A stretch of 64,000 bases of DNA from a virus: positions 12,088-76,087 of IMG/VR virus record IMGVR_UViG_3300025030_000080. The stretch is one strand, 5' to 3'. This document shows, one piece after another, positions 1 to 64,000 of the stretch. How positions within the stretch are numbered: the stretch's first letter is position 1; each line of letters starts with the position of its first letter. A program made the position numbers and the translations under genes. The notes under the pieces are model-generated. The model made no database searches. It was not told the origin of the DNA and was given only the letters and a program-made list of their open reading frames with translations.

Positions 1-228
1 TCCTCCTTCCAAGCTATAGGATCGTGCCCTTTTTCTTTGTATATTTCATTTGCCAAATATTCGAATTGAGGAAATTTTTTTATGAAAGGTTTTACCATTT
101 CAGAAGTGCAATGGCCACAATCTCCCCCATGGGCTAACCAGAATAAATTTATTATGAATTTAGCGGTTTCTTCATCCATTTTTATTTCCCTTGATAAGGA
201 TCTTCAGAATGAACTCCATGGCAAGTGG

Positions 229-708
229 TCATGATAGTAAGAGGTTTTTTCCTTTTCCCTTCCAAAAATTCTGTATCTTTGAAATCCAAAATTGGAATTT
301 TCCCAGCGTAGAAACTTTTACATCTTGGGCATAATTCCCCTTCCCCTCGTTCAAGGGAGGGGGGATTTGCAATTGTTCCGTCTCCCATTTTTCCAGCCAT
401 AATTCTTCCTCCGTTTTCATGATATATGGAATTTCTGTAATTACCCCTTTATCTGCCCAATACCATTGTTCATCGAATTCTACCCAATTTGGATGTTTCC
501 AACTACCTATTATATTCATCATATAAACACATGTAGGAGAGTTACATCCACATGTAGTATTCGGAACGTAAATGCTAACCATGGCATGTTTTTCTATCCG
601 ACCGCATCCAGGACATTGATATAAAATGTACCCTGCTTGAATATCTGTCATATATACTCCCCATCCGTTGGGACCGGGGACTATTTCAATTATTCCAGGA
701 AATCTCAT
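229..708 (-). CDS. hypothetical protein with Cys motifs (CPGC, CGC..C)
   Basis: 159-aa ORF tiling directly after the clamp gene. Confidence 0.6.
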   Translation of the reverse strand: MRFPGIIEIVPGPNGWGVYMTDIQAGYILYQCPGCGRIEKHAMVSIYVPNTTCGCNSPTCVYMMNIIGSWKHPNWVEFDEQWYWADKGVITEIPYIMKTEEELWLEKWETEQLQIPPPLNEGKGNYAQDVKVSTLGKFQFWISKIQNFWKGKGKNLLLS

Positions 709-710
709 AT

Positions 711-1781
711 TTACTCTTGCTTGCTCATAGAAGCAACCATGATATGTTGAAACTTTTCAGAAGAAAATAAAAGGGACTTCTTAGTAGGAGATAAACGGAA
801 TTGACGAGTAATTCCAAGAATCTTTTTGAAAAAATCAGGTTGTACCTTAATTTGCATTCCTTCTTCGAAGAAATCCTTTTTCCATTCCACTCCATCAATA
901 ATCTCTCCAGCTTCCTTTCCTGCCCTAATTTCTAAATTCCCCTTTGAATAGGAAAGAAATACTCTGGACAAGGATTCCCAATTATCTCCTTCTCCACTAG
1001 CTAAAATTTTAGCTCTTTCCAACGGAGCTTCCATTCCTTTTGGAAACTCTAAAGGATCGGCTTTCATATCAAATTTCATAGATTCAAATAACCCCGTAAT
1101 CTTCTTGAAGGGGTAATCCCCTGCTAAAATGCGAGAACTATATATAGGACCACCTTCATTTGAGAAATGAACCCAAGCTTTTGATAAAGCCATAATTTCA
1201 AATACTGGTTCTAATTTTAAAAGTCCCTCCACTGTCTTGATAGGAAGAGTAAATGCGCTATTCACCGCTTCTAACATAGTATATACAGATACACGGTAGT
1301 TATCAGTAGAAACAGCTTTATTTTCAAAGAAATGAACTCCTGCGAGAGGCCCTAAAGCTGGTCCTGTTCCAGCCCCGAAGGAGCACAATTCTAATCCCAC
1401 TTGGAAATCTTTGGGGAGGTAAAACCATTCTAATCCGTCCGTTTGAACAGCCCAAGCCCTCTCAAGAGAACTAGTTATTTGTTCCTTTTGAAGAGGGTTC
1501 ATTTTGAGAGTAGTTCTTCCCCCCTTAATTTGAAACTTTCCCTCTTCTGTCAATTTCATATCTATTTCTTCAGCGTCCATTTTGGATAAAACTTTGTATA
1601 ATTCCTCTGCTCGTACTGCTGTTCGAATTTTTGTTTCTAATGGAAATGATACGCTGATATCTTCCTTGTACGAACGAACCCAATCTTCATCGAATAGGAT
1701 AAAATCCGATCCAATTGCACTAGACTTGTCAATTCCCATCATTACGGATTTAATGGCTAGTAATAATTCAGACTTTTTCAT
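711..1781 (-). CDS. dnaN: DNA polymerase sliding clamp, beta-clamp-like
   Basis: 356 aa, typical beta-clamp size; STDNYR matches the ATDxxRL motif; SRILAGDYP matches the SRLIxGxYP motif. Confidence 0.75.
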   Translation of the reverse strand: MKKSELLLAIKSVMMGIDKSSAIGSDFILFDEDWVRSYKEDISVSFPLETKIRTAVRAEELYKVLSKMDAEEIDMKLTEEGKFQIKGGRTTLKMNPLQKEQITSSLERAWAVQTDGLEWFYLPKDFQVGLELCSFGAGTGPALGPLAGVHFFENKAVSTDNYRVSVYTMLEAVNSAFTLPIKTVEGLLKLEPVFEIMALSKAWVHFSNEGGPIYSSRILAGDYPFKKITGLFESMKFDMKADPLEFPKGMEAPLERAKILASGEGDNWESLSRVFLSYSKGNLEIRAGKEAGEIIDGVEWKKDFFEEGMQIKVQPDFFKKILGITRQFRLSPTKKSLLFSSEKFQHIMVASMSKQE

Positions 1782-1999
1782 TTTTTTGCCTCCATTGATT
1801 TAGATTCTTCATTTATAAGACGATTTAAATACCATTGGGCTTTCTTTAAATCCTCTAATTTTTTCCCTTTATGAGGAGCACGACATAAATATTTTACGAC
1901 ATTGCCTCCAAGAAAATCTAATTTTTGATCTAATATAAAATCAATAACTTCAATTTTCCCAGTAGTATAATGAGATGGATGATTAATTTGATCTTTCAT
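1778..1999 (-). CDS. DUF3310 family protein (T7 gp1.7-like)
   Basis: INHPSHY..IEVID..GNVVKYLCRAPHKG..EDLKKAQWYL signature. Confidence 0.85.
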   Translation of the reverse strand: MKDQINHPSHYTTGKIEVIDFILDQKLDFLGGNVVKYLCRAPHKGKKLEDLKKAQWYLNRLINEESKSMEAKK

Positions 2000-2751
2000 T
2001 CTCCTTCTCCTCCTACAAAAATATCGTCAAAAACAATAAGAAACGTTTTCTTAAATCTTTCTAGCATAGGAATAGTAATCTCTCTCATTTGAGGATGAGC
2101 TTTCGAAGAAGTTCTCAAACGAAAGAAATGCCGCCATTCACGAATATTAAAGGTGATTACAATTTCCGTTTTCAAACTATTAGGAAGCACCGATCGAGCT
2201 TCTTGGGGATTAGCATTATGTTGAAGCAACTCCATATAAGAATTTTCAGCAGTTTGGCACGCTGTATACCAATGATAAAAACGAGTTCCTGAATTTAATG
2301 GTAAATTTTCTGCATGCATTTTTCCAATGGCAGCGTCCTTGGTATATCCTTTTAAAATAAGATCATTAAATGTTTCATAAGCTATTTGATACCAAATAGG
2401 CAGAATAACCGTTATTTCTTTACTATTTCCATAGTTACAATATCGGGTAGATTCTTGACTATAGCTTGCTATTCTATGACGAACTATTTCATGAGATACA
2501 CCACGATCACAAATTACTCTAACTGTTATTTTTTCATGCTCAAGAACCGATTCGTGCCCGTTTTTTATAATCATTTGAACAAATTTAGCCGCAGAATCAA
2601 TCGTTATTTTATCTTCTGATTTATAGCAAGTTCGTCCATACTTTTCTAATTTTGCGAGTAAATCATCTCCGTGATAATGATATTTTGTTTCATACCTTGG
2701 GCACTCTATTTCTTCATCTTCAAATTTCCACCAAGGAGAGATAATTTTCAT
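1996..2751 (-). CDS. thyX: FAD-dependent thymidylate synthase
   Basis: ThyX motif RHRIASYSQESTR, plus GHESVLEH, EARSVLP and AHPQMR. Confidence 0.95.
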   Translation of the reverse strand: MKIISPWWKFEDEEIECPRYETKYHYHGDDLLAKLEKYGRTCYKSEDKITIDSAAKFVQMIIKNGHESVLEHEKITVRVICDRGVSHEIVRHRIASYSQESTRYCNYGNSKEITVILPIWYQIAYETFNDLILKGYTKDAAIGKMHAENLPLNSGTRFYHWYTACQTAENSYMELLQHNANPQEARSVLPNSLKTEIVITFNIREWRHFFRLRTSSKAHPQMREITIPMLERFKKTFLIVFDDIFVGGEGE

Positions 2752-2752
2752 T

Positions 2753-3565
2753 TCAATCTCCTATTTTAACATAAGAATAAATTTCTCTTTTTTCCACAGG
2801 ACAAAGTTTATCTTTAAATATTCTCAAGCTTTCTATCCCCATAATTCCTCCATCATTAACTAATTTATTTTGATTCAAAATAACGGGGTCTGTATAAAAT
2901 AAATATCTTTGGTATTCATTCAAAAATTTAATATTTCTAGAAAATGAAAATCGGAAGTTAATATAAAAATAATTGGAATCCCAAATATTGATTCCAAGAA
3001 TATATCCATTTTTATCTACCAAAATTTTCCTATTATTTCCATTAAAAATATAATTAGTCATAACTTCATCATCATGAATTTCTTGATTTCCTTCTTTATT
3101 TTTTAACCATTCTATGAATAAATCTTTTAGTTGATTTTCATGATTATCATTCGCTTCAATATACTGCAAAGGGGAATTCCCATACCGTCCAGGAAATTTA
3201 CGGATATTCTTTCGGAAAACTTGAAATTTGTTTCCAGTTAGATCTAGGAAATGACGAGGGTTATAAATATGTTCTAATTCCAAAAATTCTTTTTTATAAT
3301 TAGAAGGCATAGACCAATTGGGAAAACTAGCCCATATATGAGTAGCCCAATTTTGGTAATCTCCGCTTATGCTATTTCCATTGGGGAGTAATTCCCCCGT
3401 ATTCATATTTATTGGGGGGAATAAAATCCATTCGTTGTGTTTCCAATAAATAAAATCACCCGTAATTTCCTCTTTAATTTTAGCTCTTTGAAAATATTCT
3501 TCAGAGCAGGGAAAAGTAGGAATTATCTTATATTTTTTTAACAATTCCAAATATTGGTTTTTCAA
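2753..3565 (-). CDS. DUF2156/MprF C-terminal-like GNAT-fold transferase (putatively aminoacyl-tRNA dependent)
   Basis: LDLTGNKFQVFRKNIRKF and C-terminal VNDGGIMGIESLRIFKDKLCP resemble the DUF2156 motifs L.G.KF..KRN..N.F and IN.E.DLG..GLR..K..Y.P. Confidence 0.55.
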   Translation of the reverse strand: MKNQYLELLKKYKIIPTFPCSEEYFQRAKIKEEITGDFIYWKHNEWILFPPINMNTGELLPNGNSISGDYQNWATHIWASFPNWSMPSNYKKEFLELEHIYNPRHFLDLTGNKFQVFRKNIRKFPGRYGNSPLQYIEANDNHENQLKDLFIEWLKNKEGNQEIHDDEVMTNYIFNGNNRKILVDKNGYILGINIWDSNYFYINFRFSFSRNIKFLNEYQRYLFYTDPVILNQNKLVNDGGIMGIESLRIFKDKLCPVEKREIYSYVKIGD

Positions 3566-4059
3566 ATTCCCTCCATTTTTTCTGATCGAAGGATTTCTAT
3601 ATCAGTTCCTTCTTCAAGAATAAATACTTTTATTTTTCCTTTCATTTCAGCAGGTAAATTATCTTCCACCATCTTTTTGATTCTTTCTGATCGTTCCATG
3701 CTAATTTTTTGTTCAATTTTGATAACTATTAAATCATTTTCACGAACTTCTAATGTTTGGACACTTTTAACAAAATCAATTTCGTTCATTTTTTCCTCCA
3801 TCATCTTTGTTGGTGAATTAGACCACCCACACCCAAACCAATGTTTACAGGGTCCATTTGTTTTACAGTAGGGGCAAGGACCATCTATATTATTCCAGGG
3901 TCGATTTATTTTTTTAATTATAGAATTCAGTTCCTCCGATTCGCAGATCCCGCATAGGGCAAATGGAGGTATTTCATGAATGCAATTAGAGAGTCTCATT
4001 TTTTTCCATAATTTTGATCGCGGCACGTAAGGAGCAATTGGTACATTCCAATGAGTCAA
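3562..4059 (-). CDS. hypothetical protein, Cys-rich N-terminus; start uncertain
   Basis: ORF tiles the operon but overlaps the upstream ORF. Confidence 0.45.
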   Translation of the reverse strand: MTHWNVPIAPYVPRSKLWKKMRLSNCIHEIPPFALCGICESEELNSIIKKINRPWNNIDGPCPYCKTNGPCKHWFGCGWSNSPTKMMEEKMNEIDFVKSVQTLEVRENDLIVIKIEQKISMERSERIKKMVEDNLPAEMKGKIKVFILEEGTDIEILRSEKMEGI

Positions 4060-4244
4060 ATGGTTCTTCTATATGTGAGTAAGAAATGATCTTCCATCCG
4101 TGCCCAACAAATGTGCATTTTATTCTTAAATAGAGCAACTTATACCACCACCATTGACGTTTCCACCAAATGCCCCCCACGTTGGATGGTACGGGATATA
4201 CGAAACACCAAAGCCCCCTATCTTTACAAATAGTCCAACTCATC

Positions 4245-4646
4245 CTACTTTCCTTCTACCGCTTTCAACGCGGCTCTACAGATGGCGAGAGGAGCAGTAT
4301 CGGCGTATCCCCAAAATTGCTCTCCGTGTCCCTTGTTATGGTCATCCAAACAACATTCCCATTCGCAATTTTCCCACATAATTGCTGGATGAAGATCTAT
4401 GAGATGGTCCATGATATCCCATGCGGCGGCTAGATTGGTGGAGTATGACTTTATAAGCCCATCGCCCGATTGGGCGTTGTGCATACCAGCGCACTTGCAA
4501 AACCATACGGTCCCAGAAAATCCATCAATGTCACCACCGGAAAGTTTCCATGAATAGTCTTTCCTCACCAATGCAGAACACCCCATGACCTTCTCAGCCA
4601 CCAGCGCGTCCATCTCCCGGCCAGCTTTCATCGTATCAATATTCAT
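4245..4646 (-). CDS. phage ABA-sandwich domain protein
   Basis: AGREMDALVAEKVMG..YSTNLAAAW..TAPLAICRAAL; GC-richer than its neighbours. Confidence 0.75.
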   Translation of the reverse strand: MNIDTMKAGREMDALVAEKVMGCSALVRKDYSWKLSGGDIDGFSGTVWFCKCAGMHNAQSGDGLIKSYSTNLAAAWDIMDHLIDLHPAIMWENCEWECCLDDHNKGHGEQFWGYADTAPLAICRAALKAVEGK

Positions 4647-4658
4647 TATTTTCCTTCT

Positions 4659-5138
4659 TTATAAAAGTGAATTTACTTTAGCATCTATAAATTTAATAGC
4701 TTGTTCTACAGTAAAAATTTCTTCGGCCTCATTAATAAAAATATCTATTTGAAATTCTACTTCTGCTTTTGTTATTAAACCAATAATATCTAAAGAATCT
4801 AATTTTAAATCTTCGATAAAATGATCTTTTCTATCTATTTTATCTAATGGCATACCAGATTGATCGGATATAATTTTAAAAAGACGATCTTCAACAGAAA
4901 TAGGTTCTATTTTCTTTCTTTTTTTCAAAATAGGATGGAGGTTTTCCTTAACTTTTTTATTTATGGGTAATAGTCCATCTCCTTTACATTTACTACAAAC
5001 TTTTGAATTTCCCCCATATATAAGGGACATCCAAGTTTTTTCTTTATTAGGCATTTTTCCAGAACCCTTACAAACTTTACAAAAGTCATATTCCGCTACT
5101 GGCATATAAATTTGGAAATGTTCCATAGTCATAGTCAT
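4659..5138 (-). CDS. DnaJ-type Zn-finger fused to acyl carrier protein domain
   Basis: CKVCKGSG and CSKCKGDG, then an ACP with DLKLDSLD (phosphopantetheine Ser) and EFQIDI..AEEIFTVEQAI. Confidence 0.8.
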   Translation of the reverse strand: MTMTMEHFQIYMPVAEYDFCKVCKGSGKMPNKEKTWMSLIYGGNSKVCSKCKGDGLLPINKKVKENLHPILKKRKKIEPISVEDRLFKIISDQSGMPLDKIDRKDHFIEDLKLDSLDIIGLITKAEVEFQIDIFINEAEEIFTVEQAIKFIDAKVNSLL

Positions 5139-5146
5139 TTATATTG

Positions 5147-5338
5147 TTATTTCCCTCTTCTTTCTACTGCATCTCGAATATTGCCTACTGCTTGTTTTTG
5201 CCCTTCTGTCGCATGTTTTCTTTCTTCAACAGTTTCTGCTATGCCCAATAGAGTATCCTCTGCCCATTCGAAATCATCATCAGATATGCAATCATTTATT
5301 TCTTTTAACAAATCCTCCCATTCACATTCTTTACACAT
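5147..5338 (-). CDS. hypothetical protein
   Basis: tiling ORF with RBS. Confidence 0.55.
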   Translation of the reverse strand: MCKECEWEDLLKEINDCISDDDFEWAEDTLLGIAETVEERKHATEGQKQAVGNIRDAVERRGK

Positions 5339-5535
5339 TACTTGTCTCCCTCGGCCTCTCTCTTTTTCCTTTCTTCATCTCCAGGGAAATCCTTCGTCCA
5401 ATCTAACCCCCCTTTATTCATAAGTCCTGAGGAAGAGCCAGATTTAGAGGATTTTCCTCCTTTTGATGATTGGCTCTGTAACCGTTCGACTAATTTGCGA
5501 CTTATAGAACCAGTTTTTCTACTCTTGCCCCCCAT
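5338..5535 (-). CDS. small Ser/Gly/Lys-rich protein
   Basis: RBS AGGGGG; tiles between its neighbours. Confidence 0.55.
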   Translation of the reverse strand: MGGKSRKTGSISRKLVERLQSQSSKGGKSSKSGSSSGLMNKGGLDWTKDFPGDEERKKREAEGDK

Positions 5536-6487
5536 TTGATACCCCCTTTTTAAATTTTCTTCTCTCCCGGCCCTCTTTTACTTTAGCCCTAGATTTTGGA
5601 TCAGACCAAAGTTGTTTCATAGTTTTAGATAATTTTGATTTTGATTCTTCACTATTTTGTTTTCCAGTATTAGACTCTATGTTTTTTCTTCTATATTCTG
5701 GATTATTCCATTTTTCTTTTATAGATTGAGATAAGGACTTTAACATATTTGATCTCATTTCTGGATCAGCCCATTGATTTGTAGCAGATTCTGATGCTTT
5801 TCTACTAAATTCAGGATCAGATGCTATAGTATTTGCTCTATTTAAAACTCTTTTTGATCGAATATCAGGGTCTTCCCATTCTTTTTTCCTCAGAATAGAT
5901 CCAATTTGACGAGATTCTGGTGATCTCATAATTTCTAATATTTTGTCCTTAAATTTAGGGTTTTCCCACCTATCTTTAGTACTTTTAGACATTATAGCTT
6001 TTACTTCTGGGTTATCAAGTCCCTTTTTAATAGCATCTTTCATTCTATTTTTATATTCTGGATCTTCCCATAAATTTTTAACTGATTCAGATATTTGAGA
6101 TATAATTTCAGGATTATCTTTGTATCTATTTTTAGTTAATTCAGATAGCTTTACTTTAGATTCCTCCGACCATTTTATCCCCCTATTGGATTCTGCTATT
6201 TCCCGAATATTATACCCATTTTCTTGTTTATATGATTCATAGTAATCTAACCAAATTTGTTCTCTAGGAACTAATTGAGTTAAATCATAAACTAATTCTA
6301 TTACCATAAATACAAAAGATTCTTCCCCATATTTACAATAGGCAGATTGAATGTGTTGAGTATGTTCTCCTCTACGAAGTAACCATAAATGCCCCCTTTC
6401 CCATCTAATATATACATCTTCAGAAGATCCTATATACTTCTTCCCATTTATTCTATTAAGTATCATGTATACACCGGAAATTTTCAT
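5519..6487 (-). CDS. GIY-YIG homing endonuclease with NUMOD3-like helical repeats
   Basis: GVY..YIGSS..RW..H, REQ.WLD, GYN motifs; repeated W.DPE units; start moved to MKISGVY. Confidence 0.9.
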   Translation of the reverse strand: MKISGVYMILNRINGKKYIGSSEDVYIRWERGHLWLLRRGEHTQHIQSAYCKYGEESFVFMVIELVYDLTQLVPREQIWLDYYESYKQENGYNIREIAESNRGIKWSEESKVKLSELTKNRYKDNPEIISQISESVKNLWEDPEYKNRMKDAIKKGLDNPEVKAIMSKSTKDRWENPKFKDKILEIMRSPESRQIGSILRKKEWEDPDIRSKRVLNRANTIASDPEFSRKASESATNQWADPEMRSNMLKSLSQSIKEKWNNPEYRRKNIESNTGKQNSEESKSKLSKTMKQLWSDPKSRAKVKEGRERRKFKKGVSNGGQE

Positions 6488-7257
6488 TTTATTCTTCTCT
6501 TTAAAATAGGGGGGATTATTTTTTCTTTCTGTAAATCCAAAATCCCCCCGCAGTCGTCGAAAATACACCCCGCCACAACTGCTTGCATATTATTATGCAG
6601 TCCATCTATCATAAAATATTTACATCCTTCTGGAAAATAGATATTAATTTTATCATTGAAATTAAATAATGCTAAGAAATCTCCTGTTCTTATTCCAAGA
6701 GGAGAAATAGAATCTGGAAGAACATCTTCTGGTTCTGTTAAGCCGAGGCCCTCCATTTCTATTTTTCTTTCGAGCAGTATCAGAGATCCGGCGTAGATAT
6801 CTCGTTGAAGTATTTTTATTTCTCCCCCTCTAGTTACAAATTCAATATGCGATAAATTCTCGTCCAAAAGGTCTAACGAGGATTTATGAAAAGGGATCTT
6901 CCACTTCATTTTTTCTGTATCATAAAATTTATAAAATAACTCTTCTACTTCTTGAAAAGTTTGAGTAGGTATTCTACATTTTTTCTTACGGAGAAATTCT
7001 TCTCCTTTTTGAAGGAAAGTTATGCTATTTCCGTCTGCAGTAAAATTTGGGGAATCATAATCGCTTAGAAAAAAACGAATTGGTTCTGGAAATTCATTCT
7101 TAGTTGCCTCGAACCGAAGTATCATGGTTTTATCGCTGTTGAGAATATAAATAACATTTTCCCAACAGAATGCAGAGTTTTTTTGATTCCCTGATTGTTC
7201 CAAAGCAACTCCATATGAAAATATTCTTTCTACTTCTAATTCTCTCAAAATTGTCAC
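6484..7257 (-). CDS. hypothetical protein
   Basis: 257-aa tiling ORF. Confidence 0.65.
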   Translation of the reverse strand: MTILRELEVERIFSYGVALEQSGNQKNSAFCWENVIYILNSDKTMILRFEATKNEFPEPIRFFLSDYDSPNFTADGNSITFLQKGEEFLRKKKCRIPTQTFQEVEELFYKFYDTEKMKWKIPFHKSSLDLLDENLSHIEFVTRGGEIKILQRDIYAGSLILLERKIEMEGLGLTEPEDVLPDSISPLGIRTGDFLALFNFNDKINIYFPEGCKYFMIDGLHNNMQAVVAGCIFDDCGGILDLQKEKIIPPILKRRIK

Positions 7258-7601
7258 CTTATTCTCCTTATCATTATGGGTTTTTCTTTTTTCTCAGCGT
7301 TTAATTTTCTATTTTTATGCCCCTCTATCATTTTAGCCCTAAATTTTGGATTTTCCCATTGATTTTTAGTTCTTTCTGATGCTTTTCTTTTATATTCAGG
7401 GTCATTTAATTTTTTTCTGATTGAATCTATCATTCTATTTCTTATCTCTGGATTATTCCACCTATTTTTAATAATCTCTGACATTCTTATTTTTCCTTCG
7501 GGGGATACTTTTCTTCCTGTTTGCCCCATTATCATATTGGAACGGGCTATGGGATCTTTCCCCGTTTTAATATTAATAATTTTGTAAATAGATGAAATCA
7601 T
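7254..7601 (-). pseudogene. internally deleted GIY-YIG endonuclease (only the DNA-binding repeats remain)
   Basis: MISSIYKIINIKTGK joins directly to the W.NPE repeats; YIG and the catalytic R/E are missing. Confidence 0.65.
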
Positions 7602-7641
7602 TATAAATACTTTTCTTCTAATTCATTTCTGAGTCCCAAAT

Positions 7642-7875
7642 TTACTCCCCTTTCCGCAATAAAGATGGCAATGAAATAATATCTTCCGTGGTTACTTTAT
7701 TTGTCCATTCAAAAAATAATTCTTTTCCTTTGGTAAATACCGTTATCCAAATAGTAAAGAATAATATACCAATTTGAACAATACATTGCAAGAAAGATAT
7801 AATAGTTAATATTACAGATTTAAATAACTTTCCACTCCTTTCATATAAATCTTTTCCTTCATCTTTAACCTTCAT
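7642..7875 (-). CDS. small membrane protein
   Basis: hydrophobic central segment. Confidence 0.45.
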   Translation of the reverse strand: MKVKDEGKDLYERSGKLFKSVILTIISFLQCIVQIGILFFTIWITVFTKGKELFFEWTNKVTTEDIISLPSLLRKGE

Positions 7876-8540
7876 TTTATTTCCTCCATTAAATTGAAAA
7901 TTCCGTTTGAATCTGACTGAAAATGCCCTCGCATAAAATGATTATCTTTTCGGAAAAATTCTAATCCCCGTCTCTTTACGGAGTTGGAGAAGGTATAAAA
8001 ACATTCATCTGATTTTTTATGTTTATTTAATAGACCGATGAAACAAAATTTATTTATGCTATGATTCGCCGTCGTTCTATCGAATTTAAATTCAATTTCT
8101 GAATGATCCCTTCCAACTTCTCCACGTATAAATTCTACAATATCCGGTACTTTTATTTTGATTAATTTATTTTCAGAATATACTTTTGTAAAGTACTGCC
8201 ACATGCACCAACTAAGACGGTCATCAGGGTTTATTCCGTGGTTTTCTACGTATTCCAAATCAACTAATCCTTCTCCTTCCATTATAGTTTTCTTATATGA
8301 TTCTATACAATTTTTAGAATATGCGGTAGAGTCAGGGTATTTTGGTTTTCTTACTCTTTTCTTTTTTTCAACTACCATATCAAACTCTGTATGAACTAAT
8401 TTGATAGTTGCTTCTACTATTCCCTTTTTGGCATAAGCTGTTATTACAAAAGATTGGACATTATCAATACTTTCTCCAGTTTCTGCATTTATTACTTTAG
8501 TCCCTGGTATGGTACCATCACTAATAATTTTCAGTTTCAT
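7872..8540 (-). CDS. hypothetical protein
   Basis: 222-aa tiling ORF. Confidence 0.6.
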   Translation of the reverse strand: MKLKIISDGTIPGTKVINAETGESIDNVQSFVITAYAKKGIVEATIKLVHTEFDMVVEKKKRVRKPKYPDSTAYSKNCIESYKKTIMEGEGLVDLEYVENHGINPDDRLSWCMWQYFTKVYSENKLIKIKVPDIVEFIRGEVGRDHSEIEFKFDRTTANHSINKFCFIGLLNKHKKSDECFYTFSNSVKRRGLEFFRKDNHFMRGHFQSDSNGIFNLMEEIK

Positions 8541-8704
8541 TTGGTACCCTTCTTTTTCTTGATAATAACAATAGTAGATGGTTTATAATCATCTACCAAA
8601 GATTGTAAAGTTTCTTGAGGACAATTTCCACTATACTTACATTTACAAGTAGATGACCTTAAATAATTCTTGGCTGCGGTAACTAATTTCTCCGTGTAGT
8701 CCAT

Positions 8705-9115
8705 TTATTCCTCCTCCGTAAATACTTTATTCCAAGGAATTATTTTAGTTCTTTCCAAATTACGAACTTCAAATTGTTCCGGAAATCGGATAGCAAATTC
8801 TAACTCCTCTGATTCTTTGACGAGTACAAATAAAATCATATCTGCTTCCGTTCCTCTATCGAAATGAAAACGTCCACGTCTTCTTGGGCCACTACTACCT
8901 TTTCCATTTTTTCCCTTAGACTTTATCCATTCTTCGCAAGATTTAATTTCAATTTTTGCATCTCCCACCGTAACATCATATCCTGCCTTATAATCCGGTT
9001 TAATCGGAGGATCTTTGAAAGTTTCCTCCAAAAATCGGAGAACTTGGGGTGAACCCTCCGTCCAGTGCCTAGAAAAGAATTTTTCATTTTTTCTCCCTTT
9101 ATTGAAAAACTTCAA
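8705..9115 (-). CDS. PD-(D/E)XK-like nuclease (paralogue of 56909..57292)
   Basis: YD..IEIK core, GPRRRGRF, FVLV. Confidence 0.55.
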   Translation of the reverse strand: MKFFNKGRKNEKFFSRHWTEGSPQVLRFLEETFKDPPIKPDYKAGYDVTVGDAKIEIKSCEEWIKSKGKNGKGSSGPRRRGRFHFDRGTEADMILFVLVKESEELEFAIRFPEQFEVRNLERTKIIPWNKVFTEEE

Positions 9116-9124
9116 AATTGTTAT

Positions 9125-9829
9125 TTACAATGCTTCAAAATTTAAGTTTCTTTTATTTCTAGCTTTTGCTTTTCCTTCAACGGATTTGGCAATATGTTCC
9201 GGACTAAGATGTCTTCCAATAAGGGAAGCAGATAAATTGGCTAAATATTTTGGGTTATTGCTTCTCCTTATAAACCCTTCCGCCATTTTAGCTCTAAATT
9301 TTGGATCTGCCCATTGTTTTTTAGCAACAACTGACTGATTTTTTCTAAAATTAGGATCTTTTCCCCTTTCTTGATTCATTTCTAATATTTTTATTTTATG
9401 TTCAGGACTTTTCTTTCTGCCTTTCAAAAGAGAAATTACTTTATTTCTATATTCTGGATCTAACCAATGATCTTTACTAGTTTGAGAAATTATTTTCTTA
9501 ACTTCTTCTGAATGTTTATTTCCTAAACAAGAATTAGCATATCTACAAACATTATACCCATATCTATCGTCATATGATTGGTAGTAATCTAACCAAGTTT
9601 GCTCTCTGAAAGATAATTGAGACAAATCTTTTACTATTTCCATTATTATAAATTCAAAATTTTCTTCTCTATATTTATGATAAGCCCTTTGAAAATAAAG
9701 AGAATGGTGAGTTCCTTTACGAAGTTCGCATAAATGATTAGTCCACCTACTATATAAATTTACAGCAGATCCGACATATCTTTTTTCATTAATTTTATTA
9801 ACTATCATATAAATACCTGATACTTTCAT
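9125..9829 (-). CDS. GIY-YIG homing endonuclease with NUMOD3
   Basis: GIY..YVGSA..RW..H, REQ.WLD, GYN, KHSEE. Confidence 0.92.
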   Translation of the reverse strand: MKVSGIYMIVNKINEKRYVGSAVNLYSRWTNHLCELRKGTHHSLYFQRAYHKYREENFEFIIMEIVKDLSQLSFREQTWLDYYQSYDDRYGYNVCRYANSCLGNKHSEEVKKIISQTSKDHWLDPEYRNKVISLLKGRKKSPEHKIKILEMNQERGKDPNFRKNQSVVAKKQWADPKFRAKMAEGFIRRSNNPKYLANLSASLIGRHLSPEHIAKSVEGKAKARNKRNLNFEAL

Positions 9830-10478
9830 TCACCGTACCAAATTTTCCAACATTTCTAGACGGAAATCGGAACTTTCAATATATCTCCAAATTATGTTTT
9901 CCTCTCGATCTCTTCCATATGGTTCCATTCCTTGGGCCCAATCCGGAAAATAAGCCGGATTGCTCATTCTTAAATTCCACGAGTTCTTAACTTCTTTCAT
10001 CAAAGTTTCTGATAACCACCCTCCACGTTCCTCTACGAAAGTGTTATATTCTCCCCACGTTACGGGTCGGGGGGCGTTGTTTCGAACAAACCTAGCTGCA
10101 ATCATATTGTTTCCGTAGGAGAATCCTCCACCTAAAGGAAGATAGATGTCAGATATAGAACAGCAAATATCGTCGTCATTGATAGGAGAGTTGCCAAAAT
10201 CAAAAGTGGATGAAGAGAATCCCTGATTTTTCATTAATTTCATAAATTCCCCTAAGACTAGGGAACCTAGCCACTGACTATCTGACATTATAAGAAACAT
10301 TCGATGGAAATCTATCCCTAACATTTCCATTTGGCGCTTTACTCCGGGGGCGGAAGCGGAATAACTATATGTATCGAAAGTAATGTGCTTGATTCCAATT
10401 TCCTTTACTCTACTGATCCATTCTTCCACTGCATCTTTTTCATCGTTTACGAAAATCATTAAGGGTTCGATCCTAGCC

Positions 10479-10500
10479 ACCACCCTAACACCACCCTAAC
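10479..10500. repeat. 11-bp tandem duplication (ACCACCCTAAC x2) causing a frameshift
   Basis: read directly at 10479-10489 and 10490-10500. Confidence 0.95.
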
Positions 10501-10971
10501 CCCTGCATCTACAAGAGCTTTTGCAGCAAGTAAGCGTTGGGAGAAGGAAGGTGCCCCAGGCTCTAACTTTTTATTTAAAGCATCATCAGAAGATATCATA
10601 GTCATATGGACAGCAGAACCGGCCTTATTATCTGCCAAAGCTCTAACGTAGTCTTCTCTACCGATTAACGCTGATTTTGTGTTCACCATAATAGGATAAA
10701 CTTGATCTGATAAATAACGCATGAAATTCAAACTAATTCCTTTTTGCGCTTCGATAGGAAGAAAATCTTCAAATCGAATTCCTAGACGGATGGGAATTTG
10801 AAGACTTATTGCTTTTGGTAATTCTGGTCCATCAATCTTTTGGCCTCGAAATTTCATTAATTTATCCATCTCCGTTCGGAAGTATTCCGGTCGGCAATGG
10901 CGTATTCCAATTTCTTTGGGATTATCAAAAAATGATGTATATAATGATGATCGGAATGAATCTGCAAAACA

Positions 10972-11394
10972 ATTGTGAACTAAAATCCCCTCCGCGAAAT
11001 AATTATTATTGGGCACGCATTCAAAATTATAAACTATTTTTTTATTGCTAGTTTTTGCTCTATATATAGATTCAATTCTTCTCCATGCCCATTTATTAGA
11101 ATTATTGGGGGGATAAAAAACAATCATATCATGAATACTTAATTGTCCAGCATCTATCCATCCTCTACTAGTAAATACAGGATGTTCTAAAGTAAGTTTT
11201 AAAATTTTTTCTTTTATTTTGATAACTATCAAATCTTCTGCGGTTCGACTCATTATTTTTGTAACTACTGACTTTTCTGATTCTAAGTGAGTTCTGTAAG
11301 TTTTTAATGAAACTACCAAATCTCCTTCTTTGATATCCTTAATATTCTTTTTCTTTCCGCCCCACATTTGTATTTTAGTTAATGGCGGCAGACA
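10972..11394 (-). mobile_element. 141-aa mini-intein without endonuclease, inside the CxxxCxxC motif
   Basis: starts CLPPLT, block B TLEHP, block F VYNFEC..NYFAEG, ends VHN followed by Cys +1. Confidence 0.92.
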
Positions 11395-11688
11395 ATATTT
11401 GCACTGGTAACTGCAAGATAGGGCATCGTAAGTATCTGAATTTAAAGGAAGTGGACAATGAGCGGCTCTTAATGAAACTTCAATAAATGAAGTAATTTCC
11501 TCTTTATTTAGCATTCGCTGTTTAACTTCAAATTTTTCGCTATCGAATGAAAATTCGGAATAATTTACTTTACGGCCTTTCTCACGAACTAATCCTTTAT
11601 GCTTCTCCATTGATTCGAGTTGAGATCTACGAGGGATAATGGTTTTGACTATTTCGCGCAACTCCCAGTAATCTTTAAATATAGTCAT

Positions 11689-12515
11689 TTAATGATTTAT
11701 CTCCATTTCTTCTTCTCTTTCGTCAAATTCTACCACTTCGTCAATTGCCCATAGTAAAGAAGTATAATCAGGCAGTAAATATTTCATTTCTGATACGAAT
11801 ACTAAGGCTTGAGCTAATTCTTCCCATTGATCTTCCGTTGCTGCTCCTGATTTAAATAATTCAATAGTTCTGTCCATATATTCCCGTTTGGTCAATTATC
11901 TTTCCTCCCTTGTCCAGTGGGAGGATTAATTGGCCTTGGAGTTATGGGAGGAGAGTTCCATCCTCCTTTACACATATTAGTAGGTGGATGGGTAGGAGCA
12001 ATACCATTTGGTTTTTTAGTAGGAAGTTTTGGTTGGTAGCTATATCCACTACGTTTTGGCTCTCTCTCAGAATAACCCCAAATATAACATATTAATCCCC
12101 AAACTATAAATAATATTAAAGATTCCCATCGTTCAAATCCCGTCACGTTTTTCCTCCCTACTAGTTCTACAGAAAACGGAATAGTTTCAATTTATTTTAT
12201 ATCATTTTATTTGTAATTTTAATTCAATGTAGGTATTATGACCTTTCGTCTAACTCTCTTTCCGTCCCAAGATTCTGGTAAAAAACAAGCTCCCATATCC
12301 TCTTTTGTTTTGATATTCATTACAATCATAATTAATTTTTTAACTACTAAAAGGGGTCCTTTGTCATCTAATGTATATATTACTGTATATTTGGGTCCTA
12401 ATGGAAGTCTTTTTACAAATTCCTTTACTTCCCATTTATCAATATATAATTTTGGATTATCAACTTCTAGAATATCATCATTTGCTAAAATAGTTTTAGT
12501 TATCGAAAGTTCCAT
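11689..12515 (-). other. three small hypothetical CDSs (11689..11895, 11892..12146 membrane/Pro-rich, 12219..12515)
   Basis: tiling ORFs with RBS. Confidence 0.55.
12164..12190 (-). promoter_or_regulatory. putative phage promoter TTGAAA-N12-CTGTAGAACT
   Basis: one of four copies of the same bipartite motif, each upstream of a gene start. Confidence 0.55.
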
Positions 12516-12516
12516 T

Positions 12517-13452
12517 TCATCTCCCTAACCTATCTTTAAAATATTTTATAGTTTGTTCTAATCCGTCAGATAATGTAACTTTTGGTTCCCATTTTAATTT
12601 ATCTTTAGCCATAGTTATATCAGGTCTACGTCGAATGGGGTCATCTCCAGGCAATGGTTTATAAATTATCTCTGATTTTGATTTTGTTAATTTTATTATT
12701 ACTTGAGCCAACGTTTTTATATCTATTTCTATTGGATTACCTATATTTATAGGACCAGTAATATCATTGGTATTCATCATTTTTATAATACCTTCTATTG
12801 TATCATCTATAAAACAAAAAGAACGAGTTTGCCTTCCATCCCCATATATTGTGATAGGATCATTTTTTAAAGCTTGTAAAATAAAGTTAGATACCACTCT
12901 TCCATCTCCAGTGGCTAAATTAGGTCCATAAGTATTGAAAATTCTTACCACTTTGATAAAAAGTTTATGTTGTCTATAATAATCAAAGAATAAAGTTTCT
13001 GCACATCTTTTTCCTTCATCATAGCAAGATCGAATCCCTATAGGATTTACATTTCCCCAATAATCTTCATATTGAGGATGCCTCAAAGGATCTCCGTAAA
13101 CTTCCGATGTAGATGCTTGAAGTATTTTAGCTTTTGTTCGTTTTGCTAATCCTAGCATATTTATTGCCCCATGAACTATTGTTTTAATAGTTTGAACAGG
13201 ATCTTTTTGATAATAAATAGGAGAAGCAGGGGCAGCAAGATTATAAATTTCATCTACTTCAACATATAATGGAAAAGTTATATCGTGCCTTAATAATTCA
13301 AAATTAGGATTTGATAAAAGAGGAAGAATATTTTCTTTGGTGGATGAATAAAAATTATCTACACAAAGAACTTCATTTCCTTCATTTAATAATCTTTTAC
13401 ATAAATGAGAACCAAGAAATCCTGCTCCTCCAGTTACTAATATTTTTTTCAA
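12517..13452 (-). CDS. uxs: UDP-glucuronate decarboxylase (UDP-xylose synthase-like, extended SDR)
   Basis: [58 protein letters not shown]. Confidence 0.92.
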
Positions 13453-14636
13453 AATAATAATCCTTTTTTTTCTTCAATAGCTCCTTCTTCTTTTCTTCCA
13501 TAAATATTCATTCCATTTTTATCTTTATCCAAAATTATAATTTCTGGACTATCCTTCAAAGAAAAATATTGTCCTTTTCCATTCCAAATTTCTTTCATTC
13601 TATCGTAAGCCTCTGGTTGTCTAAATGTTATTTCCTCCATATCATCCCAACAAACCGAACCTTTTTCCATTATTATTTTACAAGCATGTTGAAAGGTGAA
13701 TTCATAGGGAACGAATAACCCATCCACTCCGCAACAACTTTCACAAGAATTACTAAATGGAAAATTTACGAAATCAGGAGAAGAAGCGGGGACATTTTTA
13801 CTTCTCAAAATATCTCTAAATTGTTTTCCTACGGGGGTCCAATTTTCATCTAGATTCTTTTCCAAAAGTTTGACGTAATTGAATCCCCGGCTTTCAAATT
13901 CTTTTTGAGCTATTTTGTAATTTGAAGTCCGATAATTAAAGAAACTAACATGTTTAGCTCCGGTACGGGATGCCATCTCGGCGTACCCTTCCAACATGTC
14001 TTCCTTCGAATTGATTCCCACTAGGATTGGTTCCCAACGTACAGCGGTCCAAATCCCTAGGTTGTTTAAAGTCTTGACTAGGGACCATCTCATAGATGCA
14101 GGGGGATTCCCCGGTTCTAATTTGTAATTGAGGGTATCACTACCCCCCATAATAGATACAATAACAGCTACATTCATATCTTTTAATAAATCAAGGTACC
14201 TATGCATTCCAATATAATGACTTTTAGTTTCTATGATCATAGGAACTTTATATTCTTTGAATAATTTGAGAACGGGGACTACTACATTATCTCTCATATC
14301 CTCTAGGCAGAATACTTCTGATTTACTTCCCATATTGAAAGGGAGTCCTCTACGAAGGCATTGAACGTGCCAATCTGTATATTGTTTATCAGAACCATAG
14401 GCTTTATCAAAAAGTTTCTTAAAATCTTCTGGATTACAAGCTCTGACTAAATCTCTTGACCATCCTTCGTAGTACCGTGTGTAAAGTCCTTCTTCCATTT
14501 CTCTACAAAAACAAAAATGACATGGAAAACTGCAGCCAGCAAAAATATCACCTCCAAATGCTTGGGGGCATACGAGGGAATCATTTCTAAATCCAACTAT
14601 AGACCCAAATTTTAGTTCTCTAATATCTTTTTTCAA
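13449..14636 (-). CDS. SPL-like radical SAM enzyme (paralogue of 9830..11688)
   Basis: [25 protein letters not shown]; C-terminal GLLF. Confidence 0.85.
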
Positions 14637-15034
14637 GATGTCATCTTTTCTTTCAACTCAGGTAGATCCTTTCTTTCTTTTAGACTAAAATTTCCCAAAA
14701 CTTTTTGTAGACACCGTTTTTGATCTTCTGCTTCATCTACTGTCATTTCTGCGTTATAAATAGGAATAATTTTATCGCCCTTTAAATTAAATCCCACATT
14801 GTAAATCCAAATTTTATTGATATTGGGTGTTATATGAGAAGTTGGTTTTACTAGTGCCCCAGTCCCAACAAAACCATTAAGATATGTAATAACGTGGGCT
14901 ATTTTTACACGAGAATAAAAATACTCTAATTCAATAAATAATGTATCTCTCTGTTTTTTAGTAATATTTTTATTCTTACAACTTTCGTTCCATATATTAT
15001 AGGTGTCTAGACTAAATGGAAGTTTTCTATCCAT
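14633..15034 (-). CDS. hypothetical protein
   Basis: 133-aa tiling ORF. Confidence 0.55.
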   Translation of the reverse strand: MDRKLPFSLDTYNIWNESCKNKNITKKQRDTLFIELEYFYSRVKIAHVITYLNGFVGTGALVKPTSHITPNINKIWIYNVGFNLKGDKIIPIYNAEMTVDEAEDQKRCLQKVLGNFSLKERKDLPELKEKMTS

Positions 15035-15069
15035 TTATTGATTCTCCTTAATCCTAGTATTTTCTTTCA

Positions 15070-15918
15070 TCAATACCCCACAGGAAGTTCAAATGGTGTA
15101 ATTAAATCTTCGGGTATTTCAATATCATCGAATTGAGGAATATTGGCAGATGATTTTCGTATATATTCCAAATATCCCACTCTACTTGGATCAATATCTA
15201 ATATTTTGGTAGCAGCTACGTCCATAACGTACATATCTTTTGTTGAAATTAAAATATTAGCTGGTTTAGGAATTCCGCATTGTTCCGAATATTCTGATCC
15301 TACGATACCATCTAAAACACAAGCAGCAACTCTATCTTTAATAAGAAAATATAAGTCATGAAGTCTTTTATGAAGAATATCACAACTTCCACGTGGGTGC
15401 ATACTACCTTTTTGGGCCATCATGCCCATACAATTTTTGATAGATATCGTAGTTCCCGACATATTATGAACTTTCAATTTAGGAACATTTATGACGAAAT
15501 CGCATTCCAACATAGTATTAGAAAATTTGGCCCCGAATAAGGATAAATATCCATCCCTACGGTAAAGGGTAAACTCATGAAACCGGGGTCCTTCCTGAAG
15601 TCCTATTAATTGTACTCCATATTTTTTAGATAATTGGTCATAACCAGACAATTTAATTGTATGCTCAAATTGGTCTTTAAATCCACAATCTCCTACTATT
15701 ATATCATTAGCCCCTTCTCTTATCAAATATTCTATAACTAGAGAAACAACTTCAACTCTGGTAGTAGATGCTATATCCCATCGGGTGGGAGGACATACGA
15801 GGTTGGGTTTAATGAAAACTTTTTTACCACTACAATCTGGAAAGTATTTCCAAAATTCTTGGGATATATTTTCTAATTTTAAATTTGCGTAATCAGATTC
15901 TCTATGAAATTGGATCAA
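15070..15918 (-). CDS. DUF362 family protein (Fe-S associated)
   Basis: KKVFIKPNLV, INVPKLKVH..G.T.SIKN.MG, LDGIVG, D...ILD. Confidence 0.85.
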   Translation of the reverse strand: MIQFHRESDYANLKLENISQEFWKYFPDCSGKKVFIKPNLVCPPTRWDIASTTRVEVVSLVIEYLIREGANDIIVGDCGFKDQFEHTIKLSGYDQLSKKYGVQLIGLQEGPRFHEFTLYRRDGYLSLFGAKFSNTMLECDFVINVPKLKVHNMSGTTISIKNCMGMMAQKGSMHPRGSCDILHKRLHDLYFLIKDRVAACVLDGIVGSEYSEQCGIPKPANILISTKDMYVMDVAATKILDIDPSRVGYLEYIRKSSANIPQFDDIEIPEDLITPFELPVGY

Positions 15919-15940
15919 TTACTACTCCCTTTTAAAAATA

Positions 15941-16044
15941 TGGTGGTGGTGAGGGGATTACCACTTATTTCGGTCTTATCACCGAACACTGTTAAGTACC
16001 CCCGTCAAGGTTCCTCCGGGACATTCGTCCAAGAGCACCACCCC
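15941..16044 (-). ncRNA. candidate structured RNA with tRNA-like acceptor stem and 3' ACCA
   Basis: GGTGGTG/CACCACC+ACCA; internal hairpins GGAC-GAAT-GTCC and TTCGGT-GATAAG-ACCGAA; GC-rich intergenic. Confidence 0.4.
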
Positions 16045-16055
16045 AAGATTATATT

Positions 16056-16778
16056 TCAGTTAACGGTGAACGATCCATTTGCTACTGTAATAATTTCCAT
16101 CTTGCTGAGCAACGACACTCCGCATTTGGCTACTGCAGCGGATTCCTTAATATTACTTTTCCCTCCCTGATCTGCGTAAGACTGATCAGCAGCATTAACC
16201 AACTCCTCTAAAGTCCCCGTTTTCAACGAGAGAAGAGTATCCGCCAAAACTGTCCAACGACTAAATGACTTGGGAGCCGGGGGAACACGCTTGATTCTTT
16301 CTTTCTCCGGTTTTGGAGCTTTAGGAGCAGCCGGAGTTTTAGCGACAGTAGGAGCCGTGGGAGCAGGAGTTGCTGCTGTAGGAGTGGCAACGGGGGCTAC
16401 GGGAGCGGCGGGGGCAGGGGTAGCTGCAGAACGCCCAACACGACGGGCTACGGGAGGGGGCGGGGGAGCAGGAGGTTCGGGTTCAGGTTCCGGTTCAGGT
16501 TCCGGCTCAGGAGTGATCGGAGCTTCCTCCACCGGAGTTTCCGGAGTTGATTCTTCCTGATCTAACCCCAACGTGGTAATAATATCGTTGTACATGTTGA
16601 TAATATTTGCGTTCGATGACCCCGGAGCATCCCCTTCGGCCTTTTCCACTGCATCGAGATATGCCGGGATCAGCATCTCCTTTGAAATCTTGTCGGCGTT
16701 GTTAATCCCAATTTCAGTAGCACAAGCAATGAGCTTTGAATGTACGATTTTCTTCAAAAGTTTCGGATCGAATTTCAT
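16056..16778 (-). CDS. putative DNA-binding protein with Pro/Ala/Glu linker and C-terminal winged-helix-like domain (family with 55320 and 63041)
   Basis: RBS GGAGG before MKFDPK; (PE)n and PAA linker; FSR..AD..Y..N.KE..V motif shared with the two paralogues. Confidence 0.65.
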   Translation of the reverse strand: MKFDPKLLKKIVHSKLIACATEIGINNADKISKEMLIPAYLDAVEKAEGDAPGSSNANIINMYNDIITTLGLDQEESTPETPVEEAPITPEPEPEPEPEPEPPAPPPPPVARRVGRSAATPAPAAPVAPVATPTAATPAPTAPTVAKTPAAPKAPKPEKERIKRVPPAPKSFSRWTVLADTLLSLKTGTLEELVNAADQSYADQGGKSNIKESAAVAKCGVSLLSKMEIITVANGSFTVN

Positions 16779-16890
16779 GTAGTTCTCCCTCCGTTCGGAA
16801 TTTGTAAGACAACTACAATCTTCTACAGGAATAGCCACTATCTGATACTTCATCTCACCCACCCCTTCTGGCTTGGTTTCCCGTGTACTT

Positions 16891-16918
16891 ATTACTACAG
16901 GAGCTAAGCCTAAATCAA
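16891..16918 (-). promoter_or_regulatory. putative phage promoter TTGATT-N12-CTGTAGTAAT
   Basis: conserved bipartite motif, intergenic. Confidence 0.55.
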
Positions 16919-16997
16919 TATTATTTTTTATGAACAATTATTATACCTTTTGATTGATTATTTTAAATTTCTTCCTTTTCATTATCTGATGGGTAAA

Positions 16998-18374
16998 TCA
17001 TAGTATATCTCCTCTGTCTGGTTGATACGGAGAATTTTCCTTAGTAATAATATCAGGGGTCCCCCTTCTGTCAATTCTTCCCTTACCTATCAAATAACGA
17101 GTTAATACTTCTGTGTAAGTATGGGAAGATCGTACATTTCCCGTAACAACTTTATCAATTCCCCATCTATTAATCAAAGAATCTATTACTTTTTCGCACC
17201 ATTCTCTGGCCCCTATTGGCATATTTAAACGTGGATGAAGTTCTCTAATTCTATCGTGAAGTCTATTAGCCCCTATAATAAAATCATTTTCTTCTTTTTG
17301 GTTAAACTCTCCACTCGCCCCTAATAAAATTTTATCACGATAAAATTCTTTTAACCATCTTGTATTTTCGGGGTTTTTCTCTTTTTCTTTTTTAACCATG
17401 AAAGTTACTGGTTCAGGTTCGTTTTCTAAACAATGTAAAAATTGACTTTTAATTGACGAGGCAAAACGATTGTAAAAGAAAGTACCTAACCCCAAATTTT
17501 TAAAAATTGATTTATTTACTGGTCGGTAATTCAGATTTGTAGCTATTAATTTATATTTATCTATCACCGAAATTATTTCTTCTTTTGAATAATTTTTATT
17601 ATTAGTTAAACCCTCTCCTATAAAAAGTTTTCCATCTAATACTTTTTCTATGATAGAAACTATATCTGTAAATGTTTTTGTTGGTTTGGCGTAGCCTTGA
17701 TTATTCCATGCCGGCATATGATGATGGGGTAAACCCGGCGAGGAATTCCAATAATTGATAATATCGAGAGTGTCTTTCCTATACCGTTGACGAGGGGTAA
17801 CTTCAAATTCTATAGATATAGATTTATTTCTTTTAATTAAAGACTGGGTTGAATTTAAGCCTAAATTATGAACGTCGGTTTCACCTGCTTTTGGTGAAAC
17901 CCCCGAATCTTTCGAGAGAAAAGATTCGTTAGAATCTTTTGGATCTAAAGATTCTGGTATAGGTTCAATAATTATAGGTTTACTTAAAGAGATTCCGCTT
18001 TGAACGGAATCCAGATTCCGCTTTGAACGGAATCCAGATTCCGCCCATTCTTGTATTTTATTACGATCAATTCTATACCAATTTTTGGCCGGTATCCCTT
18101 TTCGAGATACTTGAATAAAATTTAAATCTTGAAGTATTTTAGTGGAAGATGTTTGAACATCTTCGCTAAATCCAGTTCTATTTTTCAATAAACTTTGAAG
18201 CATATAAAAATACTCTCCGGGTTGTATTAATTCTTGTTTAATTAAGTAATTTTCCCAATCTATTAAGTCTCCTAAAATTATAGTAACGAAAGGACCTAAT
18301 TTTATTAATACGGAACGGTTACAAGCTATGAAATTTGCAAATGGAATTTGAGATATATTCCTATTATTTTCCAT
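16998..18374 (-). CDS. replication initiator / replisome organiser
   Basis: N-terminal winged helix ending RKGIPAKNWYRID; internal iterons; lies downstream of DnaB. Confidence 0.7.
   Translation of the reverse strand: MENNRNISQIPFANFIACNRSVLIKLGPFVTIILGDLIDWENYLIKQELIQPGEYFYMLQSLLKNRTGFSEDVQTSSTKILQDLNFIQVSRKGIPAKNWYRIDRNKIQEWAESGFRSKRNLDSVQSGISLSKPIIIEPIPESLDPKDSNESFLSKDSGVSPKAGETDVHNLGLNSTQSLIKRNKSISIEFEVTPRQRYRKDTLDIINYWNSSPGLPHHHMPAWNNQGYAKPTKTFTDIVSIIEKVLDGKLFIGEGLTNNKNYSKEEIISVIDKYKLIATNLNYRPVNKSIFKNLGLGTFFYNRFASSIKSQFLHCLENEPEPVTFMVKKEKEKNPENTRWLKEFYRDKILLGASGEFNQKEENDFIIGANRLHDRIRELHPRLNMPIGAREWCEKVIDSLINRWGIDKVVTGNVRSSHTYTEVLTRYLIGKGRIDRRGTPDIITKENSPYQPDRGDIL
17906..18044. repeat. 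iteron-like repeats inside the initiator gene (putative origin)
   Basis: AGATTCCGCTTTGAACGGAATCC x2 plus a partial copy (17990-18044), each palindromic; two GAATCTTT..AAAGATTC palindromes at 17906-17954. Confidence 0.75.
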
Positions 18375-18849
18375 TTTTATTCTCCTTAGCTATTTCCTCT
18401 TCACATTTCGATTCTAATTCCATAAATCGTATAAGCATTTCGTTACACGCTTGAACATTTATTTTGTAATAAATTTTATCGGTTTTTTTATCCCATATGA
18501 ATTTAAGTATATCAGAATTTTCTAATTCATTTAGTATTTCTACGAGTTTTTCTTTGCCTATGAAAAGTAACCTCCCCGTCGTTTCTAACGATATAAAAGG
18601 CAAATCCCCAAATTTATTTGGGTAATGTCTTTTTATTTCGAACCAATAGTTATGATCTTGATTTAATAAACTAACAAAAGCTCCTTTTTCCAAACCGTAA
18701 AAATAAACAAAACCCCTATCAATTGTTATAAGCCCCCCACCAGCTATTATATGATCGACATATAGCTTCGATTTTACAAATTTTTTACTTAATTCTCCCC
18801 CACCTTCACTCATTATTTTATATAATCTAATAGATTTTGTATCACTCAT
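18364..18849 (-). CDS. winged-helix protein, initiator-associated
   Basis: tiles between DnaB and the initiator; ends KIYYKIN, like the initiator N-terminal domain. Confidence 0.5.
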   Translation of the reverse strand: MSDTKSIRLYKIMSEGGGELSKKFVKSKLYVDHIIAGGGLITIDRGFVYFYGLEKGAFVSLLNQDHNYWFEIKRHYPNKFGDLPFISLETTGRLLFIGKEKLVEILNELENSDILKFIWDKKTDKIYYKINVQACNEMLIRFMELESKCEEEIAKENKNGK

Positions 18850-20407
18850 CTTTCTTTCCCCCTTTATTTCCATCATAAAATACAAATTCTGTATCAATAA
18901 TTGGCTGGCCCAATTCTAATTGTTGAAGCATCATCACTTGCCTTCGTTTGTTAAATCTTTTCCATCTATGCTCCAACACTCCAGTTCTCCATACTCCTTT
19001 TTCTTTTTCTTCAGGAGTTTGATCTAGAGACATCATTATATCTACATGAGCCAAAATATAAGCATTTACTCCGATATCACTTTCATCTTGTAAATCTTTG
19101 GTAAGGGCGGATCTTCCAGATCCTAACGATTGTGCTCCGGTTACTACTAACGCAGATCTGGATTGAGCCAATCGTTTATGAGCTTTAAATACATCGTCAA
19201 CATCATGACGAGGATCATTAAATTTACGTTCTGATAAAATGATTGAAGCGTAGTCGGTGATTATAACGTCGGGTATAAATCCTTCAATTCTTTCTAATTC
19301 ATCTAATTGATCTTCTACGTCCGACATTGTAGCGGAATAGGCAGGGAAGCTGATCATTCTGAGCAAGTCTTTACCGAACATTTTATTGAAACGTTTGATC
19401 TCTTTACGGGTATTAGGTAGGCTTAATTTAGGCCGATCTGCCACGAAGAACCACGTTGTAGCTAAGAAATTACCCCCTCCGGGTATCTTCCTACAGGCCG
19501 TACACGGTCGATACCTTCCGGGGGCTTTAGGGTCGAATTTAGGGGGGCGGGTTTCCCTATTCATACGTTCTAAATTATTGCAGGAATTATCTTGATTATT
19601 CAAACAATCAAAACTAGGATAAATATAACCTTGGTTTTCGTCTCCTTCTCCCATAACTCCTAATTCTTTATACATTCTGGTAGCTTGGTGCTTATCTTTC
19701 ATTTCGAAAGAAAGCATAGCTACCCTTTTTCTAGACATCATAGCATCGAATGCGAAATTTTCTAGAATCCAGGTTTTTCCACGTTTTGCAGGCCCCATTA
19801 CAGTTATTAACCATCCTCTATGAAGATCACCTAATAAATCTCCTAATTTACCTTTCATTCTAAATAGAGGAACTTCTTTTTCTTCAAAAACTGAATTTAA
19901 AAAATTAGGATCATCTAGTGGTTTAGACCATTTATAAGTGACTTCGTCAACTATCTTTTTTTTACTTTCATAGAATTTTTCAGCTTCTTCAGTTTTACCT
20001 ATATCTAATAGAGCAGTAATACCTTCTGCAGTCCTTCTTAAATGCTGAGTCTTTAAATATTCCTTGCCTTTATCGATAATAAAATCATCGTTTACTCCGT
20101 CGGGTCCTCCTTCTGATAAATATTCCTCTGATAACTTAGCCAGGAATAATTCAATTTCTTCGTCTAGTCCCTGTTTGAGTTTTCCTTTTTCTGTTTCGTA
20201 CAAATCTTTAATATGATTCTTTGGAGCAGATTTATATCGGTCAAAATAATCTAGAATCCATCGAACGATATTTTTGCTGACCTCTAGTTCGAATACGTTT
20301 GGATCAGCGAATGGAGCAAGATGTGTTATTACCTTGTCAGAAATGATCATTCCTGTAATGATACGTTTTTCTACTCCCTTATCAGAGCGGTGAATCCGTC
20401 TGAGCAT
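18842..20407 (-). CDS. dnaB: replicative DNA helicase, DnaB family
   Basis: Walker A GPAKRGKT, SFEM, IITDY, VTGAQ; Cys-rich insertion. Confidence 0.85.
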   Translation of the reverse strand: MLRRIHRSDKGVEKRIITGMIISDKVITHLAPFADPNVFELEVSKNIVRWILDYFDRYKSAPKNHIKDLYETEKGKLKQGLDEEIELFLAKLSEEYLSEGGPDGVNDDFIIDKGKEYLKTQHLRRTAEGITALLDIGKTEEAEKFYESKKKIVDEVTYKWSKPLDDPNFLNSVFEEKEVPLFRMKGKLGDLLGDLHRGWLITVMGPAKRGKTWILENFAFDAMMSRKRVAMLSFEMKDKHQATRMYKELGVMGEGDENQGYIYPSFDCLNNQDNSCNNLERMNRETRPPKFDPKAPGRYRPCTACRKIPGGGNFLATTWFFVADRPKLSLPNTRKEIKRFNKMFGKDLLRMISFPAYSATMSDVEDQLDELERIEGFIPDVIITDYASIILSERKFNDPRHDVDDVFKAHKRLAQSRSALVVTGAQSLGSGRSALTKDLQDESDIGVNAYILAHVDIMMSLDQTPEEKEKGVWRTGVLEHRWKRFNKRRQVMMLQQLELGQPIIDTEFVFYDGNKGGKKDE

Positions 20408-20411
20408 AAAG

Positions 20412-20657
20412 CTATTTCTTGACGGCGTTCAGATTTAAGGAAAATCCTTCAGCGCCAAGAATGGGAATAAATCCTCCAGTACTGGCGATTATGTTAGTTT
20501 TCCCCGATTGAGATTTACCAAAATCTTGTTTTAAATCTACTTCAATGATGGGGATATTATCATTTTGTACTTCCATTATTATGTTTTTAATTTTAATTTT
20601 ATTTTGATTCTCTAATTCTGCTATTCTTTCTTTAAGTTTCTGAATATCTTCGGTCAT
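20412..20657 (-). CDS. small conserved protein
   Basis: DL..DFG.S.SGKT.IIASTGG motif. Confidence 0.6.
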   Translation of the reverse strand: MTEDIQKLKERIAELENQNKIKIKNIIMEVQNDNIPIIEVDLKQDFGKSQSGKTNIIASTGGFIPILGAEGFSLNLNAVKK

Positions 20658-21352
20658 TTTTGATCTCCTTTTGGTTGGAAGGGTTGGATTAAACTAGGAT
20701 CTCTTATGATATTCCAATGATTTCCTGCTCCCCAAAGTAATAGCTGAGGGGAGAATACTATACGCTCGGTCCTTTTCCAAGTAAACCACAAAATTGCTTG
20801 TAATTGATTCGGAAGTAATTTATGTTTTCTAGCTACTTTGAAAAATACTTCGGCCATTTCGTCGTATCTTTTTGGGGAAGATACTAATTTCAACTCTGCT
20901 ACTTCTTTCATACGGTATCGTCTACCAGAATAAATGGAACACATATGCCCATCAAGTGTAATATATTTAGGGTCTTTGGGCAGCAAAATATTTAAGTAAA
21001 AATTTCTAGTTTTTGGTCCTGAAGTTTCTGCTAGGAAATCCTTATTTCCGATTAGGAATTCAATTGCTCTACTTTTACATTGATTATAAGTAGAAACTAT
21101 AATTTTATTTGGAGGGATTTTATTTTTAATACCGATCATAATACTGACGAGGGACCGGATATTACCCATATAATCATTGTTGGGGGATAATGCAACGAAT
21201 GCGGCTACTGTTGGGCAGAATCCGAATCCATGATAATTTGCTACATTTTTTAACATTTCATTATATCTATGGTAGGCTACTTTTCCTTCTTCTTTGTCGA
21301 TGGAATCTGATAAAGAGTAAACTTTTTCTATGTTGATTGTTTTAGATTTCAA
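20654..21352 (-). CDS. HhH DNA-glycosylase-fold protein (DUF7178-like)
   Basis: VALSPNN..GN, GPKTRNFY.NI, TLDGHM, QLQAILW. Confidence 0.6.
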   Translation of the reverse strand: MKSKTINIEKVYSLSDSIDKEEGKVAYHRYNEMLKNVANYHGFGFCPTVAAFVALSPNNDYMGNIRSLVSIMIGIKNKIPPNKIIVSTYNQCKSRAIEFLIGNKDFLAETSGPKTRNFYLNILLPKDPKYITLDGHMCSIYSGRRYRMKEVAELKLVSSPKRYDEMAEVFFKVARKHKLLPNQLQAILWFTWKRTERIVFSPQLLLWGAGNHWNIIRDPSLIQPFQPKGDQK

Positions 21353-22215
21353 AAGAAAAGCCCTGCTAATTCTTTCTTTATGTTTTTTTCTATCTTTAAA
21401 ATTGCATTATTTTGTTTTATCAACGATTTGATAATAGCGGGTCTAGCCCAATTTCTTTGGAATTTGGACCATTCTTTGTTTTTATCTCCTTTTTCATTTT
21501 TATATAACATACCCATTGGTAAAAACCCTGCCTTGACCGTTTTAAATAGCCTATTTTCTGCTTTTTGTATAGTATCGTTAGGAAATCCTATTAAAACAAA
21601 ACATCTGAGTTGATTGAAAGTAAACCCTGCTTCTTTCAGCATGCTCCCCGCTTTGATTAAAGATTCATATTTTTCCTCCGTATCGTATGCAAAGAATATT
21701 TGAGAAGGATTGGCTTTTATGAGTAGATCTACTATCCATGGTTTTAATTTAGTTGCTTCTAATCCTCCAGTAAATTCTGGTCGATGATTTTGGCGTGAAA
21801 GCATTAAAAAGACATTTCTAATATGATTTTCTGAGCAAGCTAATAGGTTATCATCTAGTATATTCCAACCATCTTTTATTTCTAATTCCCTGATATTTCC
21901 TTCTCTTTTCCAAACAGAACAAAACCAACATTTATTTGGGCATCCTCTAGATGTAATGACATATCCTAATTTTAAATATTTACCAGGGATAAATTCTTCC
22001 CCTTTATTTCCTAATGCAGGACCACCAATATTTATAGGAGCAACATCTTTCCAACTTTTTTCTAAAATTTCTATTAATTTTAGGTCCCAAGTAAAAGTAA
22101 AGGATATCTCCACTTTTTTTATTTCTGGTAATAGTAACCCAGGTGGTCCGAAGAATGCCAAGGAATCATCTGGGGATGCTTTAGTTTTTCTAGGGAATAC
22201 TCTTGCTATAGTCAT
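21349..22215 (-). CDS. radical SAM enzyme
   Basis: TSRGCPNKCWFC, LDDNLLA, FVLIGF; degenerate B12-binding-like N-terminus (IGGPA); C-terminal GLFF. Confidence 0.88.
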   Translation of the reverse strand: MTIARVFPRKTKASPDDSLAFFGPPGLLLPEIKKVEISFTFTWDLKLIEILEKSWKDVAPINIGGPALGNKGEEFIPGKYLKLGYVITSRGCPNKCWFCSVWKREGNIRELEIKDGWNILDDNLLACSENHIRNVFLMLSRQNHRPEFTGGLEATKLKPWIVDLLIKANPSQIFFAYDTEEKYESLIKAGSMLKEAGFTFNQLRCFVLIGFPNDTIQKAENRLFKTVKAGFLPMGMLYKNEKGDKNKEWSKFQRNWARPAIIKSLIKQNNAILKIEKNIKKELAGLFF

Positions 22216-23141
22216 TGCAAGGATCTCATCAATTCTTTCCCTTGTTCAACAGTTAACTCTCCGGGGTCTTTAACTCCATTTAATTCAATTACTTCCGATT
22301 CAGTCCACCAAATTTGTTCTGATAACTTCTTTGCAGATTTCTGAGCAATCTCCTCCGAATCGAACAAGATAAATATCTTACTACCGTTTAATTCTCTTAG
22401 TAGTTTCACTTGCGAAGCTGTCCATTGAGTTCCAAAAGTAGCTACAGATCCTGCTCCTAATCGGATCTGATCAAGAGGTCCCTCGACAACGACTATGTTT
22501 TTTCCAGGGGGAGTTTCATCGAATCCAAATAAAGTTTCTTTTGCTGGAAATATACTTTTTTCCTCTTCCAAATTTCGATATTTTATTTTTGATCTATTAG
22601 TTAGGTCTCTGCCGATCCAAGTTACTAATCGTCCTCTGAGAGTTATTGGTAGAATTAATCGAAACTTGAAATCCCCTACGTGTCCGCCATAATAAAGTTC
22701 TCTACTTCTTATTACAGATTCTGGGTCGAATCCACGTTTAGCTAAAAATTTTATTACTATATCAGGAATAGTAGGCCAAGATAATTTAACGTAATTTTTT
22801 GGTATTTCTAATTTAGTAATTCCTGATTTACTTTCTTCTGAATATTCTATTAATGATAGTCTACTAGGATTTTGATATTTCTCCATTACCTCCAGAGTTT
22901 CCGGAAAAGTTACATGGTTTTCTAAAATTTTAATTAATTTGGATATGCTTCCTTTTGTAGAACATTTCCAGCAACTGATGAAATTTGAGGTAATATTAAT
23001 GCCTAAATGCTCTCCAGTATCTGAGCAGAAAGGGCACGCTACGCCTAACCATCCACGTTCTTGTCGGGAAGAATTAAATGGTATTCCCCTATCATTTAAA
23101 TAGGGAATAACATCAAAAAGCATTATGGTTAAATTATTCAC
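22212..23141 (-). CDS. DNA primase (Zn finger + TOPRIM)
   Basis: CPFC..CWKC, VVEGPLD, LFDSE, KDPGE. Confidence 0.88.
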   Translation of the reverse strand: MNNLTIMLFDVIPYLNDRGIPFNSSRQERGWLGVACPFCSDTGEHLGINITSNFISCWKCSTKGSISKLIKILENHVTFPETLEVMEKYQNPSRLSLIEYSEESKSGITKLEIPKNYVKLSWPTIPDIVIKFLAKRGFDPESVIRSRELYYGGHVGDFKFRLILPITLRGRLVTWIGRDLTNRSKIKYRNLEEEKSIFPAKETLFGFDETPPGKNIVVVEGPLDQIRLGAGSVATFGTQWTASQVKLLRELNGSKIFILFDSEEIAQKSAKKLSEQIWWTESEVIELNGVKDPGELTVEQGKELMRSLQ

Positions 23142-25035
23142 TATTTTAAATCAAAAAGATTTTCAATTTCTTTTAGTACTTCATAAGGAGGACATTTAAT
23201 TGATTTTATTAATTTATCAGAATGGCCATGTTCAGATCCTCCGTAACGATGATATAATTCTAACCTGTAGTTTGTCTTCATTTTATCAATAGTAATTTCT
23301 ATTACTTTTCTACTTTTCATAGTTTTTTCCATTTGATTATTCTTCCTTTCTTTTCATTATTCCTACAGATTCTAAATCAAATAAATAGATGGTTCTCTCT
23401 GGAAGGTATTTAATTATTTTGAAGTTTTTTCCAAAACATTTAAATGAAATTAGTTTTCCATTTGGATCTCTTTTTATATTTATTGCTAAAGGTAAAAGTA
23501 TTTCAGCATCTGTTGGATTTATTACTCCATCTTTCATATTTGGATAGGGTTCTGGGGGAATGTTTTTATTTATTTTCTCCCAAAGATCTGTAATATCTTT
23601 CATAGATAAATTACCTATTGGCGGTGGTGTGCTATAGGTATTAGCAGTTAATTCTCCAAAAAGTTCATTTTCTATTTTATCCAATAAAATTTTTGTTCTT
23701 TCTTTTTTCATCCATTCCTTAGTGGTTATTTCTATGGCTCCGTGCTCTACGGCTATTTTTCTTCTTTTTGGGGTAAGATCATAATGAGGATATTTTTCAT
23801 CTTGAAACCATTCTCTTTTCATTTCTATTCTATTTGCGAATCTATGTAATTCTTCCAAATATCCGTCAGTAAACATATGACAATTTAGGGTAACTCTCCC
23901 TCGTAGACGCCAACCATGGTTTTTTAATTCATCGACGTAGATCATATAGCATTTAATTTTTCTTTGAATTCTTTTAATATTTTTTCAAATTCTTCTTTAC
24001 TCGATTTATATTTTCCTTCACCTAAGAAGTAATCTGCATCTCCATTTACTAAACTATTCTCTATTTCTAATTCATATGAAATTTCATTATTTCTACATCT
24101 AATATCTTTATGGAGACTAATATGATTTCTTTCTGATAATCTTTTGGTATAAATATTTGCCTCATAATCATCTCCGCTACAATCATGTCTCATATAAATG
24201 GGAAATTCTATATCTACCTCTATTTCTTTTTCAATTTTAGTTTTTAATTTAATTTTCATTTTTTCCTTCTTTAATTTATTTTTTCCCACTTATTGCATAT
24301 TGCATCATAACTTGAATCTTTATAAGTTTTTTCGCACATACCAATAAGAGGGGTTCTATCAAGATTAATTCTCCAGTGTTTACAACAAATGCAAGAAGTA
24401 ACGGGGATAATTTTTGATATAAGTTCTTTGCTTTGTTGAATTGGAGAAATTCCCCATATTATTTCCTTGTCCACTTGTTTAAAAAATAATTCAGTTACTT
24501 TATTTTTCATCCATTCTATATATTTTAATACTTCTTCTTCAGTGCAATTAGGAATATTAAAAGTTTGGAATGTGCTAATTATTGTTTCATCTCCATCCTT
24601 ATCTCCTTTATCAAAGTATTTAAATTCATCAGAATCTTTCATTTTTGTTATTCTTACCTTCACATAATCTGCAGTATCTGTAAAGTTTTTCAGCTTCTTT
24701 TCTAGTTATAATTTTTTTGTAATCTGGATGTGCTCTTCTAAATGAAGGGCAATCAGCATTTGTATGAAATTTTACATCTTTTATATATGTTAGAGGGTGT
24801 CGGGCTATAAATACTTTTTCAGATTCCATTACTCTTCTCCTATCGGGGTTCGACATGAGGGAGGCAATCCAGAACAATTACATTTATAAGTTAATAAACA
24901 TTCCCCATCATCAGAATGGTATCCTTCATGATGGCCGCATGGACACATCTTTGGTCCATTTTTATAGCACCATGATGGAACATAGGGAGTATCGTTTGAC
25001 GGACCACGACTACTTTGACTTACTGGACCAGGCAT
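23141..25035 (-). other. run of small hypothetical CDSs (23141..23332, 23942..24289, 24271..24663, 24629..24877, 24829..25035)
   Basis: tightly tiling ORFs; several starts uncertain. Confidence 0.5.
23337..23945 (-). CDS. DUF4031 domain protein with C-terminal extension
   Basis: IYVD..HMFTD..EELH.FA..WFQ..PHYDLT..RR..AV..GA. Confidence 0.75.
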   Translation of the reverse strand: MIYVDELKNHGWRLRGRVTLNCHMFTDGYLEELHRFANRIEMKREWFQDEKYPHYDLTPKRRKIAVEHGAIEITTKEWMKKERTKILLDKIENELFGELTANTYSTPPPIGNLSMKDITDLWEKINKNIPPEPYPNMKDGVINPTDAEILLPLAINIKRDPNGKLISFKCFGKNFKIIKYLPERTIYLFDLESVGIMKRKEE

Positions 25036-25214
25036 TTTATTCCCTCCAATCTACTCACCGCCAAAAATTATCAACGATGCTCCTCCATATATTATTGCCA
25101 ACACCCCTATTGTTATATACGTTGCCGCTGCACCAGTTTCATTTCCTGATATTGGCATACGAGATACCAATAATATTACTCCAAGAAGTATAATGGCGAG
25201 TCCTTGGCATCTAA

Positions 25215-25703
25215 TTAGCATTTCCCTTCCTCCTTCACCGAGGGCGGGGTTATTGCTTCGTAGTTGTCATCGGAATCTTCCCGCGAACAATCCCCCCGGC
25301 GTAGGTGATCTTCACAGAATCGGCGGTACGCGATCCCATAGAGATCATCCTTGTCGAGTTTATGCCCTCGGTCAGAAAACTCTTGCTTGATCGCGTAGGT
25401 GATTAAGGCGGGCTTGCCACATGAGGGCTGGTCGCATAAATCTTTTTCAAGGGCGATAACTTTATCTGGAATAGGTTCCTGCGCCAACATCCACTCGTTC
25501 CCTAAGAATAGGATAGCCGTATTCATATCCCTAGTCGTGTAATCATGAACTAAGTGTCCCTTGAACCAAAATTCGACGCGGACACTCTGCCGCCATTCGT
25601 CTCCCGATAGGCCACTCGTTTTGTAGCGTGGAACAATTTGCATAGTAATGTGGTCGAATGCTTCCCATCCTGACAACCTCTTATGGTACGAATTGTTAAT
25701 CAT
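25215..25703 (-). CDS. hypothetical protein in a GC-rich cassette
   Basis: RBS before MINNS; CxxxxC..C..H motif. Confidence 0.6.
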   Translation of the reverse strand: MINNSYHKRLSGWEAFDHITMQIVPRYKTSGLSGDEWRQSVRVEFWFKGHLVHDYTTRDMNTAILFLGNEWMLAQEPIPDKVIALEKDLCDQPSCGKPALITYAIKQEFSDRGHKLDKDDLYGIAYRRFCEDHLRRGDCSREDSDDNYEAITPPSVKEEGKC

Positions 25704-25908
25704 CCTCACTCCCTCCCCTCCCCATTCAGTCTCCCCGCCAGCCACTCCGCGTACCGTAACCGCTCGGCCCTGTTCCTGAAATCCCCGTTCACGGTGAGCG
25801 CAACATCGTGGTGGAAGTCGCCGGACTCCACGTACACTCCCCGCGTTTCTTCATCGTAGCGGAAGGTCCAGGGGCCGATGTCCATCATCCTTCACCGAGG
25901 GCGGGGTT
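25231..25908. repeat. 21-bp direct repeats (TCCTTCACCGAGGGCGGGGTT) at 25231-25251 and 25888-25908 flanking a two-gene cassette
   Basis: exact copies read from the sequence. Confidence 0.9.
25706..25888 (-). CDS. hypothetical protein in a GC-rich cassette
   Basis: GC-rich codons; starts directly after the repeat. Confidence 0.55.
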   Translation of the reverse strand: MMDIGPWTFRYDEETRGVYVESGDFHHDVALTVNGDFRNRAERLRYAEWLAGRLNGEGRE

Positions 25909-27127
25909 CTATTTGCGTACAGCCAGGTACCTTTTAATGGCCCGGTCCTGATTATCCATTACGGATTCTAATTTATATATAACGGCCATACTCCTTGCAA
26001 TGGTGTAACTTTGATTCTTTATTACATTATCCTGAAAGACAATGGTCTTGGTTTGTATAGTTATCGTCTCGCGCAATTCCCTGATGGATAACTGTTGAAA
26101 AACAATTGATATTATCATCAAAACGACAATCCCTACCAAGTATATCCTGATTGTCAATTCTCCCCCTCCTTCAGCGAGCGTAGGGCGGCTAGTTCATCAA
26201 TATGTTTTTGAACTATATTCCGTTGCCATTCATTACGAACGGCGGCAGAAGGATACTCTTCTGCGTCTCCCTCCCAAAATATATATATCCCTTTTGTTTT
26301 TGCCTCAAGTATGAAGCATTCCATGCAAAGTAAATTTTTCTTTGTGACTTTATCCCATAGTTCATCTGTTACGCGATAAACATCGTCATATCCTTCACCG
26401 CATATTTGGCAATGTTCCCTCTCTAGATTCGTATCCAAGTTCATTTTCCTCCCGTGGTCCCCACGATATAGAATTGCTTCTTTCCCATTGCTATTTTTTC
26501 TTTTTTATTTGGATCGTTATATCTTATTTGTACAATAATTCCGTTTCCATTTTTATCTGCATTGGGAATGTAAATTCCAATAGATCTATCGGGATTGGGT
26601 ATTTCATAGATAGGCTTCATCCCTGCTTTTTTCATTAAAGCAGCAAGGGGGCATTTCTTATGGTGGCCTATTGTATCCGTCCACCAATCCATATTTGGCT
26701 TATGGCCATGGCATAGTTCACATTGCCCGTTGCCCATACTCCACTCGAAATCTTCAATGGTCTTATGATCAATCTCGTCTTTACTAAGCCAGTTTAATCT
26801 GTTTTTATTTTTACGTATCATCTTTTATTTCTCCTTTCTTTTCACCCATCGTTTTTGTTTCATTATTTTCCTAGTTTTCAAATTGATTCTATCGAAACGT
26901 ATTCCAAGTAAATTACAAACCCCTATTCCTATTGGACCCCCAAATATTCCTTCTGTTCCCTTGGTATCTTTCTCACAATCATAGCACCAGATATGATCTA
27001 TGTATTCGCTCCAAGTTGTATTAGTTCCCTGGCATAGATCGCAAGTAATTTCATATATAATTGGTTTTTGGGCATAGCACCAAGTTCGTTTTCTCATATA
27101 TTTTAGAATTCCTCGCTTCCAAACCAT
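25909..27127 (-). other. four small hypothetical CDSs (25909..26157, 26154..26444, 26441..26821, 26825..27127)
   Basis: tiling ORFs, several with CxxC pairs. Confidence 0.55.
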
Positions 27128-28524
27128 TTTTCAGAAAAATAAAGTACCAATCTTTCTGAAAAATGGTCTTTGATGTACCGATGCGATGGATCCCAAATAT
27201 CAACTAAAATAACATCTTCTTTGATACCTTCCACTGTACGAAGTCCTCGCCCGATACTTTGTAAAGTTAAAATTTCACTTTTTCCTCCAGCTGCGTTTAT
27301 GATTGCTCCCAAGGTAGGAATATCTACTCCTTCTTTCCATACTGCATCAGCAATTACTACATCTACTTTTTTACTATTCAAATCCTCTTTGATAATTTTA
27401 CGGGCGGTTCCTGGTATTTTACTCCATACAAATTCAATTTTTAAATGAGGAAATAATCTACGGGCCATATCAAGAATATTATTACCATGCTGAACAATAG
27501 TTACCAATATCAGTACCGTTCTACCCGCTTTCACTAAATTATCAGCTGTTTGTAAAACTAATTTATGTCTACGACTATTGAAAGTAACGGCAAATTTATA
27601 TACTTCTTGGTATGATTTTGCTTCTCTAGCGGCTAGTGTTATAGGCAACTTTTTTAAAATAATTTTTATTTTAGCCAATCTATCTACCTCAGAAATCTTT
27701 TTTCTTGATATAACTGGTCCTATGTAACCTTCCAAAGCAAATTTCGCTTCCTCTATATATGGTAGTGTAGCGGTAAACCCCAGTCTAATGGGGGCATTGA
27801 TAACTGAAAGTACTCTTGCGTATGTTCCTCCTTTTCCAGTATCGAACGGAGGAGCAAGGGAACTCAGGTGGTGTGATTCGTCCGTGATTACAATATCTAT
27901 CGAATTAAACCACTCCTTCTCTATTTCTACAGATTTTACTAGAGATTGCACCGTAGCGACAGTTATACGTTTTGGGTTATCTATTCCGGCTCCGATTATT
28001 CCCACTTCTCCGGGGAAAAATTCTTTTGCTTTATCAGAAGTTTGAAAAAGTAAATCTTGAGAGTTTACAATTATTAACGCTCGGGATTTTGGAAATAAGG
28101 ATAGAAATGATAGGAATATAATTGTCTTCCCACTGCCGGTAGGATACGCGATAACCCCCCTAGTATAGTACACAGCATTCTGTACGGCTTCCACTTGTAT
28201 TTGATCTAAATTGTATCCCCTAGGTAAGGGGGTGTTCTTAATTTTTTCGTCCGTGATATCGTAATATTCTTTTGGTAGGGAGGGGGGAGGATGTACTATT
28301 TCAAGAGGAATATTTCTTGATTTGCAGTATTCTTCTATACGAGTGATAAATCCAGTAAGGAACTGACCCTTTTTAACTAACGGCTTAACATATGATTTTT
28401 CAATTTTTCTGTATGCAGTTTGTTTGAAATAAACTTGTTTATAACATAAGAAACTGGCAAGTATTTCAGCATCTTCTTTAGTGGTAACTTTACTAAAAAT
28501 ATTATTGATAATTATTATTTTCAA
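27103..28524 (-). CDS. superfamily 2 DNA helicase (UvsW/XPB-like)
   Basis: PTGSGKT, DESHH, GFTAT, EGVDIP, QSIGRGLR. Confidence 0.9.
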   Translation of the reverse strand: MKIIIINNIFSKVTTKEDAEILASFLCYKQVYFKQTAYRKIEKSYVKPLVKKGQFLTGFITRIEEYCKSRNIPLEIVHPPPSLPKEYYDITDEKIKNTPLPRGYNLDQIQVEAVQNAVYYTRGVIAYPTGSGKTIIFLSFLSLFPKSRALIIVNSQDLLFQTSDKAKEFFPGEVGIIGAGIDNPKRITVATVQSLVKSVEIEKEWFNSIDIVITDESHHLSSLAPPFDTGKGGTYARVLSVINAPIRLGFTATLPYIEEAKFALEGYIGPVISRKKISEVDRLAKIKIILKKLPITLAAREAKSYQEVYKFAVTFNSRRHKLVLQTADNLVKAGRTVLILVTIVQHGNNILDMARRLFPHLKIEFVWSKIPGTARKIIKEDLNSKKVDVVIADAVWKEGVDIPTLGAIINAAGGKSEILTLQSIGRGLRTVEGIKEDVILVDIWDPSHRYIKDHFSERLVLYFSEKWFGSEEF

Positions 28525-29210
28525 GTTATATTTTTCCTTCTAGGTATAAATTCAGGTAGTGCTTTTTTAATTTCAGTATCAATCGCCAAGGGATCTTTCT
28601 GAATTCCTTCTAGAAAATTGTTTATTTTCAAAGCGGCATTTTCAATACTTTTAACAAGCGAGACTAAAAATTCTTCACGTTCCTTAGTATATGGAACTAC
28701 GGCGGAATGGGATTCCCTATCAGAAGAAAGTTCTCCACGTATATAATGATTATCTTCGTCAAATAGTCTTTCACCAATTTTATAACAAATTTCATAATTT
28801 ATTCCAAGTGTAGGACTAACATCACAAAATGAAATATTATCTCTACTTAAAATACAATATCCATCATCTCCTTTTAGGAATACTTTCATAGATACATTTA
28901 TTAAAATAACTTTTTCCCTAGTAGTAGTTTTAATGAAATCTAGGCATCGTATTATTAAATTTCCCCAATTAGTATTGGCTTCTTCTAATGTTTTGGCATA
29001 AATTCTGTTATTTCTATCATCGTAAGGAATAGGACGATGGTGTTCTCCCCATTGTCTATATACAGATTTAGCGATCTCCTTTAAATGTTCTGGAAATGTT
29101 AAATAAAACTCCCCTGATGAATTATTAACACTAGTGGTACGAGTATATTTGATGTATTTAATTCCATCTATATCGGGAACTTCTTTTATATTTTTGCTAA
29201 TAATGGGCAT
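28521..29210 (-). CDS. hypothetical protein
   Basis: 229-aa ORF. Confidence 0.6.
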   Translation of the reverse strand: MPIISKNIKEVPDIDGIKYIKYTRTTSVNNSSGEFYLTFPEHLKEIAKSVYRQWGEHHRPIPYDDRNNRIYAKTLEEANTNWGNLIIRCLDFIKTTTREKVILINVSMKVFLKGDDGYCILSRDNISFCDVSPTLGINYEICYKIGERLFDEDNHYIRGELSSDRESHSAVVPYTKEREEFLVSLVKSIENAALKINNFLEGIQKDPLAIDTEIKKALPEFIPRRKNIT

Positions 29211-29548
29211 TATTTAAATTCTTTATCGTACATAATACACCATTTTCCACTTTCATTAACAAAGTTTACCAATCCATGTCTAAATAAAGAGCAATAGAAT
29301 ATTTTATATATCCATTTAGATATTTTCATTTGTAGTCCAAAATATTATTTACTTTTCGTATCACTAATAATGCAATATCACAAGGTCCATCTCCACAGGG
29401 TTCTTCTGAATGAAAACAAGTACTTCTTATTTTTTCTACTTTGGATTTTATGTTTTCTTTTCCTTTTTGATATCCCCAATACCATACTAAGTTTAGCAGT
29501 AACAATAATAAAATTCCGAAAATTGCTATTTCTATAGAATTATTCATT

Positions 29549-30016
29549 TTACGATCCCACTATTTCGTTAGTTCCTTCCCATACAAATTCATTTACTGGG
29601 AGATGTTTTCCACATCCGCAACAGAAAGTACCGCCATAAAATTTGGTGTCTCTTGCATAGGTTTCAGCAATGGCTTGGCCCATAGTTGTAACCGTATTAC
29701 AACCCCCATTCAATTGTTCTTTTGTATAAAAACGTCCGGTGACGGGAGATTCACTATCTGGATATATTTCAAATGCAACATAATTCCATTGTTTATGACG
29801 TTCCTTTTCTTCCTCGGTTAAATCTCGTATGGGGTATTTGGGCGGATTGCCTACATGTCGATAGCTACGGCGTACTGGCCTAACAAATCCCTTTGCACGT
29901 TCCTCTTCAGAAAGAACTATATATCCTTTCTGTTGGCCGGTATTGGGATTGATTTCTTTATGGTTAGAGGTAACAGGACTTCCATCAGATAGAGTTACTT
30001 TTGGTTCATCGTTCAT
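29549..30016 (-). CDS. conserved phage protein with Cys motif
   Basis: LSEEERAKGFVRPVRRSY.H..C..TFCCGC. Confidence 0.6.
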   Translation of the reverse strand: MNDEPKVTLSDGSPVTSNHKEINPNTGQQKGYIVLSEEERAKGFVRPVRRSYRHVGNPPKYPIRDLTEEEKERHKQWNYVAFEIYPDSESPVTGRFYTKEQLNGGCNTVTTMGQAIAETYARDTKFYGGTFCCGCGKHLPVNEFVWEGTNEIVGS

Positions 30017-31354
30017 GATTTTTTCCTCATTTCAAATTTAAATACTTTATTTATAATGCTAAAAGCTACCATATCATTCCCAGTATCATCCATTTCTTCC
30101 ATAGGGATATTAACGGTTCCTGATAATTTTTCTAATCTTTTCAACATAACTATGATAAGTTGGTCTTTAAAATCATCTAATATCTCGGCGTGTTCTGGCG
30201 CGTCCCCTCTGGCTAAATCAATCCCTTTTCCCACGGTATTCTCCTTTATTGAATATCTTTTTTGAAGGACTCTTCGTACATTATTTTTGTATCTCTTGCG
30301 GCAAATTCAATCCAATTATCAGCTTTTAGAAAGCAGATGGGGCATCTCTCTGTTCCATCCTCGTTGTCTATTAAAACTTCTAATCCTGCTATTTCCATAG
30401 CATTACCTAAAATCATATTATGAGCAGTCATAAGGGGATCAAAGTTTTCTAATGATGGATTTTCCATTGATTTTATTGTTTTTTCCACAGCTTCCTTACC
30501 AGAAGTCGGTACAAGATCATATAGTCCAATTTCTTTGATTTTATCTTTCAATAAATCCCAATGCGGTATACAAAATTTCATTTATATTTCCTTTCTAGTT
30601 GAAAATTTGCATTTAAGTTACAATTGTCTACAAGATCGAAGAAATTTTTCAAGTAATGCGATGTCATCATATATTTCATTATCTCCTATAGCTGCTGCAC
30701 GGAAACGTATCTTAATTGCTAATTGTACGACTTCCACGGGAATTTTCGCATATCCGAACCATCCCATAATAAATTGAATTGGGGAAATAAGTTTAATTTT
30801 CATTTCTACTCCTTTTGGTAACGGCTATCAATCTATCAGAAATATGTTTACCGCAACAAGGACAGGTCATCGGACAGGGAGTTCTGGTCAAATATTCTTT
30901 TGAGCAATTCTCTTTAGTTTCTTCCATTAATTTTTTTACTAACCTATATCCCTCCGATCTACTTTTAGCGTGAGCGTGAATGTAAATAAAATATCGTAAA
31001 TTTTTGTGCGCTTGGTTCATTTTTCTTCCTCTTTTTTGGTGAGAGTAGCACGATCATATTTAATCCCACATTTTGGGCAGAAAAGTTCACTTAATCTTTT
31101 CCCCCAATTATCTCTTTCTCCAGGGCCATATATAATTGGTCCTGCTCCTGATAATCTAAACCCTTCTTCTCTTTCTTCAAGAGGTTCCTTACAAACTACG
31201 CAATGATATTTTGTTATCAACTTTTCCTCCATTTTTGTACTACGTATTTTACATAAATTATTTTTAATATTTTCTGATTGTTCTTTGGTAATACAAGAAT
31301 GAAGTTGTTCTGTGTAGTCTAATGGCCATCCACAACGTATGCAATGAGTGGGCA

Positions 31355-31717
31355 TTACTTTTCCTCACTTTTTTTATTAATCATATCTATTAATTTTTCA
31401 CAAGTTTCTTTATTAAATCGGGAAATGTGAGCTTCTTCTTTAGGCAATGATAAAGCATCTTGCATCCATTGGTAAGCCTCTTTCCTAGTCATGCCATTAT
31501 TTTTCCATAGAGTATCAAATGCTTCATGAGCTTTAATTCTAACTTTTTTAGTCTCCGCGTTAGCAGGAATTCCCATAGGCTTACCTGTCTTTTGATGGGC
31601 ACCATGGGTTCCGTTACATTCCGGCCATTTGATACACCCATAGAATTTTCCATACATTCTAGATTCAAGGAGTCGCATAGGAGCGCCACATTCTCCGCAT
31701 TTAACCTCTTCCTTCAA
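31355..31717 (-). CDS. Zn-finger protein, DUF3268 / topoisomerase C4 ribbon-like
   Basis: CGECGAPM..FYGC..WPEC..G.H..P.G.PA..R..AH..FD.LW. Confidence 0.75.
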   Translation of the reverse strand: MKEEVKCGECGAPMRLLESRMYGKFYGCIKWPECNGTHGAHQKTGKPMGIPANAETKKVRIKAHEAFDTLWKNNGMTRKEAYQWMQDALSLPKEEAHISRFNKETCEKLIDMINKKSEEK

Positions 31718-33288
31718 ATTTTTTTCCTTTCTTAATTTTCACCGTTCCATCCCAAAAAGGAGCTATGAAATTACTCCAGTAGAATTCAGTTACAACCCCC
31801 ATCCTAGATTCCCACCCACTTCCCAAATATCCGGTATACTCTACTATGAATGGCCAACAAGGAATATATCCTTTTGTACCAATTTTAATATCTTCAGTAT
31901 TATTTGTATTTGGAGTATTCATCATTCACCTAAAGAAAAATCTATATATTCCTTTGTTATTTTTTCATTTATTTTTCTTTCCAAAATTCCTTTTAAATGG
32001 TTGAAATTTGTTATTATTCCTAAACAGTAATGTTGAATATCTATAGGTTGGTATATTCTAAATTCATGCCCCAAGTCCTCGCTTCGATACCTATATTCTG
32101 TTGGGACATGTTTAAAATATGTCGTAGAACTGCTACCAACTCCTTTGGAAAGAACTTTTTTTTGGAATAAATAAATATATTCTCCAAAAAAGGATACAAA
32201 TTGATTAAGACTAAAACATATACAAGGTTTATCCCATTCAGAAATTTTATTTGGTTTTAATATATCAACTTTTTTATCAGAAGTATGTATTAATAAATCT
32301 TCCATCATATGGATTTTTTCCTCATTTTTATGATTACAGTTCTTTTCAACATTTTAGGAGGTTCTGGAGAATACGTATTACTTCCAAATGCTACTCTTTC
32401 TAAGAACCTAGCATCTTCAATACGATTGGCTAGGTATAGTTTATCAATAGCCATTCTTATCTCTGGACGCGGAATAGAATTCAATTTGTAGGTACAAGTA
32501 GAACAAATATAGGTAGCATACCTATCGGCCCCTTTTTCCTTCTTAGTGCATAGGCAGCAACTCACTTAGTTTCCTTGGGAACACGTGCTGCTTTCTTCAT
32601 ACTTTCTATCCAAAAAGTATTCCCCTCATTGGCTTTATTGAAAGTGTTTACCGCTTCTTCAAATTCTGCTGTTCCATTTAAATTATCATAGGCATCTTCA
32701 TAAAGGTCTTCGCAAAATCTTTCTAATATATCTTCTGCATCAAGCGTGGGAATATTTTCTGTTTCGGCAATATAAACAAATTCTGGTAATTTTTCTATTT
32801 TATTACAATCTATTAAATCTTCCAAAGTAGCATAATAAGAATCATTGAATACTACAGGACCGTCCCAATTTTCTAACTTTTCAGCTTTATCCATTTGATC
32901 TTTATCCCTGCAATCATAACATTTCTCATTGAATATAAAGATGGTTTCTCCCCCACATTGTTTACAAACTCCCTTTTTGCAACAATTCTCTGCTACGTCA
33001 TGGATATTTGGTTTTAAACAGATATTGCAATAGGATATATTCGTGGGATGACCATTTTTGGTAAATAATGGAATAGCGTTCATTTATTCCTCCATTATTT
33101 CTATTTTATTTAATTTTTGTCCATACCAATAATTAACGGTGGGATAATTGGGTTCTTCTTTTTGATGCTTTAATAATGATTCTGAAATTATTCCTAATAT
33201 CTTGCCAATTTCTTTATAGCCCCTATATTCATATTTATTTATAGGAAGTATTCCTTTCTCATCTACATATATGGTCATTTTAAGCATG

Positions 33289-33651
33289 CTATCCCTCTAC
33301 CATTTGTAATATAACCCTACAAACGGCTAATGAAAAAGTGGGGGCTTCTGCGGAAAATTTCCAAAAATCTTCGGGATCTAATCCCCCAGTCCCTGCAAAG
33401 AAATGCCCATCAGGGTATTTGATGATTTCTATATGGGGTACTTTATTGATTACATCTAAAGTATCTCTTATATCGGTTGAGGGAGACCAAAACTTAAAAT
33501 GGGTACTACCTTGGGATGGCTCACATTTTCTTACGTCATATTCTTCTTTATTAACCATAAAGAAGGAGTCATATGTTCTTTCCCACCCCATTATTTTTTC
33601 TGCTATAAGTATGTCTAAATCTTTACCTGCAGGTATTTTATCATAGTCCAT
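33289..33651 (-). CDS. phage ABA-sandwich domain protein (second copy)
   Basis: AGKDLDILIAEKIMGW..SPSTDI..LAVCR. Confidence 0.7.
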   Translation of the reverse strand: MDYDKIPAGKDLDILIAEKIMGWERTYDSFFMVNKEEYDVRKCEPSQGSTHFKFWSPSTDIRDTLDVINKVPHIEIIKYPDGHFFAGTGGLDPEDFWKFSAEAPTFSLAVCRVILQMVEG

Positions 33652-33667
33652 TTAATCCTCCATTATT

Positions 33668-33754
33668 TGGTGGGCGAGGAGGGAGTCGAACCCTCATGGT
33701 TTTTCAACCACTGGATTTTAAGTCCAGCGTGCATACCAATTCCACCACCCGCCC
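33668..33754 (-). tRNA. tRNA-Leu(TAA)
   Basis: acceptor GGGCGGG/CTCGCCC, anticodon arm CTGGA-CTTAAAA-TCCAG, long variable arm, GTTCGAC, encoded CCA. Confidence 0.95.
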
Positions 33755-33766
33755 ATTTTATCGGTG

Positions 33767-33847
33767 TCCCCGGACCCAGATCAGCCCCTTCAAGGTGACT
33801 AACCCGAAGGTTGGTTGTCATCCGGCTTAACCTACTGGGTCCGGGGA
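33767..33847 (-). ncRNA. candidate structured RNA closed by a 13-bp stem
   Basis: TCCCCGGACCCAG/CTGGGTCCGGGGA; nested AGCC/GGCT, TGAC/GTCA and a C-UUCG-G tetraloop. Confidence 0.45.
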
Positions 33848-33865
33848 ATCAAATTTTGTTTACCC

Positions 33866-34252
33866 CTACAAAGCCTCCGCCAATTTCTGAAGGTCTTCAA
33901 TAGAAGACGCAGCCAGCTGCTCATTTTGTTTGCTAGCGATGATAGCAAGAATCTGCTGTTTCCGTTCCTTGTTGGCCCTAGCCGTTGCAGCAGCTTCGTT
34001 CTCGGCCAGTCGAATTTCAATGATATGTTTTACGATATCAAATTTTATCAGAGTAGCTTCATTGGCTTTTGCAGGTTTTACTACAAAGGATTCCGTTTCG
34101 GCTTCTTTTACCTGTTTGGAAAGTCCTCTGGCAATATCATCCAGATTGGCTCTATTCGTACTGGTTAATGGAAGATCCCATAAATCTTCTACATCGAGTT
34201 GTCCCATGGAGGTATCAAACCGAAGCTTGAGGCGAGACGCTTTTTCAAACAT
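33866..34252 (-). CDS. conserved phage coiled-coil protein
   Basis: MFEKASRLKLRF..G.L.VEDLWDLPL. Confidence 0.7.
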   Translation of the reverse strand: MFEKASRLKLRFDTSMGQLDVEDLWDLPLTSTNRANLDDIARGLSKQVKEAETESFVVKPAKANEATLIKFDIVKHIIEIRLAENEAAATARANKERKQQILAIIASKQNEQLAASSIEDLQKLAEAL

Positions 34253-34269
34253 TTTGTTTCTCCTTTCTT

Positions 34270-36288
34270 TCAGAAGTTAATTTTGATGGTACGAGAAAAA
34301 CTCCCTTTGACTCGACAGAGCACACTATTACGTTGTGTACTAGAAAAACCAATACCACTAAGTTGGTTATTAGATTCCTCCGTTTTCATCTTGGAACCTA
34401 CAATTTCGAATACTTTTCTATTAGTATCAAATTCACTTTTGAGAAATTCATTGAAAAACCCACGGGCCTTTCCTTCATTTAAGCATCCATCTATCATAAA
34501 GAAGAAGTGTTTATTACCTACTGTTTTATCATCCCAATAATTAGGAGATAACATTAGAATGTTGACATTATGGAAAGTTTGAGTAGGAATTCCCCATACC
34601 TCCCTAACTGATTGGGAAGATGGCAGGGATTTGATTATTTCGATACCCTTGACATGTGAGTATTTAATTTCTGCAACTGTAATTGTTTCATTATGCTTGA
34701 CTGGTTTATCATAAGTAAATCTATAAATAGTTCCTAACCAGTCCATTTCAACTTCAAATCCTACATTGGTTGATTCTCTCCTGTTATAGTTATGAACTAG
34801 TAAATAATAACTACCTTCGCACATTTTTCTCTTATCTGGATAAAATATATTCTCGACAGGTTCACGAGTAAATCCGCTTCCAGCATTCATATCTACATCA
34901 AGTTGTCCACCGCCTAGGGGGGAAGGTCCCTTATTACCAAAATATATTTCATTGCCTTTAGGCTCTTTCATATGGAGGTCTAAATCATCGTGGTTATGCC
35001 ATGCTAATCGGTTGCACCAATCTCCAGAAACATTTCCCCCTGCCTTCTTTACTCTTTCTTTGATAGAGTCGGCCAATTCTCCGTTATAAGACCAACTAAA
35101 ATTATTGGACCATTTAAATAGTCTTCCAGCAGTCGGATCTACTGGAGCTACCAAACTTACCAAATTCCCTGCATGACGATTTTCAAACATAACTTCGATT
35201 GAATTAACTTTAGGAATGATATCTGATATAAATTTATCAATGGTGACTTCCTCTATCTTATCAAGATTCTTCGTTTTCTCAGAAACTCCCCCGGAGATTT
35301 CATCAAATACATTATTAGTCATTTTCTTTCGTGATTCTCTATTAGCAAATATAATGTTATTTACTGTGATATCATTGATTGTTGCATACCTACGTTCAAG
35401 GGCCGAAGTGAGTCCCATTTCTTCAATCTTATTTTTGGCTTGTTCTATCATGGCCTTAGTAACGATGGCCGTGGGTCGTTTGTAATTCGTTGGGGCAACT
35501 TTTGATTCAAAGGAAGCCACAGCTATATCCATATCTTTTCCTTCGGAAAGATCTACCAAAAGAGTTCCAATAACGGTACTGCGTATGCGAGATATAGATG
35601 GTTGAATTTTTTTGATTTGAGACCATACGAAAGAATCTTTATCTTCGTGGGGTTTTAATTTATTGGTTCTTTTCTTTAACGTCATAAAACTTTCAACTAC
35701 AAATTTATGTTCCTCTCCACGATACAGAGAATTCTGCGCTATCAACTCCAAGACGGTATCAAGAGATTCGTCGGTGATTTCTTCCAGACTACGAAGTAAT
35801 ACATCATGGGTTGCTCTGGAATCCGACAATTTAGGACCAATATCTATCTTTTTGCATACGTATTCCTCGGGGATATTGATAAAAAAGTGCTCCCAAGTTT
35901 TTACTTGATCCATTAATTGCTGGAAATTTTTATCTGTTCCAGCAGTACGCTCTGTATGAAAAAATACATTTTCGATAGGGAAAGTTTTAACCAAATTAGC
36001 CATAGCATCAGCAACAACTTGGTAATGTTCAACTCCTACCTGAACATCCCAAATACTTTCTATTTTTCCGTTGATAATGGCAACGGTATTACCTACAGCC
36101 CTAATAAATTGTTTACAACATTGGCAATCATGCTCTGTTCTCTCTCGATAGATGGGATTAGATCCATCAGGAAAACTCCCCAGATAGGTACTCCAGAGTA
36201 AATCCTTATCAACTTGTACACGAAATAAATCATGCTTTCTCATTTTATCAAATTGTTTGCTCACTGCTACTTTAAAATGGTTGAACAT
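34270..36288 (-). CDS. large conserved protein with YfaP/DUF2135-like domain
   Basis: HDCQCCKQF N-terminal motif; WHNHDDLDLH..P..IYF..GQLDVDMN..VENI. Confidence 0.7.
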   Translation of the reverse strand: MFNHFKVAVSKQFDKMRKHDLFRVQVDKDLLWSTYLGSFPDGSNPIYRERTEHDCQCCKQFIRAVGNTVAIINGKIESIWDVQVGVEHYQVVADAMANLVKTFPIENVFFHTERTAGTDKNFQQLMDQVKTWEHFFINIPEEYVCKKIDIGPKLSDSRATHDVLLRSLEEITDESLDTVLELIAQNSLYRGEEHKFVVESFMTLKKRTNKLKPHEDKDSFVWSQIKKIQPSISRIRSTVIGTLLVDLSEGKDMDIAVASFESKVAPTNYKRPTAIVTKAMIEQAKNKIEEMGLTSALERRYATINDITVNNIIFANRESRKKMTNNVFDEISGGVSEKTKNLDKIEEVTIDKFISDIIPKVNSIEVMFENRHAGNLVSLVAPVDPTAGRLFKWSNNFSWSYNGELADSIKERVKKAGGNVSGDWCNRLAWHNHDDLDLHMKEPKGNEIYFGNKGPSPLGGGQLDVDMNAGSGFTREPVENIFYPDKRKMCEGSYYLLVHNYNRRESTNVGFEVEMDWLGTIYRFTYDKPVKHNETITVAEIKYSHVKGIEIIKSLPSSQSVREVWGIPTQTFHNVNILMLSPNYWDDKTVGNKHFFFMIDGCLNEGKARGFFNEFLKSEFDTNRKVFEIVGSKMKTEESNNQLSGIGFSSTQRNSVLCRVKGSFSRTIKINF

Positions 36289-36315
36289 GCGCCCTCCTTT
36301 TAAAATCTTCTACTT

Positions 36316-36343
36316 AATACTACAGAAGTTTCATCGTTTTCAC
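36316..36343 (-). promoter_or_regulatory. putative phage promoter GTGAAA-N12-CTGTAGTATT
   Basis: motif lies just upstream of the RBS of the 672-aa gene. Confidence 0.55.
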
Positions 36344-36837
36344 CCCTCTTCGGACTCCTTCTCCTTGAACTCCGTCCAAAATTTCTTTACGTCTGAAGTA
36401 GACCACCCTTTGTACTTTCGAAGGTATTTGGAAAGTCCTATCTTAAAATCATTATGACGAATTAAATCAATAAATTCATTTGGTGCGGATAAAATTACAT
36501 CTACTACTTCTTTCATTTCTTTTGATAAACTAACATATTTTTCTAACATTTTTCTCGGATCTCTACCTAGCATTTCTTCCATCTCCGCAAAAGATAATTC
36601 CTCCCCAGTTCTTTTCAATGCTTTTTTCTTTTCAATCATATTAAGAAAATGTTGTCTAATATGATTTGATAATGCCGCTTCAAATGGACAACAAAGCCCA
36701 TATTTCTTTTCTTCCTCAATTACTTCCATAAAACATACGAATCCTTCCCCCACTAAGTCTTCCATTTCTTGTTTGTTTGGTGAGAATTTAAAAGCCATTC
36801 CAAATATTATTCCTTTGTAATTAGTCCAGTCTCTCAT
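36340..36837 (-). CDS. sigma-70 region-2-like factor
   Basis: MAFKF..EMEDLVGEGFVCFME..F.AAL...IR. Confidence 0.55.
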   Translation of the reverse strand: MRDWTNYKGIIFGMAFKFSPNKQEMEDLVGEGFVCFMEVIEEEKKYGLCCPFEAALSNHIRQHFLNMIEKKKALKRTGEELSFAEMEEMLGRDPRKMLEKYVSLSKEMKEVVDVILSAPNEFIDLIRHNDFKIGLSKYLRKYKGWSTSDVKKFWTEFKEKESEEG

Positions 36838-37586
36838 TTTTTGCCCTCCTTTATATCTATCCAAAGTTTCATTAATCCTATGGTTTGTTTGGGGACTTTT
36901 GCCCCTGAGAAATCTATTTTGGTTCCGGTAAGAAAATCTGATAATAAACTAAGTGCTTTCATTTCATTTAGTAAAATATCTGAATCCTCTTGAGAAGATG
37001 ACGCATCTATGGCCCCAGCAATTGCTGCTTTAAATCTTAAATCTTCGTCTGTAAGCATCCAATGATTTTTAGTTACCTCCATCGCTGCCTTAACTTTTGC
37101 TACCAAAGTAAATTTTTCTTTCGCCGCTTCTGATGCTTCTGTAACTGCAATCATAAATTTAACGTCCATTTTTGCCCCCCTTACTTTTGTATTCCTCCAC
37201 TTCAATCATAATATGAGATAATATCTTTCCCCCAACTACTGATTTAATTTTGAGTGGCGTTTCTCCCAACCAAATTTCTAACTCTCCGTATTTGGCTGGA
37301 GGTGCTTTTTCTCCGCCAAATTCTTTTATTCTTTCTGAAAGAATATCTCTGAATTTAATTATTTTTAATTTCATTTATTTATCTTTTTGCTTCTTACTTC
37401 TAAAATTACAGAATGTACATTATAAAATATTTCATCTTTTTCCCATCTAATGGTTAGTCTATTTCCTTGTAAGGTCACTCCAAACATAGTTGCTATTTTG
37501 GATCTAAGCATTTCTAAAATAGGTTGAGCAAATTGCAATGTTTCATCGTCGTAAATATCTATGGATAATTCTTTATCTCTTTTCAT
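36834..37586 (-). other. three small hypothetical CDSs (36834..37205, 37159..37374, 37371..37586)
   Basis: tiling ORFs. Confidence 0.55.
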
Positions 37587-38109
37587 TTTCCCTCCATTTA
37601 ATTTCTTTTCTAATCCATTCCATTGATACGGGGGTATAGCCCGTCACCTCTACTGATACACAAATATGAATTCCTGCTTCAGGTACCTCCCCTCTATGAG
37701 TATTTCCGTGAGTATGCCCATGAATATTAATAATTCCTGGTTCATCTATGGGTTCATGGGATAGTGTCCAAAATTCTTCTTCAATAGTATTTTTAGAAAC
37801 ATCAAATAGTACAGGGCTTTTATATGCTTCAACCCCTCGTTTTTTCCAAAATGTAACTGTTCTTCTCCTATCATGATTTCCCATAATTAAAATAATTTTA
37901 CCATTAAGAGCATCAATATATTCTTGATACTTTTCAGAACGGGATAGGGAAAAATCTCCTAAATGACAAACTGTATCCTCTGGTTTTACTATTTGATTCC
38001 AATTTCTTATGATAGTTTCGTCCATCTCATCTGAATTCTTAAAGGGGCGACCACAATATAAAACTATTGCAGAATGTCCGAAATGGCTGTCGCTAATAAA
38101 CCAAATCAT
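37573..38109 (-). CDS. calcineurin-like metallophosphoesterase
   Basis: SDSHFGH, LGDF, GNHD, SHEP, HGHTH. Confidence 0.92.
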   Translation of the reverse strand: MIWFISDSHFGHSAIVLYCGRPFKNSDEMDETIIRNWNQIVKPEDTVCHLGDFSLSRSEKYQEYIDALNGKIILIMGNHDRRRTVTFWKKRGVEAYKSPVLFDVSKNTIEEEFWTLSHEPIDEPGIINIHGHTHGNTHRGEVPEAGIHICVSVEVTGYTPVSMEWIRKEIKWRENEKR

Positions 38110-38130
38110 TATTTGCCCTCCATAGTAATT

Positions 38131-38205
38131 TGGTGGGTCCTCCCAGATTTGAACTGGGATAGCAGCGGTTATGAGCCGCTTTCTCTACCATTGAGATAAG
38201 GACCC
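38131..38205 (-). tRNA. tRNA with CAT anticodon, most likely Ile2 (lysidine-modified) rather than Met
   Basis: GGGTCCT/AGGACCC acceptor, AGCGG-CTCATAA-CCGCT, TTCAAAT, CCA; paired 1-72 and no GGG/CCC initiator stem. Confidence 0.88.
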
Positions 38206-38214
38206 TTTTCAAAA

Positions 38215-38228
38215 CAGGGGCGTCGCAC
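38215..38228. repeat. dispersed 14-mer CAGGGGCGTCGCAC (also at 40480-40493 and 50550-50563)
   Basis: three exact copies read from the sequence. Confidence 0.8.
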
Positions 38229-38302
38229 TCTATGATCTCTACTGTTAGATGGTGTTCGAAGGTTTTCTATTCTAACGTATTCTATATATCTTTTCTTTAG
38301 AA

Positions 38303-41128
38303 TCATTTCCCCTCCGCTAACATTATTTTACGGGCGTCATTTTGTATCTTTTTTACAAATGTAGGAACGAACATCGTTTTCAAAACTTCGGTTTTCTCTA
38401 TAACGTCTTGTAAAGATTTGATTCCTTTTTCATAGAGTTTCCGCGCTTTAACACCACCGATCCCTGGAATTTTTACGAGGGGGATCATTTCCTCCGGTAT
38501 TCCGTATTGAATTCTGATCGGGAGGATCTTCCAAAACTCCCCACGATCCCATCTACCATGTCGAGAATCTATCAAGGATAGAGCTTGAACAAGACGATGG
38601 ATATCATATTTAATTGTTCGGGCGTTCGCTTTCAAAACTCCTTCTAACTCGTTCCCTTGAAGAAGTCCGTAAGCTGCAAGAGAAAAATGAACGGCATCAG
38701 AGGCCATTAATCCCCGGTTACGGAGTTTCCACTTCATTTCGTCGGCTTCACTTTGAATTTCTCTAGGGATATATCCCCAGTCATTGTTTGGAGAATCCGT
38801 AAGTGCCCAAGAAATAGATAGATCGTCTATTATCGGTTTCGTATAAGACCATCCACAATATCCACAACATATTTTGGGCTCTGTTATAATATTTGGTAAT
38901 TTACAAGCTGGACAAATATCGTTCGTCTTGGGAGTTCCAAATAATTGATTCCAATTTTTGTACCATGCATATATGGTATAGGGATCGTAGTATAACCATC
39001 CAGATACTTGCCCCAACCCCGTCAGAGTATAGTGAGTGCCTTTGTTGATTACCATTTCCATTTGTTCTAAATCATCTAGTAGACCTTTGGCATCGTGAAT
39101 AGTAAATTCTTCTCCTTGAAAATAAGCAAGGGATCTTGAATACCAAATAAGTAAACTTTTTGGATCGGTTATTACTCTATTTTGAATTTCCGCCAAAACG
39201 TGAAATGCTAGAACTTGGTGGGTTTTCAAAACAGATAAAGTTGGACGGGGGTTTCTAAAAACCTCTTTCCACGTTTCTGTAGTTCCTTCTGGAATTATTA
39301 GATATACAAATCCTGAATCATCAATTCCGAAACGACCGGCGCGACCGGATTCCTGCAAAATATCTAATTCGTCCACTTCGGAAAGGCCCCTATGAACTCC
39401 CACTATAATTACGTTTCTGGCTGGTAAATTCCTCCCGTATGCCAAAGTGCTTGTTGAAATCAATACTCTTAATCCTCCTGATCTATTAGAAAAAGATGAT
39501 TCTATACCGGACCTTTCTGTACTATCTAAATCTGCATTATGAAATATAGATTCTATGCCTTCATCTTTGAGTTTACTAACAATGTTCCTACCAGTTCCTT
39601 TATCATGAACGAATACGAGAAACTTTTCATTTGGTTTACTTTTAATTATATCAATAGTTAATTTTCTTTTTGCTTCTTGAGATGATTGGTAACTTTCTCC
39701 TCCAAATCTATTTCTTTCTATTTTGTATTCTACATAATGCATTTGTAATTGTACTGGTCTCCAAGTAGAAAATATAACTTTGGTTTCTTTTTGATTCAAT
39801 TTTATTAGCCAAGCCCCTAATTGGTCTACATTAGGCATTGTAGCAGAAAGTAGTATCAATCTTGCTTTTTTGTTAATTGAGGTAAATCGCATAAGTCCTG
39901 TTTCGATTGCATGTCCACGAGTGGCCAGCCCAATAACATGAGATTCGTCCGTTACTACTAATCCAATATCTAATATCCAATCGTATTTTTCTGTTTCTGC
40001 TCTTCTAGTAACGGAGTCTAATAATTCAGAGGTACAGATTATTATATTTGCTGTTCTGGCTTCTAACATTTGTTTTTCTCTTTCGTTAGGACTCCAAAGT
40101 GTATCCCCAGTTAACATTAATATTTTTTTGTCAGGAAAACGAATTTTCCAATCCTCGAATTTTTCTGCAGAAAGGGATTTTAACGGTGAGGTGTATAAAA
40201 CTTTCATATTTCCTAGTAAACATTCTTCCATAATTATCTCCGCAAGAATCGTCTTTCCGCTACTAGTATTTGCACCTACTGATATGTTGCAATCATCCCC
40301 TCTAAACGGGTACACTAAACTTTGAACGGGATTAAACTTTTCAAACTTGTAAGGGTATCCAGTAGTCGGGATTAATTCCATCCCCGGAGTGTCGGATACT
40401 ACTGTTATGTTATCGTATTTACTGGGTTGATTTTGACGATCTCCTATAACCGTGAGTTCCCCTCCGTTTCCGTTTTCTACAGGGGCGTCGCACACTTTGA
40501 TCGGGGTTTCGTCTTCATTTTCGTCAGCCCCCGGTTCTCTGATTTCTTCTTCGACTTCAATAAAAGTGGGATCATAGACCCAACCTTTTGATAGGATTTT
40601 CGCCTCCATCGTTTGATACCCTTTTGGAGATATTTCTCCCAAGACGTAGGCAAGTTGCCCGTCTGTTAAACTTTTGTACTTTTCCAATCCCGTGAGAAGA
40701 TTTTCTGCAAACGTAGGGTTAGATGAAATCCTGACTGTTTCTTTTAATACGGATTTAACATATCCCCAGTCAATTATGGAAACGTTTGGGGCATCGTTCA
40801 TGAAAAGTAAAATTCCTGCCATAATACGTTGGGCGACGGATTCCTTACTGGTGACTCTGTAAACTCTTTTCCCTTTGCCTAACGGTCTATCATCCCGACT
40901 GTTCCAGAGGACAAGTCGGATGGCATCTTCGCCAACTCCTCTTGTTTTATTTGTTCGTTTATCAACGCTAGAGTATACCATAATTTTAATTATTGGATGA
41001 GAAGTTTTCAATAAATATTGATACTCTTGGGATCTGGAGTTTTCGTATGGTTCTGCCCCTAAATCATATTTTTTGAATATTCCTTCTTCGAAATCTTCTT
41101 TGGATAACTCAATGTATTCAGTGGCCAT
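38303..41128 (-). CDS. Ski2/Hel308-like DExH helicase with N-terminal extension and C-terminal HhH
   Basis: FNPVQS, NTSSGKT, PLKSL, DESH, LSATMPN, QESGRAGR, IPGIGGVKARKL. Confidence 0.9.
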   Translation of the reverse strand: MATEYIELSKEDFEEGIFKKYDLGAEPYENSRSQEYQYLLKTSHPIIKIMVYSSVDKRTNKTRGVGEDAIRLVLWNSRDDRPLGKGKRVYRVTSKESVAQRIMAGILLFMNDAPNVSIIDWGYVKSVLKETVRISSNPTFAENLLTGLEKYKSLTDGQLAYVLGEISPKGYQTMEAKILSKGWVYDPTFIEVEEEIREPGADENEDETPIKVCDAPVENGNGGELTVIGDRQNQPSKYDNITVVSDTPGMELIPTTGYPYKFEKFNPVQSLVYPFRGDDCNISVGANTSSGKTILAEIIMEECLLGNMKVLYTSPLKSLSAEKFEDWKIRFPDKKILMLTGDTLWSPNEREKQMLEARTANIIICTSELLDSVTRRAETEKYDWILDIGLVVTDESHVIGLATRGHAIETGLMRFTSINKKARLILLSATMPNVDQLGAWLIKLNQKETKVIFSTWRPVQLQMHYVEYKIERNRFGGESYQSSQEAKRKLTIDIIKSKPNEKFLVFVHDKGTGRNIVSKLKDEGIESIFHNADLDSTERSGIESSFSNRSGGLRVLISTSTLAYGRNLPARNVIIVGVHRGLSEVDELDILQESGRAGRFGIDDSGFVYLIIPEGTTETWKEVFRNPRPTLSVLKTHQVLAFHVLAEIQNRVITDPKSLLIWYSRSLAYFQGEEFTIHDAKGLLDDLEQMEMVINKGTHYTLTGLGQVSGWLYYDPYTIYAWYKNWNQLFGTPKTNDICPACKLPNIITEPKICCGYCGWSYTKPIIDDLSISWALTDSPNNDWGYIPREIQSEADEMKWKLRNRGLMASDAVHFSLAAYGLLQGNELEGVLKANARTIKYDIHRLVQALSLIDSRHGRWDRGEFWKILPIRIQYGIPEEMIPLVKIPGIGGVKARKLYEKGIKSLQDVIEKTEVLKTMFVPTFVKKIQNDARKIMLAEGK

Positions 41129-42456
41129 TCTGGCCCTCCTTTAATTTCCCTAATATCTTTTGGTATTAGTATTATCAAATACTATACAAGCATCTGCTAT
41201 GGAATCTAAAACAGTTATTTTTACTACCAATGTTCTGTTTATTTGTATTCTAGCCCATTTAATGGCTTCTTTTTTGGAAATTAAGAATTTTAATTTATTT
41301 ATGCAAACATAATATTTCTTTTTTCTTTCCCCCACTTGAGAATATACTAAATATTCTATCATTTTTTCCTCCTTGTACTTTTAATAATTTCCACCTTTCG
41401 GTTGAATCGGGTTCCTACTGGCCAAATATCGCATTTTAATAAGCAATTTAAAAAATAATCTTCAACTTCTTCTTTTTCTTCAGGTTTTGTCAAAAACCCT
41501 TTTTCATTTACGGGATAGAAAAATAGACGATCATCTCCAATAAAATGTCTGGATATAAATTTCCCTGTTTTTGAAGGAATATAGGTTATCTTGAGAGTCC
41601 CATATTTTTTGGGGTAACGTTCTATTTCATTTATATCTTGATAATCATATGGAACTTGACTTATAGTACCTTCTACTTCAGATTGCCATGAAGGATCTTT
41701 TCTTTTTTTGTGCACTATAAACGAAGGTCTTTTCATATTCCCTCCTTTAACACTCCGTTGGAAACCAACTTTTTACTTTTTGAATCACATATGTTTCTTT
41801 TCTATTTGTAAATGTTTTTTCATACCATTCTTGTTTCTCCTTTGCTTCTTTTTCAGTTGAGAAAGCAGACATGACTATAAATTCTTTTCCTCTTCCTTTT
41901 ATTTTCCACCATCCCACCAACCATATATCTCTTCTTTCTAATTTCATATTCTTCTTACTTAACGTCTGATCTTCTCAAAATTTCTTTAACCACTAATCCT
42001 AAAGCCAAAGTATTTCCTGCTAAATTTTCTATTGCACTTTCTAATCCTTCTAAGGATCTATCATATCCTCCCATTCCTTGAATAGCATCTACATCAGAAA
42101 TAATTTCATCCGTCATGGCAATTAGTCCATTTTTACTTAAAGATTTAAGTATATTATTATTCATATTTATCTTAACCAAAGACATACGAATGAGGGATTA
42201 TCATAAAACTTAGAACTGGTAGATGCTAATATTTTTCCAGTTTTATTATTACATCCAATAGACCAAATCCAATTTTCTGTATCAGCATCGCAATAATCTG
42301 CTCCTTCAGTAAATTGAGTAAGGATATAATCCCCCTCTTTTGTCTTCTTACAATGGGATAAATCAATACATTCTCCAGAGGTTAATTTTTCCGCCATTCT
42401 GAGATTACTTAGTCTACTCCACCTTGGGGCTATAGTTCTGTTCATAGGATTTTTTT

Positions 42457-42840
42457 TCATTTTACCCTCCTATAGTGGGGAACTCCATTTTTTATGATCA
42501 ATTCTACTTTTTCCTTATTTACCAACTTTCCCATTACTGCTCCCCAAATAGATTTACTGAAAGTTCGAGGAGTTTTAACTCCTTTTCTAATACTTTCCAT
42601 GGTAATACCCGGTCCTGAGTCGGGGAGGTTTTCCAAAATAGCATTTCCTAATGGGAATTTTTCCGATCTTTTTGCATACTTCTTTTTAGGTTTTTCTTCT
42701 TGAGATGGTTCGAATAATATTGCTACCCGGAGTAAAACGTCACTCAATTTTTCATAATGGTATTTATTTAATCCTACCATTAGTAAATAAATTGGAACTT
42801 TTATAATAGGATCAGATTTCTTTTCAATTGATATTTTCAT
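42457..42840 (-). CDS. putative winged-helix DNA-binding protein
   Basis: AILENL..GITMESIR..VMGKLVNKEKV..HYRR. Confidence 0.4.
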   Translation of the reverse strand: MKISIEKKSDPIIKVPIYLLMVGLNKYHYEKLSDVLLRVAILFEPSQEEKPKKKYAKRSEKFPLGNAILENLPDSGPGITMESIRKGVKTPRTFSKSIWGAVMGKLVNKEKVELIIKNGVPHYRRVK

Positions 42841-43195
42841 GGTAAAAGTTCCTTTTCTAATTTCGCAATTGCTTGGTGAGCCTCTGTTTCTCTCTCCGCA
42901 TAATTGGCTTTTCCCACATAAGATATGCTACCATGAGCAGTATGAACCAATTTGTTTATATCATCTTTATATTTTTGTAGAGAAATAAATTTTTCCTTTC
43001 TTTCTTCTTGGATTTCCCCTTTATCTTTTATTGCTCCTATTAATTCATTTGGCTGGATATAATACATTTTGCTATTATGTATTAATCGGACATTTCTCCA
43101 TTCTGTAGTTGCTAAAATGAGAGCTTCTTGGAAACAATCTCCTACAGATACTCCAGGTTTAGCAGATAATTGAATATAAACTAATTCTGTATTTT

Positions 43196-43564
43196 TCATT
43201 TAACTCCCCCTATCATTTCTCTACTTTGAGCAAACTTAATAAGATTTTCAACTTCGTCTTTAGTCCAACGTTTCTTTGCACGATCTCCTAAATCAGTAGG
43301 ATTTCCATGAAGCCATTTCTCCGCGAAGTATGAAGCGCAAGTGGATCCAAATCCTTTCTTGATAGAATCTTCATTTTTTAACGTTCTTCCGCAATTTCTA
43401 CATTTCGGAGTTCTGTACAAAAGAAAGTCTTTAATATATTGTTTATCTGGTAAAGAACTTTGAACTTTCAATTTGGTAGACCCGCAATACATACAACGAA
43501 TGTCTAATGGATTAGAACCAGATTTAAAATCTTTTCCGCACTTTTGACAAGAATATCTTTTCAT
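43196..43564 (-). CDS. Zn-ribbon plus DUF6011-like protein
   Basis: CRNCGRTLKNEDSIKKGFGSTC. Confidence 0.65.
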   Translation of the reverse strand: MKRYSCQKCGKDFKSGSNPLDIRCMYCGSTKLKVQSSLPDKQYIKDFLLYRTPKCRNCGRTLKNEDSIKKGFGSTCASYFAEKWLHGNPTDLGDRAKKRWTKDEVENLIKFAQSREMIGGVK

Positions 43565-43743
43565 AATATTTTTACCTCCTTGGAATTAAGTAGTTTACCC
43601 CATAAGTTCTTCCAACAATCTGAACAAACTTTCACTTTATTTAGTATTCCATCTTCTACCTCCATTTGAGCGTCTATTAATTTGACTTTATCAATTCCAC
43701 ATATGACGCATTTATTTTTTGTTGGATTTGCCATGCTAACCTC

Positions 43744-44040
43744 CTATTTCATCTCCTCCTGAATAGAATGTCTAGGAGAGAAGAAATCTTTCAATTTTCC
43801 AGTATTACGATCAAGATGTACTCTAATGCCAAATACATCGTGGGCAAAATCAAAATCCTCCGCATCTAAAAGATTAGATAGATGCATAGGGTTTCCATTA
43901 CAATGGCAAGCAGCTATATCCATTTGAGCGTCCTTTTCGTCATACTGCCATCCTGCATTATCTGCCATTTTGACTGCTCGATGAGCTATCTTTTCAATGG
44001 TGGTTAAATCCTTTTTAGTAACTTTAAATGTAACGCTCAT
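43744..44040 (-). CDS. DUF6874-like protein
   Basis: MDIAACH.NG.P..L..LL.A.DFDFAHDVFGI. Confidence 0.6.
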   Translation of the reverse strand: MSVTFKVTKKDLTTIEKIAHRAVKMADNAGWQYDEKDAQMDIAACHCNGNPMHLSNLLDAEDFDFAHDVFGIRVHLDRNTGKLKDFFSPRHSIQEEMK

Positions 44041-44351
44041 ATTCCCCTCCTTTTAATTTGAGATAATGGAACGGGTTTGAAATACCTATCCCTTTCAATA
44101 CCTAATCCAAACCTCCCTCTAAATTTGGTTAACTCTTTGAGGGAAAACATTCCTAATTCATCTTCAAACCCTTGAACTAACCCAAAAAAGTAAAAATCCT
44201 CCCCCTCTGCAGAACCCTCCGTTGCATACCAAGTCCAACTTCCTGTAGGATCGAAGAACTTTACCCAAACGGTGGGATCAGGATTATTTTCCTGACTGTA
44301 TAATGGGGGCAACTTACTCAAAATTTCTTTTGTTAATAGTTTCATGGCCAT
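44037..44351 (-). CDS. DUF2958 family protein
   Basis: VKFFDPTGSWTWYATE..FGLV...E.ELG.FSL.EL..IERD. Confidence 0.85.
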   Translation of the reverse strand: MAMKLLTKEILSKLPPLYSQENNPDPTVWVKFFDPTGSWTWYATEGSAEGEDFYFFGLVQGFEDELGMFSLKELTKFRGRFGLGIERDRYFKPVPLSQIKRRGI

Positions 44352-46634
44352 TTTATTCCTCCTTTACGAATGATTATCTAACAATTCATAGCCATCATCT
44401 AAATACATACCTCGGTGCTCTCCGCATAGGTAGGCACGACGATGAATTTTCTTTGTTATCGGATCTCTTACAATCATGAGATGAACGTCATCGTCATAGT
44501 TTTCATGCTCTCCATTTCGGCAATCGGCACATCGTTTTTCTTTCATTTTCGTTACTCCACGTCGAACCATTTAAAGCAAGTTTGAAGTACGTGATCGTAA
44601 TCCCCCGACGTAGCATCATCTTGAAATTCTTTAATTTGTTCTGGAGTTGCTCCTTCTCTTCGGAGTACTCTAATACATCTTCCGATGATACTGAAAGCGT
44701 TTCCATCTTCTCCGGTCAATTTGATCGTCGGTTTTGGCTCAAGCATTTTTCTCTCCTTTCTTCTTTTTAAATTCTTCTTTCAATTCATTTATTCTTTCTC
44801 TACTGGTTGCAAGTATGGGTTGTAAATCATTTACTAATTTCCATGCTTCTAACGTTTTTATATGGTATCTGTGATCTCCTATTATCAAAGTAATCCAATA
44901 CTTTCTTTTTCTATCCTTTTTGTAGGCTTTGGCAGCTATCATGTCCTCTCCTTCACCACTAACCATATATCATGGGGTCCTTGGCCTATCCAAATTAAAC
45001 ATCCTTGTTCTCTTTTGCCTTTACGAATTGCTTCTTTTTTATGCTCAAAAGCCCCCAAAAATATTAAATTTTCCTGCCTCAATTCTTCTCTAACGAAAGG
45101 ACAAGCGATCATGGATCCATCAATATAATGGTTCCCCGTTATATCCATTGGAATACTTTGGTTGCATCCTATGCAGGAATTTACCGGAATTCTCATTTTC
45201 CCTCCTCCTCCATCAGAAATATTCTCTTCTTCAACTCTTGATCACCATGATCCCCCACTACGTCTGGCGGTACGGAGAATGCTAGGAAGTCCCCAGGGGT
45301 ATCTCCATCCCCCTGTCCCGGATAGCAAGGGGAACAGAGAGCACAACGAATTCCCCATTTTGATTGAACAACTTGAACAACATTACTATCCCACCGGACG
45401 ATAGCGGAGTATTCTGATTCTTTATCAGGATTGAAAAATCCTTTATCATCTTTTTTGAATCCTATAAGATGAGTATCTGCGTCTATATCTCCACAATCGC
45501 ATTCCCCTTTTGCTTGGTAATCTTTACAATTTGCTAAATGTTCTTCTAATGCCATATCAATTCCTGCCCATGCATCATCATCAATGAATTCTAAATTATT
45601 TAGTTGAAACACCCCTGTCGTTGCTACATTTGGGTCTACGTGAATTCCGTAATGATTCATTTTTACCTCCTTTACTTGTTATCAAATTTTGCCCATCCTA
45701 TCGAGTTTCCATTATCATCCCAAAGAATGATAGTCTTTGGAAGTTTTATTCCTTCCTCTTCTATCTCATTGGCTTTGTTTTGAATCTGTAATAATACTTG
45801 GTTTAATGCCTTCGAATAGTTATCAACGAATGATGAATTTCCCGTCTGAATCTTAATTGTTATCATTTTTCTCCTCCCTTAAAGGTCCGTACCCCAATGG
45901 ATTAAAATCTTTTGCCTTCCCTTTATCACATCTTGGACAAGGAAGTTCTAAATCATTAGGGAGGAATCCCACTATATATTTACAATGGGGACACTCCCAA
46001 CGAAAGCAGAAAACGTTACTTGATGGTTTATTTGACATTATTTTCTTCTCTTTGGTTGAATAGCATCTGCCACTAAATCAGATGGAGCATAAATCCATTT
46101 TCTTCCCCCAGTGTCGATTCTGTTAAAGGGAATACCTTTACATTCCCTTATAGTTTCGGCACATCTGTTTTCTACCGCGTGAATGAGAGCAGTAATTCCG
46201 TTCCGAAGTTTTTTTTCCATCGCAGGAGTAATGCGAATATCTTTGCGAATAAAATCTACTAATTCTTTTTCTTCCTTTAATTTTATCATTTATAGAACCT
46301 CCGTTAGAATACGCCAGGATTTGAGAGTGCGTTCTTCATTGAATATAGCCTCAATTGGAATACCAATTAGTTTCTGCGTTTTATTCACTTTGGCTTCGAA
46401 AAGGGTCCTGTCGATAAATCGCATTACCTTATCAAATGATTTACTTCTGTCGTCCTCTGTCCACTTTGTATGCTCAGTCCACTTTATCAGGGAAGGACTC
46501 CAGGTACATTCACTAGTACAAACCCCCCATCCTTGCCCACTTAGAGTTATATGAACCCCAAGCATTGCATCTTGGTACCCCCCAATACCTACGTCAAACT
46601 GACCAATTTTTCCCAATTCCTTGTACTCTGTCAT

Positions 46635-47489
46635 TTACGCTACCTCCTCTTTTGCTTTTTCTTCTGGTTTAATAATATGATCAAACGCTTTCTGCGCTTT
46701 ACTTGCGGCAGAAATGACCAAGTTGGGTTCTTCCTTCAACCTTTTCATCCAACTTTGGATATAAGCAATTGAATTTTCAAACGGAGATTTAATTCCTACC
46801 TTGCTATATAGAAATACAGATCCTATTTCTGCTATTAATTCCTCCTTGCTATAGTCAGGAGAACCAAACGGAGGAAAAGTATCTCGATCAAATCCATCTC
46901 TATCGGCTCTATTTGGGTGTCCCGTAGAATGTACCATTTCATGAAAAAGAACTTCATAATAATATTCAGAAGATTCAAACGTTTTCATATCAGGCATATA
47001 GATTACATCTGTACGAGGGGCATATGCAGCCCGATCCGATTGAAATATTTTGGGTTTATCAGAGTATCCTTCCACCACTTTTTCACATTCTTCAATAGGG
47101 TTAATAATCCTGGATAATGTTGGAGGAATCTTACTTTCAATTCCCTCGCAATCTTCTACATTAAATACCTTGTAATATCTAAGCATAGGGACCGTTTTCA
47201 ATCCATCCTTACTATTTTCATCTAAGTATTCCAAACTTTTGAAATAGACTACCATTGCTCCTTGCGTTCCCTTTTTTACATTTCCTCCTAAATTTGACAC
47301 TTGTGTATACGTTGCCCAATATGGACTACTTTTTCCTTCTAATGTTAGAAGAATCACGTTGATACCTCTATAATCCTTTTTACTAATCAAATTCTTGGGA
47401 GAGGAAATGGCCCAAGGCTTATGCCAGGGGACAACTCCCTTTTCAAGTTGATCTATAATTTTTTGGGCGATAATTTCATTCACATGCAT
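46635..47489 (-). CDS. ardC: ArdC-like anti-restriction ssDNA-binding protein (DUF1738 + zincin)
   Basis: PWHKPW, YRGIN, WATY.Q, VFNV, FHEMVHSTGH, Y..EELIAE, YI.SW. Confidence 0.9.
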   Translation of the reverse strand: MHVNEIIAQKIIDQLEKGVVPWHKPWAISSPKNLISKKDYRGINVILLTLEGKSSPYWATYTQVSNLGGNVKKGTQGAMVVYFKSLEYLDENSKDGLKTVPMLRYYKVFNVEDCEGIESKIPPTLSRIINPIEECEKVVEGYSDKPKIFQSDRAAYAPRTDVIYMPDMKTFESSEYYYEVLFHEMVHSTGHPNRADRDGFDRDTFPPFGSPDYSKEELIAEIGSVFLYSKVGIKSPFENSIAYIQSWMKRLKEEPNLVISAASKAQKAFDHIIKPEEKAKEEVA

Positions 47490-47893
47490 TATCGTACCTC
47501 CTTTAATGGAAGGATAGAATCACACCAAGCGGTATCTTTAGGAAATGTATGTTCATAATATTTGATGTTACCCTTTTTTACATCTTTCCAATATTGTTCA
47601 TATCTTTTCGCAGTATCAAAGTAAGAATTCCCTGGAGGATGTGTTTTAAATAATGGTTCTGTAACTCCCATAGCAGAACATTTTAATATTTTCAAATCTA
47701 TTGAGGGTCTTTCTAACTGAAATTTAATTGCCTTTTCTAAATTAAAAAAAGCAATCAATTTTGACCTTCTATCTTTAGAAATTCTCCCAATTCGATAAAT
47801 CTTTTTCCAACCTCTTGGAGCATAGCAAGAAGTTAATCTACCTCCTTCAACCCGAACAACTTTGTATACTATTCTGGATTCTCCTTCAGCCAT
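47489..47893 (-). CDS. hypothetical protein
   Basis: tiling ORF. Confidence 0.55.
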   Translation of the reverse strand: MAEGESRIVYKVVRVEGGRLTSCYAPRGWKKIYRIGRISKDRRSKLIAFFNLEKAIKFQLERPSIDLKILKCSAMGVTEPLFKTHPPGNSYFDTAKRYEQYWKDVKKGNIKYYEHTFPKDTAWCDSILPLKEVR

Positions 47894-48229
47894 TTTCTTC
47901 TCCTTTCATCTCTTTGTAGGTTAACCCAATCTCTTGGCAAGCCTTCTTTTCCTTTTCATAATGCCCTTCTCCTCCAAGAAGTTTGTCGAATAAGTTATCC
48001 CACATCCTACCAGTCGCCTCCAACACTTCAATATCAGTTTCTTCGATTTCCATTTATGTCCCCTTCCTTTTCAAAACATACCCCATCCATCCTGCTTGCC
48101 AAAATAAATACTTCCCCGTTCCTAAAAGGAAATTGACGGCTTCCAAATTATGGAAATATCCTATTAATCCATCCATATCAATAAATTTATTAGAAGTTGC
48201 TAATGCTTCTTCTTCAGTATTTATTTTTT

Positions 48230-48910
48230 TCATCTAAATTCCTCCACTTTTTTGGATGATGTATTAAAATACTCTAATCTTTCATTATCACATCCTAATG
48301 CCCATAAATCATAATTTACATTTTTAATTCTATTCCCTAGTACTTTGGAGTGACCAAATATTTGAGGAATGTCATAAAATTTTTCATCTCTGTAATCCGC
48401 CCAAAATATTCCTCCAAAAGGATCTCTTCCACCACGGCAACGCGGAATATTGAATATAACGCTTCCTTTCTTCCTACTTTTTAAAAACTCATTCCATTCC
48501 GCTATCAATATTTCAGATACGGAATTTTCTTTCATTGCTCCTTTTATAAAACGTTGAGAAAGCCCCTCAGAAATTCCACCATGGGTAATTACAAATCCAT
48601 CTACTTCTGTTACAGGAACAAATCGGTCAATAAACTCCTCATAAATTTCATTTAATCCTTTAGTCATATGATAATTATATCCAGAACACATAAACGGAGA
48701 ATTGGTGAGATAGTGAATATCATGATTTCCCAAAAGTAATATGGCATCTGATTCTATTACTTTTTTCAAGGTATACAATATTTCTTCGTCTGAAGCATTA
48801 AAAGAATCCACATAATCCCCGGTGAAAATATGAGTTTCCTCAGGTTTATATTTCAAAAACTTTTCTACTTTTGATAGCCTTCCGTGAACATCGCCAATTA
48901 CTAATGCCAT
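48230..48910 (-). CDS. metallophosphoesterase
   Basis: GDVHG, GDYVD, GNHD, THGG, FGHS. Confidence 0.9.
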   Translation of the reverse strand: MALVIGDVHGRLSKVEKFLKYKPEETHIFTGDYVDSFNASDEEILYTLKKVIESDAILLLGNHDIHYLTNSPFMCSGYNYHMTKGLNEIYEEFIDRFVPVTEVDGFVITHGGISEGLSQRFIKGAMKENSVSEILIAEWNEFLKSRKKGSVIFNIPRCRGGRDPFGGIFWADYRDEKFYDIPQIFGHSKVLGNRIKNVNYDLWALGCDNERLEYFNTSSKKVEEFR

Positions 48911-49392
48911 TATTTCCTCCTTGTTTCTCGGAATAATTCAATTAGAAATGCATATGCTTCCCTATAGATTCCAGGATGTTTATCTTCACTGGGACCGGCT
49001 ACGTTCAAAATATAAATCCCTTGGGCAAGAATCCAATCTTTAGCGGAGGTAAAGGGAAGGGGCATTCCATTAGGAAACGCTTCATTGTAAGGGACCATTA
49101 TATAAGGTTTTTCCCAAGTTTTAAGAATTGTTAAGGTCAACTCCGTTCCTCTTGAATACTTTCCATCGGTATAAATTAATGTTCCGTCAGAATCCTCAAC
49201 GTTTAATCTTGTTCGTGGAGGATAAGTAGCAGAAATAGTTTCCATCAATTTATACTTAGCAGGAATAACTCCATCTTTCGCTGTCCTCCCCTTTGGGCAC
49301 CAACCTCCGTGGGGTATACCTAGTTCTATGGCGGCATCGAGTGCTGCCCTATCGACGCCCACTTGTCCACCACTGATCACTTTTTCAAGCAT
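48910..49392 (-). CDS. SLOG-fold protein (putative molybdenum carrier family)
   Basis: ISGGQ.GVDRAALD..HGGWCPKGR..RT.LNV.DSDGTL..LNVAGP. Confidence 0.85.
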   Translation of the reverse strand: MLEKVISGGQVGVDRAALDAAIELGIPHGGWCPKGRTAKDGVIPAKYKLMETISATYPPRTRLNVEDSDGTLIYTDGKYSRGTELTLTILKTWEKPYIMVPYNEAFPNGMPLPFTSAKDWILAQGIYILNVAGPSEDKHPGIYREAYAFLIELFRETRRK

Positions 49393-52300
49393 TATTTTTC
49401 TCCTTCATAAACTGGTAAATAGTTACTCCACTTTTTTCTTTCCACCCTAATCGTCGGGCGTGGGATCTTACACACCCCTGGGTACAGTATCCAGCAATCT
49501 CCGTACTGGAATCCCTAAAGTTATATTGAAATCCACAACCTTTACAAGTATTCGTTGGATGTTCAAGCATGGCTACCTCCCCTCTTCATCGGTTTCTGAT
49601 TTCCAATCTTATGTAAACCACATCTAAATACGGGATCCAGTGTAGTGGTATACCATTCCCCTCGGTACTTGAATGCCCACTGATCAGCCCCCGGAGACAC
49701 TGGCCTACCTGTACGAGTTACAACCTCCTTCAGTTCCCCATTCTCACCGTAAATGGCGATGGGCATATTTTCTAATCTTGTTGGTTCATTCCATTCCCCC
49801 TTGGTAACCAAACGGGATTTTGGTAGGGAAACTTTGAATTTCTTTTCCGGTTGGCCGTAAATCTTAGGAACAGCGATTTCTGGCATGAAGGCCCCCTTTA
49901 TTAAGATTTGAATTCATATACTTCTACAATTTCAGAACTATTGTATTCTACTTCACTAAAAGGAAAACCATTGTTTTCAAATTTTTCTCTCGCTTCTATT
50001 TCAGAATTTGCTTCTACCTCAACGCTTTTCCTTTCATCCCAAACAATGGTAAATTTCATTATTTTTCTCCTTTGATAATATTTTTCATATCCTTAGCATA
50101 ATCAGGCATTTCCTTTTCCAATTCTGCAGTAGCGTCCCTATACCTACATTTATGGCCATCTGACCATGGTAGTCCCGTTGGATACTCTATGGACATAACT
50201 TCCATTCCACAATTGGGGTCGGTACATTTCCACCATTTATATTCTTTTGTCATATATTCCCTTCTTTGCGTCAGATATGGTATCTTTGATAGATTCTATT
50301 AATTCTTTATCTTGGTTTGGGTACACGTCCGTCTCTATACGATGCAAAGCATCTTCAAGTAATTTCAACATCGTTGGAGCCTCTTTAATCAAATTGGAAT
50401 ACTTATCAAAAAGTGGATTTCTCTTGTTTCCCTCTTCATAGGGTTGAAAACTAACTTTAGCAATTCTTTCTCCCTTGTTATCATTAATTCCATGTCCGTC
50501 AAATCTCCAAGGGGCATTATATTCATTACTCATTTTTTCTCTCCCTTTTCAGGGGCGTCGCACCCCTTGGCCGATTCCTCATCAGCAGAATACTTTCTGA
50601 ATTGACTCATTTTGAACGTAGTTATTTCAACTTTATACCAAATAAATATAGAGAATGCTTCATCGCATCCACCAATTTCATTATCACAACGAACTATTTT
50701 TGTTTCCCCGTGGTCTCCCCCTACCCTTTGTTCTACCCCACAATATGGGCATTCTATTTTTTTGTATAAAATAGTCATGATTTTTCCTCCACATTACAGG
50801 CTGAACAAGGGCAATCGGATGTTAGAATGATTGTTCCATCCTTTACAAAACCTTCCCAACATTCCGGGCAAAGAGTTTGGTCAGCCCTAGTTTCACTTTG
50901 ATATTTTTCAACGTAATGCATATAATTATAATCTTGAGTTTTCTTCCCACACTCATCACATTCAAATTCTGGAATTCCTGGATCATTCAAATTAGTAGGC
51001 ATTTATTTATCCTCCTTGTTTTTAATTGGGCAACATAATGCTATTGCTTCTCCGCTTACAAACATTTCATTTTGTTGGGGGTCAGTTTTTACTTCCATTT
51101 CCATTCTACATATAACGCAAACAGAAATTTGCCAAGTAATTCTACCTTGGAATCTATCCATTATATGCCCCCGAAACTTTGCGGCTTCTCTTGCATAAGT
51201 TCGGAGGGTAGATATTTTCATTTATTCTCCTTTTGAATATGATGGTCAGGAGCAACCCTATCTCCCAAAAAGTTGTTATCCATTCTGTTGATAATATCTT
51301 CATTACTTTCTTGAACGAAAGGAACATTATCAGTAACCCATACTCCTTGCATAGTTTGTTCCTCTTTGGATTCCTCATATTCCCCACATCCTAACAACAT
51401 AGGTATGACGATTAACAATGTTAATTTTTTCATATTCCCTCCCCCTTGAAATTCTTTTGTTCATGATAATGATCTATCACTGATTTGGCTTCCCCTAAAG
51501 CATTCTTTTCAGGATCTCCGTAGAATCCCCAGCAAGAATCTACGTGTTCCCCATCTTTTTCAATTACATACCCATAAATATTTCCTGTTAGATAGTTATC
51601 ATATTCTTCTACTTCTGCTTTCAATTGTTTAAGTACTTCATTAATTAATTTTTTGGTAATACGTTTAGCATTAAAATTCTTTTTAATATCTTCATATCTA
51701 ACAAAGATATATCCTACTTGGCCAGAATCCCATGGGCAACTAAATCCGGTAGTATTCATAGTAATTCCAGAATGATCGTACAAGTAGAGTGGTAGGGAAA
51801 GTACGTCTTTTCTCTTGATCAAATCTTCTATTTCTTGAATACAATATCCGTGTCGATCTCCCAACTGATACTTACGATGCCAACAATACATGGCACCAAG
51901 ATTGTCCCATTCCCGAGGGGAAGTAGGATTAACATCTTGGTAAATTTGAATATCAAAACCTTTGTATTTCTCTTGATAAATAGAGTTATTTTTCATTTCT
52001 TTTTTGCCCCCCAGTAGATTTTGATGTTGGTGATACCCAGGGGGTTGGAACCGTTTTACACCCACAGACCACGCATCGCTTCGGGTAAAATGGAACTGCT
52101 GCAAGGGATACTCCCATTGTTACACACGCCCCTAAGAACGTCCCCATTCCAACTATTCTCTTATGTCCGGTAACTTTTTCACAATTCTTGCAATATTCTT
52201 GTATCATCTTTTCGCCGCCTTTCCTGTTACCTTCATGGTGTATTTCTCCCCCACCCAGGTAACTTTGGTATCCAATCCCGATGAGAATCCTACGTGGTAT

Positions 52301-55216
52301 CCTACGGAGAATGCTAACATAGCAAATAATAGGGCTACTGCTAATGTTCCTAAATAATCCATTAACTTGTTCAATATTTTCCAGAAAGTTTCCATTAGGT
52401 TCTCCTTTTGATAGGATTTCTTTCCCAAATTATCATTGATAATGCGAATTCTTCCATATCTATACCTTTGTGCTTATTCATTTCATAATTGAATTTGAAT
52501 ATTTTTTGCACTGTTTGAACCCTTCGCCCTTTCGCCCATTCTAATAATTCAGGAGAATCCATAATTGTTTTTCCTGATTTGGAGGTAACAAAGTGAAAGG
52601 GATAAAAATACCACTTACTTCCCAAATTTCCCGAGTGGTGCCATGCTTCCTTCGTAATTTTAAAGATGGGGCTTTCTGTTACATAGTCCCCATCAAAACT
52701 CATACAGATCAACTTTCTCATGATACCTCCTTCTCCCCTTTACTTAGCAGGGTGTTTTGTTCCCTCAAAATCCATATGAATTACATTTAAATCGTGCCTA
52801 TTACACCATACTTGAATTCCCTTTGCTGTCCATCCTGCTTGAGTTCGAGACCATTCCATTGGGGATACCCCATCGGGAATTTCCTCCAAGCACTTCTTAC
52901 AATGAAGATATGCACCAATTTCATTCGGAATAACTTTTTTCATGTTCTCCCCTCCTTTCATTTATGCCAGGCTATTTCACTATCTTCTTGAGTCATTCTC
53001 TTGCTTCCCTTCGGGAGTTTGTCTAAACCAAATGGGCAGGAAAGTTCTGGAACGTGTTCTTCTCCGTTGTATCGAAAGACGACCCAACACCCCCACATAC
53101 CTATGGGTTTACGAACGAACGTATGGAGAATGGGGTGGGTTTTCCCACATTTGGAACATTTGAAGGGTTCCTCCCAATTTGCTCCAAATTTACAAGTTCC
53201 GTCAGTAGGAAACTCAATTTCCTTTCTACCTGGGATTGTTTTATATACCTCAATATGTACCCCGCTCTTATCTACCTTTCCTCTGAACTGAAGTAGGGAA
53301 CTCATATCAATACCACCGTTTCTTCCCCATTTTCCGGGTCTTTTCCTTCCTCTGGAACGGTGAATTTATTATGATATTCTGACCACTCTACCTTGCAAGA
53401 TTCTACTCCAAGAATTGATCCTGCTATAGTAGTTCTCCAGTAATCCCCTGAAGGATAAGCCATTCTCACGGGCAAATCTTCATCAAATTCTTCCAACTTC
53501 CTAATTAATTCTCTTACTGTCATCGTACCCTCCTTACCAACATAGTTGGCTTTGCAGGTTCCTCTTCAATTGGTTCAAATACGGCCCCAAGCTGCTCAGT
53601 TATCCAAAGCGGTTCTCTACTATTTTCATATAACCATTTGTTAGTCATAAACGATTTCCCAGCAGAAAAAAGTAAATTAACTATTTTGAGCACTTCGTAA
53701 TTTCCTTCGGGGAAATTGGCTATTGGTGGCGTAGTAACGCGACCAATTACCTTCAACCCAAAGTATTCTGCTGGTGTCATTTATTCAACATCTCCTTCAA
53801 TTTCTCTTGAACATATTCCAAATGCCCTCCACTTTCTGCTCCGTGCTCAATTCTACAATTCACTTCTGAGTAAATATCTCTGATAGATTGCCTTATAGAC
53901 GATATTTGTTTTTCTGCGCTATCTAATACATCCTCCATGATCCCCATAACAGTAGAGGGACTATTGATTAATGCCTGAGCCGTCAATTTAAGAACTTCAT
54001 CCTTGGCCATATCTACTTTCATTTGTTCATCCTTCTCAGAAGTGGATTTAACCATTCCTTGTAAGGTTTCATTTTGACCTCAAACTTGGGATCGGTGAAA
54101 TGTATACCATTACAATATTGACGATTACCATCTAAATGAGCACAAACTGTATACGTATCAAGTAGCCTTTTTGACCCAGGAATATCATATCCCTCCACTG
54201 ATATAGGATACCCACACTTATGGCAAACCTTTACTCCGATGACTCGGTCAACTATGTATTCTTTGCTCATTATATCGCCACCTCCATGATGGCCATGTAG
54301 CCGTTCATTTTTGTTGCCCAATATTCCTCCGCTTCCTCTCTGGTGGAAAATAGTTTGGCAGATCCGTCTTTATCACTAACCACAACGGCATCACTTCCGT
54401 TCAACTCAAACCAATTGACGATGATAAAGGTTCCTTTCTTAATGGTACTACCAGGATTTTGAAGTTCCTGATGATCTTTCTCACACAGAATGGCAATAAT
54501 CCCTGATTCTGATTTATATAAATATCCAAAATTATACTTTTCCCCTTCCCCCAATTCTATTTCGCATTGATCACAAAATATTTTCTCTTCTGGATTAAGC
54601 TCAAATTTTCCAATTAACATAAATTTGGTGAAATTATCTCCTAATATATGTATCATTCCCCGTCCTCCTTTATTGGGTGATCTCCTTGACATTCTACACA
54701 AAGTCCCCATGCCCAATACTTAGGAAATACCTCATTGAATATAGATTTTCCGCAACAACCGCAATGACCCCATCCTTGAAGTTCATTTGGGGAGTAGAAA
54801 GGAAGATCGAATTTTTTGATAACAGATCGAACAATGGTAATGAGTAATCCTTTTAATTTGGGGAAATTAATTTGGTCGTGGGAATTTAGAACGTAAGGAC
54901 GTACAGCAAAGTTTTTTCTCGTCACAGTCTTGCTCTCGGTCATCGCGCCCTCCTTGATGTTTGAAGCGTATTGCTTATCTACCTATCAATTTTGATTTCT
55001 CCTCCTTCCTTATTCAACAATTCATACAGTTCTAACTACTGTGATAGCCTTACAATCAGGAATAGTACTTACTTCATCAAATACGACATTCGACCCCAAC
55101 TCTAAATCCATTATTTTATCCACTTCGCTACTTGAAAAGTCGGACAATCGAATGAGATCAAGTAAAGATAAGTCATCATTTTTATCAACACCATCCGTAA
55201 TTGTAAATCTTCTCAT
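49385..55216 (-). other. early-region array of small hypothetical CDSs
   Basis: about 25 tiling ORFs, many with Cys pairs. Confidence 0.55.
51430..52104 (-). CDS. conserved phage protein (true start likely about 51996)
   Basis: SPREWDNLG..LPLYLYDHSG..WDSGQVG. Confidence 0.6.
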   Translation of the reverse strand: MQQFHFTRSDAWSVGVKRFQPPGYHQHQNLLGGKKEMKNNSIYQEKYKGFDIQIYQDVNPTSPREWDNLGAMYCWHRKYQLGDRHGYCIQEIEDLIKRKDVLSLPLYLYDHSGITMNTTGFSCPWDSGQVGYIFVRYEDIKKNFNAKRITKKLINEVLKQLKAEVEEYDNYLTGNIYGYVIEKDGEHVDSCWGFYGDPEKNALGEAKSVIDHYHEQKNFKGEGI

Positions 55217-55238
55217 TTTTCCTCCTTTCTTCAGAAAA

Positions 55239-55311
55239 GGGTGGCGGGGCCTGGGGTTAGTTATCCAGGTTTCGGGGTGGGCGTGATCTCCACCACAACA
55301 CCCCGCCACCC
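55239..55311 (-). ncRNA. branched GC-rich RNA structure or terminator after the winged-helix gene
   Basis: GGGTGGCGGGG/CCCCGCCACCC 11-bp stem enclosing two hairpins, followed by TTTT. Confidence 0.45.
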
Positions 55312-55319
55312 TATCTAAA

Positions 55320-55766
55320 TTAGGCGACCTTTGTGAACTTGTCCCCGTCCTTGGTCATGTAACCCATCCCGACCAGGAACTGCACCGCGAACTGAGCCAC
55401 CGCCTTGGCTTCCTTCGGGTTGTTGGCCTTCTCGCTGGCCTTCTTCGTGGCGTAGAGAGAGTTGGCTCCGTCCACGATCTCCACCATCGTCAGAGGAGCC
55501 GTCATCCCCTTGATGAATTCGGTGGTGGCGTCCGCACGGCTGTATCCCGGAGTCAGACCCGCAGCCTTGGCCGCAGCCTTGGCCGCCTTCTCCGCTTCAC
55601 GAGCCGCCTTGATCTCATCCTTCAACTTCTTCTCCTGAGCCTTCAGTGCCGCGACCTGCGCTTTGATTTCTTCCTTCGTCATGATTTCGCCCTCCTTCGG
55701 GGTGGGTTCCTTGGTCCCTTGAACCAAGGTCAGGTTGGATTTCATTGAACGCTCTGCTTTCGCCAT
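55320..55766 (-). CDS. coiled-coil + winged-helix-like DNA-binding protein (alternative start 55682)
   Basis: Lys/Ala coiled coil; YSR..AN.LY..NNPKE..V; strongly GC3-biased codons. Confidence 0.7.
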   Translation of the reverse strand: MAKAERSMKSNLTLVQGTKEPTPKEGEIMTKEEIKAQVAALKAQEKKLKDEIKAAREAEKAAKAAAKAAGLTPGYSRADATTEFIKGMTAPLTMVEIVDGANSLYATKKASEKANNPKEAKAVAQFAVQFLVGMGYMTKDGDKFTKVA

Positions 55767-56046
55767 ACATTCCCTCCGTTCAAACATTTAATTTGTTTTG
55801 GGAATGCTCTGTCCCGGATCTAAAGTCATGAATTTGGCTCCGGGGAAATCCCTTTCGTACCAATACATCTTTCCGATAAGACAGATTTCATTTCCCTGAG
55901 TATGAATCACCCGATACTTCCTACCTCCTTTCGGCATACCGATGATCCGGTGCGCTCCCTTGATATCCTCTACTTCCTTGGGAAATGCCTTCTTTGTCGT
56001 AGTTCCCATTTTTCCTCCTTTCCAGTTAGATGTTCGCTCCTTAACT

Positions 56047-56074
56047 ACTACTACAGGAAAACGATCAACTTCAC
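56047..56074 (-). promoter_or_regulatory. putative phage promoter GTGAAG-N12-CTGTAGTAGT
   Basis: conserved motif upstream of the 55788..56009 / 55320 operon. Confidence 0.55.
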
Positions 56075-56526
56075 CTTTTTAATTTTCTCACCTCCCCTCT
56101 CCAAGATTGGCTCGTATTACACTTTCATCCTTCTTACTAATCTACCAACGGACTTTCAAACCATACGTGCCGAACCCCATGAAAGGTCCTCGGCTTTGGT
56201 AGAATAACCACTAAATCATGATTAGGGGATTCATCTTCCGGCTGGAATTGAATCTTTACGGAGATACTTGTTTGATCTTGTCCGGCTAATGTAGCTGATA
56301 CGATTTTGGTATAATTCATTTCCACTCCTTTCCCGTTATGCTTTTTATTTCTTCTAAACAAAACCTTTTCTCCTCATTATTTATTGCCCAAGATAATTCT
56401 CTGTATACGTGACTTAAAATATCCCAAGCACTTGAATCTTTTTTCAAATTTTGGATAGCCTCTTGAATCTTTTCTTTTATCTCTTGGTTTTGTTTTTCGG
56501 TCATTTATTAATTTCCTCACTTTTCA

Positions 56527-56898
56527 TTAAAAATTCACTTTTGCCCCAATTGCCGTGTTATGTACCACAAAATTGATTTCTACTCCGATAGTAACAATTT
56601 GCCAGATTCTTCGGTAAGGATTAGGAAGTAATCTTGTTATGATAGTATTACCTATCAAACTCCCCAAAAAGTAAGCATCTACACGATCTTTGCTAGGATG
56701 TTCCGATAACATAGGATTCTTTTCATAAAAATCCTTCGGATTGTCTATGGCATTACGAGTTTGTCTCCAATCCAAAATAATAGTAGTAGCCGCAACTCCT
56801 TGAAATGCCCAATCTGTCTTGGACATAGGTTCGGCATTTGCCGGTACGGAAATGAAAGTAGCCAATAAAATAGCAGGTATAGTTTTTTTCAGTTTCAT
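56527..56898 (-). CDS. exported or membrane protein
   Basis: signal peptide ending ANA; DWRQT and EKNP motifs; hydrophobic helices. Confidence 0.65.
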   Translation of the reverse strand: MKLKKTIPAILLATFISVPANAEPMSKTDWAFQGVAATTIILDWRQTRNAIDNPKDFYEKNPMLSEHPSKDRVDAYFLGSLIGNTIITRLLPNPYRRIWQIVTIGVEINFVVHNTAIGAKVNF

Positions 56899-56908
56899 TT
56901 TATTCCTT

Positions 56909-57292
56909 TCAGTTTATAGTTGGGAACACTCTAGCCCAATTGATCGTACCAGAAATCCCAAATCTCTCGATAGCCATAGGGTAACTTTCCAAATGTAATT
57001 GTAACCGGCCATTCTCTCGCACAAGTACGAATAAGAAGAAATCACAACTTTCGTACCCATGAAAACAAAACCTTCCCCTTCTCCTTGGACCTCGGGAGTG
57101 TGTCGATTTATGCCACTCTTTCGTCGCTTTGACCTCTACCTTGGTCCCGTCCCGTAGGATCAAATCAGCCCCGTCCTCGTTTAAAACAGGGGTACTTCCG
57201 AAACAGGCTTCGAGGTAGGAATATACCTCTGGGGCCTGTTCGGTCCAATGCTCGTACCTACTTGGTCGATACGAACGATGAGGAGTTTCCAT
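56909..57292 (-). CDS. PD-(D/E)XK-like nuclease (paralogue of 8705..9115)
   Basis: RBS before METPH; AD..VEVK, GPRRRGRF, FVLV. Confidence 0.55.
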   Translation of the reverse strand: METPHRSYRPSRYEHWTEQAPEVYSYLEACFGSTPVLNEDGADLILRDGTKVEVKATKEWHKSTHSRGPRRRGRFCFHGYESCDFFLFVLVRENGRLQLHLESYPMAIERFGISGTINWARVFPTIN

Positions 57293-57537
57293 ATTTGCCT
57301 CCTTTATGATTACCTCCCCACCCCAATGGACTCCGTTTTCATCCACAGGGAGTAACCGGGGATGGTCATCTTGGGCATCGCCATATCGACCAAGGGACGC
57401 TTGATCGTAAAAACTTTGCGGATCAATTTGTATCTGACGCTCCCGTTCTCCGGGGTGGGCGTTTCGTCCTCTTTCAGTTCGACCATCTTGACTACCTTCA
57501 CCATCTTGAACTTTCCCATCTTCTACCTCCTTTTGGG

Positions 57538-58218
57538 TTAACGTTCGTTGGGACCCATCGCCTCTTGAATTCCCTCGGAGAGTTGGGCTTTCCTCTCCGC
57601 GTTGATGGCTTTGTAATCGTATCCCGGATTTTTCGTATCCATGTAGTGAAGCAGCCACAGGAAGGGATTTGTCTCCCATTTCTTCAAAAACTCTCCTACG
57701 ATTTCCATCCTTTCCAAAGTGCGAATGAATCCCTCCCTTGTATCTACGGAAGTTCCCAAAAATCTAGAATGACCCGTACCTCCCCCATTAATACGAAGGG
57801 AATACCTATTTGGTTCTTGCCCTTCATATACTAACCAGTTGAAATACGCCGTGGAACTATTTACTTGGTTTACAAAAGTATCAAATTTCACTAGAATTGA
57901 TTTCTTTTTGTTCCAGAAGAAATACAAATACTCCTGAACAGGTTCATCCTCGTACCCCCTCCCCATAAATGGGATCGTAAGAACTTTTTCAAACCCATTC
58001 ATGATTAAAATAGCACTGAACTCTCCGATTTCCATTCCATAGTAGGTATCATTGAATTCTTTGAGAAGTTTTCTTTTATGTTTATTAACATTCAAAGCGA
58101 TTAACATACCAAGACCGACGGTTTTCTCATCATTATGAGAATCTTTTTTAGAAATTTTCTCCGCCATATCCAGAGGATCGGCAGCAAGCAATTCGTCTAA
58201 CAAGTCTCTATCGTCCAT
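57538..58218 (-). CDS. hypothetical protein
   Basis: 226-aa ORF with RBS. Confidence 0.65.
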   Translation of the reverse strand: MDDRDLLDELLAADPLDMAEKISKKDSHNDEKTVGLGMLIALNVNKHKRKLLKEFNDTYYGMEIGEFSAILIMNGFEKVLTIPFMGRGYEDEPVQEYLYFFWNKKKSILVKFDTFVNQVNSSTAYFNWLVYEGQEPNRYSLRINGGGTGHSRFLGTSVDTREGFIRTLERMEIVGEFLKKWETNPFLWLLHYMDTKNPGYDYKAINAERKAQLSEGIQEAMGPNER

Positions 58219-58233
58219 TCCTTTCTCTCCTCG

Positions 58234-60525
58234 TTAAATGTTCGCTCCTACAGGATCTTCTCCATTTCCATAATACCGATCAATCCAAGTCGATTTCGGC
58301 TTCTGAGGATGACATGTGGTTCCATACACTCTACCTCGGCCATAGTACCGAACAGGGGTACCAACTTCCAGATACGCTTTACATTCCTTACAAAAGGCCG
58401 GAAACTTCAACCGGATTTTCACCATTGCTTTCCTCCCCTGTGGATTTGATGAACAGGATAGCATTATGAAATTGCTTCAGAAATCTTTTTGCTTGCTTGG
58501 AATTCATCTTTGGGGATCGGACATTGGTAAATATTACAAATCTCCCCTTGGTAAATCGGTTGAGGATGACTTCTTGAGTGCTATTCATTTTACTTTTTTC
58601 TCCCTCTTTTCAATTCTGGCAACCTTGGCCAAAAGTTGCTTCACCACTCCAGGCTGCTTGTTAGAACGAGCAATCCTTATCTGATCTCCTAATTCAGTAA
58701 GCACCCTTGCATTTTTCTCCCTCAAAGTTTCTTCCATCACCTTACCTCCCTTTTTCTTTTGGTAATTCCGTCTTCCCAGTGATATGATAATAAAGAAGAA
58801 AATCAAACGCTTCCCTTTGAAGGTTGAACGTACCAATAATCCGATCCGTTTCCCATACCTGGGGAGCGTTGGGGAAGAGTTGCCTCATCTCCCCCTCCGC
58901 TATCACCCAGGGTTTGTGGACACGGGAACCTTCATATTTGATTTTGATCATCCCGTTTCCTCCATCAACGGAGGACACGGTTGGAGCAGATTCTCGATGC
59001 ATTGGGGGCAAGTCTTGGTATCGTCCCCCAACTCCGCGATGTAACACTTCCGGCATTCCACGCACCGTTTGATTTTCCCTTCTTCCTTGCTCTTGTGGGA
59101 AATCTTCTTGTAACCCATCTCCATTCTCCTTTCTTTCTCTTGGGGCCTCTTTACGAGACCAAGTTGTAAGGGAGCGTGAACAACCAACCGCTCTCCTCAA
59201 CGACTGCGTACCACATTCCGTACCTACGATTCCAAAACTTGAGGATGACGTTAAATTTCGTTTTCATTTGGCTCACCCCCTTACTTTTGGAAAGATTCCA
59301 AAATCTTTCTCGCCTCTTCCCCCAAACGGAAATTCTCTTGGATAATTTGAAGACATTTGTCACAAGTCGGACTCTTGGAAAATTGAGGGGTTGAAAATCT
59401 CTTACCACAAGTCGCCTTGAACGTCTTTTGATTCTCAACGGCGAATGGGATCACTTCCTTGAAAACTTTAAATGTTTCTGAGAAATGAGTATCCATTCTG
59501 ATCTCCTTAATCCCGGTCAGCGTATTTTGCTGCCCAACGTGCCCAACCGTCACGGTGTTTCCTCTCTTCCCTTGGGGAACGTTCGCGTATGATTCTGTTC
59601 CCCTCTGCCGATACCTCATGGTGGCAGGTCCTACCCTGGGACCCCTCTTGTTTGCGAATCCTACGCAATTCTCCCTTGGTCATTTCCCTTCTCCTTGGTC
59701 CTTGTCTTTTTCGATCCGATTCTCCAACGAATGATATTCTTCGTAAACTTTCCAATACAACTCGGTGGTCCACCAATTTCCCTTTTCATCTTGGGGCTGG
59801 AAAAGCCCCGCTTTGGAAAGAACGTAGAGAACTTCATTCACATCCTCTAAACCGAACAGAGGCTTTTCCACGCAATCTTGAAATACTTCGGGGATAAAGT
59901 CCATTTCTACGTCGCTTTCTTCGTAGGAATCGTGAAAGATAATTCCTATGATCTGATCTACTTTTTTCTTATCCATTTTATTTCACCCCCTTTCATTTAT
60001 GACGTATCTACCTACCTACCTGCAACCATCGTTCCGGTAGAGGTTCCCTTTTGGAAAAGAAACCCCTCGTCGCAAAGATGGTTATATTTAATCTTCCGTC
60101 CATCCCATCTCCCCGGTTCCGGGCCACACCGTTCATTTCTCCTTTCTTTCTTCCTCCAATGGAGTTATTTCCGGTTCCCCATTTTCTTCGGCTTTACTTC
60201 CTTCCAAATTGTAAAGATTAGTAACTACCGAATCCAAATTACTTTTCGCCGTAGTCGATCCATTACTACTTAGTCCTAACGATGTATGGCAATGAGAAGG
60301 TCCACATCTGGATTGGCGTCGAATCGCGCTTGATACCGATTTGGACGGGGATTTTACGATCTCCGTCCAATAATTCGTTTTCCCCAAACTAGCCGTAAAT
60401 CCCATCGTCTTTACTACATCCTCTTTTCTTGGTTCGCAATCTCCACAAACTCTAAACTTCCTCCCGATATGTTTGGGATGTTTATCGCTAAATTCGCTTC
60501 CACATTCTTTACAAATGATTAACAT
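58234..60525 (-). other. cluster of very small early CDSs (boundaries uncertain), including 59680..59976 and 60133..60525
   Basis: multiple short RBS-led ORFs. Confidence 0.45.
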
Positions 60526-60541
60526 TTTGGTTCCCTTTTTC

Positions 60542-61012
60542 CTATCGGGTTAAAGAACCAAGAATAACTTCTCCTAAATAACCATGGTAATCGCCCTCGG
60601 AATCTTTTTCCGTTCCGACGAAAAACCATACATCTCCCTCCGGGGAAAAGGAGTAGGATTCATTTTCGTCCCCTTCGTCCTCCTTAAAACCCTTTATTTC
60701 GAGAACGATAACGAGATCATTACGACTTTCGGCCCATTCCGGATTTAAGTCCCCGCGAAGAACATTTCGAAGGTTAACGGCGTAGTCCACTGCGATTTCC
60801 GCCGAGGAAAAAGTCCCTACCATAAAATTTTTATTACCATTATAAAGATTTACGGAGAAAACGGAATTGAAATGCTTTCGTTCGTTTAGGAAATCTACCA
60901 AATCCGTTTCGGAGTTTTCTTTCTTTTCAAAATTAACTTTTACTTTTACTTTTTCCATCTCATTCCCCTCCGTTTTAGTATGAACCAAAAGTTTTTTTTC
61001 TCCCCTTAACAT
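60542..61012 (-). CDS. acidic hypothetical protein, CA/TG-depleted
   Basis: likely start MEKVK with RBS GGAGG; no Gln or Cys. Confidence 0.6.
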   Translation of the reverse strand: MLRGEKKLLVHTKTEGNEMEKVKVKVNFEKKENSETDLVDFLNERKHFNSVFSVNLYNGNKNFMVGTFSSAEIAVDYAVNLRNVLRGDLNPEWAESRNDLVIVLEIKGFKEDEGDENESYSFSPEGDVWFFVGTEKDSEGDYHGYLGEVILGSLTR

Positions 61013-61361
61013 TGATAGCAGATTCCGTTCGCGTCCAATTCGGCCTTCCGTTTACATTTGGGGCAAAAAGAGTATTCGATACCTACCTCGCCATTCTCTC
61101 GGGAATCCTCCCCGGATTCCAGTTTCTCCTCTAACTCGCGGATTTTCATTTCTAATTCTTCGATTTCCATTTGGAGCGTTTTACTTTTCGGTGGTTCCAT
61201 TTTCTTTTTCCTCTTTTTTGATTCCACAGCGAAGGATAAAACTTTCGAAATCAGACGAAGGATTTTCTACGGAATAAATCAGTTTTCCGTTCCGGTAAAA
61301 ACTGAATTTTTCTCCTACTTTCCGGTACGTTTCCATTTCCCTTCCCCTTTATTTTATTTTG

Positions 61362-61763
61362 TTAGACTCCGTACTTTCTAATATAATTGATATCAAAAAC
61401 CGTTCCTTTCCCTCCTCGTTCCTCTTCGAAACCATTCTTTCTAAGTTCGGCCCTCGTTGGAAAGGAATAAAAACCGTCGAGGTAATGTAAACAACTTTCT
61501 TCGGTAGAAAGACTTTTGGTTAAGGAATAAACCGATTCCCCCACAAAAAACTCGAAAATTACTACGGAATCGGGGTAACTCGTAAAACGATGGACTCCGT
61601 TTATCGTCCCGGAATAAATGGAAGCGTTACCGGAAGAAACTAATATTCTACCATAAAAACCGCCTTTCTTTTCTTCCAAAAAGTATCCGGCTCTAATACC
61701 TTTCCATTTACTTCGGTCTACTTCTAACTTTTCCAATCTTTCCTTAAGAGTTCTTTTATTCAT
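61362..61763 (-). CDS. hypothetical protein, CA/TG-depleted
   Basis: RBS; 133 aa; no Gln. Confidence 0.6.
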   Translation of the reverse strand: MNKRTLKERLEKLEVDRSKWKGIRAGYFLEEKKGGFYGRILVSSGNASIYSGTINGVHRFTSYPDSVVIFEFFVGESVYSLTKSLSTEESCLHYLDGFYSFPTRAELRKNGFEEERGGKGTVFDINYIRKYGV

Positions 61764-61990
61764 TTCCTTCTCCCTTTCGTCCTAAAGGACGAAGATTAGA
61801 ATTACGAACATCCAGAAAGCTCCGGCGATTAAAACCATCGTTCCGATCTCTTTCGCGGTTTCCATTTTCTTCTCCTTTCCCCCCGGAATTTGGTTTAAAG
61901 AGAAACCGGGGAAAGTTGGTCGCCCGATCCCGTCCGGGCGGATATATCGGGGATATTATACCCTAAAACCGAAACGTGTATTATATAGTT

Positions 61991-62776
61991 TATAAGTATC
62001 GGATTTATAAGGGGATTTTCTAATCTATATACCCTATAAACTTAGGGTTCCTTTATAACCTATCGAATATAAACGGTTTTTCGTCGCGGCTTTTATCGTT
62101 ATAAGTACCCGAAATATAAGGGGAAAATATCGAATTATTTCGGCCAGAAACGTTCGTTATAGGGTACCTTGGGCGTTACCTACCTAAAACGTACTTGGTC
62201 CAGACCTATCTAAGCGTACTTGGCTGTATACCTATATTTTTTTCGTTTTGGTTGGAAATTTTTCGAAAATTATTAGTAAAGGTTACCGTTTCGTAATCGT
62301 TTTATAAGGTAAAATGTTTCGATAGGTAATACGATATTTTATAGAATAAAACGAATAATAGGAAAAATTATCGGCCTAATTTTGTTTATAAGGCATTTTC
62401 TTTCTTCGGTAATAGGATATACGGGATATTTATAAGTAGGCGAAAAATAACGATTTCCCCGCGTTCTATTTTAAAAGATCGTCGTTTATAGGTCGATTAA
62501 ATACGGCGAAAAACCGTTTATTATCGAATAGTTATAGAGAAAAATAAAGTATATAAACGAATAAGGATATAGATTAGATAAAATATCCCTTATAATTCGG
62601 GTAGTTATAGGGTATAGATAAACGGAAACGAATATATAGGACGGAACGAATAGCCCTTTATTATTAAGTAGTTATAAAGTAGCCCTAAGACTATCTACCG
62701 GATAGAGTATTATTTCCCTTTTATTATCGAATAGTTATAAGCGATTCTAATTCCCCTTTATAATTAAATAGATACG
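61991..62776. repeat. degenerate ~24-bp repeats in inverted arrays within a non-coding region
   Basis: TTTATTATCGAATAGTTATA exact at 62517 and 62720; variants at about 62588, 62654 and 62753; opposite-orientation variants at about 61991, 62054 and 62100. Confidence 0.6.
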
Positions 62777-63040
62777 AGGGAAGAAAAACGAAAATATATT
62801 TTCTATCCGAAAAGGGAAATTCTATAAATATCCGAATCTATTACCGTTTCGGGAATAGGTATAAACGGGGTACCAGTTTAATATTTCCCTTTCGTTTTTA
62901 ATTCTTTTCCGGTATCGTATAGGTAGATAAAAAACGTTCCTTTAAATCCGATTATAAAGGCGCCCCCGAATTAGAACCGGACGGAATCCCTTACCGTACC
63001 GGAACCGTTAAAAGGGGAATTACCCCGGAAAGGTTAGAAA

Positions 63041-63445
63041 ATGAAAACCGAAAAAAGTAAGGCGGAATTAATCGCCGAATTAAACGATCTCCGTTCCGCT
63101 ATCGACGCGAAGAAAGCGGAGCGAAAGAGTCTCGCGGAGAAGGAAAAGACTCTCCGCGAATCCGCGAAAAACGCCGGGATCGTACTTTCGGAAACCTTTA
63201 CCCGTTCCGAATCCGTAGCGGTCGCGGTTTCTTCCCTCTCGAACGGCGAACCGTTCTCCCTCTCGGGAATCGCGGAAAAGGCGAATCGGATATTTATCGA
63301 AAGGGGAAAGAAGAATAACGGGAAGGAGTCCGAAACCGTTTCCCGTCTTCTTCTTCCGTTCGCGGTATCGATCGGACTCGTAGAGAAAACCGGAAAGGAC
63401 TCTTACCGGTTCGTTAGTCCGGTCGCGGGAAGGAAAGTAGCGTAA
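63041..63445 (+). CDS. coiled-coil + winged-helix-like protein; the only divergent gene; CA/TG-free
   Basis: followed by a terminator; similar to 55320 and 16056 (FTR..AN..F..NNGKE..V). Confidence 0.8.
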   Translation: MKTEKSKAELIAELNDLRSAIDAKKAERKSLAEKEKTLRESAKNAGIVLSETFTRSESVAVAVSSLSNGEPFSLSGIAEKANRIFIERGKKNNGKESETVSRLLLPFAVSIGLVEKTGKDSYRFVSPVAGRKVA

Positions 63446-63466
63446 AGAAAATTCGAGAGTAAGACG

Positions 63467-63500
63467 AACCCTCCGGACCGAAAATCCGGAGGGTTTTTTT
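63467..63500 (+). terminator. intrinsic terminator
   Basis: AACCCTCCGGA-CCGAAAA-TCCGGAGGGTT followed by a T tract. Confidence 0.9.
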
Positions 63501-63572
63501 ATTTCCGAAAATAAAAGTAAAACTGTTATTAGATTGATCCCGTAATCAAACAAAAAAAGTAGAAAATAAGAC

Positions 63573-63603
63573 AGGCTCAGGAGAATATCCCTGGGCCTTT
63601 TTT
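63573..63603 (+). terminator. second intrinsic terminator-like hairpin
   Basis: AGGCTCAGG..CCTGGGCCT followed by a T tract. Confidence 0.65.
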
Positions 63604-64000
63604 ATTGGCGAGAATCAGGTCAGATCAATAATAATCGAATTGGTATAGGAGAATGGTGGGGGAATGAAAGAGTAATGGGGAAGAGGGTTGGGGGAATAGA
63701 TTGGGGATGAAAGGTGCCCGCCACTCCCCATATCAAGTAAATTAAAAAATATTGTCAATTCTATCCCACATTTTATAAGCATACGGGATATCCCTATACT
63801 GTAAGGTAATTATTACAGATTTCCCGATAACAATCGTCAATCTCATTCCCCAAATATCCTCTCAGATTGATCAGTGTCATATCTAACTGAACGGGATATG
63901 GGAGATGGTGAAATAAGTCAACTGAATCAATCCTCGTTATCATATGATATGGATATACTACTGGTATGGGGATAGGGGGGAGAAAATCCCCCAATGGTCG

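Follow-up and report, generated by a model that had tools for sequence, protein, structure and literature searches.

Radical SAM enzymes, a transferase fold and a predicted second clamp in a conserved phage gene block: a possible replication-coupled DNA modification module

Do the unusual enzymes encoded among the replication genes of a phage form a DNA hypermodification pathway, and which of them belong together? Such a pathway was proposed in an earlier note, made from the sequence alone, for a 64,000-nucleotide stretch of viral DNA (IMG/VR record IMGVR_UViG_3300025030_000080, positions 12,088 to 76,087), hereafter the window. The source phage is uncultured, and all runs that contain it are groundwater or soil metagenomes. 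The genes that the note named are present on the minus strand (Table 1), including three radical SAM genes, two of them SPL-like paralogues, all with the CxxxCxxC motif, as well as DUF362, UDP-glucuronate decarboxylase (UXS), an acyl carrier protein (ACP) fusion, ThyX, DUF3310 and the clamp. Their common orientation is real but uninformative, as 44 of the 46 window ORFs of at least 150 aa lie on this strand.

Comparison with about 34 distinct related viral and metagenomic loci divides the listed genes into two parts, a fixed syntenic block and a set of variable genes. The block consists of DUF362, rSAM1, rSAM2, a PCNA/9-1-1-like clamp, a DUF2156-fold transferase and the beta clamp, and this order is identical wherever the flank suffices (34 distinct loci). 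DUF362 was found in 17 of 18 distinct loci with sufficient upstream flank, rSAM2 in all 16 with enough flank, the clamp-fold gene in 13 of 14, the DUF2156-fold gene in 12 of 13 and the beta clamp in 8 of 10 with enough flank, the misses being mostly flank limits. The six genes are kept across phages of 37–57% GC, always between DnaB/primase and the beta clamp in the relatives compared, and adjoin the RecA/UvsX, UvsY, gp32 and 5'-3' exonuclease region. In the distant G005 lineage rSAM1, rSAM2 and DUF2156 persist; DUF362 is undetectable there, and the place of the clamp-fold protein is taken by one with no recognisable kinship to it. Of the single cluster first proposed, a conserved unit amid replication genes is supported and the membership as listed is not: the six-gene block co-occurs in relatives, and ThyX, ACP, rSAM3, UXS and DUF7178 do not. 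A clamp-linked radical SAM/transferase module of this kind appears to be undescribed in the searchable literature.

Table 1. Features of the window discussed in the text.
Feature	Coordinates	Strand	Evidence
DnaN-type beta sliding clamp, closes block	711-1781	-	profile vs PDB beta clamps/DnaN, E 6e-17
DUF3310 small protein	1778-1999	-	PF11753, E 3.9e-21
ThyX flavin-dependent thymidylate synthase	1996-2751	-	PF02511, E 3e-47
Soluble tandem-GNAT, DUF2156 / MprF C-domain / FemX fold (predicted)	2753-3565	-	AF2 + Foldseek
Zn-ribbon (2x CxxC) + acyl carrier protein fusion	4659-5138	-	Pfam PP-binding, 27.3 bits; TIGR00517, E 2e-16; DSL motif
GIY-YIG homing endonuclease	5519-6568	-	Pfam GIY-YIG
PCNA / Rad9-Hus1-Rad1-like two-domain sliding-clamp fold	6484-7257	-	predicted structure
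rSAM2, paralogue of rSAM1, one gene	9830-11688	-	CSYQCKYC (CxxxCxxC)
UDP-glucuronate decarboxylase (UDP-xylose synthase, UXS)	12517-13452	-	human UXS1 4GLL/2B69, E 1e-110
rSAM1, SplB/PA0069/Rv2578c-like radical SAM enzyme	13449-14636	-	CSFPCHFC (CxxxCxxC)
DUF362 protein (LarA-clan domain), first gene of block	15070-15918	-	Pfam PF04015, E 2.9e-35
DUF7178 protein, widespread phage replication-module protein	20654-21352	-	PF23802, E 1e-22
rSAM3, small radical SAM protein	21349-22215	-	CPNKCWFC; Pfam 26.4 bits; phrog_9298

About half of the genes on the original list are lineage-specific insertions unrelated to the block. Because they are variable or missing in relatives while the six-gene block is fixed, UXS, ACP, ThyX, rSAM3 and DUF7178 lie outside the conserved module. 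ThyX, the ACP fusion and rSAM3 occur in this genome alone of those compared, and are missing even from relatives at about 80% amino-acid identity; ThyX and the ACP fusion have no homologue in G001–G005, and rSAM3 is missing from all relatives examined. Only the closest clade shares UXS and DUF7178; UXS, which is inserted between rSAM1 and rSAM2 in this lineage, was found among relatives only in G001 and G002.

A radical SAM/HhH pair had been placed between primase and DnaB. The position is correct (primase, rSAM3, DUF7178, small ORF, DnaB), but in the closest relatives primase directly abuts DUF7178 without a radical SAM gene between them, and DUF7178 occurs alone in SIO1-like phages and cyanopodoviruses. 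A functional rSAM3/DUF7178 pair was rejected for want of co-occurrence in relatives, and the adjacency is attributed to chance. The family of rSAM3, which ends in ...AGLFF, is dominated by viruses. DUF7178 homologues (162 clusters) include SIO1 gp9 and proteins of cyanopodoviruses, and one record is named N-glycosylase/DNA lyase. The HhH-glycosylase fold ascribed to DUF7178 did not hold up: the statistics lend no support to its HhH-GPD-like motif (GPKTR...IDGH), and no link to PDB entries, Nth or M6 gp51 was found.

The two radical SAM proteins of the block are paralogues in the PA0069/Rv2578c (COG1533, 'SplB-like') group, and the cluster cysteines C35, C39 and C42 of rSAM1 are invariant. All 88 close homologues of rSAM1 lie on metagenome or phage contigs, with the JGI label 'DNA repair photolyase'. 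Among 78 distant relatives, PA0069 is matched by 75, Rv2578c by 73 and mobile pair protein B by 46. Among named families these, the 'radical SAM mobile pair' (TIGR04470/TIGR04471) included, come closest in sequence, at E about 1e-11 (NCBIfam matches of rSAM1, E 2e-11), far under the family cut-offs and an order of magnitude lower in score (43 vs 360–430 bits). The mobile pair, going by its name, resembles rSAM1/rSAM2 as two radical SAM genes together on mobile DNA, and the Rv2578c family includes members that carry an intein (NF038136), as rSAM2 does here. The only characterised relatives of SplB-like radical SAM enzymes, SPL and M6 gp53, act on DNA (PMC8989533), and hhalign of rSAM1 against M6 gp53 gave a probability of 80.7% and E 1.3e-5 over only 111 columns. 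Further, rSAM1 retains 61–70% identity even where the primase, DnaB and clamp of the relatives hold just 23–34%. Its C-terminus is a variable basic linker followed by the hydrophobic tail KKGLLF, and its homologues likewise carry a variable basic linker with GLLF/GLFW/GFGL/DLPTLF-type ends. By sequence, this conserved tail resembles a clamp-binding motif.

In the assembled record, rSAM2 is split into two ORFs by an 11-bp tandem duplication (GTTAGGGTGGT, 10479-10489). Read-derived contigs from four sequencing runs leave out these 11 nt at full depth, and a frameshift was rejected in favour of an assembly artefact. The relatives' rSAM2 is a single ORF of 461–492 aa; here the ORF has 615 aa and carries a genuine mini-intein of 141 aa (about 10969-11391), inserted at CSYQCKY/C...HN/C, which leaves 474 aa once spliced. 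An allele without 423 nt occurs in X15. In G001 an intein is found in rSAM1, and in this genome it interrupts the Fe-S motif of rSAM2. Inteins favour conserved sites in important genes, and those of rSAM1 and rSAM2 thus count toward the conservation and importance of the block.

The DUF2156-like GNAT suggested earlier is under the Pfam threshold (25.3 bits vs a GA cut-off of 27.5), though its fold is borne out by the predicted structure (AF2 pLDDT 84, pTM 0.83), and the G005 homologue clears the cut-off with 40.6 bits. The best Foldseek match of the model is 2HQY (TM 0.69), then MprF, L-PGS, A-PGS, Sbb17 and FemX, with TM 0.58–0.66 to L-PGS and MprF (prob 1.0). All characterised top structural matches are aminoacyl-tRNA-dependent transferases, and the model confirms this DUF2156 transferase fold, in common with the MprF C-domain, 2HQY, FemX and Sbb17. 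Unlike MprF-type enzymes, the protein (270 aa) has no membrane/flippase domain and stands in a phage replication context. To our knowledge, the substrates of DUF2156-fold enzymes are lipids, peptidoglycan precursors and antibiotics or other natural products, and DNA is not among them. DUF362, which shares a clan with the LarA N-domain (PMC11770544), has a conserved C-terminal peptide, [FY]E[LR]P[LV][GA][WY].

Structure prediction of the protein at 6484-7257, for which the earlier note had recommended it, revealed an extra PCNA/9-1-1-like clamp (AF2 pLDDT 79, pTM 0.79) in a protein with no Pfam match and no previous assignment. Foldseek against the PDB matched PCNA (prob 1.0, E 2e-10), VIA-align gave Z 15.9 for Rad9 and 15.3 for PCNA over about 215 of 257 residues, and viral clamps are among the BFVD matches. 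The modelled two-domain fold is common to PCNA, Rad9-Hus1-Rad1 and T4 gp45-type clamps (Z 15–16) at about 7–11% identity; unlike in those systems, the genome encodes a canonical DnaN-type clamp and a DnaX-type loader besides this predicted second clamp. The Rad9 and PCNA values differ by less than 1 unit, too little to single out a checkpoint-like clamp. The predicted fold, beside a true beta clamp, suggests that the module acts on DNA; the gene could also be an ordinary replication gene merely interleaved with the module.

Two phage systems offer precedents. Pseudomonas phage M6 gp53 is an SPL-like radical SAM isomerase of N-alpha-glycinyl-thymidine (N-alpha-GlyT) in the 5-NedU thymidine hypermodification pathway (PMC8989533). 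It acts on DNA. Like rSAM1, it is phage-encoded and of the photoproduct-lyase-like group, and its cluster is likewise near replication genes. The M6 pathway, however, starts from 5-hmdU and employs the P-loop kinase gp54, aGPT-Pplase2 gp51, which has no similarity to DUF7178, and the PLP enzyme gp52. The ORFs scanned here contain no counterpart of these enzymes; instead, two paralogous radical SAM enzymes are combined with a protein of tRNA-transferase fold and a clamp. Phage Mu Mom is a GNAT with Gly-tRNA as its glycine donor and the N6 of adenine in dsDNA as acceptor, which proves tRNA-dependent DNA hypermodification (PMC13219725). Mom and the DUF2156-fold protein both belong to the GNAT superfamily, and the latter is predicted to have the fold of tRNA-dependent GNATs, a likeness of fold class. 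Mom is a single-domain GNAT of another fold that acts alone, whereas the tandem-GNAT protein here, of DUF2156/MprF/FemX type, is accompanied by two radical SAM enzymes, DUF362 and a clamp.

By analogy with M6 gp53 and Mom, a replication-coupled, tRNA-dependent, radical-SAM DNA modification is the best reading we can offer, and we hold it tentatively. The block would form a single functional unit, active on phage DNA at the replication fork or immediately after its passage, and would furnish bases with a modification derived from an amino acid, a possibility we rate somewhat short of an even chance. The DUF2156-fold enzyme would pass an aminoacyl group from a charged tRNA to a DNA base or to a handle on the base, with donor chemistry as in MprF/FemX and DNA as target by the Mom precedent. 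rSAM1 and rSAM2, probably as a heteromer, would make or rearrange a carbon link via the 5'-deoxyadenosyl radical. The extra clamp and/or the beta clamp may hold the enzymes on DNA by short C-terminal tails, and DUF362 may have an auxiliary role. The analysis itself establishes the gene identities, the predicted folds, the strict synteny and co-occurrence, the tail motif and the intact rSAM2; in this scheme we infer the substrate, the order of steps, clamp binding and the modified base itself. The unknown DNA modification first proposed is retained insofar as the block components point to DNA, and the pathway as listed is not, since its membership fails. In agreement with the earlier note, the ORFs scanned contained no hydroxymethylase, 5-hmU kinase, TGT/Dpd or glycosyltransferase, and no aGPT-Pplase. 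This lack of classical hypermodification genes counts against a DNA modification, as do the dissimilarity of DUF7178 to M6 gp51, the low family scores of the radical SAM proteins, the short match to gp53, the substrates known for DUF2156-fold enzymes and the reduced gene set of the G005 lineage.

It is also conceivable, although we consider it unlikely, that the substrate is not DNA, the replication-region position serving co-expression only and the clamp-fold gene being an ordinary replication clamp. Host membrane lipid (aminoacyl-phosphatidylglycerol, MprF-like), a cell-wall precursor, tRNA, protein or a small metabolite would then be modified, as expected from the substrates of all characterised DUF2156/Fem-fold enzymes, from the LarA small-molecule racemases in the DUF362 clan and from the match of distant rSAM1 relatives to mobile pair protein B. 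UXS, ACP and ThyX add further metabolic genes nearby, yet they do not co-occur with the block. The transferase is a soluble tandem GNAT without a membrane domain, a lipid or metabolite pathway hardly explains a fixed order with two clamps over such a range of GC contents, and the clamp-binding-like tail of rSAM1 is hard to fit.

Repair or damage tolerance, with the radical SAM pair recruited by a 9-1-1-like checkpoint clamp to reverse a base lesion (a thymine-thymine methylene bridge or other radical/alkyl adduct) and the transferase and DUF362 as accessories, seems improbable to us. SPL, the founding member of the group, is a repair enzyme, the JGI label says the same of the homologues, the RecA/UvsX region adjoins the block, and Rad9, a damage-checkpoint clamp, is the top structural match of the clamp-fold protein, albeit tied with PCNA. 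This explanation leaves the aminoacyl-tRNA-transferase-fold enzyme, nearly constant among the loci, without a role. In addition, UV photoproducts are not expected in groundwater or soil, and a dark groundwater habitat makes their repair an unlikely selective reason. Least probable, and very doubtful in our view, is the synthesis of a non-canonical deoxynucleotide as a monomer for incorporation by the phage PolA. Many phage base replacements arise at the nucleotide level, PolA has an unusual N-terminal UDG-like domain and ThyX is adjacent in this genome. However, relatives keep the block without ThyX, the ORFs scanned yielded no nucleotide kinase, dNTPase or dUTPase, and monomer chemistry needs neither a clamp nor clamp-binding-like tails.

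The modification had further been suggested as a possible cause of a CA/TG-free zone. The zone does exist, as gaps of 482 and 480 bp at about 62.4–63.5 kb, but this suggestion fails on co-occurrence: G004, which is 100% complete and carries the block, has no such zone, nor have G003 and G005. Finally, the GIY-YIG gene listed in Table 1 is mobile DNA inserted in the block, and a second GIY-YIG homing endonuclease lies at 9125-9829.

The unit that recurs across relatives is a clamp-associated module of five genes, narrower than the hypermodification pathway among replication genes proposed in an earlier note on this DNA, whose observation was confirmed in part and whose interpretation is supported in part. 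IMG/VR and JGI metagenome scans recovered 34 distinct loci, and home-made HMMs place its genes there in one invariant order wherever the flanks suffice: DUF362, two radical SAM genes (rSAM1 and rSAM2), a clamp-fold gene (p6484), a DUF2156-fold gene (p2753) and then the beta clamp. Presence was 17/18 for DUF362, 16/16 for rSAM2, 13/14 for p6484, 12/13 for the DUF2156-fold gene and 8/10 for the beta clamp; the DUF2156-fold and beta clamp misses at the locus of the close relative G001 reflect the limits of the flanks, because the whole genome holds both. Block carriers range from 37 to 57% GC, and rSAM1 is 61–70% identical in relatives, as against 23–34% for primase, DnaB and clamp. Co-orientation of the genes is uninformative, because 44 of the 46 window ORFs with 150 aa or more are on the minus strand. 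A literature search found no published description of this module, which appears undescribed.

Features of the window, of the upstream 12 kb (L003) and of related phages (L006, close relative G001; L048, distant phage G005)
Feature	Coordinates	Strand	Remark
Beta clamp (p711)	711-1781	-	DnaN type
p2753	2753-3565	-	predicted DUF2156 fold
p6484	6484-7257	-	predicted clamp fold
rSAM2	9830-11688	-	putative radical SAM protein
11-bp tandem duplication	10479-10489		within rSAM2
Mini-intein	10969-11391		within rSAM2, 141 aa
UXS	12517-13452		UDP-glucuronate decarboxylase
rSAM1	13449-14636	-	putative radical SAM protein
DUF362	15070-15918	-	
Structured RNA candidate	15941-16053	-	MFE -44.4, z -3.0
ORF	16998-18374		contains the Leu-CAA tRNA call
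tRNA call, Leu-CAA	17984-18063		ARAGORN
DUF7178	20654-21352		
rSAM3	21349-22215		putative radical SAM protein
tRNA call, Leu-TAA	33668-33754		ARAGORN
tRNA call, Met-CAT	38131-38205		ARAGORN
ArdC-like anti-restriction protein	46635-47489	-	ArdcN and zincin metallopeptidase domains
CA/TG-poor zone	61900-63524		
ORF inside the zone	63041-63445	+	only TG is its ATG
DnaX-type clamp loader	L003:5399-7372		intein-bearing
Family A DNA polymerase	L003:7420-11031	-	fused N-terminal uracil-DNA-glycosylase-superfamily (UDG-like) domain; intein
rSAM1 of G001	L006:8492-8935 and 9827-11071		interrupted by larger insertions
rSAM2 of G001	L006:15072-15623 and 16758-18458		interrupted by larger insertion
Reduced module of G005	L048:1309-5781		

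Among the genes that had been listed, ThyX and DUF3310 were correctly named and the DUF362 identification is solid. The UDP-glucuronate decarboxylase, an SDR protein, is genuine (residues 2–309 against human UXS1, E 1.4e-110, 373 bits), and the ACP fusion carries a PF00550 match (27.3 bits vs GA 20.8), two CxxC pairs and a DSL serine (LDSLD). As cluster members, ThyX, the ACP fusion and rSAM3 fall away, having no homologue even in relatives about 80% identical in amino acids. UXS and DUF7178 are confined to the closest clade and are not general members; the protein p14633 was likewise found only there. The proposed pairing of a radical SAM gene with an HhH-glycosylase-fold gene between primase and DnaB does not hold as a unit either: in the closest relatives the primase directly abuts DUF7178, leaving no room there for a radical SAM gene, rSAM3 is missing from relatives, and DUF7178 also occurs alone, standing so in SIO1-like, Lentibacter, cyanopodo-, Microbacterium and Streptomyces phages. 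The candidate glycosylase-fold gene is DUF7178, for which a 30-sequence profile found no solved structure. Its hhalign comparison with E. coli Nth (endonuclease III) gave a probability of 0.1%, the sole local match pairing VTIDGHM with IAVDTHIF, the catalytic-Asp segment of the E. coli enzyme; comparison with M6 gp51 gave 0.3% and indicated no relation. One GenBank phage record names a DUF7178 homologue N-glycosylase/DNA lyase.

The reading of three radical SAM genes, two of them SPL-like paralogues, was borne out. rSAM1 has the motif CSFPCHFC, with C35, C39 and C42 invariant in 25 sequences; rSAM2 has CSYQCKYC, regained through intein splicing, and rSAM3 has CPNKCWFC. By this CxxxCxxC signature all three are assigned, on sequence, to the radical SAM superfamily; their PF04055 scores of 19–26 bits are all below GA. 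Sequence comparison identified rSAM1 and rSAM2 as paralogues; among named families, PA0069 and Rv2578c of NCBIfam match them best (E ~1e-11). With 42.8 and 43.5 bits against curated cut-offs of 360/430, they are, as judged by profile score, related to these families and not members of them. A place in SplB proper (the SPL equivalog) was considered for the pair, and membership failed: NCBIfam listed no SPL model at E <= 0.01, the rSAM1 profile found no PDB chain at E <= 1, SPL 4FHE included, and the link runs only through the wider PA0069/Rv2578c/'DNA repair photolyase' group. PDB sequences searched by single sequence and by profile gave no match to rSAM1, DUF362 or DUF7178. Aligned to M6 gp53 with hhalign, the rSAM1 profile gave a probability of 80.7% and an E of 1.3e-5 over 111 columns.

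Close homologues of rSAM1 form at least 88 clusters, all metagenomic, and the full profile search retrieved 1,698 representative clusters at E <= 1e-3, a number that falls to 56 at 1e-30. With rSAM1, tblastn gave no match in cultured phages, and in a pattern-limited scan covering 185,579 species genomes the rSAM1 clade had no cellular relative. Among 78 distant relatives, 75 matched PA0069, 73 Rv2578c and 46 TIGR04470, 'radical SAM mobile pair protein B'. Going by the name, the mobile pair likewise comprises two tandem radical SAM genes on mobile DNA; a literature search found no paper mentioning it or DUF7178. The rSAM3 family is virus-dominated, with proteins of about 280 aa.

In the window, rSAM2 is split into two ORFs at an 11-bp tandem duplication, in which GTTAGGGTGGT occurs twice. 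The duplication is either an artefact of assembly or a rare variant, because four runs, including two whose samples were not flagged as possible sources, have contigs that lack the 11 duplicated bases at full depth. These contigs rule out a pseudogene or split gene; without the 11 bp, rSAM2 is a single ORF of 615 aa. Its mini-intein lies exactly within the cluster motif (CSYQCKY|C...HN|C), and one groundwater run holds an intein-free allele with an exact 423-nt skip, the only small-side joint of the run comparison retained, the others being left out as unreliable. In other phages rSAM2 orthologues are single intein-less ORFs of 461–492 aa. In the sister phage G001, larger insertions interrupt both rSAM1 and rSAM2.

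A beta clamp and a predicted second clamp are associated with the block. The gene previously called a clamp proved to be a genuine beta clamp of the DnaN type (profile vs PDB, E 6e-17), and structural modelling of p6484, which the earlier note had singled out, gave a two-domain sliding clamp subunit (pLDDT 79, pTM 0.79). The model matched PCNA in the PDB (Foldseek, probability 1.0, E 2e-10), aligned over about 215 residues with human Rad9 (Z 15.9) and yeast PCNA (Z 15.3) in VIA-align, and had viral clamp matches in BFVD. Going by the predicted structure, the phage has, along with the beta clamp and the DnaX-type loader, a further clamp-fold protein within the block, p6484. Nearly all full-length rSAM1 homologues have a conserved NIYGR, a variable basic linker of about 12–15 residues and a short hydrophobic terminus, such as KKGLLF, GLFW, GFGL, DLPTLF or DIKPLF. 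A basic linker followed by a short hydrophobic terminus is the architecture of clamp-binding peptides (beta-clamp and PIP motifs), and by inference the rSAM1 tails are putative peptides of this kind. The C-terminus of rSAM3 is AGLFF, and DUF362 orthologues have [FY]E[LR]P[LV][GA][WY] in common at the C-terminus.

The description of p2753 as a DUF2156-like GNAT fell short by sequence (Pfam 25.3 bits vs GA 27.5) and stood by predicted fold. The AlphaFold model, for which nine orthologues were used (pLDDT 84, pTM 0.83), matched 2HQY best (TM 0.69, probability 1.0), followed by MprF C-domains, L-PGS, A-PGS, Sbb17 and FemX; 2HQY is a DUF2156 structure and Sbb17 an aminoacyl-tRNA-dependent peptide synthase. 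The orthologue in the distant phage G005 scores 40.6 bits with the DUF2156 Pfam model, above GA and over its full length. The model thus assigns p2753 a DUF2156/LPG_synthase_C tandem-GNAT fold, with putative use of aminoacyl-tRNA.

G005 is a DTR phage of 57 kb (loci L046–L048) with a reduced module: rSAM1, rSAM2, a 238-aa gene and the DUF2156-fold gene, adjoining an RFC-type clamp loader, an archaeo-eukaryotic-type primase match and a weak PALP (PLP-enzyme) match seen near the module in this phage only. By hhalign, the p6484 profile was not significant against the positionally equivalent 238-aa gene, nor the DUF362 profile against a 306-aa gene. Several neighbouring G005 proteins terminate in acidic tails containing [IL][DE]LG[DE].

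The window covers bases 12088–76087 of a linear 76,087-bp IMG/VR virus record with an estimated completeness of 76%. The upstream 12 kb encodes RecA/UvsX, a 5'-3' exonuclease, gp32, UvsY, the DnaX-type clamp loader and the family A polymerase. The same sequence occurs in 15 runs from at least six studies, groundwater metagenomes with two labelled soil; no RNA run was listed as holding the region in the search of sequencing runs, and no near-DNA match was present among GenBank phages.

The CA/TG-free zone, which the earlier note tentatively attributed to an unknown modification, is real. It is CG-rich and has gaps of 482, 480, 168 and 168 bp; the two longest lie at 62.4–63.5 kb, where 0–1 CA/TG were observed per 500 bp vs about 55–61 expected, and the sole TG of the ORF inside the zone is its ATG start codon. 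Sister contig G002, which is collinear, ends inside the homologous CA/TG-poor stretch. The proposed link fails on co-occurrence, since G004, 100% complete and block-bearing, has no such zone. G003 and the complete relative G005 have none either, so the zone marks one clade and does not track the block.

We consider DNA the most likely target of the five-gene module, and our best reading, held tentatively and short of even confidence, is a replication-coupled DNA modification machine. It is favoured because of the precedents of gp53 and Mom, the fixed replication-gene position, the dark habitat, the predicted additional clamp and the tails. In M6, N-alpha-glycinyl-thymidine on DNA is isomerised by gp53, an SPL-like radical SAM enzyme (PMC8989533), and Mom is a GNAT that modifies adenine in dsDNA with Gly-tRNA (PMC13219725). 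The genes of the gp53 pathway context (5-HMUDK, aGPT-Pplase and a PLP enzyme) were not found among the scanned ORFs. In the proposed machine, the DUF2156-fold enzyme would draw on tRNA for an aminoacyl group, the link would be formed or rearranged by the two radical SAM proteins, and a clamp would tether the enzymes. Against DNA modification count the lack of classical hypermodification genes among the scanned ORFs and family scores far below cut-offs. Pfam detected no dUMP hydroxymethylase, 5-hmdU DNA kinase or aGPT-Pplase in 58 distinct window and upstream ORFs of this contig (~76% complete), and the thymidine hypermodification pathway (5-hmdU to 5-PmdU to amino-acid adduct) was not recognised by its hallmark genes in these ORFs.

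To our knowledge, DUF2156-fold enzymes have also never been seen acting on DNA, which counts against DNA modification as well; a non-DNA substrate, e.g. a lipid, metabolite, tRNA or protein, is to us rather unlikely beside a second clamp-fold protein and candidate clamp-binding tails. DNA repair is the activity named in the JGI label of the rSAM1 and rSAM2 homologues, 'DNA repair photolyase'; we regard it as improbable. Monomer-level nucleotide chemistry, by a module holding its own predicted clamp, is very improbable. Within the DNA modification reading, a more specific and rather doubtful version is a hypermodification that would start from canonical bases, without a 5-hmU or 5-hmC precursor. 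An MprF/FemX-type tandem-GNAT would donate a tRNA-borne amino acid, a heteromeric pair of radical SAM enzymes resembling photoproduct lyases would forge or rearrange the base bond, and a dedicated PCNA/9-1-1-like clamp would hold them behind the fork, in a system widespread in uncultured phages of anoxic groundwater and other metagenomes.

Hypermodified DNA is one of the chief means by which phages counter restriction and CRISPR, and it yields new nucleic-acid chemistry and enzymes as well. DNA modification is, as far as we know, established for M6 gp53 alone among radical SAM enzymes and for Mom alone among tRNA-dependent enzymes, each from a cultured phage; the block would unite the two chemistries with a dedicated clamp. 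With five genes in fixed order, the module is defined well enough for direct cloning and testing. Even if DNA is not the target, the strictly conserved phage pairing of two SplB-like radical SAM proteins with a DUF2156-fold transferase would be new, as would a second clamp in a phage already holding a beta clamp and a first functional context for DUF362 and the PA0069/Rv2578c/'mobile pair' radical SAM families.

Other features of the genome were recorded alongside the module. The structured RNA candidate next to DUF362 has a 7-bp acceptor-like stem, GGUGGUG/CACCACC, with ACCA after it, and was called by neither ARAGORN nor Rfam; as a tRNA-like part of the module it was dropped, since the closest relative does not conserve it at this position. 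Of the ARAGORN tRNA calls, only that at 33.7 kb reached the Rfam threshold. PADLOC defence models gave no meaningful match. The same phage encodes an ArdC-like protein, a type with a classical protein-based anti-restriction function.

What the first reader, a model, noticed from the sequence alone, without database searches (positions are those of the whole stretch)
60150..63530. CA/TG depletion is a one-sided gradient with a sharp right edge, suggesting the physical genome end
Seen: about 7 CA/TG per 60 nt in a sampled line at 59.4 kb, about 1-3 per 60 nt in most sampled lines of 60.5-62 kb, about 0 at 62.4-63.5 kb, then an abrupt return to normal after the terminator (63524 onward). Genes 60542 and 61362 lack Gln. 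Established: T5 and T7 have specialised first-entering ends. Inference: DNA enters from about 63.5 kb leftward, and the constraint relaxes once the earliest protein is made.
Basis: partly seen in the sequence, partly recalled or inferred. Interest (0 to 1): 0.8.

Follow-up and report, generated by a model that had tools for sequence, protein, structure and literature searches.

The report
CA/TG-free early zone in phage
An uncultured groundwater phage keeps its first-used control region and earliest genes almost free of the two-letter DNA step CA/TG, with a knife-sharp edge on one side and a 3.5-kb slope on the other, most likely so that this stretch escapes a chemical mark the phage seems to put at TG elsewhere on its DNA; that the sharp edge marks the physical end of the DNA is plausible but unproven.

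Summary
Window 62395-63523 (1129 nt) holds 2 CA/TG where about 120 are expected. The right change point is exactly 63524, and the left side is best fitted by a linear ramp from 59200 to 62700.

Three relatives (71% and 50% protein identity) keep the same void, the same edge after a shared terminator, and the same slope. They do so despite 21-42% DNA divergence, so selection maintains it.

The zone is a divergent immediate-early cassette. It has arrays of a conserved 25-bp promoter/operator-like repeat, a rightward coiled-coil plus winged-helix gene, and a leftward operon of small genes with no known relatives.

The contig end at 64000 is an assembly fork, not a genome end. In relatives, about 1 kb of non-coding DNA follows, then terS, terL and portal.

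Statistics on 6-bp palindromes, with controls, suggest the bulk DNA is protected at CA/TG, as in phages that hypermodify thymine at TG. In unrelated Wifcevirus phages I verified a similar zone inside the PhageTerm-predicted terminal repeat, with its sharp edge about 180 nt from the terminus.

This scan has noted CA/TG-free early zones before on other phage DNA.

The parts
62395..63523 (.). Core CA/TG-free zone: 2 CA/TG in 1129 nt. It covers the rightward repeat array, one whole gene and its terminator.
59200..62700 (.). Ramp in which CA/TG density falls about linearly from 0.115 to 0.002 per nt along the leftward early operon. (A/G/T)CA is purged first; CCA/TGG is tolerated longest.
63041..63445 (+). 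Rightward immediate-early gene of 134 aa: a long N-terminal helix plus a C-terminal winged helix. It has no Cys, Trp, Gln or His and no internal Met. Two paralogues lie at 55320-55787(-) and 16056-16937(-).
63466..63505 (+). Intrinsic terminator (12-bp stem, T tract) followed by the conserved TTTATTTCCGAAA. CA/TG returns 19 nt later.
62507..62780 (+). Array of 4-5 rightward copies of the 25-bp repeat CCCTTTATTATCGAATAGTTATAAG, a promoter- or operator-like element found nowhere else in the 76 kb.
61984..62450 (-). Array of 3 leftward copies of the same repeat.
61782..61865 (-). First leftward ORF, a 27-aa hydrophobic peptide with a strong Shine-Dalgarno sequence (read from the sequence; conserved in L002, L003 and L029).
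60133..61763 (-). Leftward early operon of small genes with no known relatives (61362-61763, 61181-61336, 61006-61227, 60542-61012, 60133-60525). There are no Pfam hits above cut-off and no informative PHROG hits.
63524..64000 (.). Right flank with normal CA/TG. It is non-coding and poorly conserved, and holds a second terminator-like hairpin (63573-63598) and a sigma-70-like TTGTCA-17-TATAAG (63753-63783, read by eye). The contig ends here at an assembly fork.

Best explanation
Window 60.1-63.5 kb is the immediate-early control cassette of a large uncultured groundwater phage. This record is a fragment that CheckV rates 76% complete, and contigs of about 131 kb carry the same protein.

Two opposed arrays of a conserved 25-bp repeat drive two units. 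One is a rightward one-gene unit encoding a dimer-type winged-helix DNA-binding protein, closed by an intrinsic terminator. The other is a leftward operon of small genes with no known relatives.

Shown: purifying selection on the double-stranded DNA bans the CA:TG step in this cassette. The ban is total in the 1.1-kb core. It relaxes linearly over about 3.5 kb along the leftward operon and stops within 20 nt after the rightward terminator.

Inferred, as the most likely reason: like M6, ViI, phiW-14, Pbunavirus F8/14-1 and Acinetobacter phage 15599, this phage places a bulky base modification at TG steps over its chromosome. A CA/TG-free cassette then stays unmarked on both strands. The parental DNA that must work first would be invisible to host nucleases that attack modified DNA, or readable by unmodified host RNA polymerase and early DNA-binding proteins, until early products take over.

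Inferred: the cassette lies at or near the last-packaged, first-ejected end of the virion DNA. The slope then reflects how long each stretch is exposed or needed before protection sets in.
For: Selection:
- The void holds on both strands, in coding and non-coding DNA.
- It persists through 198 and 388 substitutions per about 1 kb in relatives. Random placement of the same substitutions would create 55 and 90 CA/TG (minimum 37 and 68 in 2000 trials); 6 are observed.
- Relatives show the same edge and ramp.

Cassette anatomy.

TG-directed mark:
- In the 71-kb bulk, 6-bp palindromes containing CA/TG are not avoided (obs/exp 1.04). Others are avoided (0.85; CG-containing ones 0.35), Mann-Whitney p=0.0003, and no other dinucleotide class gives a signal.
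- The same exemption appears in F8, which is known to carry hypermodified T at TG (0.96 vs 0.73, p=0.03), and in Wifcevirus ECML-117 (0.94 vs 0.71, p=0.003).
- It does not appear in T7, lambda or T5 (p=0.49, 0.47, 0.67).
- TG-specific thymine hypermodification is documented in PMC6449724, PMC12191111, PMC13458397 and PMC13229309.
- Nucleases that attack hypermodified DNA early in infection, and a small phage inhibitor of them, are documented in PMC12191111.
- The genome carries ThyX, radical-SAM, DUF362 and nucleotide-sugar enzyme genes.

End position:
- terS, terL and portal start 1.3 kb right of the edge in relatives.
- In Wifcevirus the analogous zone lies in the 3673-bp PhageTerm-predicted terminal repeat, with its edge at about 3491.
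Against: - No modified base has been measured, and the palindrome statistic is indirect.
- No Tet_JBP, ParB_N, HMUDK_hel or aGPT-Pplase3 match was found in the 76-kb fragment. Pfam scans of about 40 ORFs found no known DNA-modifying transferase.
- Pbunavirus F8, which does modify T at TG, has no CA/TG-poor zone, so such a mark does not by itself demand a void.
- Modification in Wifcevirus is itself only inferred, from kinship to Pbunavirus and restriction resistance (PMC11990801).
- Termini of this phage are unmapped, and about 1 kb of DNA with normal CA/TG lies between the edge and terS in relatives.
- The edge coincides with a terminator, which a purely transcriptional constraint would also explain.
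Confidence: 0.5

Rival explanations
1. A host nuclease or other defence reads the plain, unmodified CA/TG step or a very short motif family containing it. The first-entering DNA is purged of it, and an early protein then neutralises the defence. No phage DNA modification is involved.
For: There is a ramp plus a sharp edge. There is precedent in T5, whose first-step-transfer repeat has no EcoRI site while the rest of the genome has six. The early genes have no known relatives, as is typical of host-takeover or anti-defence genes.
Against: No defence with a two-base DNA specificity is known, and the host would have to protect every CA/TG of its own DNA. If the bulk DNA were unprotected at CA/TG, palindromes containing CA/TG should be avoided as in T7, lambda and T5; here they are exempt. 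The zone tolerates 6-bp palindromes that the bulk avoids about 30-fold.
Confidence: 0.2
2. The constraint acts through transcription or on the RNA. Either early transcripts must lack CA and UG (for example, to escape host endoribonucleases or toxins), or the transcribed single-stranded DNA must lack TG. The void follows transcription-unit boundaries, not DNA entry.
For: The right edge lies 19 nt after an intrinsic terminator in the window, and just after the same shared terminator sequence in the two relatives. Nearly the whole void is transcribed from one or the other repeat array, if these are promoters.
Against: Both CA and TG vanish on the same strand, which an RNA-level reader would need two specificities to explain. 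No terminators break the leftward operon where the density ramps. In Mansfield the depletion runs about 270 nt past the annotated terminator.
Confidence: 0.1
3. The constraint is a physical or protein-binding property of DNA. CA:TG is the most flexible base step, so a zone without it is stiff or escapes host nucleoid proteins that kink CA/TG. That could serve ejection, packaging or promoter clearance.
For: The ban acts at the level of the double helix and is symmetric. The position is next to the packaging module.
Against: TA and CG, the other flexible pyrimidine-purine steps, are enriched rather than avoided. A 3.5-kb graded ramp through coding DNA, at the cost of five amino acids, is hard to justify mechanically. 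This model does not explain the palindrome exemption in the bulk.
Confidence: 0.07
4. A mutational process (RIP-like C-to-T or deaminase-type A-to-G at CA, on both strands) has erased CA/TG locally, without selection.
For: The replacement products TA and CG are enriched.
Against: The proteins remain conserved and foldable. The void survives 21-42% divergence with substitutions of all twelve base-change types. The edge is at the same homologous base in three lineages. Unrelated phages show the same feature.
Confidence: 0.03

Closest known systems
First-step-transfer (pre-early) terminal repeat of phage T5, and the T7 leader with tandem early promoters and gene 0.3 (ocr)
   Same: A block of earliest-expressed small genes with its own strong control elements. 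It is exposed in the cell before the rest of the genome, and its sequence is shaped by what can attack DNA at that moment. The T5 repeat has no EcoRI site while the rest of the genome has six.
   Different: T5, T7 and lambda show no CA/TG depletion anywhere (minimum obs/exp 0.72, 0.66 and 0.88). Here the avoided unit is a two-base step, not a 4-8-bp site. The zone carries palindromes that the rest of the genome avoids. Two-step transfer and a terminal position are not shown here.
TG-context thymine hypermodification of phages M6, ViI, phiW-14 (PMC6449724), Pbunavirus F8/14-1 (PMC12191111), A. baumannii phage 15599 (PMC13458397), and NTG-preferring phage T-dioxygenases (PMC13229309)
   Same: These are the only documented agents that read the TG step on both strands of phage DNA. 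The palindrome-exemption signature of F8 is shared by this phage. Hosts answer with nucleases that target hypermodified DNA early in infection, and phages answer with small inhibitors.
   Different: None of the known pathway genes was found in this fragment. No unmodified island has been described in those papers, as far as my searches reached. F8 itself has no CA/TG-poor zone.
CA/TG-poor divergent small-gene cassette in the direct terminal repeat of Wifcevirus phages (ECML-117, Mansfield, WFC, WFH). This is a feature noted by this scan and verified here, not one described in the literature I could find.
   Same: CA/TG is depleted 4-10-fold. The cassette has divergent small genes with no known relatives, whose products avoid Cys, Trp, Gln, His and internal Met, plus a terminator. 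There is a ramp on the leftward side and a sharp edge on the right, and terS lies within about 1.5 kb.
   Different: The proteins are unrelated and the two phage groups share no genes except a weak ThyX match. The Wifcevirus depletion is partial (0.1-0.4), the ramp is shorter (1.4 kb), and the gene order relative to terS differs. The terminal-repeat location is predicted by PhageTerm there and unknown here.

Membership tests
T5-type first-step-transfer / pre-early region | Lies in the terminal repeat at the end that enters the cell first | not testable with these tools
   Only assembled contigs were available, no raw reads.
T5-type first-step-transfer / pre-early region | Lacks the restriction sites that are selected against in this phage | tested here: not met
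   The zone holds ATCGAT, TCCGGA x2, ACCGGT and CGATCG, which together occur 7 times in the 71.6-kb bulk.
T5-type first-step-transfer / pre-early region | Cluster of small earliest genes behind several strong promoters | tested here: inconclusive
   There are seven or more copies of a conserved 25-bp repeat in two opposed arrays, and small genes with no known relatives. The repeat does not fit sigma-70 spacing, and there are no expression data.
TG-directed thymine hypermodification (5-hmdU kinase / aGPT-Pplase route) | [quoted passage not shown] | tested here: not met
   There is no HMUDK_hel (PF18723) or aGPT-Pplase3 (PF18746) match in the six-frame search of the 76-kb fragment, and none in about 40 ORFs scanned with Pfam. 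The fragment is about 76% of a genome, and aGPT-Pplase1/2 were not searched by accession.
TG-directed thymine modification (T-dioxygenase route) | Tet/JBP-type dioxygenase, with or without a ParB-like activator | tested here: not met
   No PF12851 or PF02195 match in the fragment. The PF12851 control rang in no control genome, so that search is weak.
TG-directed DNA modification (any chemistry) | Sites containing TG/CA are protected, so they are not selected against in the bulk genome | tested here: met
   CA/TG palindromes have obs/exp 1.04 versus 0.85 for others, p=0.0003. F8 and ECML-117 show the same pattern; T7, lambda and T5 do not. This evidence is indirect.
TG-directed DNA modification (any chemistry) | A modified base is physically present at TG in virion DNA | not testable with these tools
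   This needs LC-MS, restriction digests, or nanopore/SMRT signal on virion DNA.
Wifcevirus-type CA/TG-poor terminal cassette | At least 4-fold CA/TG depletion over a divergent small-gene cassette, with a ramp on one side and a sharp edge on the other | tested here: met
Wifcevirus-type CA/TG-poor terminal cassette | The cassette lies inside the direct terminal repeat, next to terS | tested here: inconclusive
   terS lies 1.3 kb to the right in relatives. No terminal repeat can be seen in collapsed assemblies. k-mer depth is 1.7-2x higher on 63315-64000 than on 60000-62729 in three runs, but co-occurring strains explain this equally well.

The most novel reading that the evidence does not exclude
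Phages that mark their DNA at TG keep an unmarked "landing strip". The first-ejected immediate-early cassette is written without any CA/TG, so that modification-dependent host nucleases (END-type, type IV) cannot see it until a small early inhibitor is made. The slope of the CA/TG ramp is then an evolutionary record of the speed and polarity of DNA entry, or of time to protection. Unrelated lineages (this groundwater phage, Wifcevirus, and others noted by the scan) reached the same solution independently.
Probability: 0.3. Interest if true: 0.9.

Novelty: new variant of a known kind. Interest (0 to 1): 0.78.

Why it matters
If this reading holds, raw sequence alone would give three things.
- A flag that a phage carries a TG-directed DNA modification, with no chemistry needed.
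- A pointer to its immediate-early genes, which are likely to include inhibitors of nucleases that target modified DNA.
- A pointer to the polarity, and possibly the terminus, of genome entry.

It would also add a new layer to the modification arms race. Besides marking DNA to escape classical restriction, phages would leave a chosen stretch unmarked to escape, or to function despite, modification-dependent defences.

A cultured E. coli phage genus, Wifcevirus, shows the same feature in a defined terminal repeat, so the idea can be tested directly at the bench.

Tried and rejected
- DNA search of the zone against 50,697 phage records found no match.
- Protein 60542-61012 has no relative in IMG/VR.
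- Direct or inverted terminal repeats of the contig: none. The RuvC-like ORF is cut at the contig start and does not continue across a joined end, so the record is a fragment.
- Read laying gave only Logan contigs. It listed no places where molecules begin or end, so it gave no terminus information. It did show that the break at 64000 is a fork with two unitigs going on. The depth step at 63315-64000 is not interpretable.
- TerL typing was not usable: the best hits are 26-35% identical terminases (the best from an unannotated faecal-sample phage, most of the rest from actinophages), too distant to predict a packaging mode.
- Alignment of the right flanks of three relatives is poorly conserved, with no clear cos- or pac-like block.
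- The repeat pattern search brought one chance hit, L027, with no depletion.
- P0004 as a query in IMG/VR found nothing.
- PDB sequence searches for three candidate modification proteins found nothing.
- Two guessed Pfam accessions turned out to be unrelated families, SNAD1 and SNAD2.
- The cassette proteins of Wifcevirus and of this phage share no similarity.
- Sigma-70 promoter counts in 55-64 kb are no higher than in shuffles.
- Literature searches found no paper describing a CA/TG-free zone.
Full report
**1. The observation**

In 500-nt windows, CA+TG stays at 40-74 (obs/exp 0.7-1.2) over the first 60 kb. It then falls to 39, 27, 28, 17, 11, 1 and 1, and jumps back to 53 in the last 500 nt.

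From 62395 to 63523 only two CA/TG remain: CA at 62874 and the TG of the ATG at 63042. A two-rate likelihood scan puts the right boundary at 63524, with 0.0018 versus 0.111 per nt. On the left, a linear ramp from 59200 to 62700 beats one or two steps by BIC.

CG and CC are about two-fold enriched, and TA is enriched in the non-coding part.

The gene at 63041-63445 has one Met (the start) and no Cys, Trp, Gln or His, and has no CA/TG at codon junctions. The leftward genes regain these residues one after another.

**2. What the DNA is**

The window is bases 12088-76087 of a single 76,087-nt IMG/VR virus record classed linear, which CheckV rates 76% complete. It has no terminal repeats, and a RuvC-like ORF is cut at its start.

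Almost all genes read leftward. They include:
- PolA with a UDG-like domain and an intein, a clamp loader with an intein, and RecA
- a gp32-like protein and a FEN-type exonuclease
- a sliding clamp, DnaB and further helicases, and a primase
- ThyX, DUF362 and an ArdC-like protein
- radical-SAM genes (weak hits)
- a nucleotide-sugar epimerase-like gene

The runs that hold the stretch are groundwater and soil metagenomes from 7 studies.

**3. Anatomy of the zone**

Between 61900 and 63040 there is no long ORF.

A 25-bp element, CCCTTTATTATCGAATAGTTATAAG, occurs 4-5 times pointing right (62507-62780) and 3 times pointing left (61984-62450). It occurs nowhere else in the 76 kb and is conserved in the relatives. 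Its two AT-rich halves are too close for sigma-70 spacing. It may be an unusual promoter, an operator, or both.

To the right lies one gene. Its product folds (pLDDT 86) into a 38-residue helix plus a winged helix. The Foldseek matches are weak but consistent: the DpnI winged-helix domain, Fur, Cdt1, forkhead, linker histone and Rok. Two paralogues sit elsewhere in the genome.

The gene ends in a strong intrinsic terminator at 63466-63505.

To the left run a 27-aa hydrophobic peptide gene and five small genes without any family match. No terminator breaks this operon.

**4. Relatives**

Orthologues of the winged-helix gene were found in IMG/VR and JGI contigs at 71% and 50% identity. All of these contigs have the same CA/TG void, the same left ramp (3.5 kb in L005, at least 4.6 kb in L003), and an edge just after the shared terminator plus TTTATTTCCGAAA.

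Over about 1 kb of the core, the window differs from L002 at 198 positions and from L003 at 388. Yet these zones hold 2, 6 and 6 CA/TG. Placing the same substitutions at random sites gives 55 and 90 on average, and never fewer than 37 and 68 in 2000 trials.

The ban is therefore maintained by selection on the duplex. It is neither a one-off mutational event nor an artefact.

In the ramp, (A/G/T)CA is depleted to 0.15-0.5 of the bulk level while CCA/TGG stays at 0.45-0.9. In the core all contexts are gone.

**5. Is the sharp edge the genome end?**

The contig end is not a genome end. In three runs the Logan unitig stops exactly at 64000, and in at least two of them shorter unitigs that overlap it by 30 nt run on, which is a graph fork.

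In L002 and L003 the DNA continues at least 10 kb with normal CA/TG. The order is about 1 kb of poorly conserved non-coding DNA, a small gene, terS, an endolysin, terL and portal.

So the zone is the junction between the leftward early/replication arm and the rightward packaging/structural arm. By the usual rule that packaging starts near the terminase genes and the last DNA in is the first out, this is where a first-entering end would be expected. This rests on established knowledge of lambda, T7 and SPP1, not on a test here. Collapsed assemblies cannot show an end.

The claim stays open.

**6. A lead from the scan's earlier notes, checked here**

Earlier notes said that E. coli Wifcevirus phages have a CA/TG-poor zone in their terminal repeat. 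I verified this.
- ECML-117 has obs/exp 0.29-0.58 at 6.5-8.5 kb, against about 1.2 elsewhere.
- That stretch maps to 1371-3739 of WFC and WFH, twice per record. In phage Mansfield it maps into the 3673-bp "direct terminal repeat predicted by PhageTerm".
- WFC and WFH were reported with repeats of about 3.7 kb (PMC6563267).
- In Mansfield the zone is again a divergent cassette of small genes with a terminator. It has a 1.4-kb ramp on the leftward side and an edge at about 3491, some 180 nt from the repeat's end, which is the right terminus of the virion DNA.

The proteins are unrelated to those here, and the genomes share only a weak ThyX match. The likeness is therefore convergent.

**7. What reads a two-base step?**

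General restriction avoidance is excluded. The zone contains ATCGAT, TCCGGA (twice), ACCGGT and CGATCG, which together occur 7 times in the other 71.6 kb. Only 2 of the 16 four-base palindromes contain CA/TG.

The documented agents with TG specificity are phage thymine hypermodification systems:
- M6, ViI and phiW-14 (PMC6449724)
- Pbunavirus F8 and 14-1 (PMC12191111)
- phage 15599 (PMC13458397)
- an NTG-preferring T-dioxygenase (PMC13229309)

I tested for such a mark indirectly. In the bulk genome, 6-bp palindromes with CA/TG are not avoided (196 observed, 188 expected). Those without are avoided (813 vs 961; CG-containing ones 48 vs 136), p=0.0003, and no other dinucleotide class behaves so.

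The positive control F8 and Wifcevirus ECML-117 show the same exemption (p=0.03 and 0.003). T7, lambda and T5 do not (p=0.49, 0.47, 0.67), and they have no CA/TG-poor zone.

This points to protection at CA/TG in the bulk DNA, and so to the zone being a mark-free island.

Why such an island pays is inferred:
- END nucleases attack hypermodified phage DNA early in infection, and a small phage protein inhibits them (PMC12191111). An unmarked early cassette would survive long enough to make such proteins.
- Alternatively, only the parental, fully marked DNA has to be read by unaided host polymerase, so only the first genes need to be clean.

**8. Caveats**
- No known TG-modification gene is present in this fragment. 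The candidate cluster (ThyX, radical SAM, DUF362, sugar-nucleotide enzyme) is of unknown chemistry.
- F8 modifies TG yet has no void.
- The right edge coincides with a terminator, so a transcription-bound constraint cannot be excluded.
- The palindrome test rests on six genomes.

**9. Verdict**

An early, probably first-exposed cassette under a time- or distance-graded constraint is the best reading. The constraint is more likely tied to the phage's own TG-directed mark than to a host enzyme reading plain CA/TG. The physical end is plausible (about 0.4-0.5) but untested.

The scan has seen CA/TG-free early zones on other phage DNA. I found no description of them in the searchable literature.

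Noticed in passing
L002 5440-5660 (equivalent of window about 62140-62260): The L002/L029 strain carries about 220 nt between the two repeat arrays that is TG-rich and CA-poor, with normal CA/TG density. The window's few residual TGs in the void (62170-62253) sit at the same place. It could be a small RNA gene or an insertion that is exempt from the ban.
   Followed up: no
window 1-59500 plus the 12 kb upstream (bulk genome): CG-containing 6-bp palindromes are strongly avoided (48 observed, 136 expected). ATCGAT occurs 1 time against 12.6 expected, GGATCC 4 against 13.4, and CGTACG, CCCGGG and ACCGGT 0 against about 5 each. This hints at the host's restriction repertoire.
   Followed up: partly
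L004 7423-11031(-), L004 5402-7387(-), window 10459-11688(-): Inteins or Hint domains interrupt the PolA gene (which also carries an N-terminal UDG-like domain), the clamp-loader gene, and a radical-SAM gene.
   Followed up: no
window 34270-36288(-): A 672-aa protein with no Pfam hit matches phrog_1735 end to end (E 2e-279). It is 56% identical to proteins of phiCbK-like Caulobacter phages, with hits in 559 phage records, many from Salmonella, Klebsiella, Dickeya and Serratia phages. It is highly conserved and of unknown function.
   Followed up: no
window 46635-47489(-) and 36340-36864(-): One is an ArdC-like anti-restriction protein (ArdcN plus a zincin peptidase domain). The other is a possible phage sigma factor (weak Sigma70_r2 hit, E 5e-4).
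   Followed up: no
window 63573-63598 and 63753-63783: A second terminator-like hairpin lies 70 nt after the first, followed by a sigma-70-like TTGTCA-17-TATAAG pointing right. G-rich blocks (GGGGATAGGGG...AAAATCCC) recur in the right flanks of all three relatives, although the flanks otherwise diverge.
   Followed up: partly
NC_007810 (Pseudomonas phage F8), whole genome: F8 is reported to carry hypermodified thymine at TG, yet it has no CA/TG-poor zone (minimum obs/exp 0.67 per 500 nt). Its distant relatives in Wifcevirus do have one. The void is therefore not an automatic consequence of a TG mark.
   Followed up: partly
window 60000-64000 in runs X1, X3, X5, X12: The zone is a hot spot of strain variation. 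Several short alternative unitigs occur (for example at 62700-62810), as do a strain that skips 61206-61786 and a flank swap right after 63511. Assemblies of related strains break inside or next to the zone (L001, L029, this record).
   Followed up: partly

What the first reader, a model, noticed from the sequence alone, without database searches (positions are those of the whole stretch)
62396..63523. A 1.1-kb zone, including a whole gene, that is essentially free of the CA/TG dinucleotide
Seen: by manual reading, 62396-63523 contains only two CA/TG dinucleotides, one CA at 62874 and the ATG start at 63041. Base composition predicts on the order of a hundred or more (rough estimate). The 134-aa protein accordingly has no His, Gln, Cys, Trp or internal Met, and its codon junctions also avoid CA/TG. 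CG and TA are abundant, so this is not an AT/GC effect. Inference: strong selection against one dinucleotide in the first-entering or first-expressed DNA. Either a phage bulky modification targets CA/TG and would block host RNA polymerase or ejection, or a host defence reads CA/TG-containing motifs. A CpA-directed deamination process is an alternative, but it explains the intact CG-rich gene poorly.
Basis: partly seen in the sequence, partly recalled or inferred. Interest (0 to 1): 0.95.

Follow-up and report, generated by a model that had tools for sequence, protein, structure and literature searches.

The report
Phage early-control DNA purged of CA/TG
An uncultured ~100-kb groundwater phage and its relatives write their first control region and one whole gene without the DNA step CA/TG, giving up five amino acids, most likely so that this stretch escapes a chemical mark the phage seems to put at CA/TG elsewhere.

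Summary
Window 62396-63523 holds one CA and one TG (the start codon) against about 135 expected. No other stretch of the 76-kb record or of a 90-kb relative is like it.

It is not an assembly artefact. Fifteen sequencing runs hold the sequence, and five diverged lineages (down to 50% protein identity) keep the same clean gene and upstream region.

Leftwards the depletion fades smoothly over about 3.75 kb of early genes. Rightwards it stops just after the gene's terminator. The zone sits where the leftward early/replication genes and the rightward packaging genes diverge, and it holds nine copies of a 26-nt promoter- or operator-like motif.

Selection, not mutation bias, keeps it clean. Both CG and TA are enriched, codon junctions are cleaned, and hundreds of substitutions between relatives created almost no CA/TG.

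New indirect evidence: 6-bp palindromes are avoided genome-wide except those containing CA/TG. Phages M6 and F8, which modify thymine at TG, show the same pattern; T7 and lambda do not. M6 and F8 have no such zone, so modification at TG alone does not produce one.

The cause remains inferred. This scan has noted similar zones in other phages. I found no paper describing them.

The parts
62396..63523 (.). Core zone with only two CA/TG dinucleotides (as reported)
   Evidence: 1 CA plus 1 TG against about 135 expected. CG O/E 2.24, TA 1.17.
61764..63040 (.). 1.28-kb noncoding control region between the divergent early genes and the 134-aa gene
   Evidence: no ORF here. CA/TG O/E 0.21/0.27 over 61764-62395 and 0.03/0 over 62396-63040; aligns with relatives L002 and L003.
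61988..62453 (-). Four leftward-pointing copies of the 26-nt motif CCCTTATAWWTCGRRTAGTTATAR (starts 61988, 62051, 62097, 62428)
   Evidence: PWM scores 19-30 bits, against 0-2 hits at the 14-bit threshold in shuffled genomes; the same arrangement in L005 and L003.
62514..62779 (+). Five rightward-pointing copies of the same motif (starts 62514, 62587, 62654, 62717, 62754), 262-527 nt upstream of the ATG
   Evidence: Outside the zone only two hits pass the 14-bit threshold (15.9 and 18.6 bits), about the number seen in shuffled genomes.
63041..63445 (+). Gene for a 134-aa protein: a long N-terminal helix plus a winged-helix domain. It has no H, Q, C, W or internal M, and its only TG is the start codon
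   Evidence: AF2 model pLDDT 87. Winged-helix matches to Fur (Z 8.2) and DpnI wH (Z 7.7). Orthologs in five lineages are all clean.
63466..63503 (+). Intrinsic terminator of the 134-aa gene; the purge ends 20 nt after its T-run
   Evidence: 12-pair stem followed by a T-run; the first CA/TG lies 73-113 nt after the stop codon in all five lineages.
59800..61763 (-). Graded zone covering the first leftward early genes (61362-61763, 61006-61227, 60542-61012, 60133-60525). CA/TG O/E rises from about 0.3 to about 0.8 with distance
   Evidence: The same gradient appears in L005 and L003.
63524..64000 (.). Right flank of normal composition with a second terminator (63573-63598) and G-run repeats. In relatives the terS gene follows
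   Evidence: O/E 0.98/0.92.. The record ends here, and contig L013 of a relative starts at the equivalent place.
20654..22215 (-). Candidate DNA-base enzyme pair (inferred link): a DUF7178 protein with a HhH-GPD DNA-glycosylase fold, overlapping a radical SAM gene by 4 nt
   Evidence: Pfam. AF2 model pLDDT 91. Z 11.4 to T. maritima OGG; the top 20 matches are all HhH-GPD superfamily (DNA glycosylases and the related queuine-salvage DUF2419).
1996..15918 (-). Further candidate modification genes (inferred link): ThyX, a DUF2156-like GNAT, an intein-split radical SAM, an NAD-dependent epimerase/dehydratase (UDP-GlcA decarboxylase per an earlier scan note), a second radical SAM and DUF362
   Evidence: The radical SAM at 13449-14636 resembles M6 gp53 weakly (E 1e-5 over 84 aa).

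Best explanation
The zone is the phage's immediate-early control region: a divergent array of nine promoter- or operator-like repeats, the first rightward transcription unit (one winged-helix protein gene and its terminator), and the start of the leftward early operon. Continuing purifying selection keeps the base-pair step CA:TG out of it.

The most likely reason is that the phage places a bulky base modification at TG (which is CA on the other strand) throughout its chromosome. The DNA that must work before any phage protein exists is kept chemically ordinary by containing no target sites. Host RNA polymerase must read that DNA, and it is exposed to modification-dependent nucleases.

Selection would be strongest where DNA is used or exposed longest, and would fade over the 3-4 kb that are transcribed or drawn in during the first minute or so.

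Shown: the purge, its conservation, its selective origin, its boundaries, and that CA/TG-containing palindromes are exempt from avoidance. Inferred: that a modification exists, that it sits at TG, and why its absence is needed.
For: (1) Selection, not chance or artefact.
- 2 CA/TG against 135 expected.
- The sequence is held at 97-100% by 15 runs of 6 studies.
- The same clean gene is present in all five diverged lineages, and the clean upstream region in the three whose contigs reach it (window, L002/L005, L003, L016, L019).
- 232 and 435 substitutions separate the orthologous zones. One third of all possible substitutions would create CA/TG, yet the zones stay clean.

(2) Acts on double-stranded DNA.
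- CA and TG are absent alike, in coding and noncoding DNA and at codon junctions.

(3) Boundaries follow early function.
- The purge ends 73-113 nt after the stop codon, just past the terminator, in all five lineages.
- The leftward gradient is the same in three lineages.
- The motif array is confined to the zone and conserved.

(4) CA/TG sites behave as protected elsewhere in the genome.
- Six-bp palindromes containing CA/TG: mean O/E 1.08 against 0.65 for the rest (p = 0.0026, best of 10 dinucleotide classes).
- In the 90-kb relative G001: 1.00 against 0.61 (p = 0.001).
- After controlling for GC content and CG presence: +0.36 (p = 0.015) and +0.40 (p = 0.0002).
- Positive controls with published TG-context thymine hypermodification: M6 +0.79 (p = 0.0002), F8 +0.27 (p = 0.004).
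- Negative controls: T7 and lambda +0.12, not significant.

(5) Candidate enzymes.
- A HhH-GPD-fold protein coupled to a radical SAM gene.
- A radical SAM weakly like the M6 thymine isomerase gp53.
- A sugar-nucleotide enzyme and an aminoacyl-tRNA-type GNAT.

(6) Published precedent.
- TG or TG/TC specificity of thymine hypermodification (PMC6449724, PMC12191111).
- An NTG-preferring phage thymine dioxygenase (PMC13229309).
- Nucleases that attack hypermodified DNA (PMC12191111).
Against: - M6 and F8, which modify T at TG, have no CA/TG-free zone (lowest 500-nt O/E 0.66 and 0.60). Such a modification is therefore not sufficient to produce one.
- No homolog of the M6 5-hmdU DNA kinase or aGPT-Pplase2 was found by sequence. 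No TET/JBP or ParB was found in the 76% of the genome held.
- SIO1 and ICBM2 carry distant DUF7178 homologs without a zone.
- The 4-bp palindromes CATG and TGCA are not exempt from avoidance (0.79, 0.78).
- The palindrome signal in G000 weakens to p = 0.04 when CG-containing sites are excluded. It is absent in 17-22-kb fragments of relatives, which are underpowered.
- The replication genes must also be transcribed from parental DNA, and they have normal CA/TG content. Transcription through the presumed mark must therefore be possible later in infection.
- No chemical or read-kinetic evidence of any modification exists.
Confidence: 0.45

Rival explanations
1. A host defence, not a phage modification, reads CA/TG (or short motifs containing it) on unmodified incoming DNA. 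The zone is the leading end of the chromosome and sits unprotected until early anti-defence proteins are made. The rest of the genome is covered by those proteins.
For: - The zone lies just upstream of terS, where fixed genome ends usually lie.
- The early operon points inward, as in T7.
- The smooth 3.75-kb gradient fits an exposure-time model.
- The G000 record ends 477 nt right of the edge, and contig L013 of a relative starts 415 nt right of it.
- A strain in run X12 switches to another lineage's sequence at 63511.
- An ArdC-like anti-restriction domain pair is encoded among the mid-window ORFs.
Against: - No known nuclease, deaminase or CRISPR PAM reads the bare step CA/TG (my knowledge).
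- The zone freely contains 6-bp palindromes that the rest of the genome avoids: ATCGAT, CGATCG, ACCGGT, TCCGGA x2, GGTACC x2. It is therefore not generally hardened against restriction.
- The exemption of CA/TG palindromes elsewhere points to protection at those sites.
- Contigs of relatives run straight through the supposed end (L002, L003, L005).
- Only contigs, not raw reads, could be laid, so no termini were seen.
Confidence: 0.2
2. The purge serves a cis-acting function of the region itself. Candidates: an origin or operator array whose DNA mechanics need the absence of the flexible CA:TG step; or a region that must contain no NTG start codon, no TTGACA/TGn promoter element and no host-factor site on either strand.
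For: - Nine conserved repeats in divergent orientation.
- The only TG in 1.1 kb is the real start codon.
- All bacterial start codons (ATG, GTG, TTG, CTG) contain TG, and both the -35 consensus TTGACA and the extended -10 contain TG or CA (established knowledge).
Against: - The purge covers every reading frame of a 405-nt coding sequence on both strands and costs five amino acids. That is far more than avoiding spurious starts or promoters would need.
- It continues as a gradient through three or four further genes.
- The replication-initiator-like gene lies 44 kb away.
Confidence: 0.12
3. A local mutational process, such as a CpA-directed cytosine deaminase (RIP-like) or damage to exposed single strands, erodes CA/TG in this stretch.
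For: CA/TG depletion with TA gain is the signature of fungal RIP (PMC2621366, listed). TA is 1.4x enriched relative to the rest of the genome.
Against: - CG is enriched 2.8x, more than TA. This needs A>G/T>C changes as well as C>T, so no single chemistry explains it.
- The ORF is intact and conserved at 50-75% identity in five lineages with a confident fold.
- Codon junctions are cleaned in a coordinated way.
- The edge is sharp to within about 100 nt and tied to a terminator.
Confidence: 0.04

Closest known systems
First-step-transfer (pre-early) DNA of phage T5 and the T7 leader with gene 0.3 (ocr)
   Same: A short stretch holding the earliest promoters and genes, placed next to the packaging or terminal region, in which a recognition sequence is avoided while the rest of the genome is protected by other means. 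An early operon oriented so that transcription runs into the genome.
   Different: In T5 and T7 specific 6-bp restriction sites are missing. Here a bare dinucleotide is banned at the cost of five amino acids, while ordinary restriction-type palindromes are present. A terminal repeat or physical end was not demonstrated.
TG-context thymidine hypermodification (Pseudomonas phages M6, F8 and 14-1; ViI; phiW-14): PMC6449724, PMC8989533, PMC12191111
   Same: The same dinucleotide, and the same genome-wide exemption of CA/TG-containing palindromes from avoidance. An SPL/gp53-like radical SAM and a HhH glycosylase-fold protein are present.
   Different: No 5-hmdU DNA kinase, aGPT-Pplase2 or ThyA-type hydroxymethylase was detected by sequence. 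M6 and F8 have no CA/TG-free zone. No chemical data exist for this phage.
Phage thymine dioxygenase 5mYOX176 with its ParB activator (NTG preference, PMC13229309)
   Same: A post-replicative, dinucleotide-specific mark on T in TG.
   Different: No Tet_JBP or ParB_N domain in the record.
Repeat-induced point mutation in fungi; vertebrate CpG islands
   Same: Regional CA/TG depletion (RIP), or regional CG excess relative to TG/CA (CpG islands).
   Different: Those patterns are by-products of mutation. This one is maintained by selection in an intact, conserved gene, with both CG and TA enriched.

Membership tests
T5-type first-step-transfer / T7-type leader DNA | Lies at the physical chromosome end that enters the cell first (often within a terminal repeat) | tested here: inconclusive
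   Only Logan contigs could be laid, so no read termini were seen. The G000 end and the L013 start fall 477 and 415 nt right of the edge, but the L002, L003 and L005 contigs bridge that place. A twofold unitig depth at 63332-64000 is inconsistent between runs and fits shared strains.
T5-type first-step-transfer / T7-type leader DNA | Carries the earliest promoters and genes as self-contained units | tested here: inconclusive
   A divergent 9-copy promoter-like array, a gene and a strong terminator are present. No expression data exist. Sigma-70 consensus matches do not exceed shuffles.
T5-type first-step-transfer / T7-type leader DNA | Depleted of host restriction sites | tested here: not met
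   The zone contains ATCGAT, CGATCG, ACCGGT, TCCGGA x2 and GGTACC x2, all avoided in the other 72 kb. Only CA/TG is banned.
5-hmdU-derived thymidine hypermodification pathway (M6/ViI type) | 5-hmdU DNA kinase (P-loop, M6 gp54) | tested here: inconclusive
   No match to M6 gp54 at E <= 1 in the 76-kb record. The record is 76% complete, and a single-sequence search can miss distant relatives.
5-hmdU-derived thymidine hypermodification pathway (M6/ViI type) | aGPT-Pplase (HhH glycosylase-like group transferase) | tested here: inconclusive
   No sequence match to M6 gp51. The DUF7178 protein has the HhH-GPD fold (Z 11.4 to Tm1821 OGG) but only Z 4.3 to PaMx11 gp46.
5-hmdU-derived thymidine hypermodification pathway (M6/ViI type) | SPL-like radical SAM acting on modified thymine (M6 gp53) | tested here: inconclusive
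   The 13449-14636 product aligns with M6 gp53 at E 1e-5 over 84 residues only. There are three radical SAM genes in all.
5-hmdU-derived thymidine hypermodification pathway (M6/ViI type) | TG (or TG/TC) sites protected in virion DNA | tested here: inconclusive
   Indirect only. CA/TG-containing 6-bp palindromes escape avoidance in G000 and G001, as in M6 and F8 and unlike T7 and lambda. The 4-mers CATG and TGCA do not.
Winged-helix DNA-binding proteins | Three-helix bundle with a beta-hairpin wing | tested here: met
   AF2 model pLDDT 87 with helices at 55-64, 74-87 and 94-110 and strands at 71-73, 114-116 and 121-124. Fur DBD Z 8.2, DpnI wH Z 7.7. No Pfam or PHROG family matches.
RIP-like / deaminase hypermutation | One-chemistry transition spectrum with decay of coding capacity | tested here: not met
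   CG is 2.8x and TA 1.4x enriched. The ORF is conserved in five lineages.

The most novel reading that the evidence does not exclude
Phages that mark their DNA at a short motif keep a 'mark-free landing strip': the immediate-early control region and first genes are purged of that motif, so that they function as ordinary DNA before any phage protein exists. If this is general, both the modification motif of an uncultured phage and its earliest-acting DNA can be read from sequence alone. Here the motif would be TG/CA, made by a pathway (HhH-GPD protein plus radical SAM enzymes, with no kinase) that has not been described.
Probability: 0.35. Interest if true: 0.9.

Novelty: new variant of a known kind. 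Interest (0 to 1): 0.8.

Why it matters
A complete ban on one dinucleotide over more than 1 kb is one of the strongest local sequence constraints seen in a phage genome. It holds through 50% protein divergence and costs five amino acids. It shows that something in the infected cell reads the two-letter step CA:TG on double-stranded DNA.

- Zones like this give a sequence-only way to predict which uncultured phages modify their DNA, and at which motif.
- They locate the DNA that acts first in infection.
- They flag undescribed modification pathways.

The palindrome-exemption test used here reproduces on M6 and F8 and is a second, independent sequence-only predictor.

I found no description of such zones in four full-text searches. 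Earlier notes of this scan report similar zones in several unrelated phages, so the phenomenon may be widespread.

Tried and rejected
**No similarity or family found**
- blastn of 60000-64000 against 50,697 phage records: no match.
- Pfam and PHROGs on the 134-aa protein and nine neighbouring early proteins: nothing significant.
- ESM Atlas: only sub-threshold leads to winged-helix domains of Mrr_N, HARE-HTH and AbiEi type.
- Rfam on 61300-64000: nothing.
- Sigma-70 promoter scan: no more matches than in shuffles.
- Tet_JBP, ParB_N, M6 gp54 and M6 gp51 searched in the record: none found. The record is only 76% complete.

**Search for a CA/TG-free zone in characterised phages: none found**
- F8 and M6.
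- SIO1 and ICBM2.
- The first 50 kb of ViI. The remaining 107 kb of ViI and all of phiW-14 were not fetched.
- An earlier scan note of such a zone in PB1-like phages was therefore not reproduced in F8.

**Physical genome ends: inconclusive**
- All runs are held as contigs only.
- The about twofold depth of the unitig at 63332-64000 in X1 and X3 starts at 62829 in X5, and every break is a strain bubble. I read this as shared strain segments, not a terminal repeat.
- Contig ends cluster near the zone (L001, L013, L016, L019, G000), but three other contigs break inside terL, so this is only suggestive.

**Weak or negative points in the palindrome test**
- In 17-22-kb fragments of relatives (L005, L012, L013) there is no signal; these have too few sites.
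- The 4-bp palindromes are not exempt.

**Tools**

**Rejected readings**
- An assembly chimera is rejected: 15 runs and five lineages carry the zone.
Full report
**1. The observation**

Window 62396-63523 (1,128 nt) contains one CA (62874) and one TG (63042, part of the ATG at 63041). Base composition predicts 70.6 CA and 64.0 TG; Poisson P is about 3e-55. CG stands at 2.24x and TA at 1.17x expectation. Relative to the rest of the genome, CG is 2.8-fold and TA 1.4-fold enriched. The other dinucleotides change by at most about 30%.

The four longest CA/TG-free gaps of the window (482, 480, 168 and 168 nt) are all here. The next longest anywhere is 66 nt.

The window is bases 12088-76087 of a 76,087-nt IMG/VR virus record. 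No other 500-nt window of that record falls below O/E 0.64.

The depleted area is larger than reported:
- 61764-62395 runs at O/E about 0.2-0.3.
- The first leftward genes run at about 0.3-0.8.
- Values return to about 1 some 3.75 kb left of the edge.
- On the right they return to 0.96 at once.

**2. Not an artefact, and conserved**

Fifteen public runs from six studies hold the 3-kb stretch at 97-100% of sampled words. They are groundwater and soil metagenomes, some of which may be the source of the record. Independent Logan unitigs reproduce the sequence.

Orthologs of the 134-aa gene were found in four further lineages:
- L001/L002/L005 (71% aa identity)
- L003/L006 (50%)
- L016 and L019 (more distant; terL 79-80% identical to the L002-type terL)

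In every lineage the gene is free of CA/TG apart from the start codon, with one extra site in L005. The first CA/TG appears 73-113 nt after the stop codon.

The leftward gradient, in O/E per 250 nt counted from the edge:
- Window: 0, .03, .03, 0, .11, .28, .23, .31, .40, .52, .55, .33, .85, .56, .73, 1.04
- L005: 0, .07, .11, .15, .54, .21, .42, .62, .54, .53, .67, .73, .74, .94, 1.01
- L003: 0, .03, .16, .04, .22, .29, .27, .30, .42, .44, .50, .50, .72, .87, .70, .75

A 90-kb relative that CheckV rates 97% complete (G001) covers the structural module and most of the leftward module. It has no second zone; its minimum O/E is 0.56.

**3. Selection, not mutation bias**

The protein lacks H, Q, C, W and internal M (P about 1e-6). 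Given its sequence, the phage's codon usage would give 38 CA/TG (minimum 24 in 5,000 draws) against 1 seen. With clean codons only, about 28 junction CA/TG are still expected and none is seen.

A paralog at 55320-55787 (BLASTP E 2e-6) sits in normal DNA and uses Q, M and the rest. The fold therefore does not require the odd composition.

One third of all possible single substitutions in the zone would create CA/TG. There are 232 substitutions to L002 and 435 to L003 in the zone, yet each lineage stays nearly clean.

Both CG and TA are enriched. These are the two products one transition away from CA/TG. That is what removal by selection predicts, and it is not what a single deaminase chemistry would give.

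**4. Anatomy**

Almost all genes of the record run leftward from 61763:
- small early ORFs
- an ArdC-like anti-restriction domain pair and a sigma-70 region-2 domain
- helicases, primase and DnaB
- radical SAM, DUF362, sugar and GNAT genes
- ThyX and the clamp
- a PolA with an N-terminal UDG domain and an intein
- gp32, UvsY and RecA

In relatives, the DNA right of the zone carries terS, an endolysin and terL. In G001 about 35 kb of rightward structural genes follow and meet the leftward module head-on.

The zone is therefore the single divergent junction of a circular map of roughly 100 kb.

The 1.28-kb noncoding part holds nine copies of a 26-nt motif, consensus CCCTTATAWWTCGRRTAGTTATAR:
- Four copies point left (61988-62453) and five point right (62514-62779).
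- They score 19-31 bits, against 0-2 hits at the 14-bit threshold in shuffled genomes.
- The rest of the record has only two hits at that threshold (15.9 and 18.6 bits).
- The same layout is present in L005 and L003.
- The motif does not fit the sigma-70 -35/-10 spacing. It may be a promoter of another kind or an operator.

The 134-aa protein is a 38-residue helix followed by a winged-helix domain (pLDDT 87). It gives only generic winged-helix matches: Fur Z 8.2, DpnI wH Z 7.7, linker histone, Rok. Its family has only seven 90%-identity clusters.

**5. What reads CA/TG?**

The zone is not generally hardened against restriction. It contains ATCGAT, CGATCG, ACCGGT, TCCGGA (x2) and GGTACC (x2), which are rare or absent in the other 72 kb.

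That led to a genome-wide test on 6-bp palindromes, which this phage avoids in general (mean O/E 0.65-0.74):

| Genome | With CA/TG | Without | p | Coefficient after GC and CG control |
|---|---|---|---|---|
| G000, outside the zone | 1.08 | 0.65 | 0.0026 (best of ten dinucleotide classes) | +0.36, p = 0.015 |
| G001 | 1.00 | 0.61 | 0.001 | +0.40, p = 0.0002 |
| M6 | 0.93 | 0.18 | 2e-6 | +0.79, p = 0.0002 |
| F8 | 0.95 | 0.70 | 0.015 | +0.27, p = 0.004 |
| T7 | | | not significant | +0.12, p = 0.08 |
| lambda | | | not significant | +0.12, p = 0.17 |

M6 and F8 are phages whose thymine hypermodification has been mapped to TG or TG/TC: Flodman et al. 2019, PMC6449724, and the END-nuclease preprint, PMC12191111.

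I read this as indirect evidence that CA/TG-containing sites are shielded in this phage's DNA, that is, that a mark sits at TG/CA.

Caveats:
- The 4-mers CATG and TGCA are not exempt.
- The G000 signal drops to p = 0.04 without CG-containing sites.
- Short fragments of relatives show nothing.

**6. Candidate enzymes**

The DUF7178 product (20654-21352) overlaps a radical SAM gene by 4 nt. It folds with pLDDT 91 into a HhH-GPD DNA-glycosylase fold. Its best match is T. maritima OGG (Z 11.4, 178 residues aligned). The top 20 matches are all HhH-GPD superfamily (DNA glycosylases and the related queuine-salvage DUF2419). PaMx11 gp46, a 5-PmdU glycinyltransferase, matches at Z 4.3.

The radical SAM at 13449-14636 resembles the M6 glycinyl-thymine isomerase gp53 weakly (E 1e-5).

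The canonical starters were not found:
- no M6-type 5-hmdU DNA kinase and no aGPT-Pplase2 by sequence
- no TET/JBP and no ParB
- ThyX rather than a ThyA-type hydroxymethylase

If a thymine mark is made, it is made by an undescribed route.

**7. Why a mark-free zone?**

Two kinetic models fit the one-sided gradient and the terminator-bound right edge:
- (a) Unaided host RNA polymerase must read the parental, marked chromosome until early proteins adapt it.
- (b) The first DNA inside the cell must not attract modification-dependent nucleases, such as the END family (PMC12191111), until inhibitors are made.

In both models, selection per site falls with the time or distance before the first phage proteins act. 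At bacterial transcription rates (my knowledge of T7 entry, about 40 bp/s) that is a few kilobases, which matches the 3.75-kb gradient.

I cannot separate (a) from (b). Sense-strand CA (template-strand TG) is more depleted than sense-strand TG in two of the three graded genes. That is a weak hint towards (a).

**8. Counter-evidence**

M6 and F8 have no zone, nor do SIO1, ICBM2 or the first 50 kb of ViI. A TG-directed mark is therefore not sufficient, and DUF7178 alone is not predictive.

The replication genes have normal CA/TG content although they too are first transcribed from parental DNA.

No physical end could be shown. Only contigs could be laid. Their breaks are strain bubbles, and the about twofold depth at 63332-64000 starts at a different place in X5.

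Suggestive points for a genome end or module joint near 63,524-64,000:
- The record ends 477 nt right of the edge.
- Contig L013 of another lineage starts 415 nt right of it.
- Four of 12 terL-bearing contigs break within or close to the zone.
- A strain in X12 switches lineage exactly at 63511.

**9. Comparison and novelty**

The nearest known idea is motif-poor leader DNA: T5 first-step-transfer DNA without EcoRI sites, and the T7 leader with ocr (my knowledge). The nearest known chemistry is TG-context thymidine hypermodification.

What is new:
- A whole dinucleotide is banned at the cost of five amino acids.
- The shape of the ban is conserved across lineages.
- It is probably tied to the phage's own mark rather than to host restriction sites.

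Four full-text searches found no description of such zones.

Earlier AI notes of this scan report similar CA/TG-free zones, and GA/GG- and AG/CT-free ones, in other uncultured phages. I used them as leads to the three papers, which I then read. I could not reproduce the PB1-like claim in F8.

**10. Verdict**

- A selective purge of a DNA-level target is essentially certain.
- The 'own-modification-free early zone' reading is the best supported, at about 0.45.
- A host reader acting on the leading end stands at about 0.2.
- A cis-acting constraint stands at about 0.12.
- A mutational origin stands at about 0.04.

Noticed in passing
window 20654-22215 (-): A DUF7178 protein folds as a HhH-GPD DNA glycosylase (Z 11.4 to T. 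maritima OGG). It overlaps a radical SAM gene by 4 nt, between primase and DnaB. The family has over 160 clusters in metagenomes and distant homologs in SIO1-like roseophages, Anabaena A-4L and Synechococcus S-CRES3.
   Followed up: partly
whole record G000 and relative G001: 6-bp palindromes are broadly avoided (ACCGGT, CCCGGG and CGTACG 0 copies; ATCGAT 1 against 12.8 expected), except those containing CA/TG. M6 and F8 show the same exemption; T7 and lambda do not. This may serve as a sequence-only indicator of TG-directed modification.
   Followed up: yes
window 34270-36288 (-): A 672-aa protein of unknown function (phrog_1735, E 2e-279). It is 52-57% identical to proteins of phiCbK-like Caulobacter phages and Ralstonia RSL1. 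It has hits in 559 phage records, including many from Salmonella, Klebsiella, Escherichia, Serratia and Dickeya hosts. No Pfam domain.
   Followed up: no
L004 7420-11031, L004 5399-7372, window 10459-11688: Inteins interrupt the UDG-fused family-A DNA polymerase, the clamp-loader ATPase and one radical SAM gene. Two GIY-YIG proteins lie nearby (window 5519-6568 and 9125-9829).
   Followed up: no
window 55320-55787 (-) and 16056-16937 (-): Paralogs of the winged-helix domain of the 134-aa protein sit in compositionally normal DNA and use the amino acids that the clean copy lacks. The 55320 pair gives BLASTP E 2e-6. In G001 a 278-aa open frame matches at E 9e-5.
   Followed up: partly
window 63511 (run X12): A co-occurring strain shares the zone at 97% or more of sampled words, then switches to the L002-type sequence exactly at the right edge of the purge. 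This is a recombination joint at the module boundary.
   Followed up: partly
window 61776-61800: The leader of the first leftward gene holds a hairpin (GTCCT-AAA-AGGAC) and flanks that are almost invariant among the window, L002 and L003. They are much better conserved than the surrounding noncoding DNA.
   Followed up: no
L007+L008 (Pseudomonas phage F8, NC_007810): F8 has no 500-nt window with CA/TG O/E below 0.60. An earlier scan note of a CA/TG-poor stretch in 'PB1-like' phages does not hold for this Pbunavirus record.
   Followed up: yes
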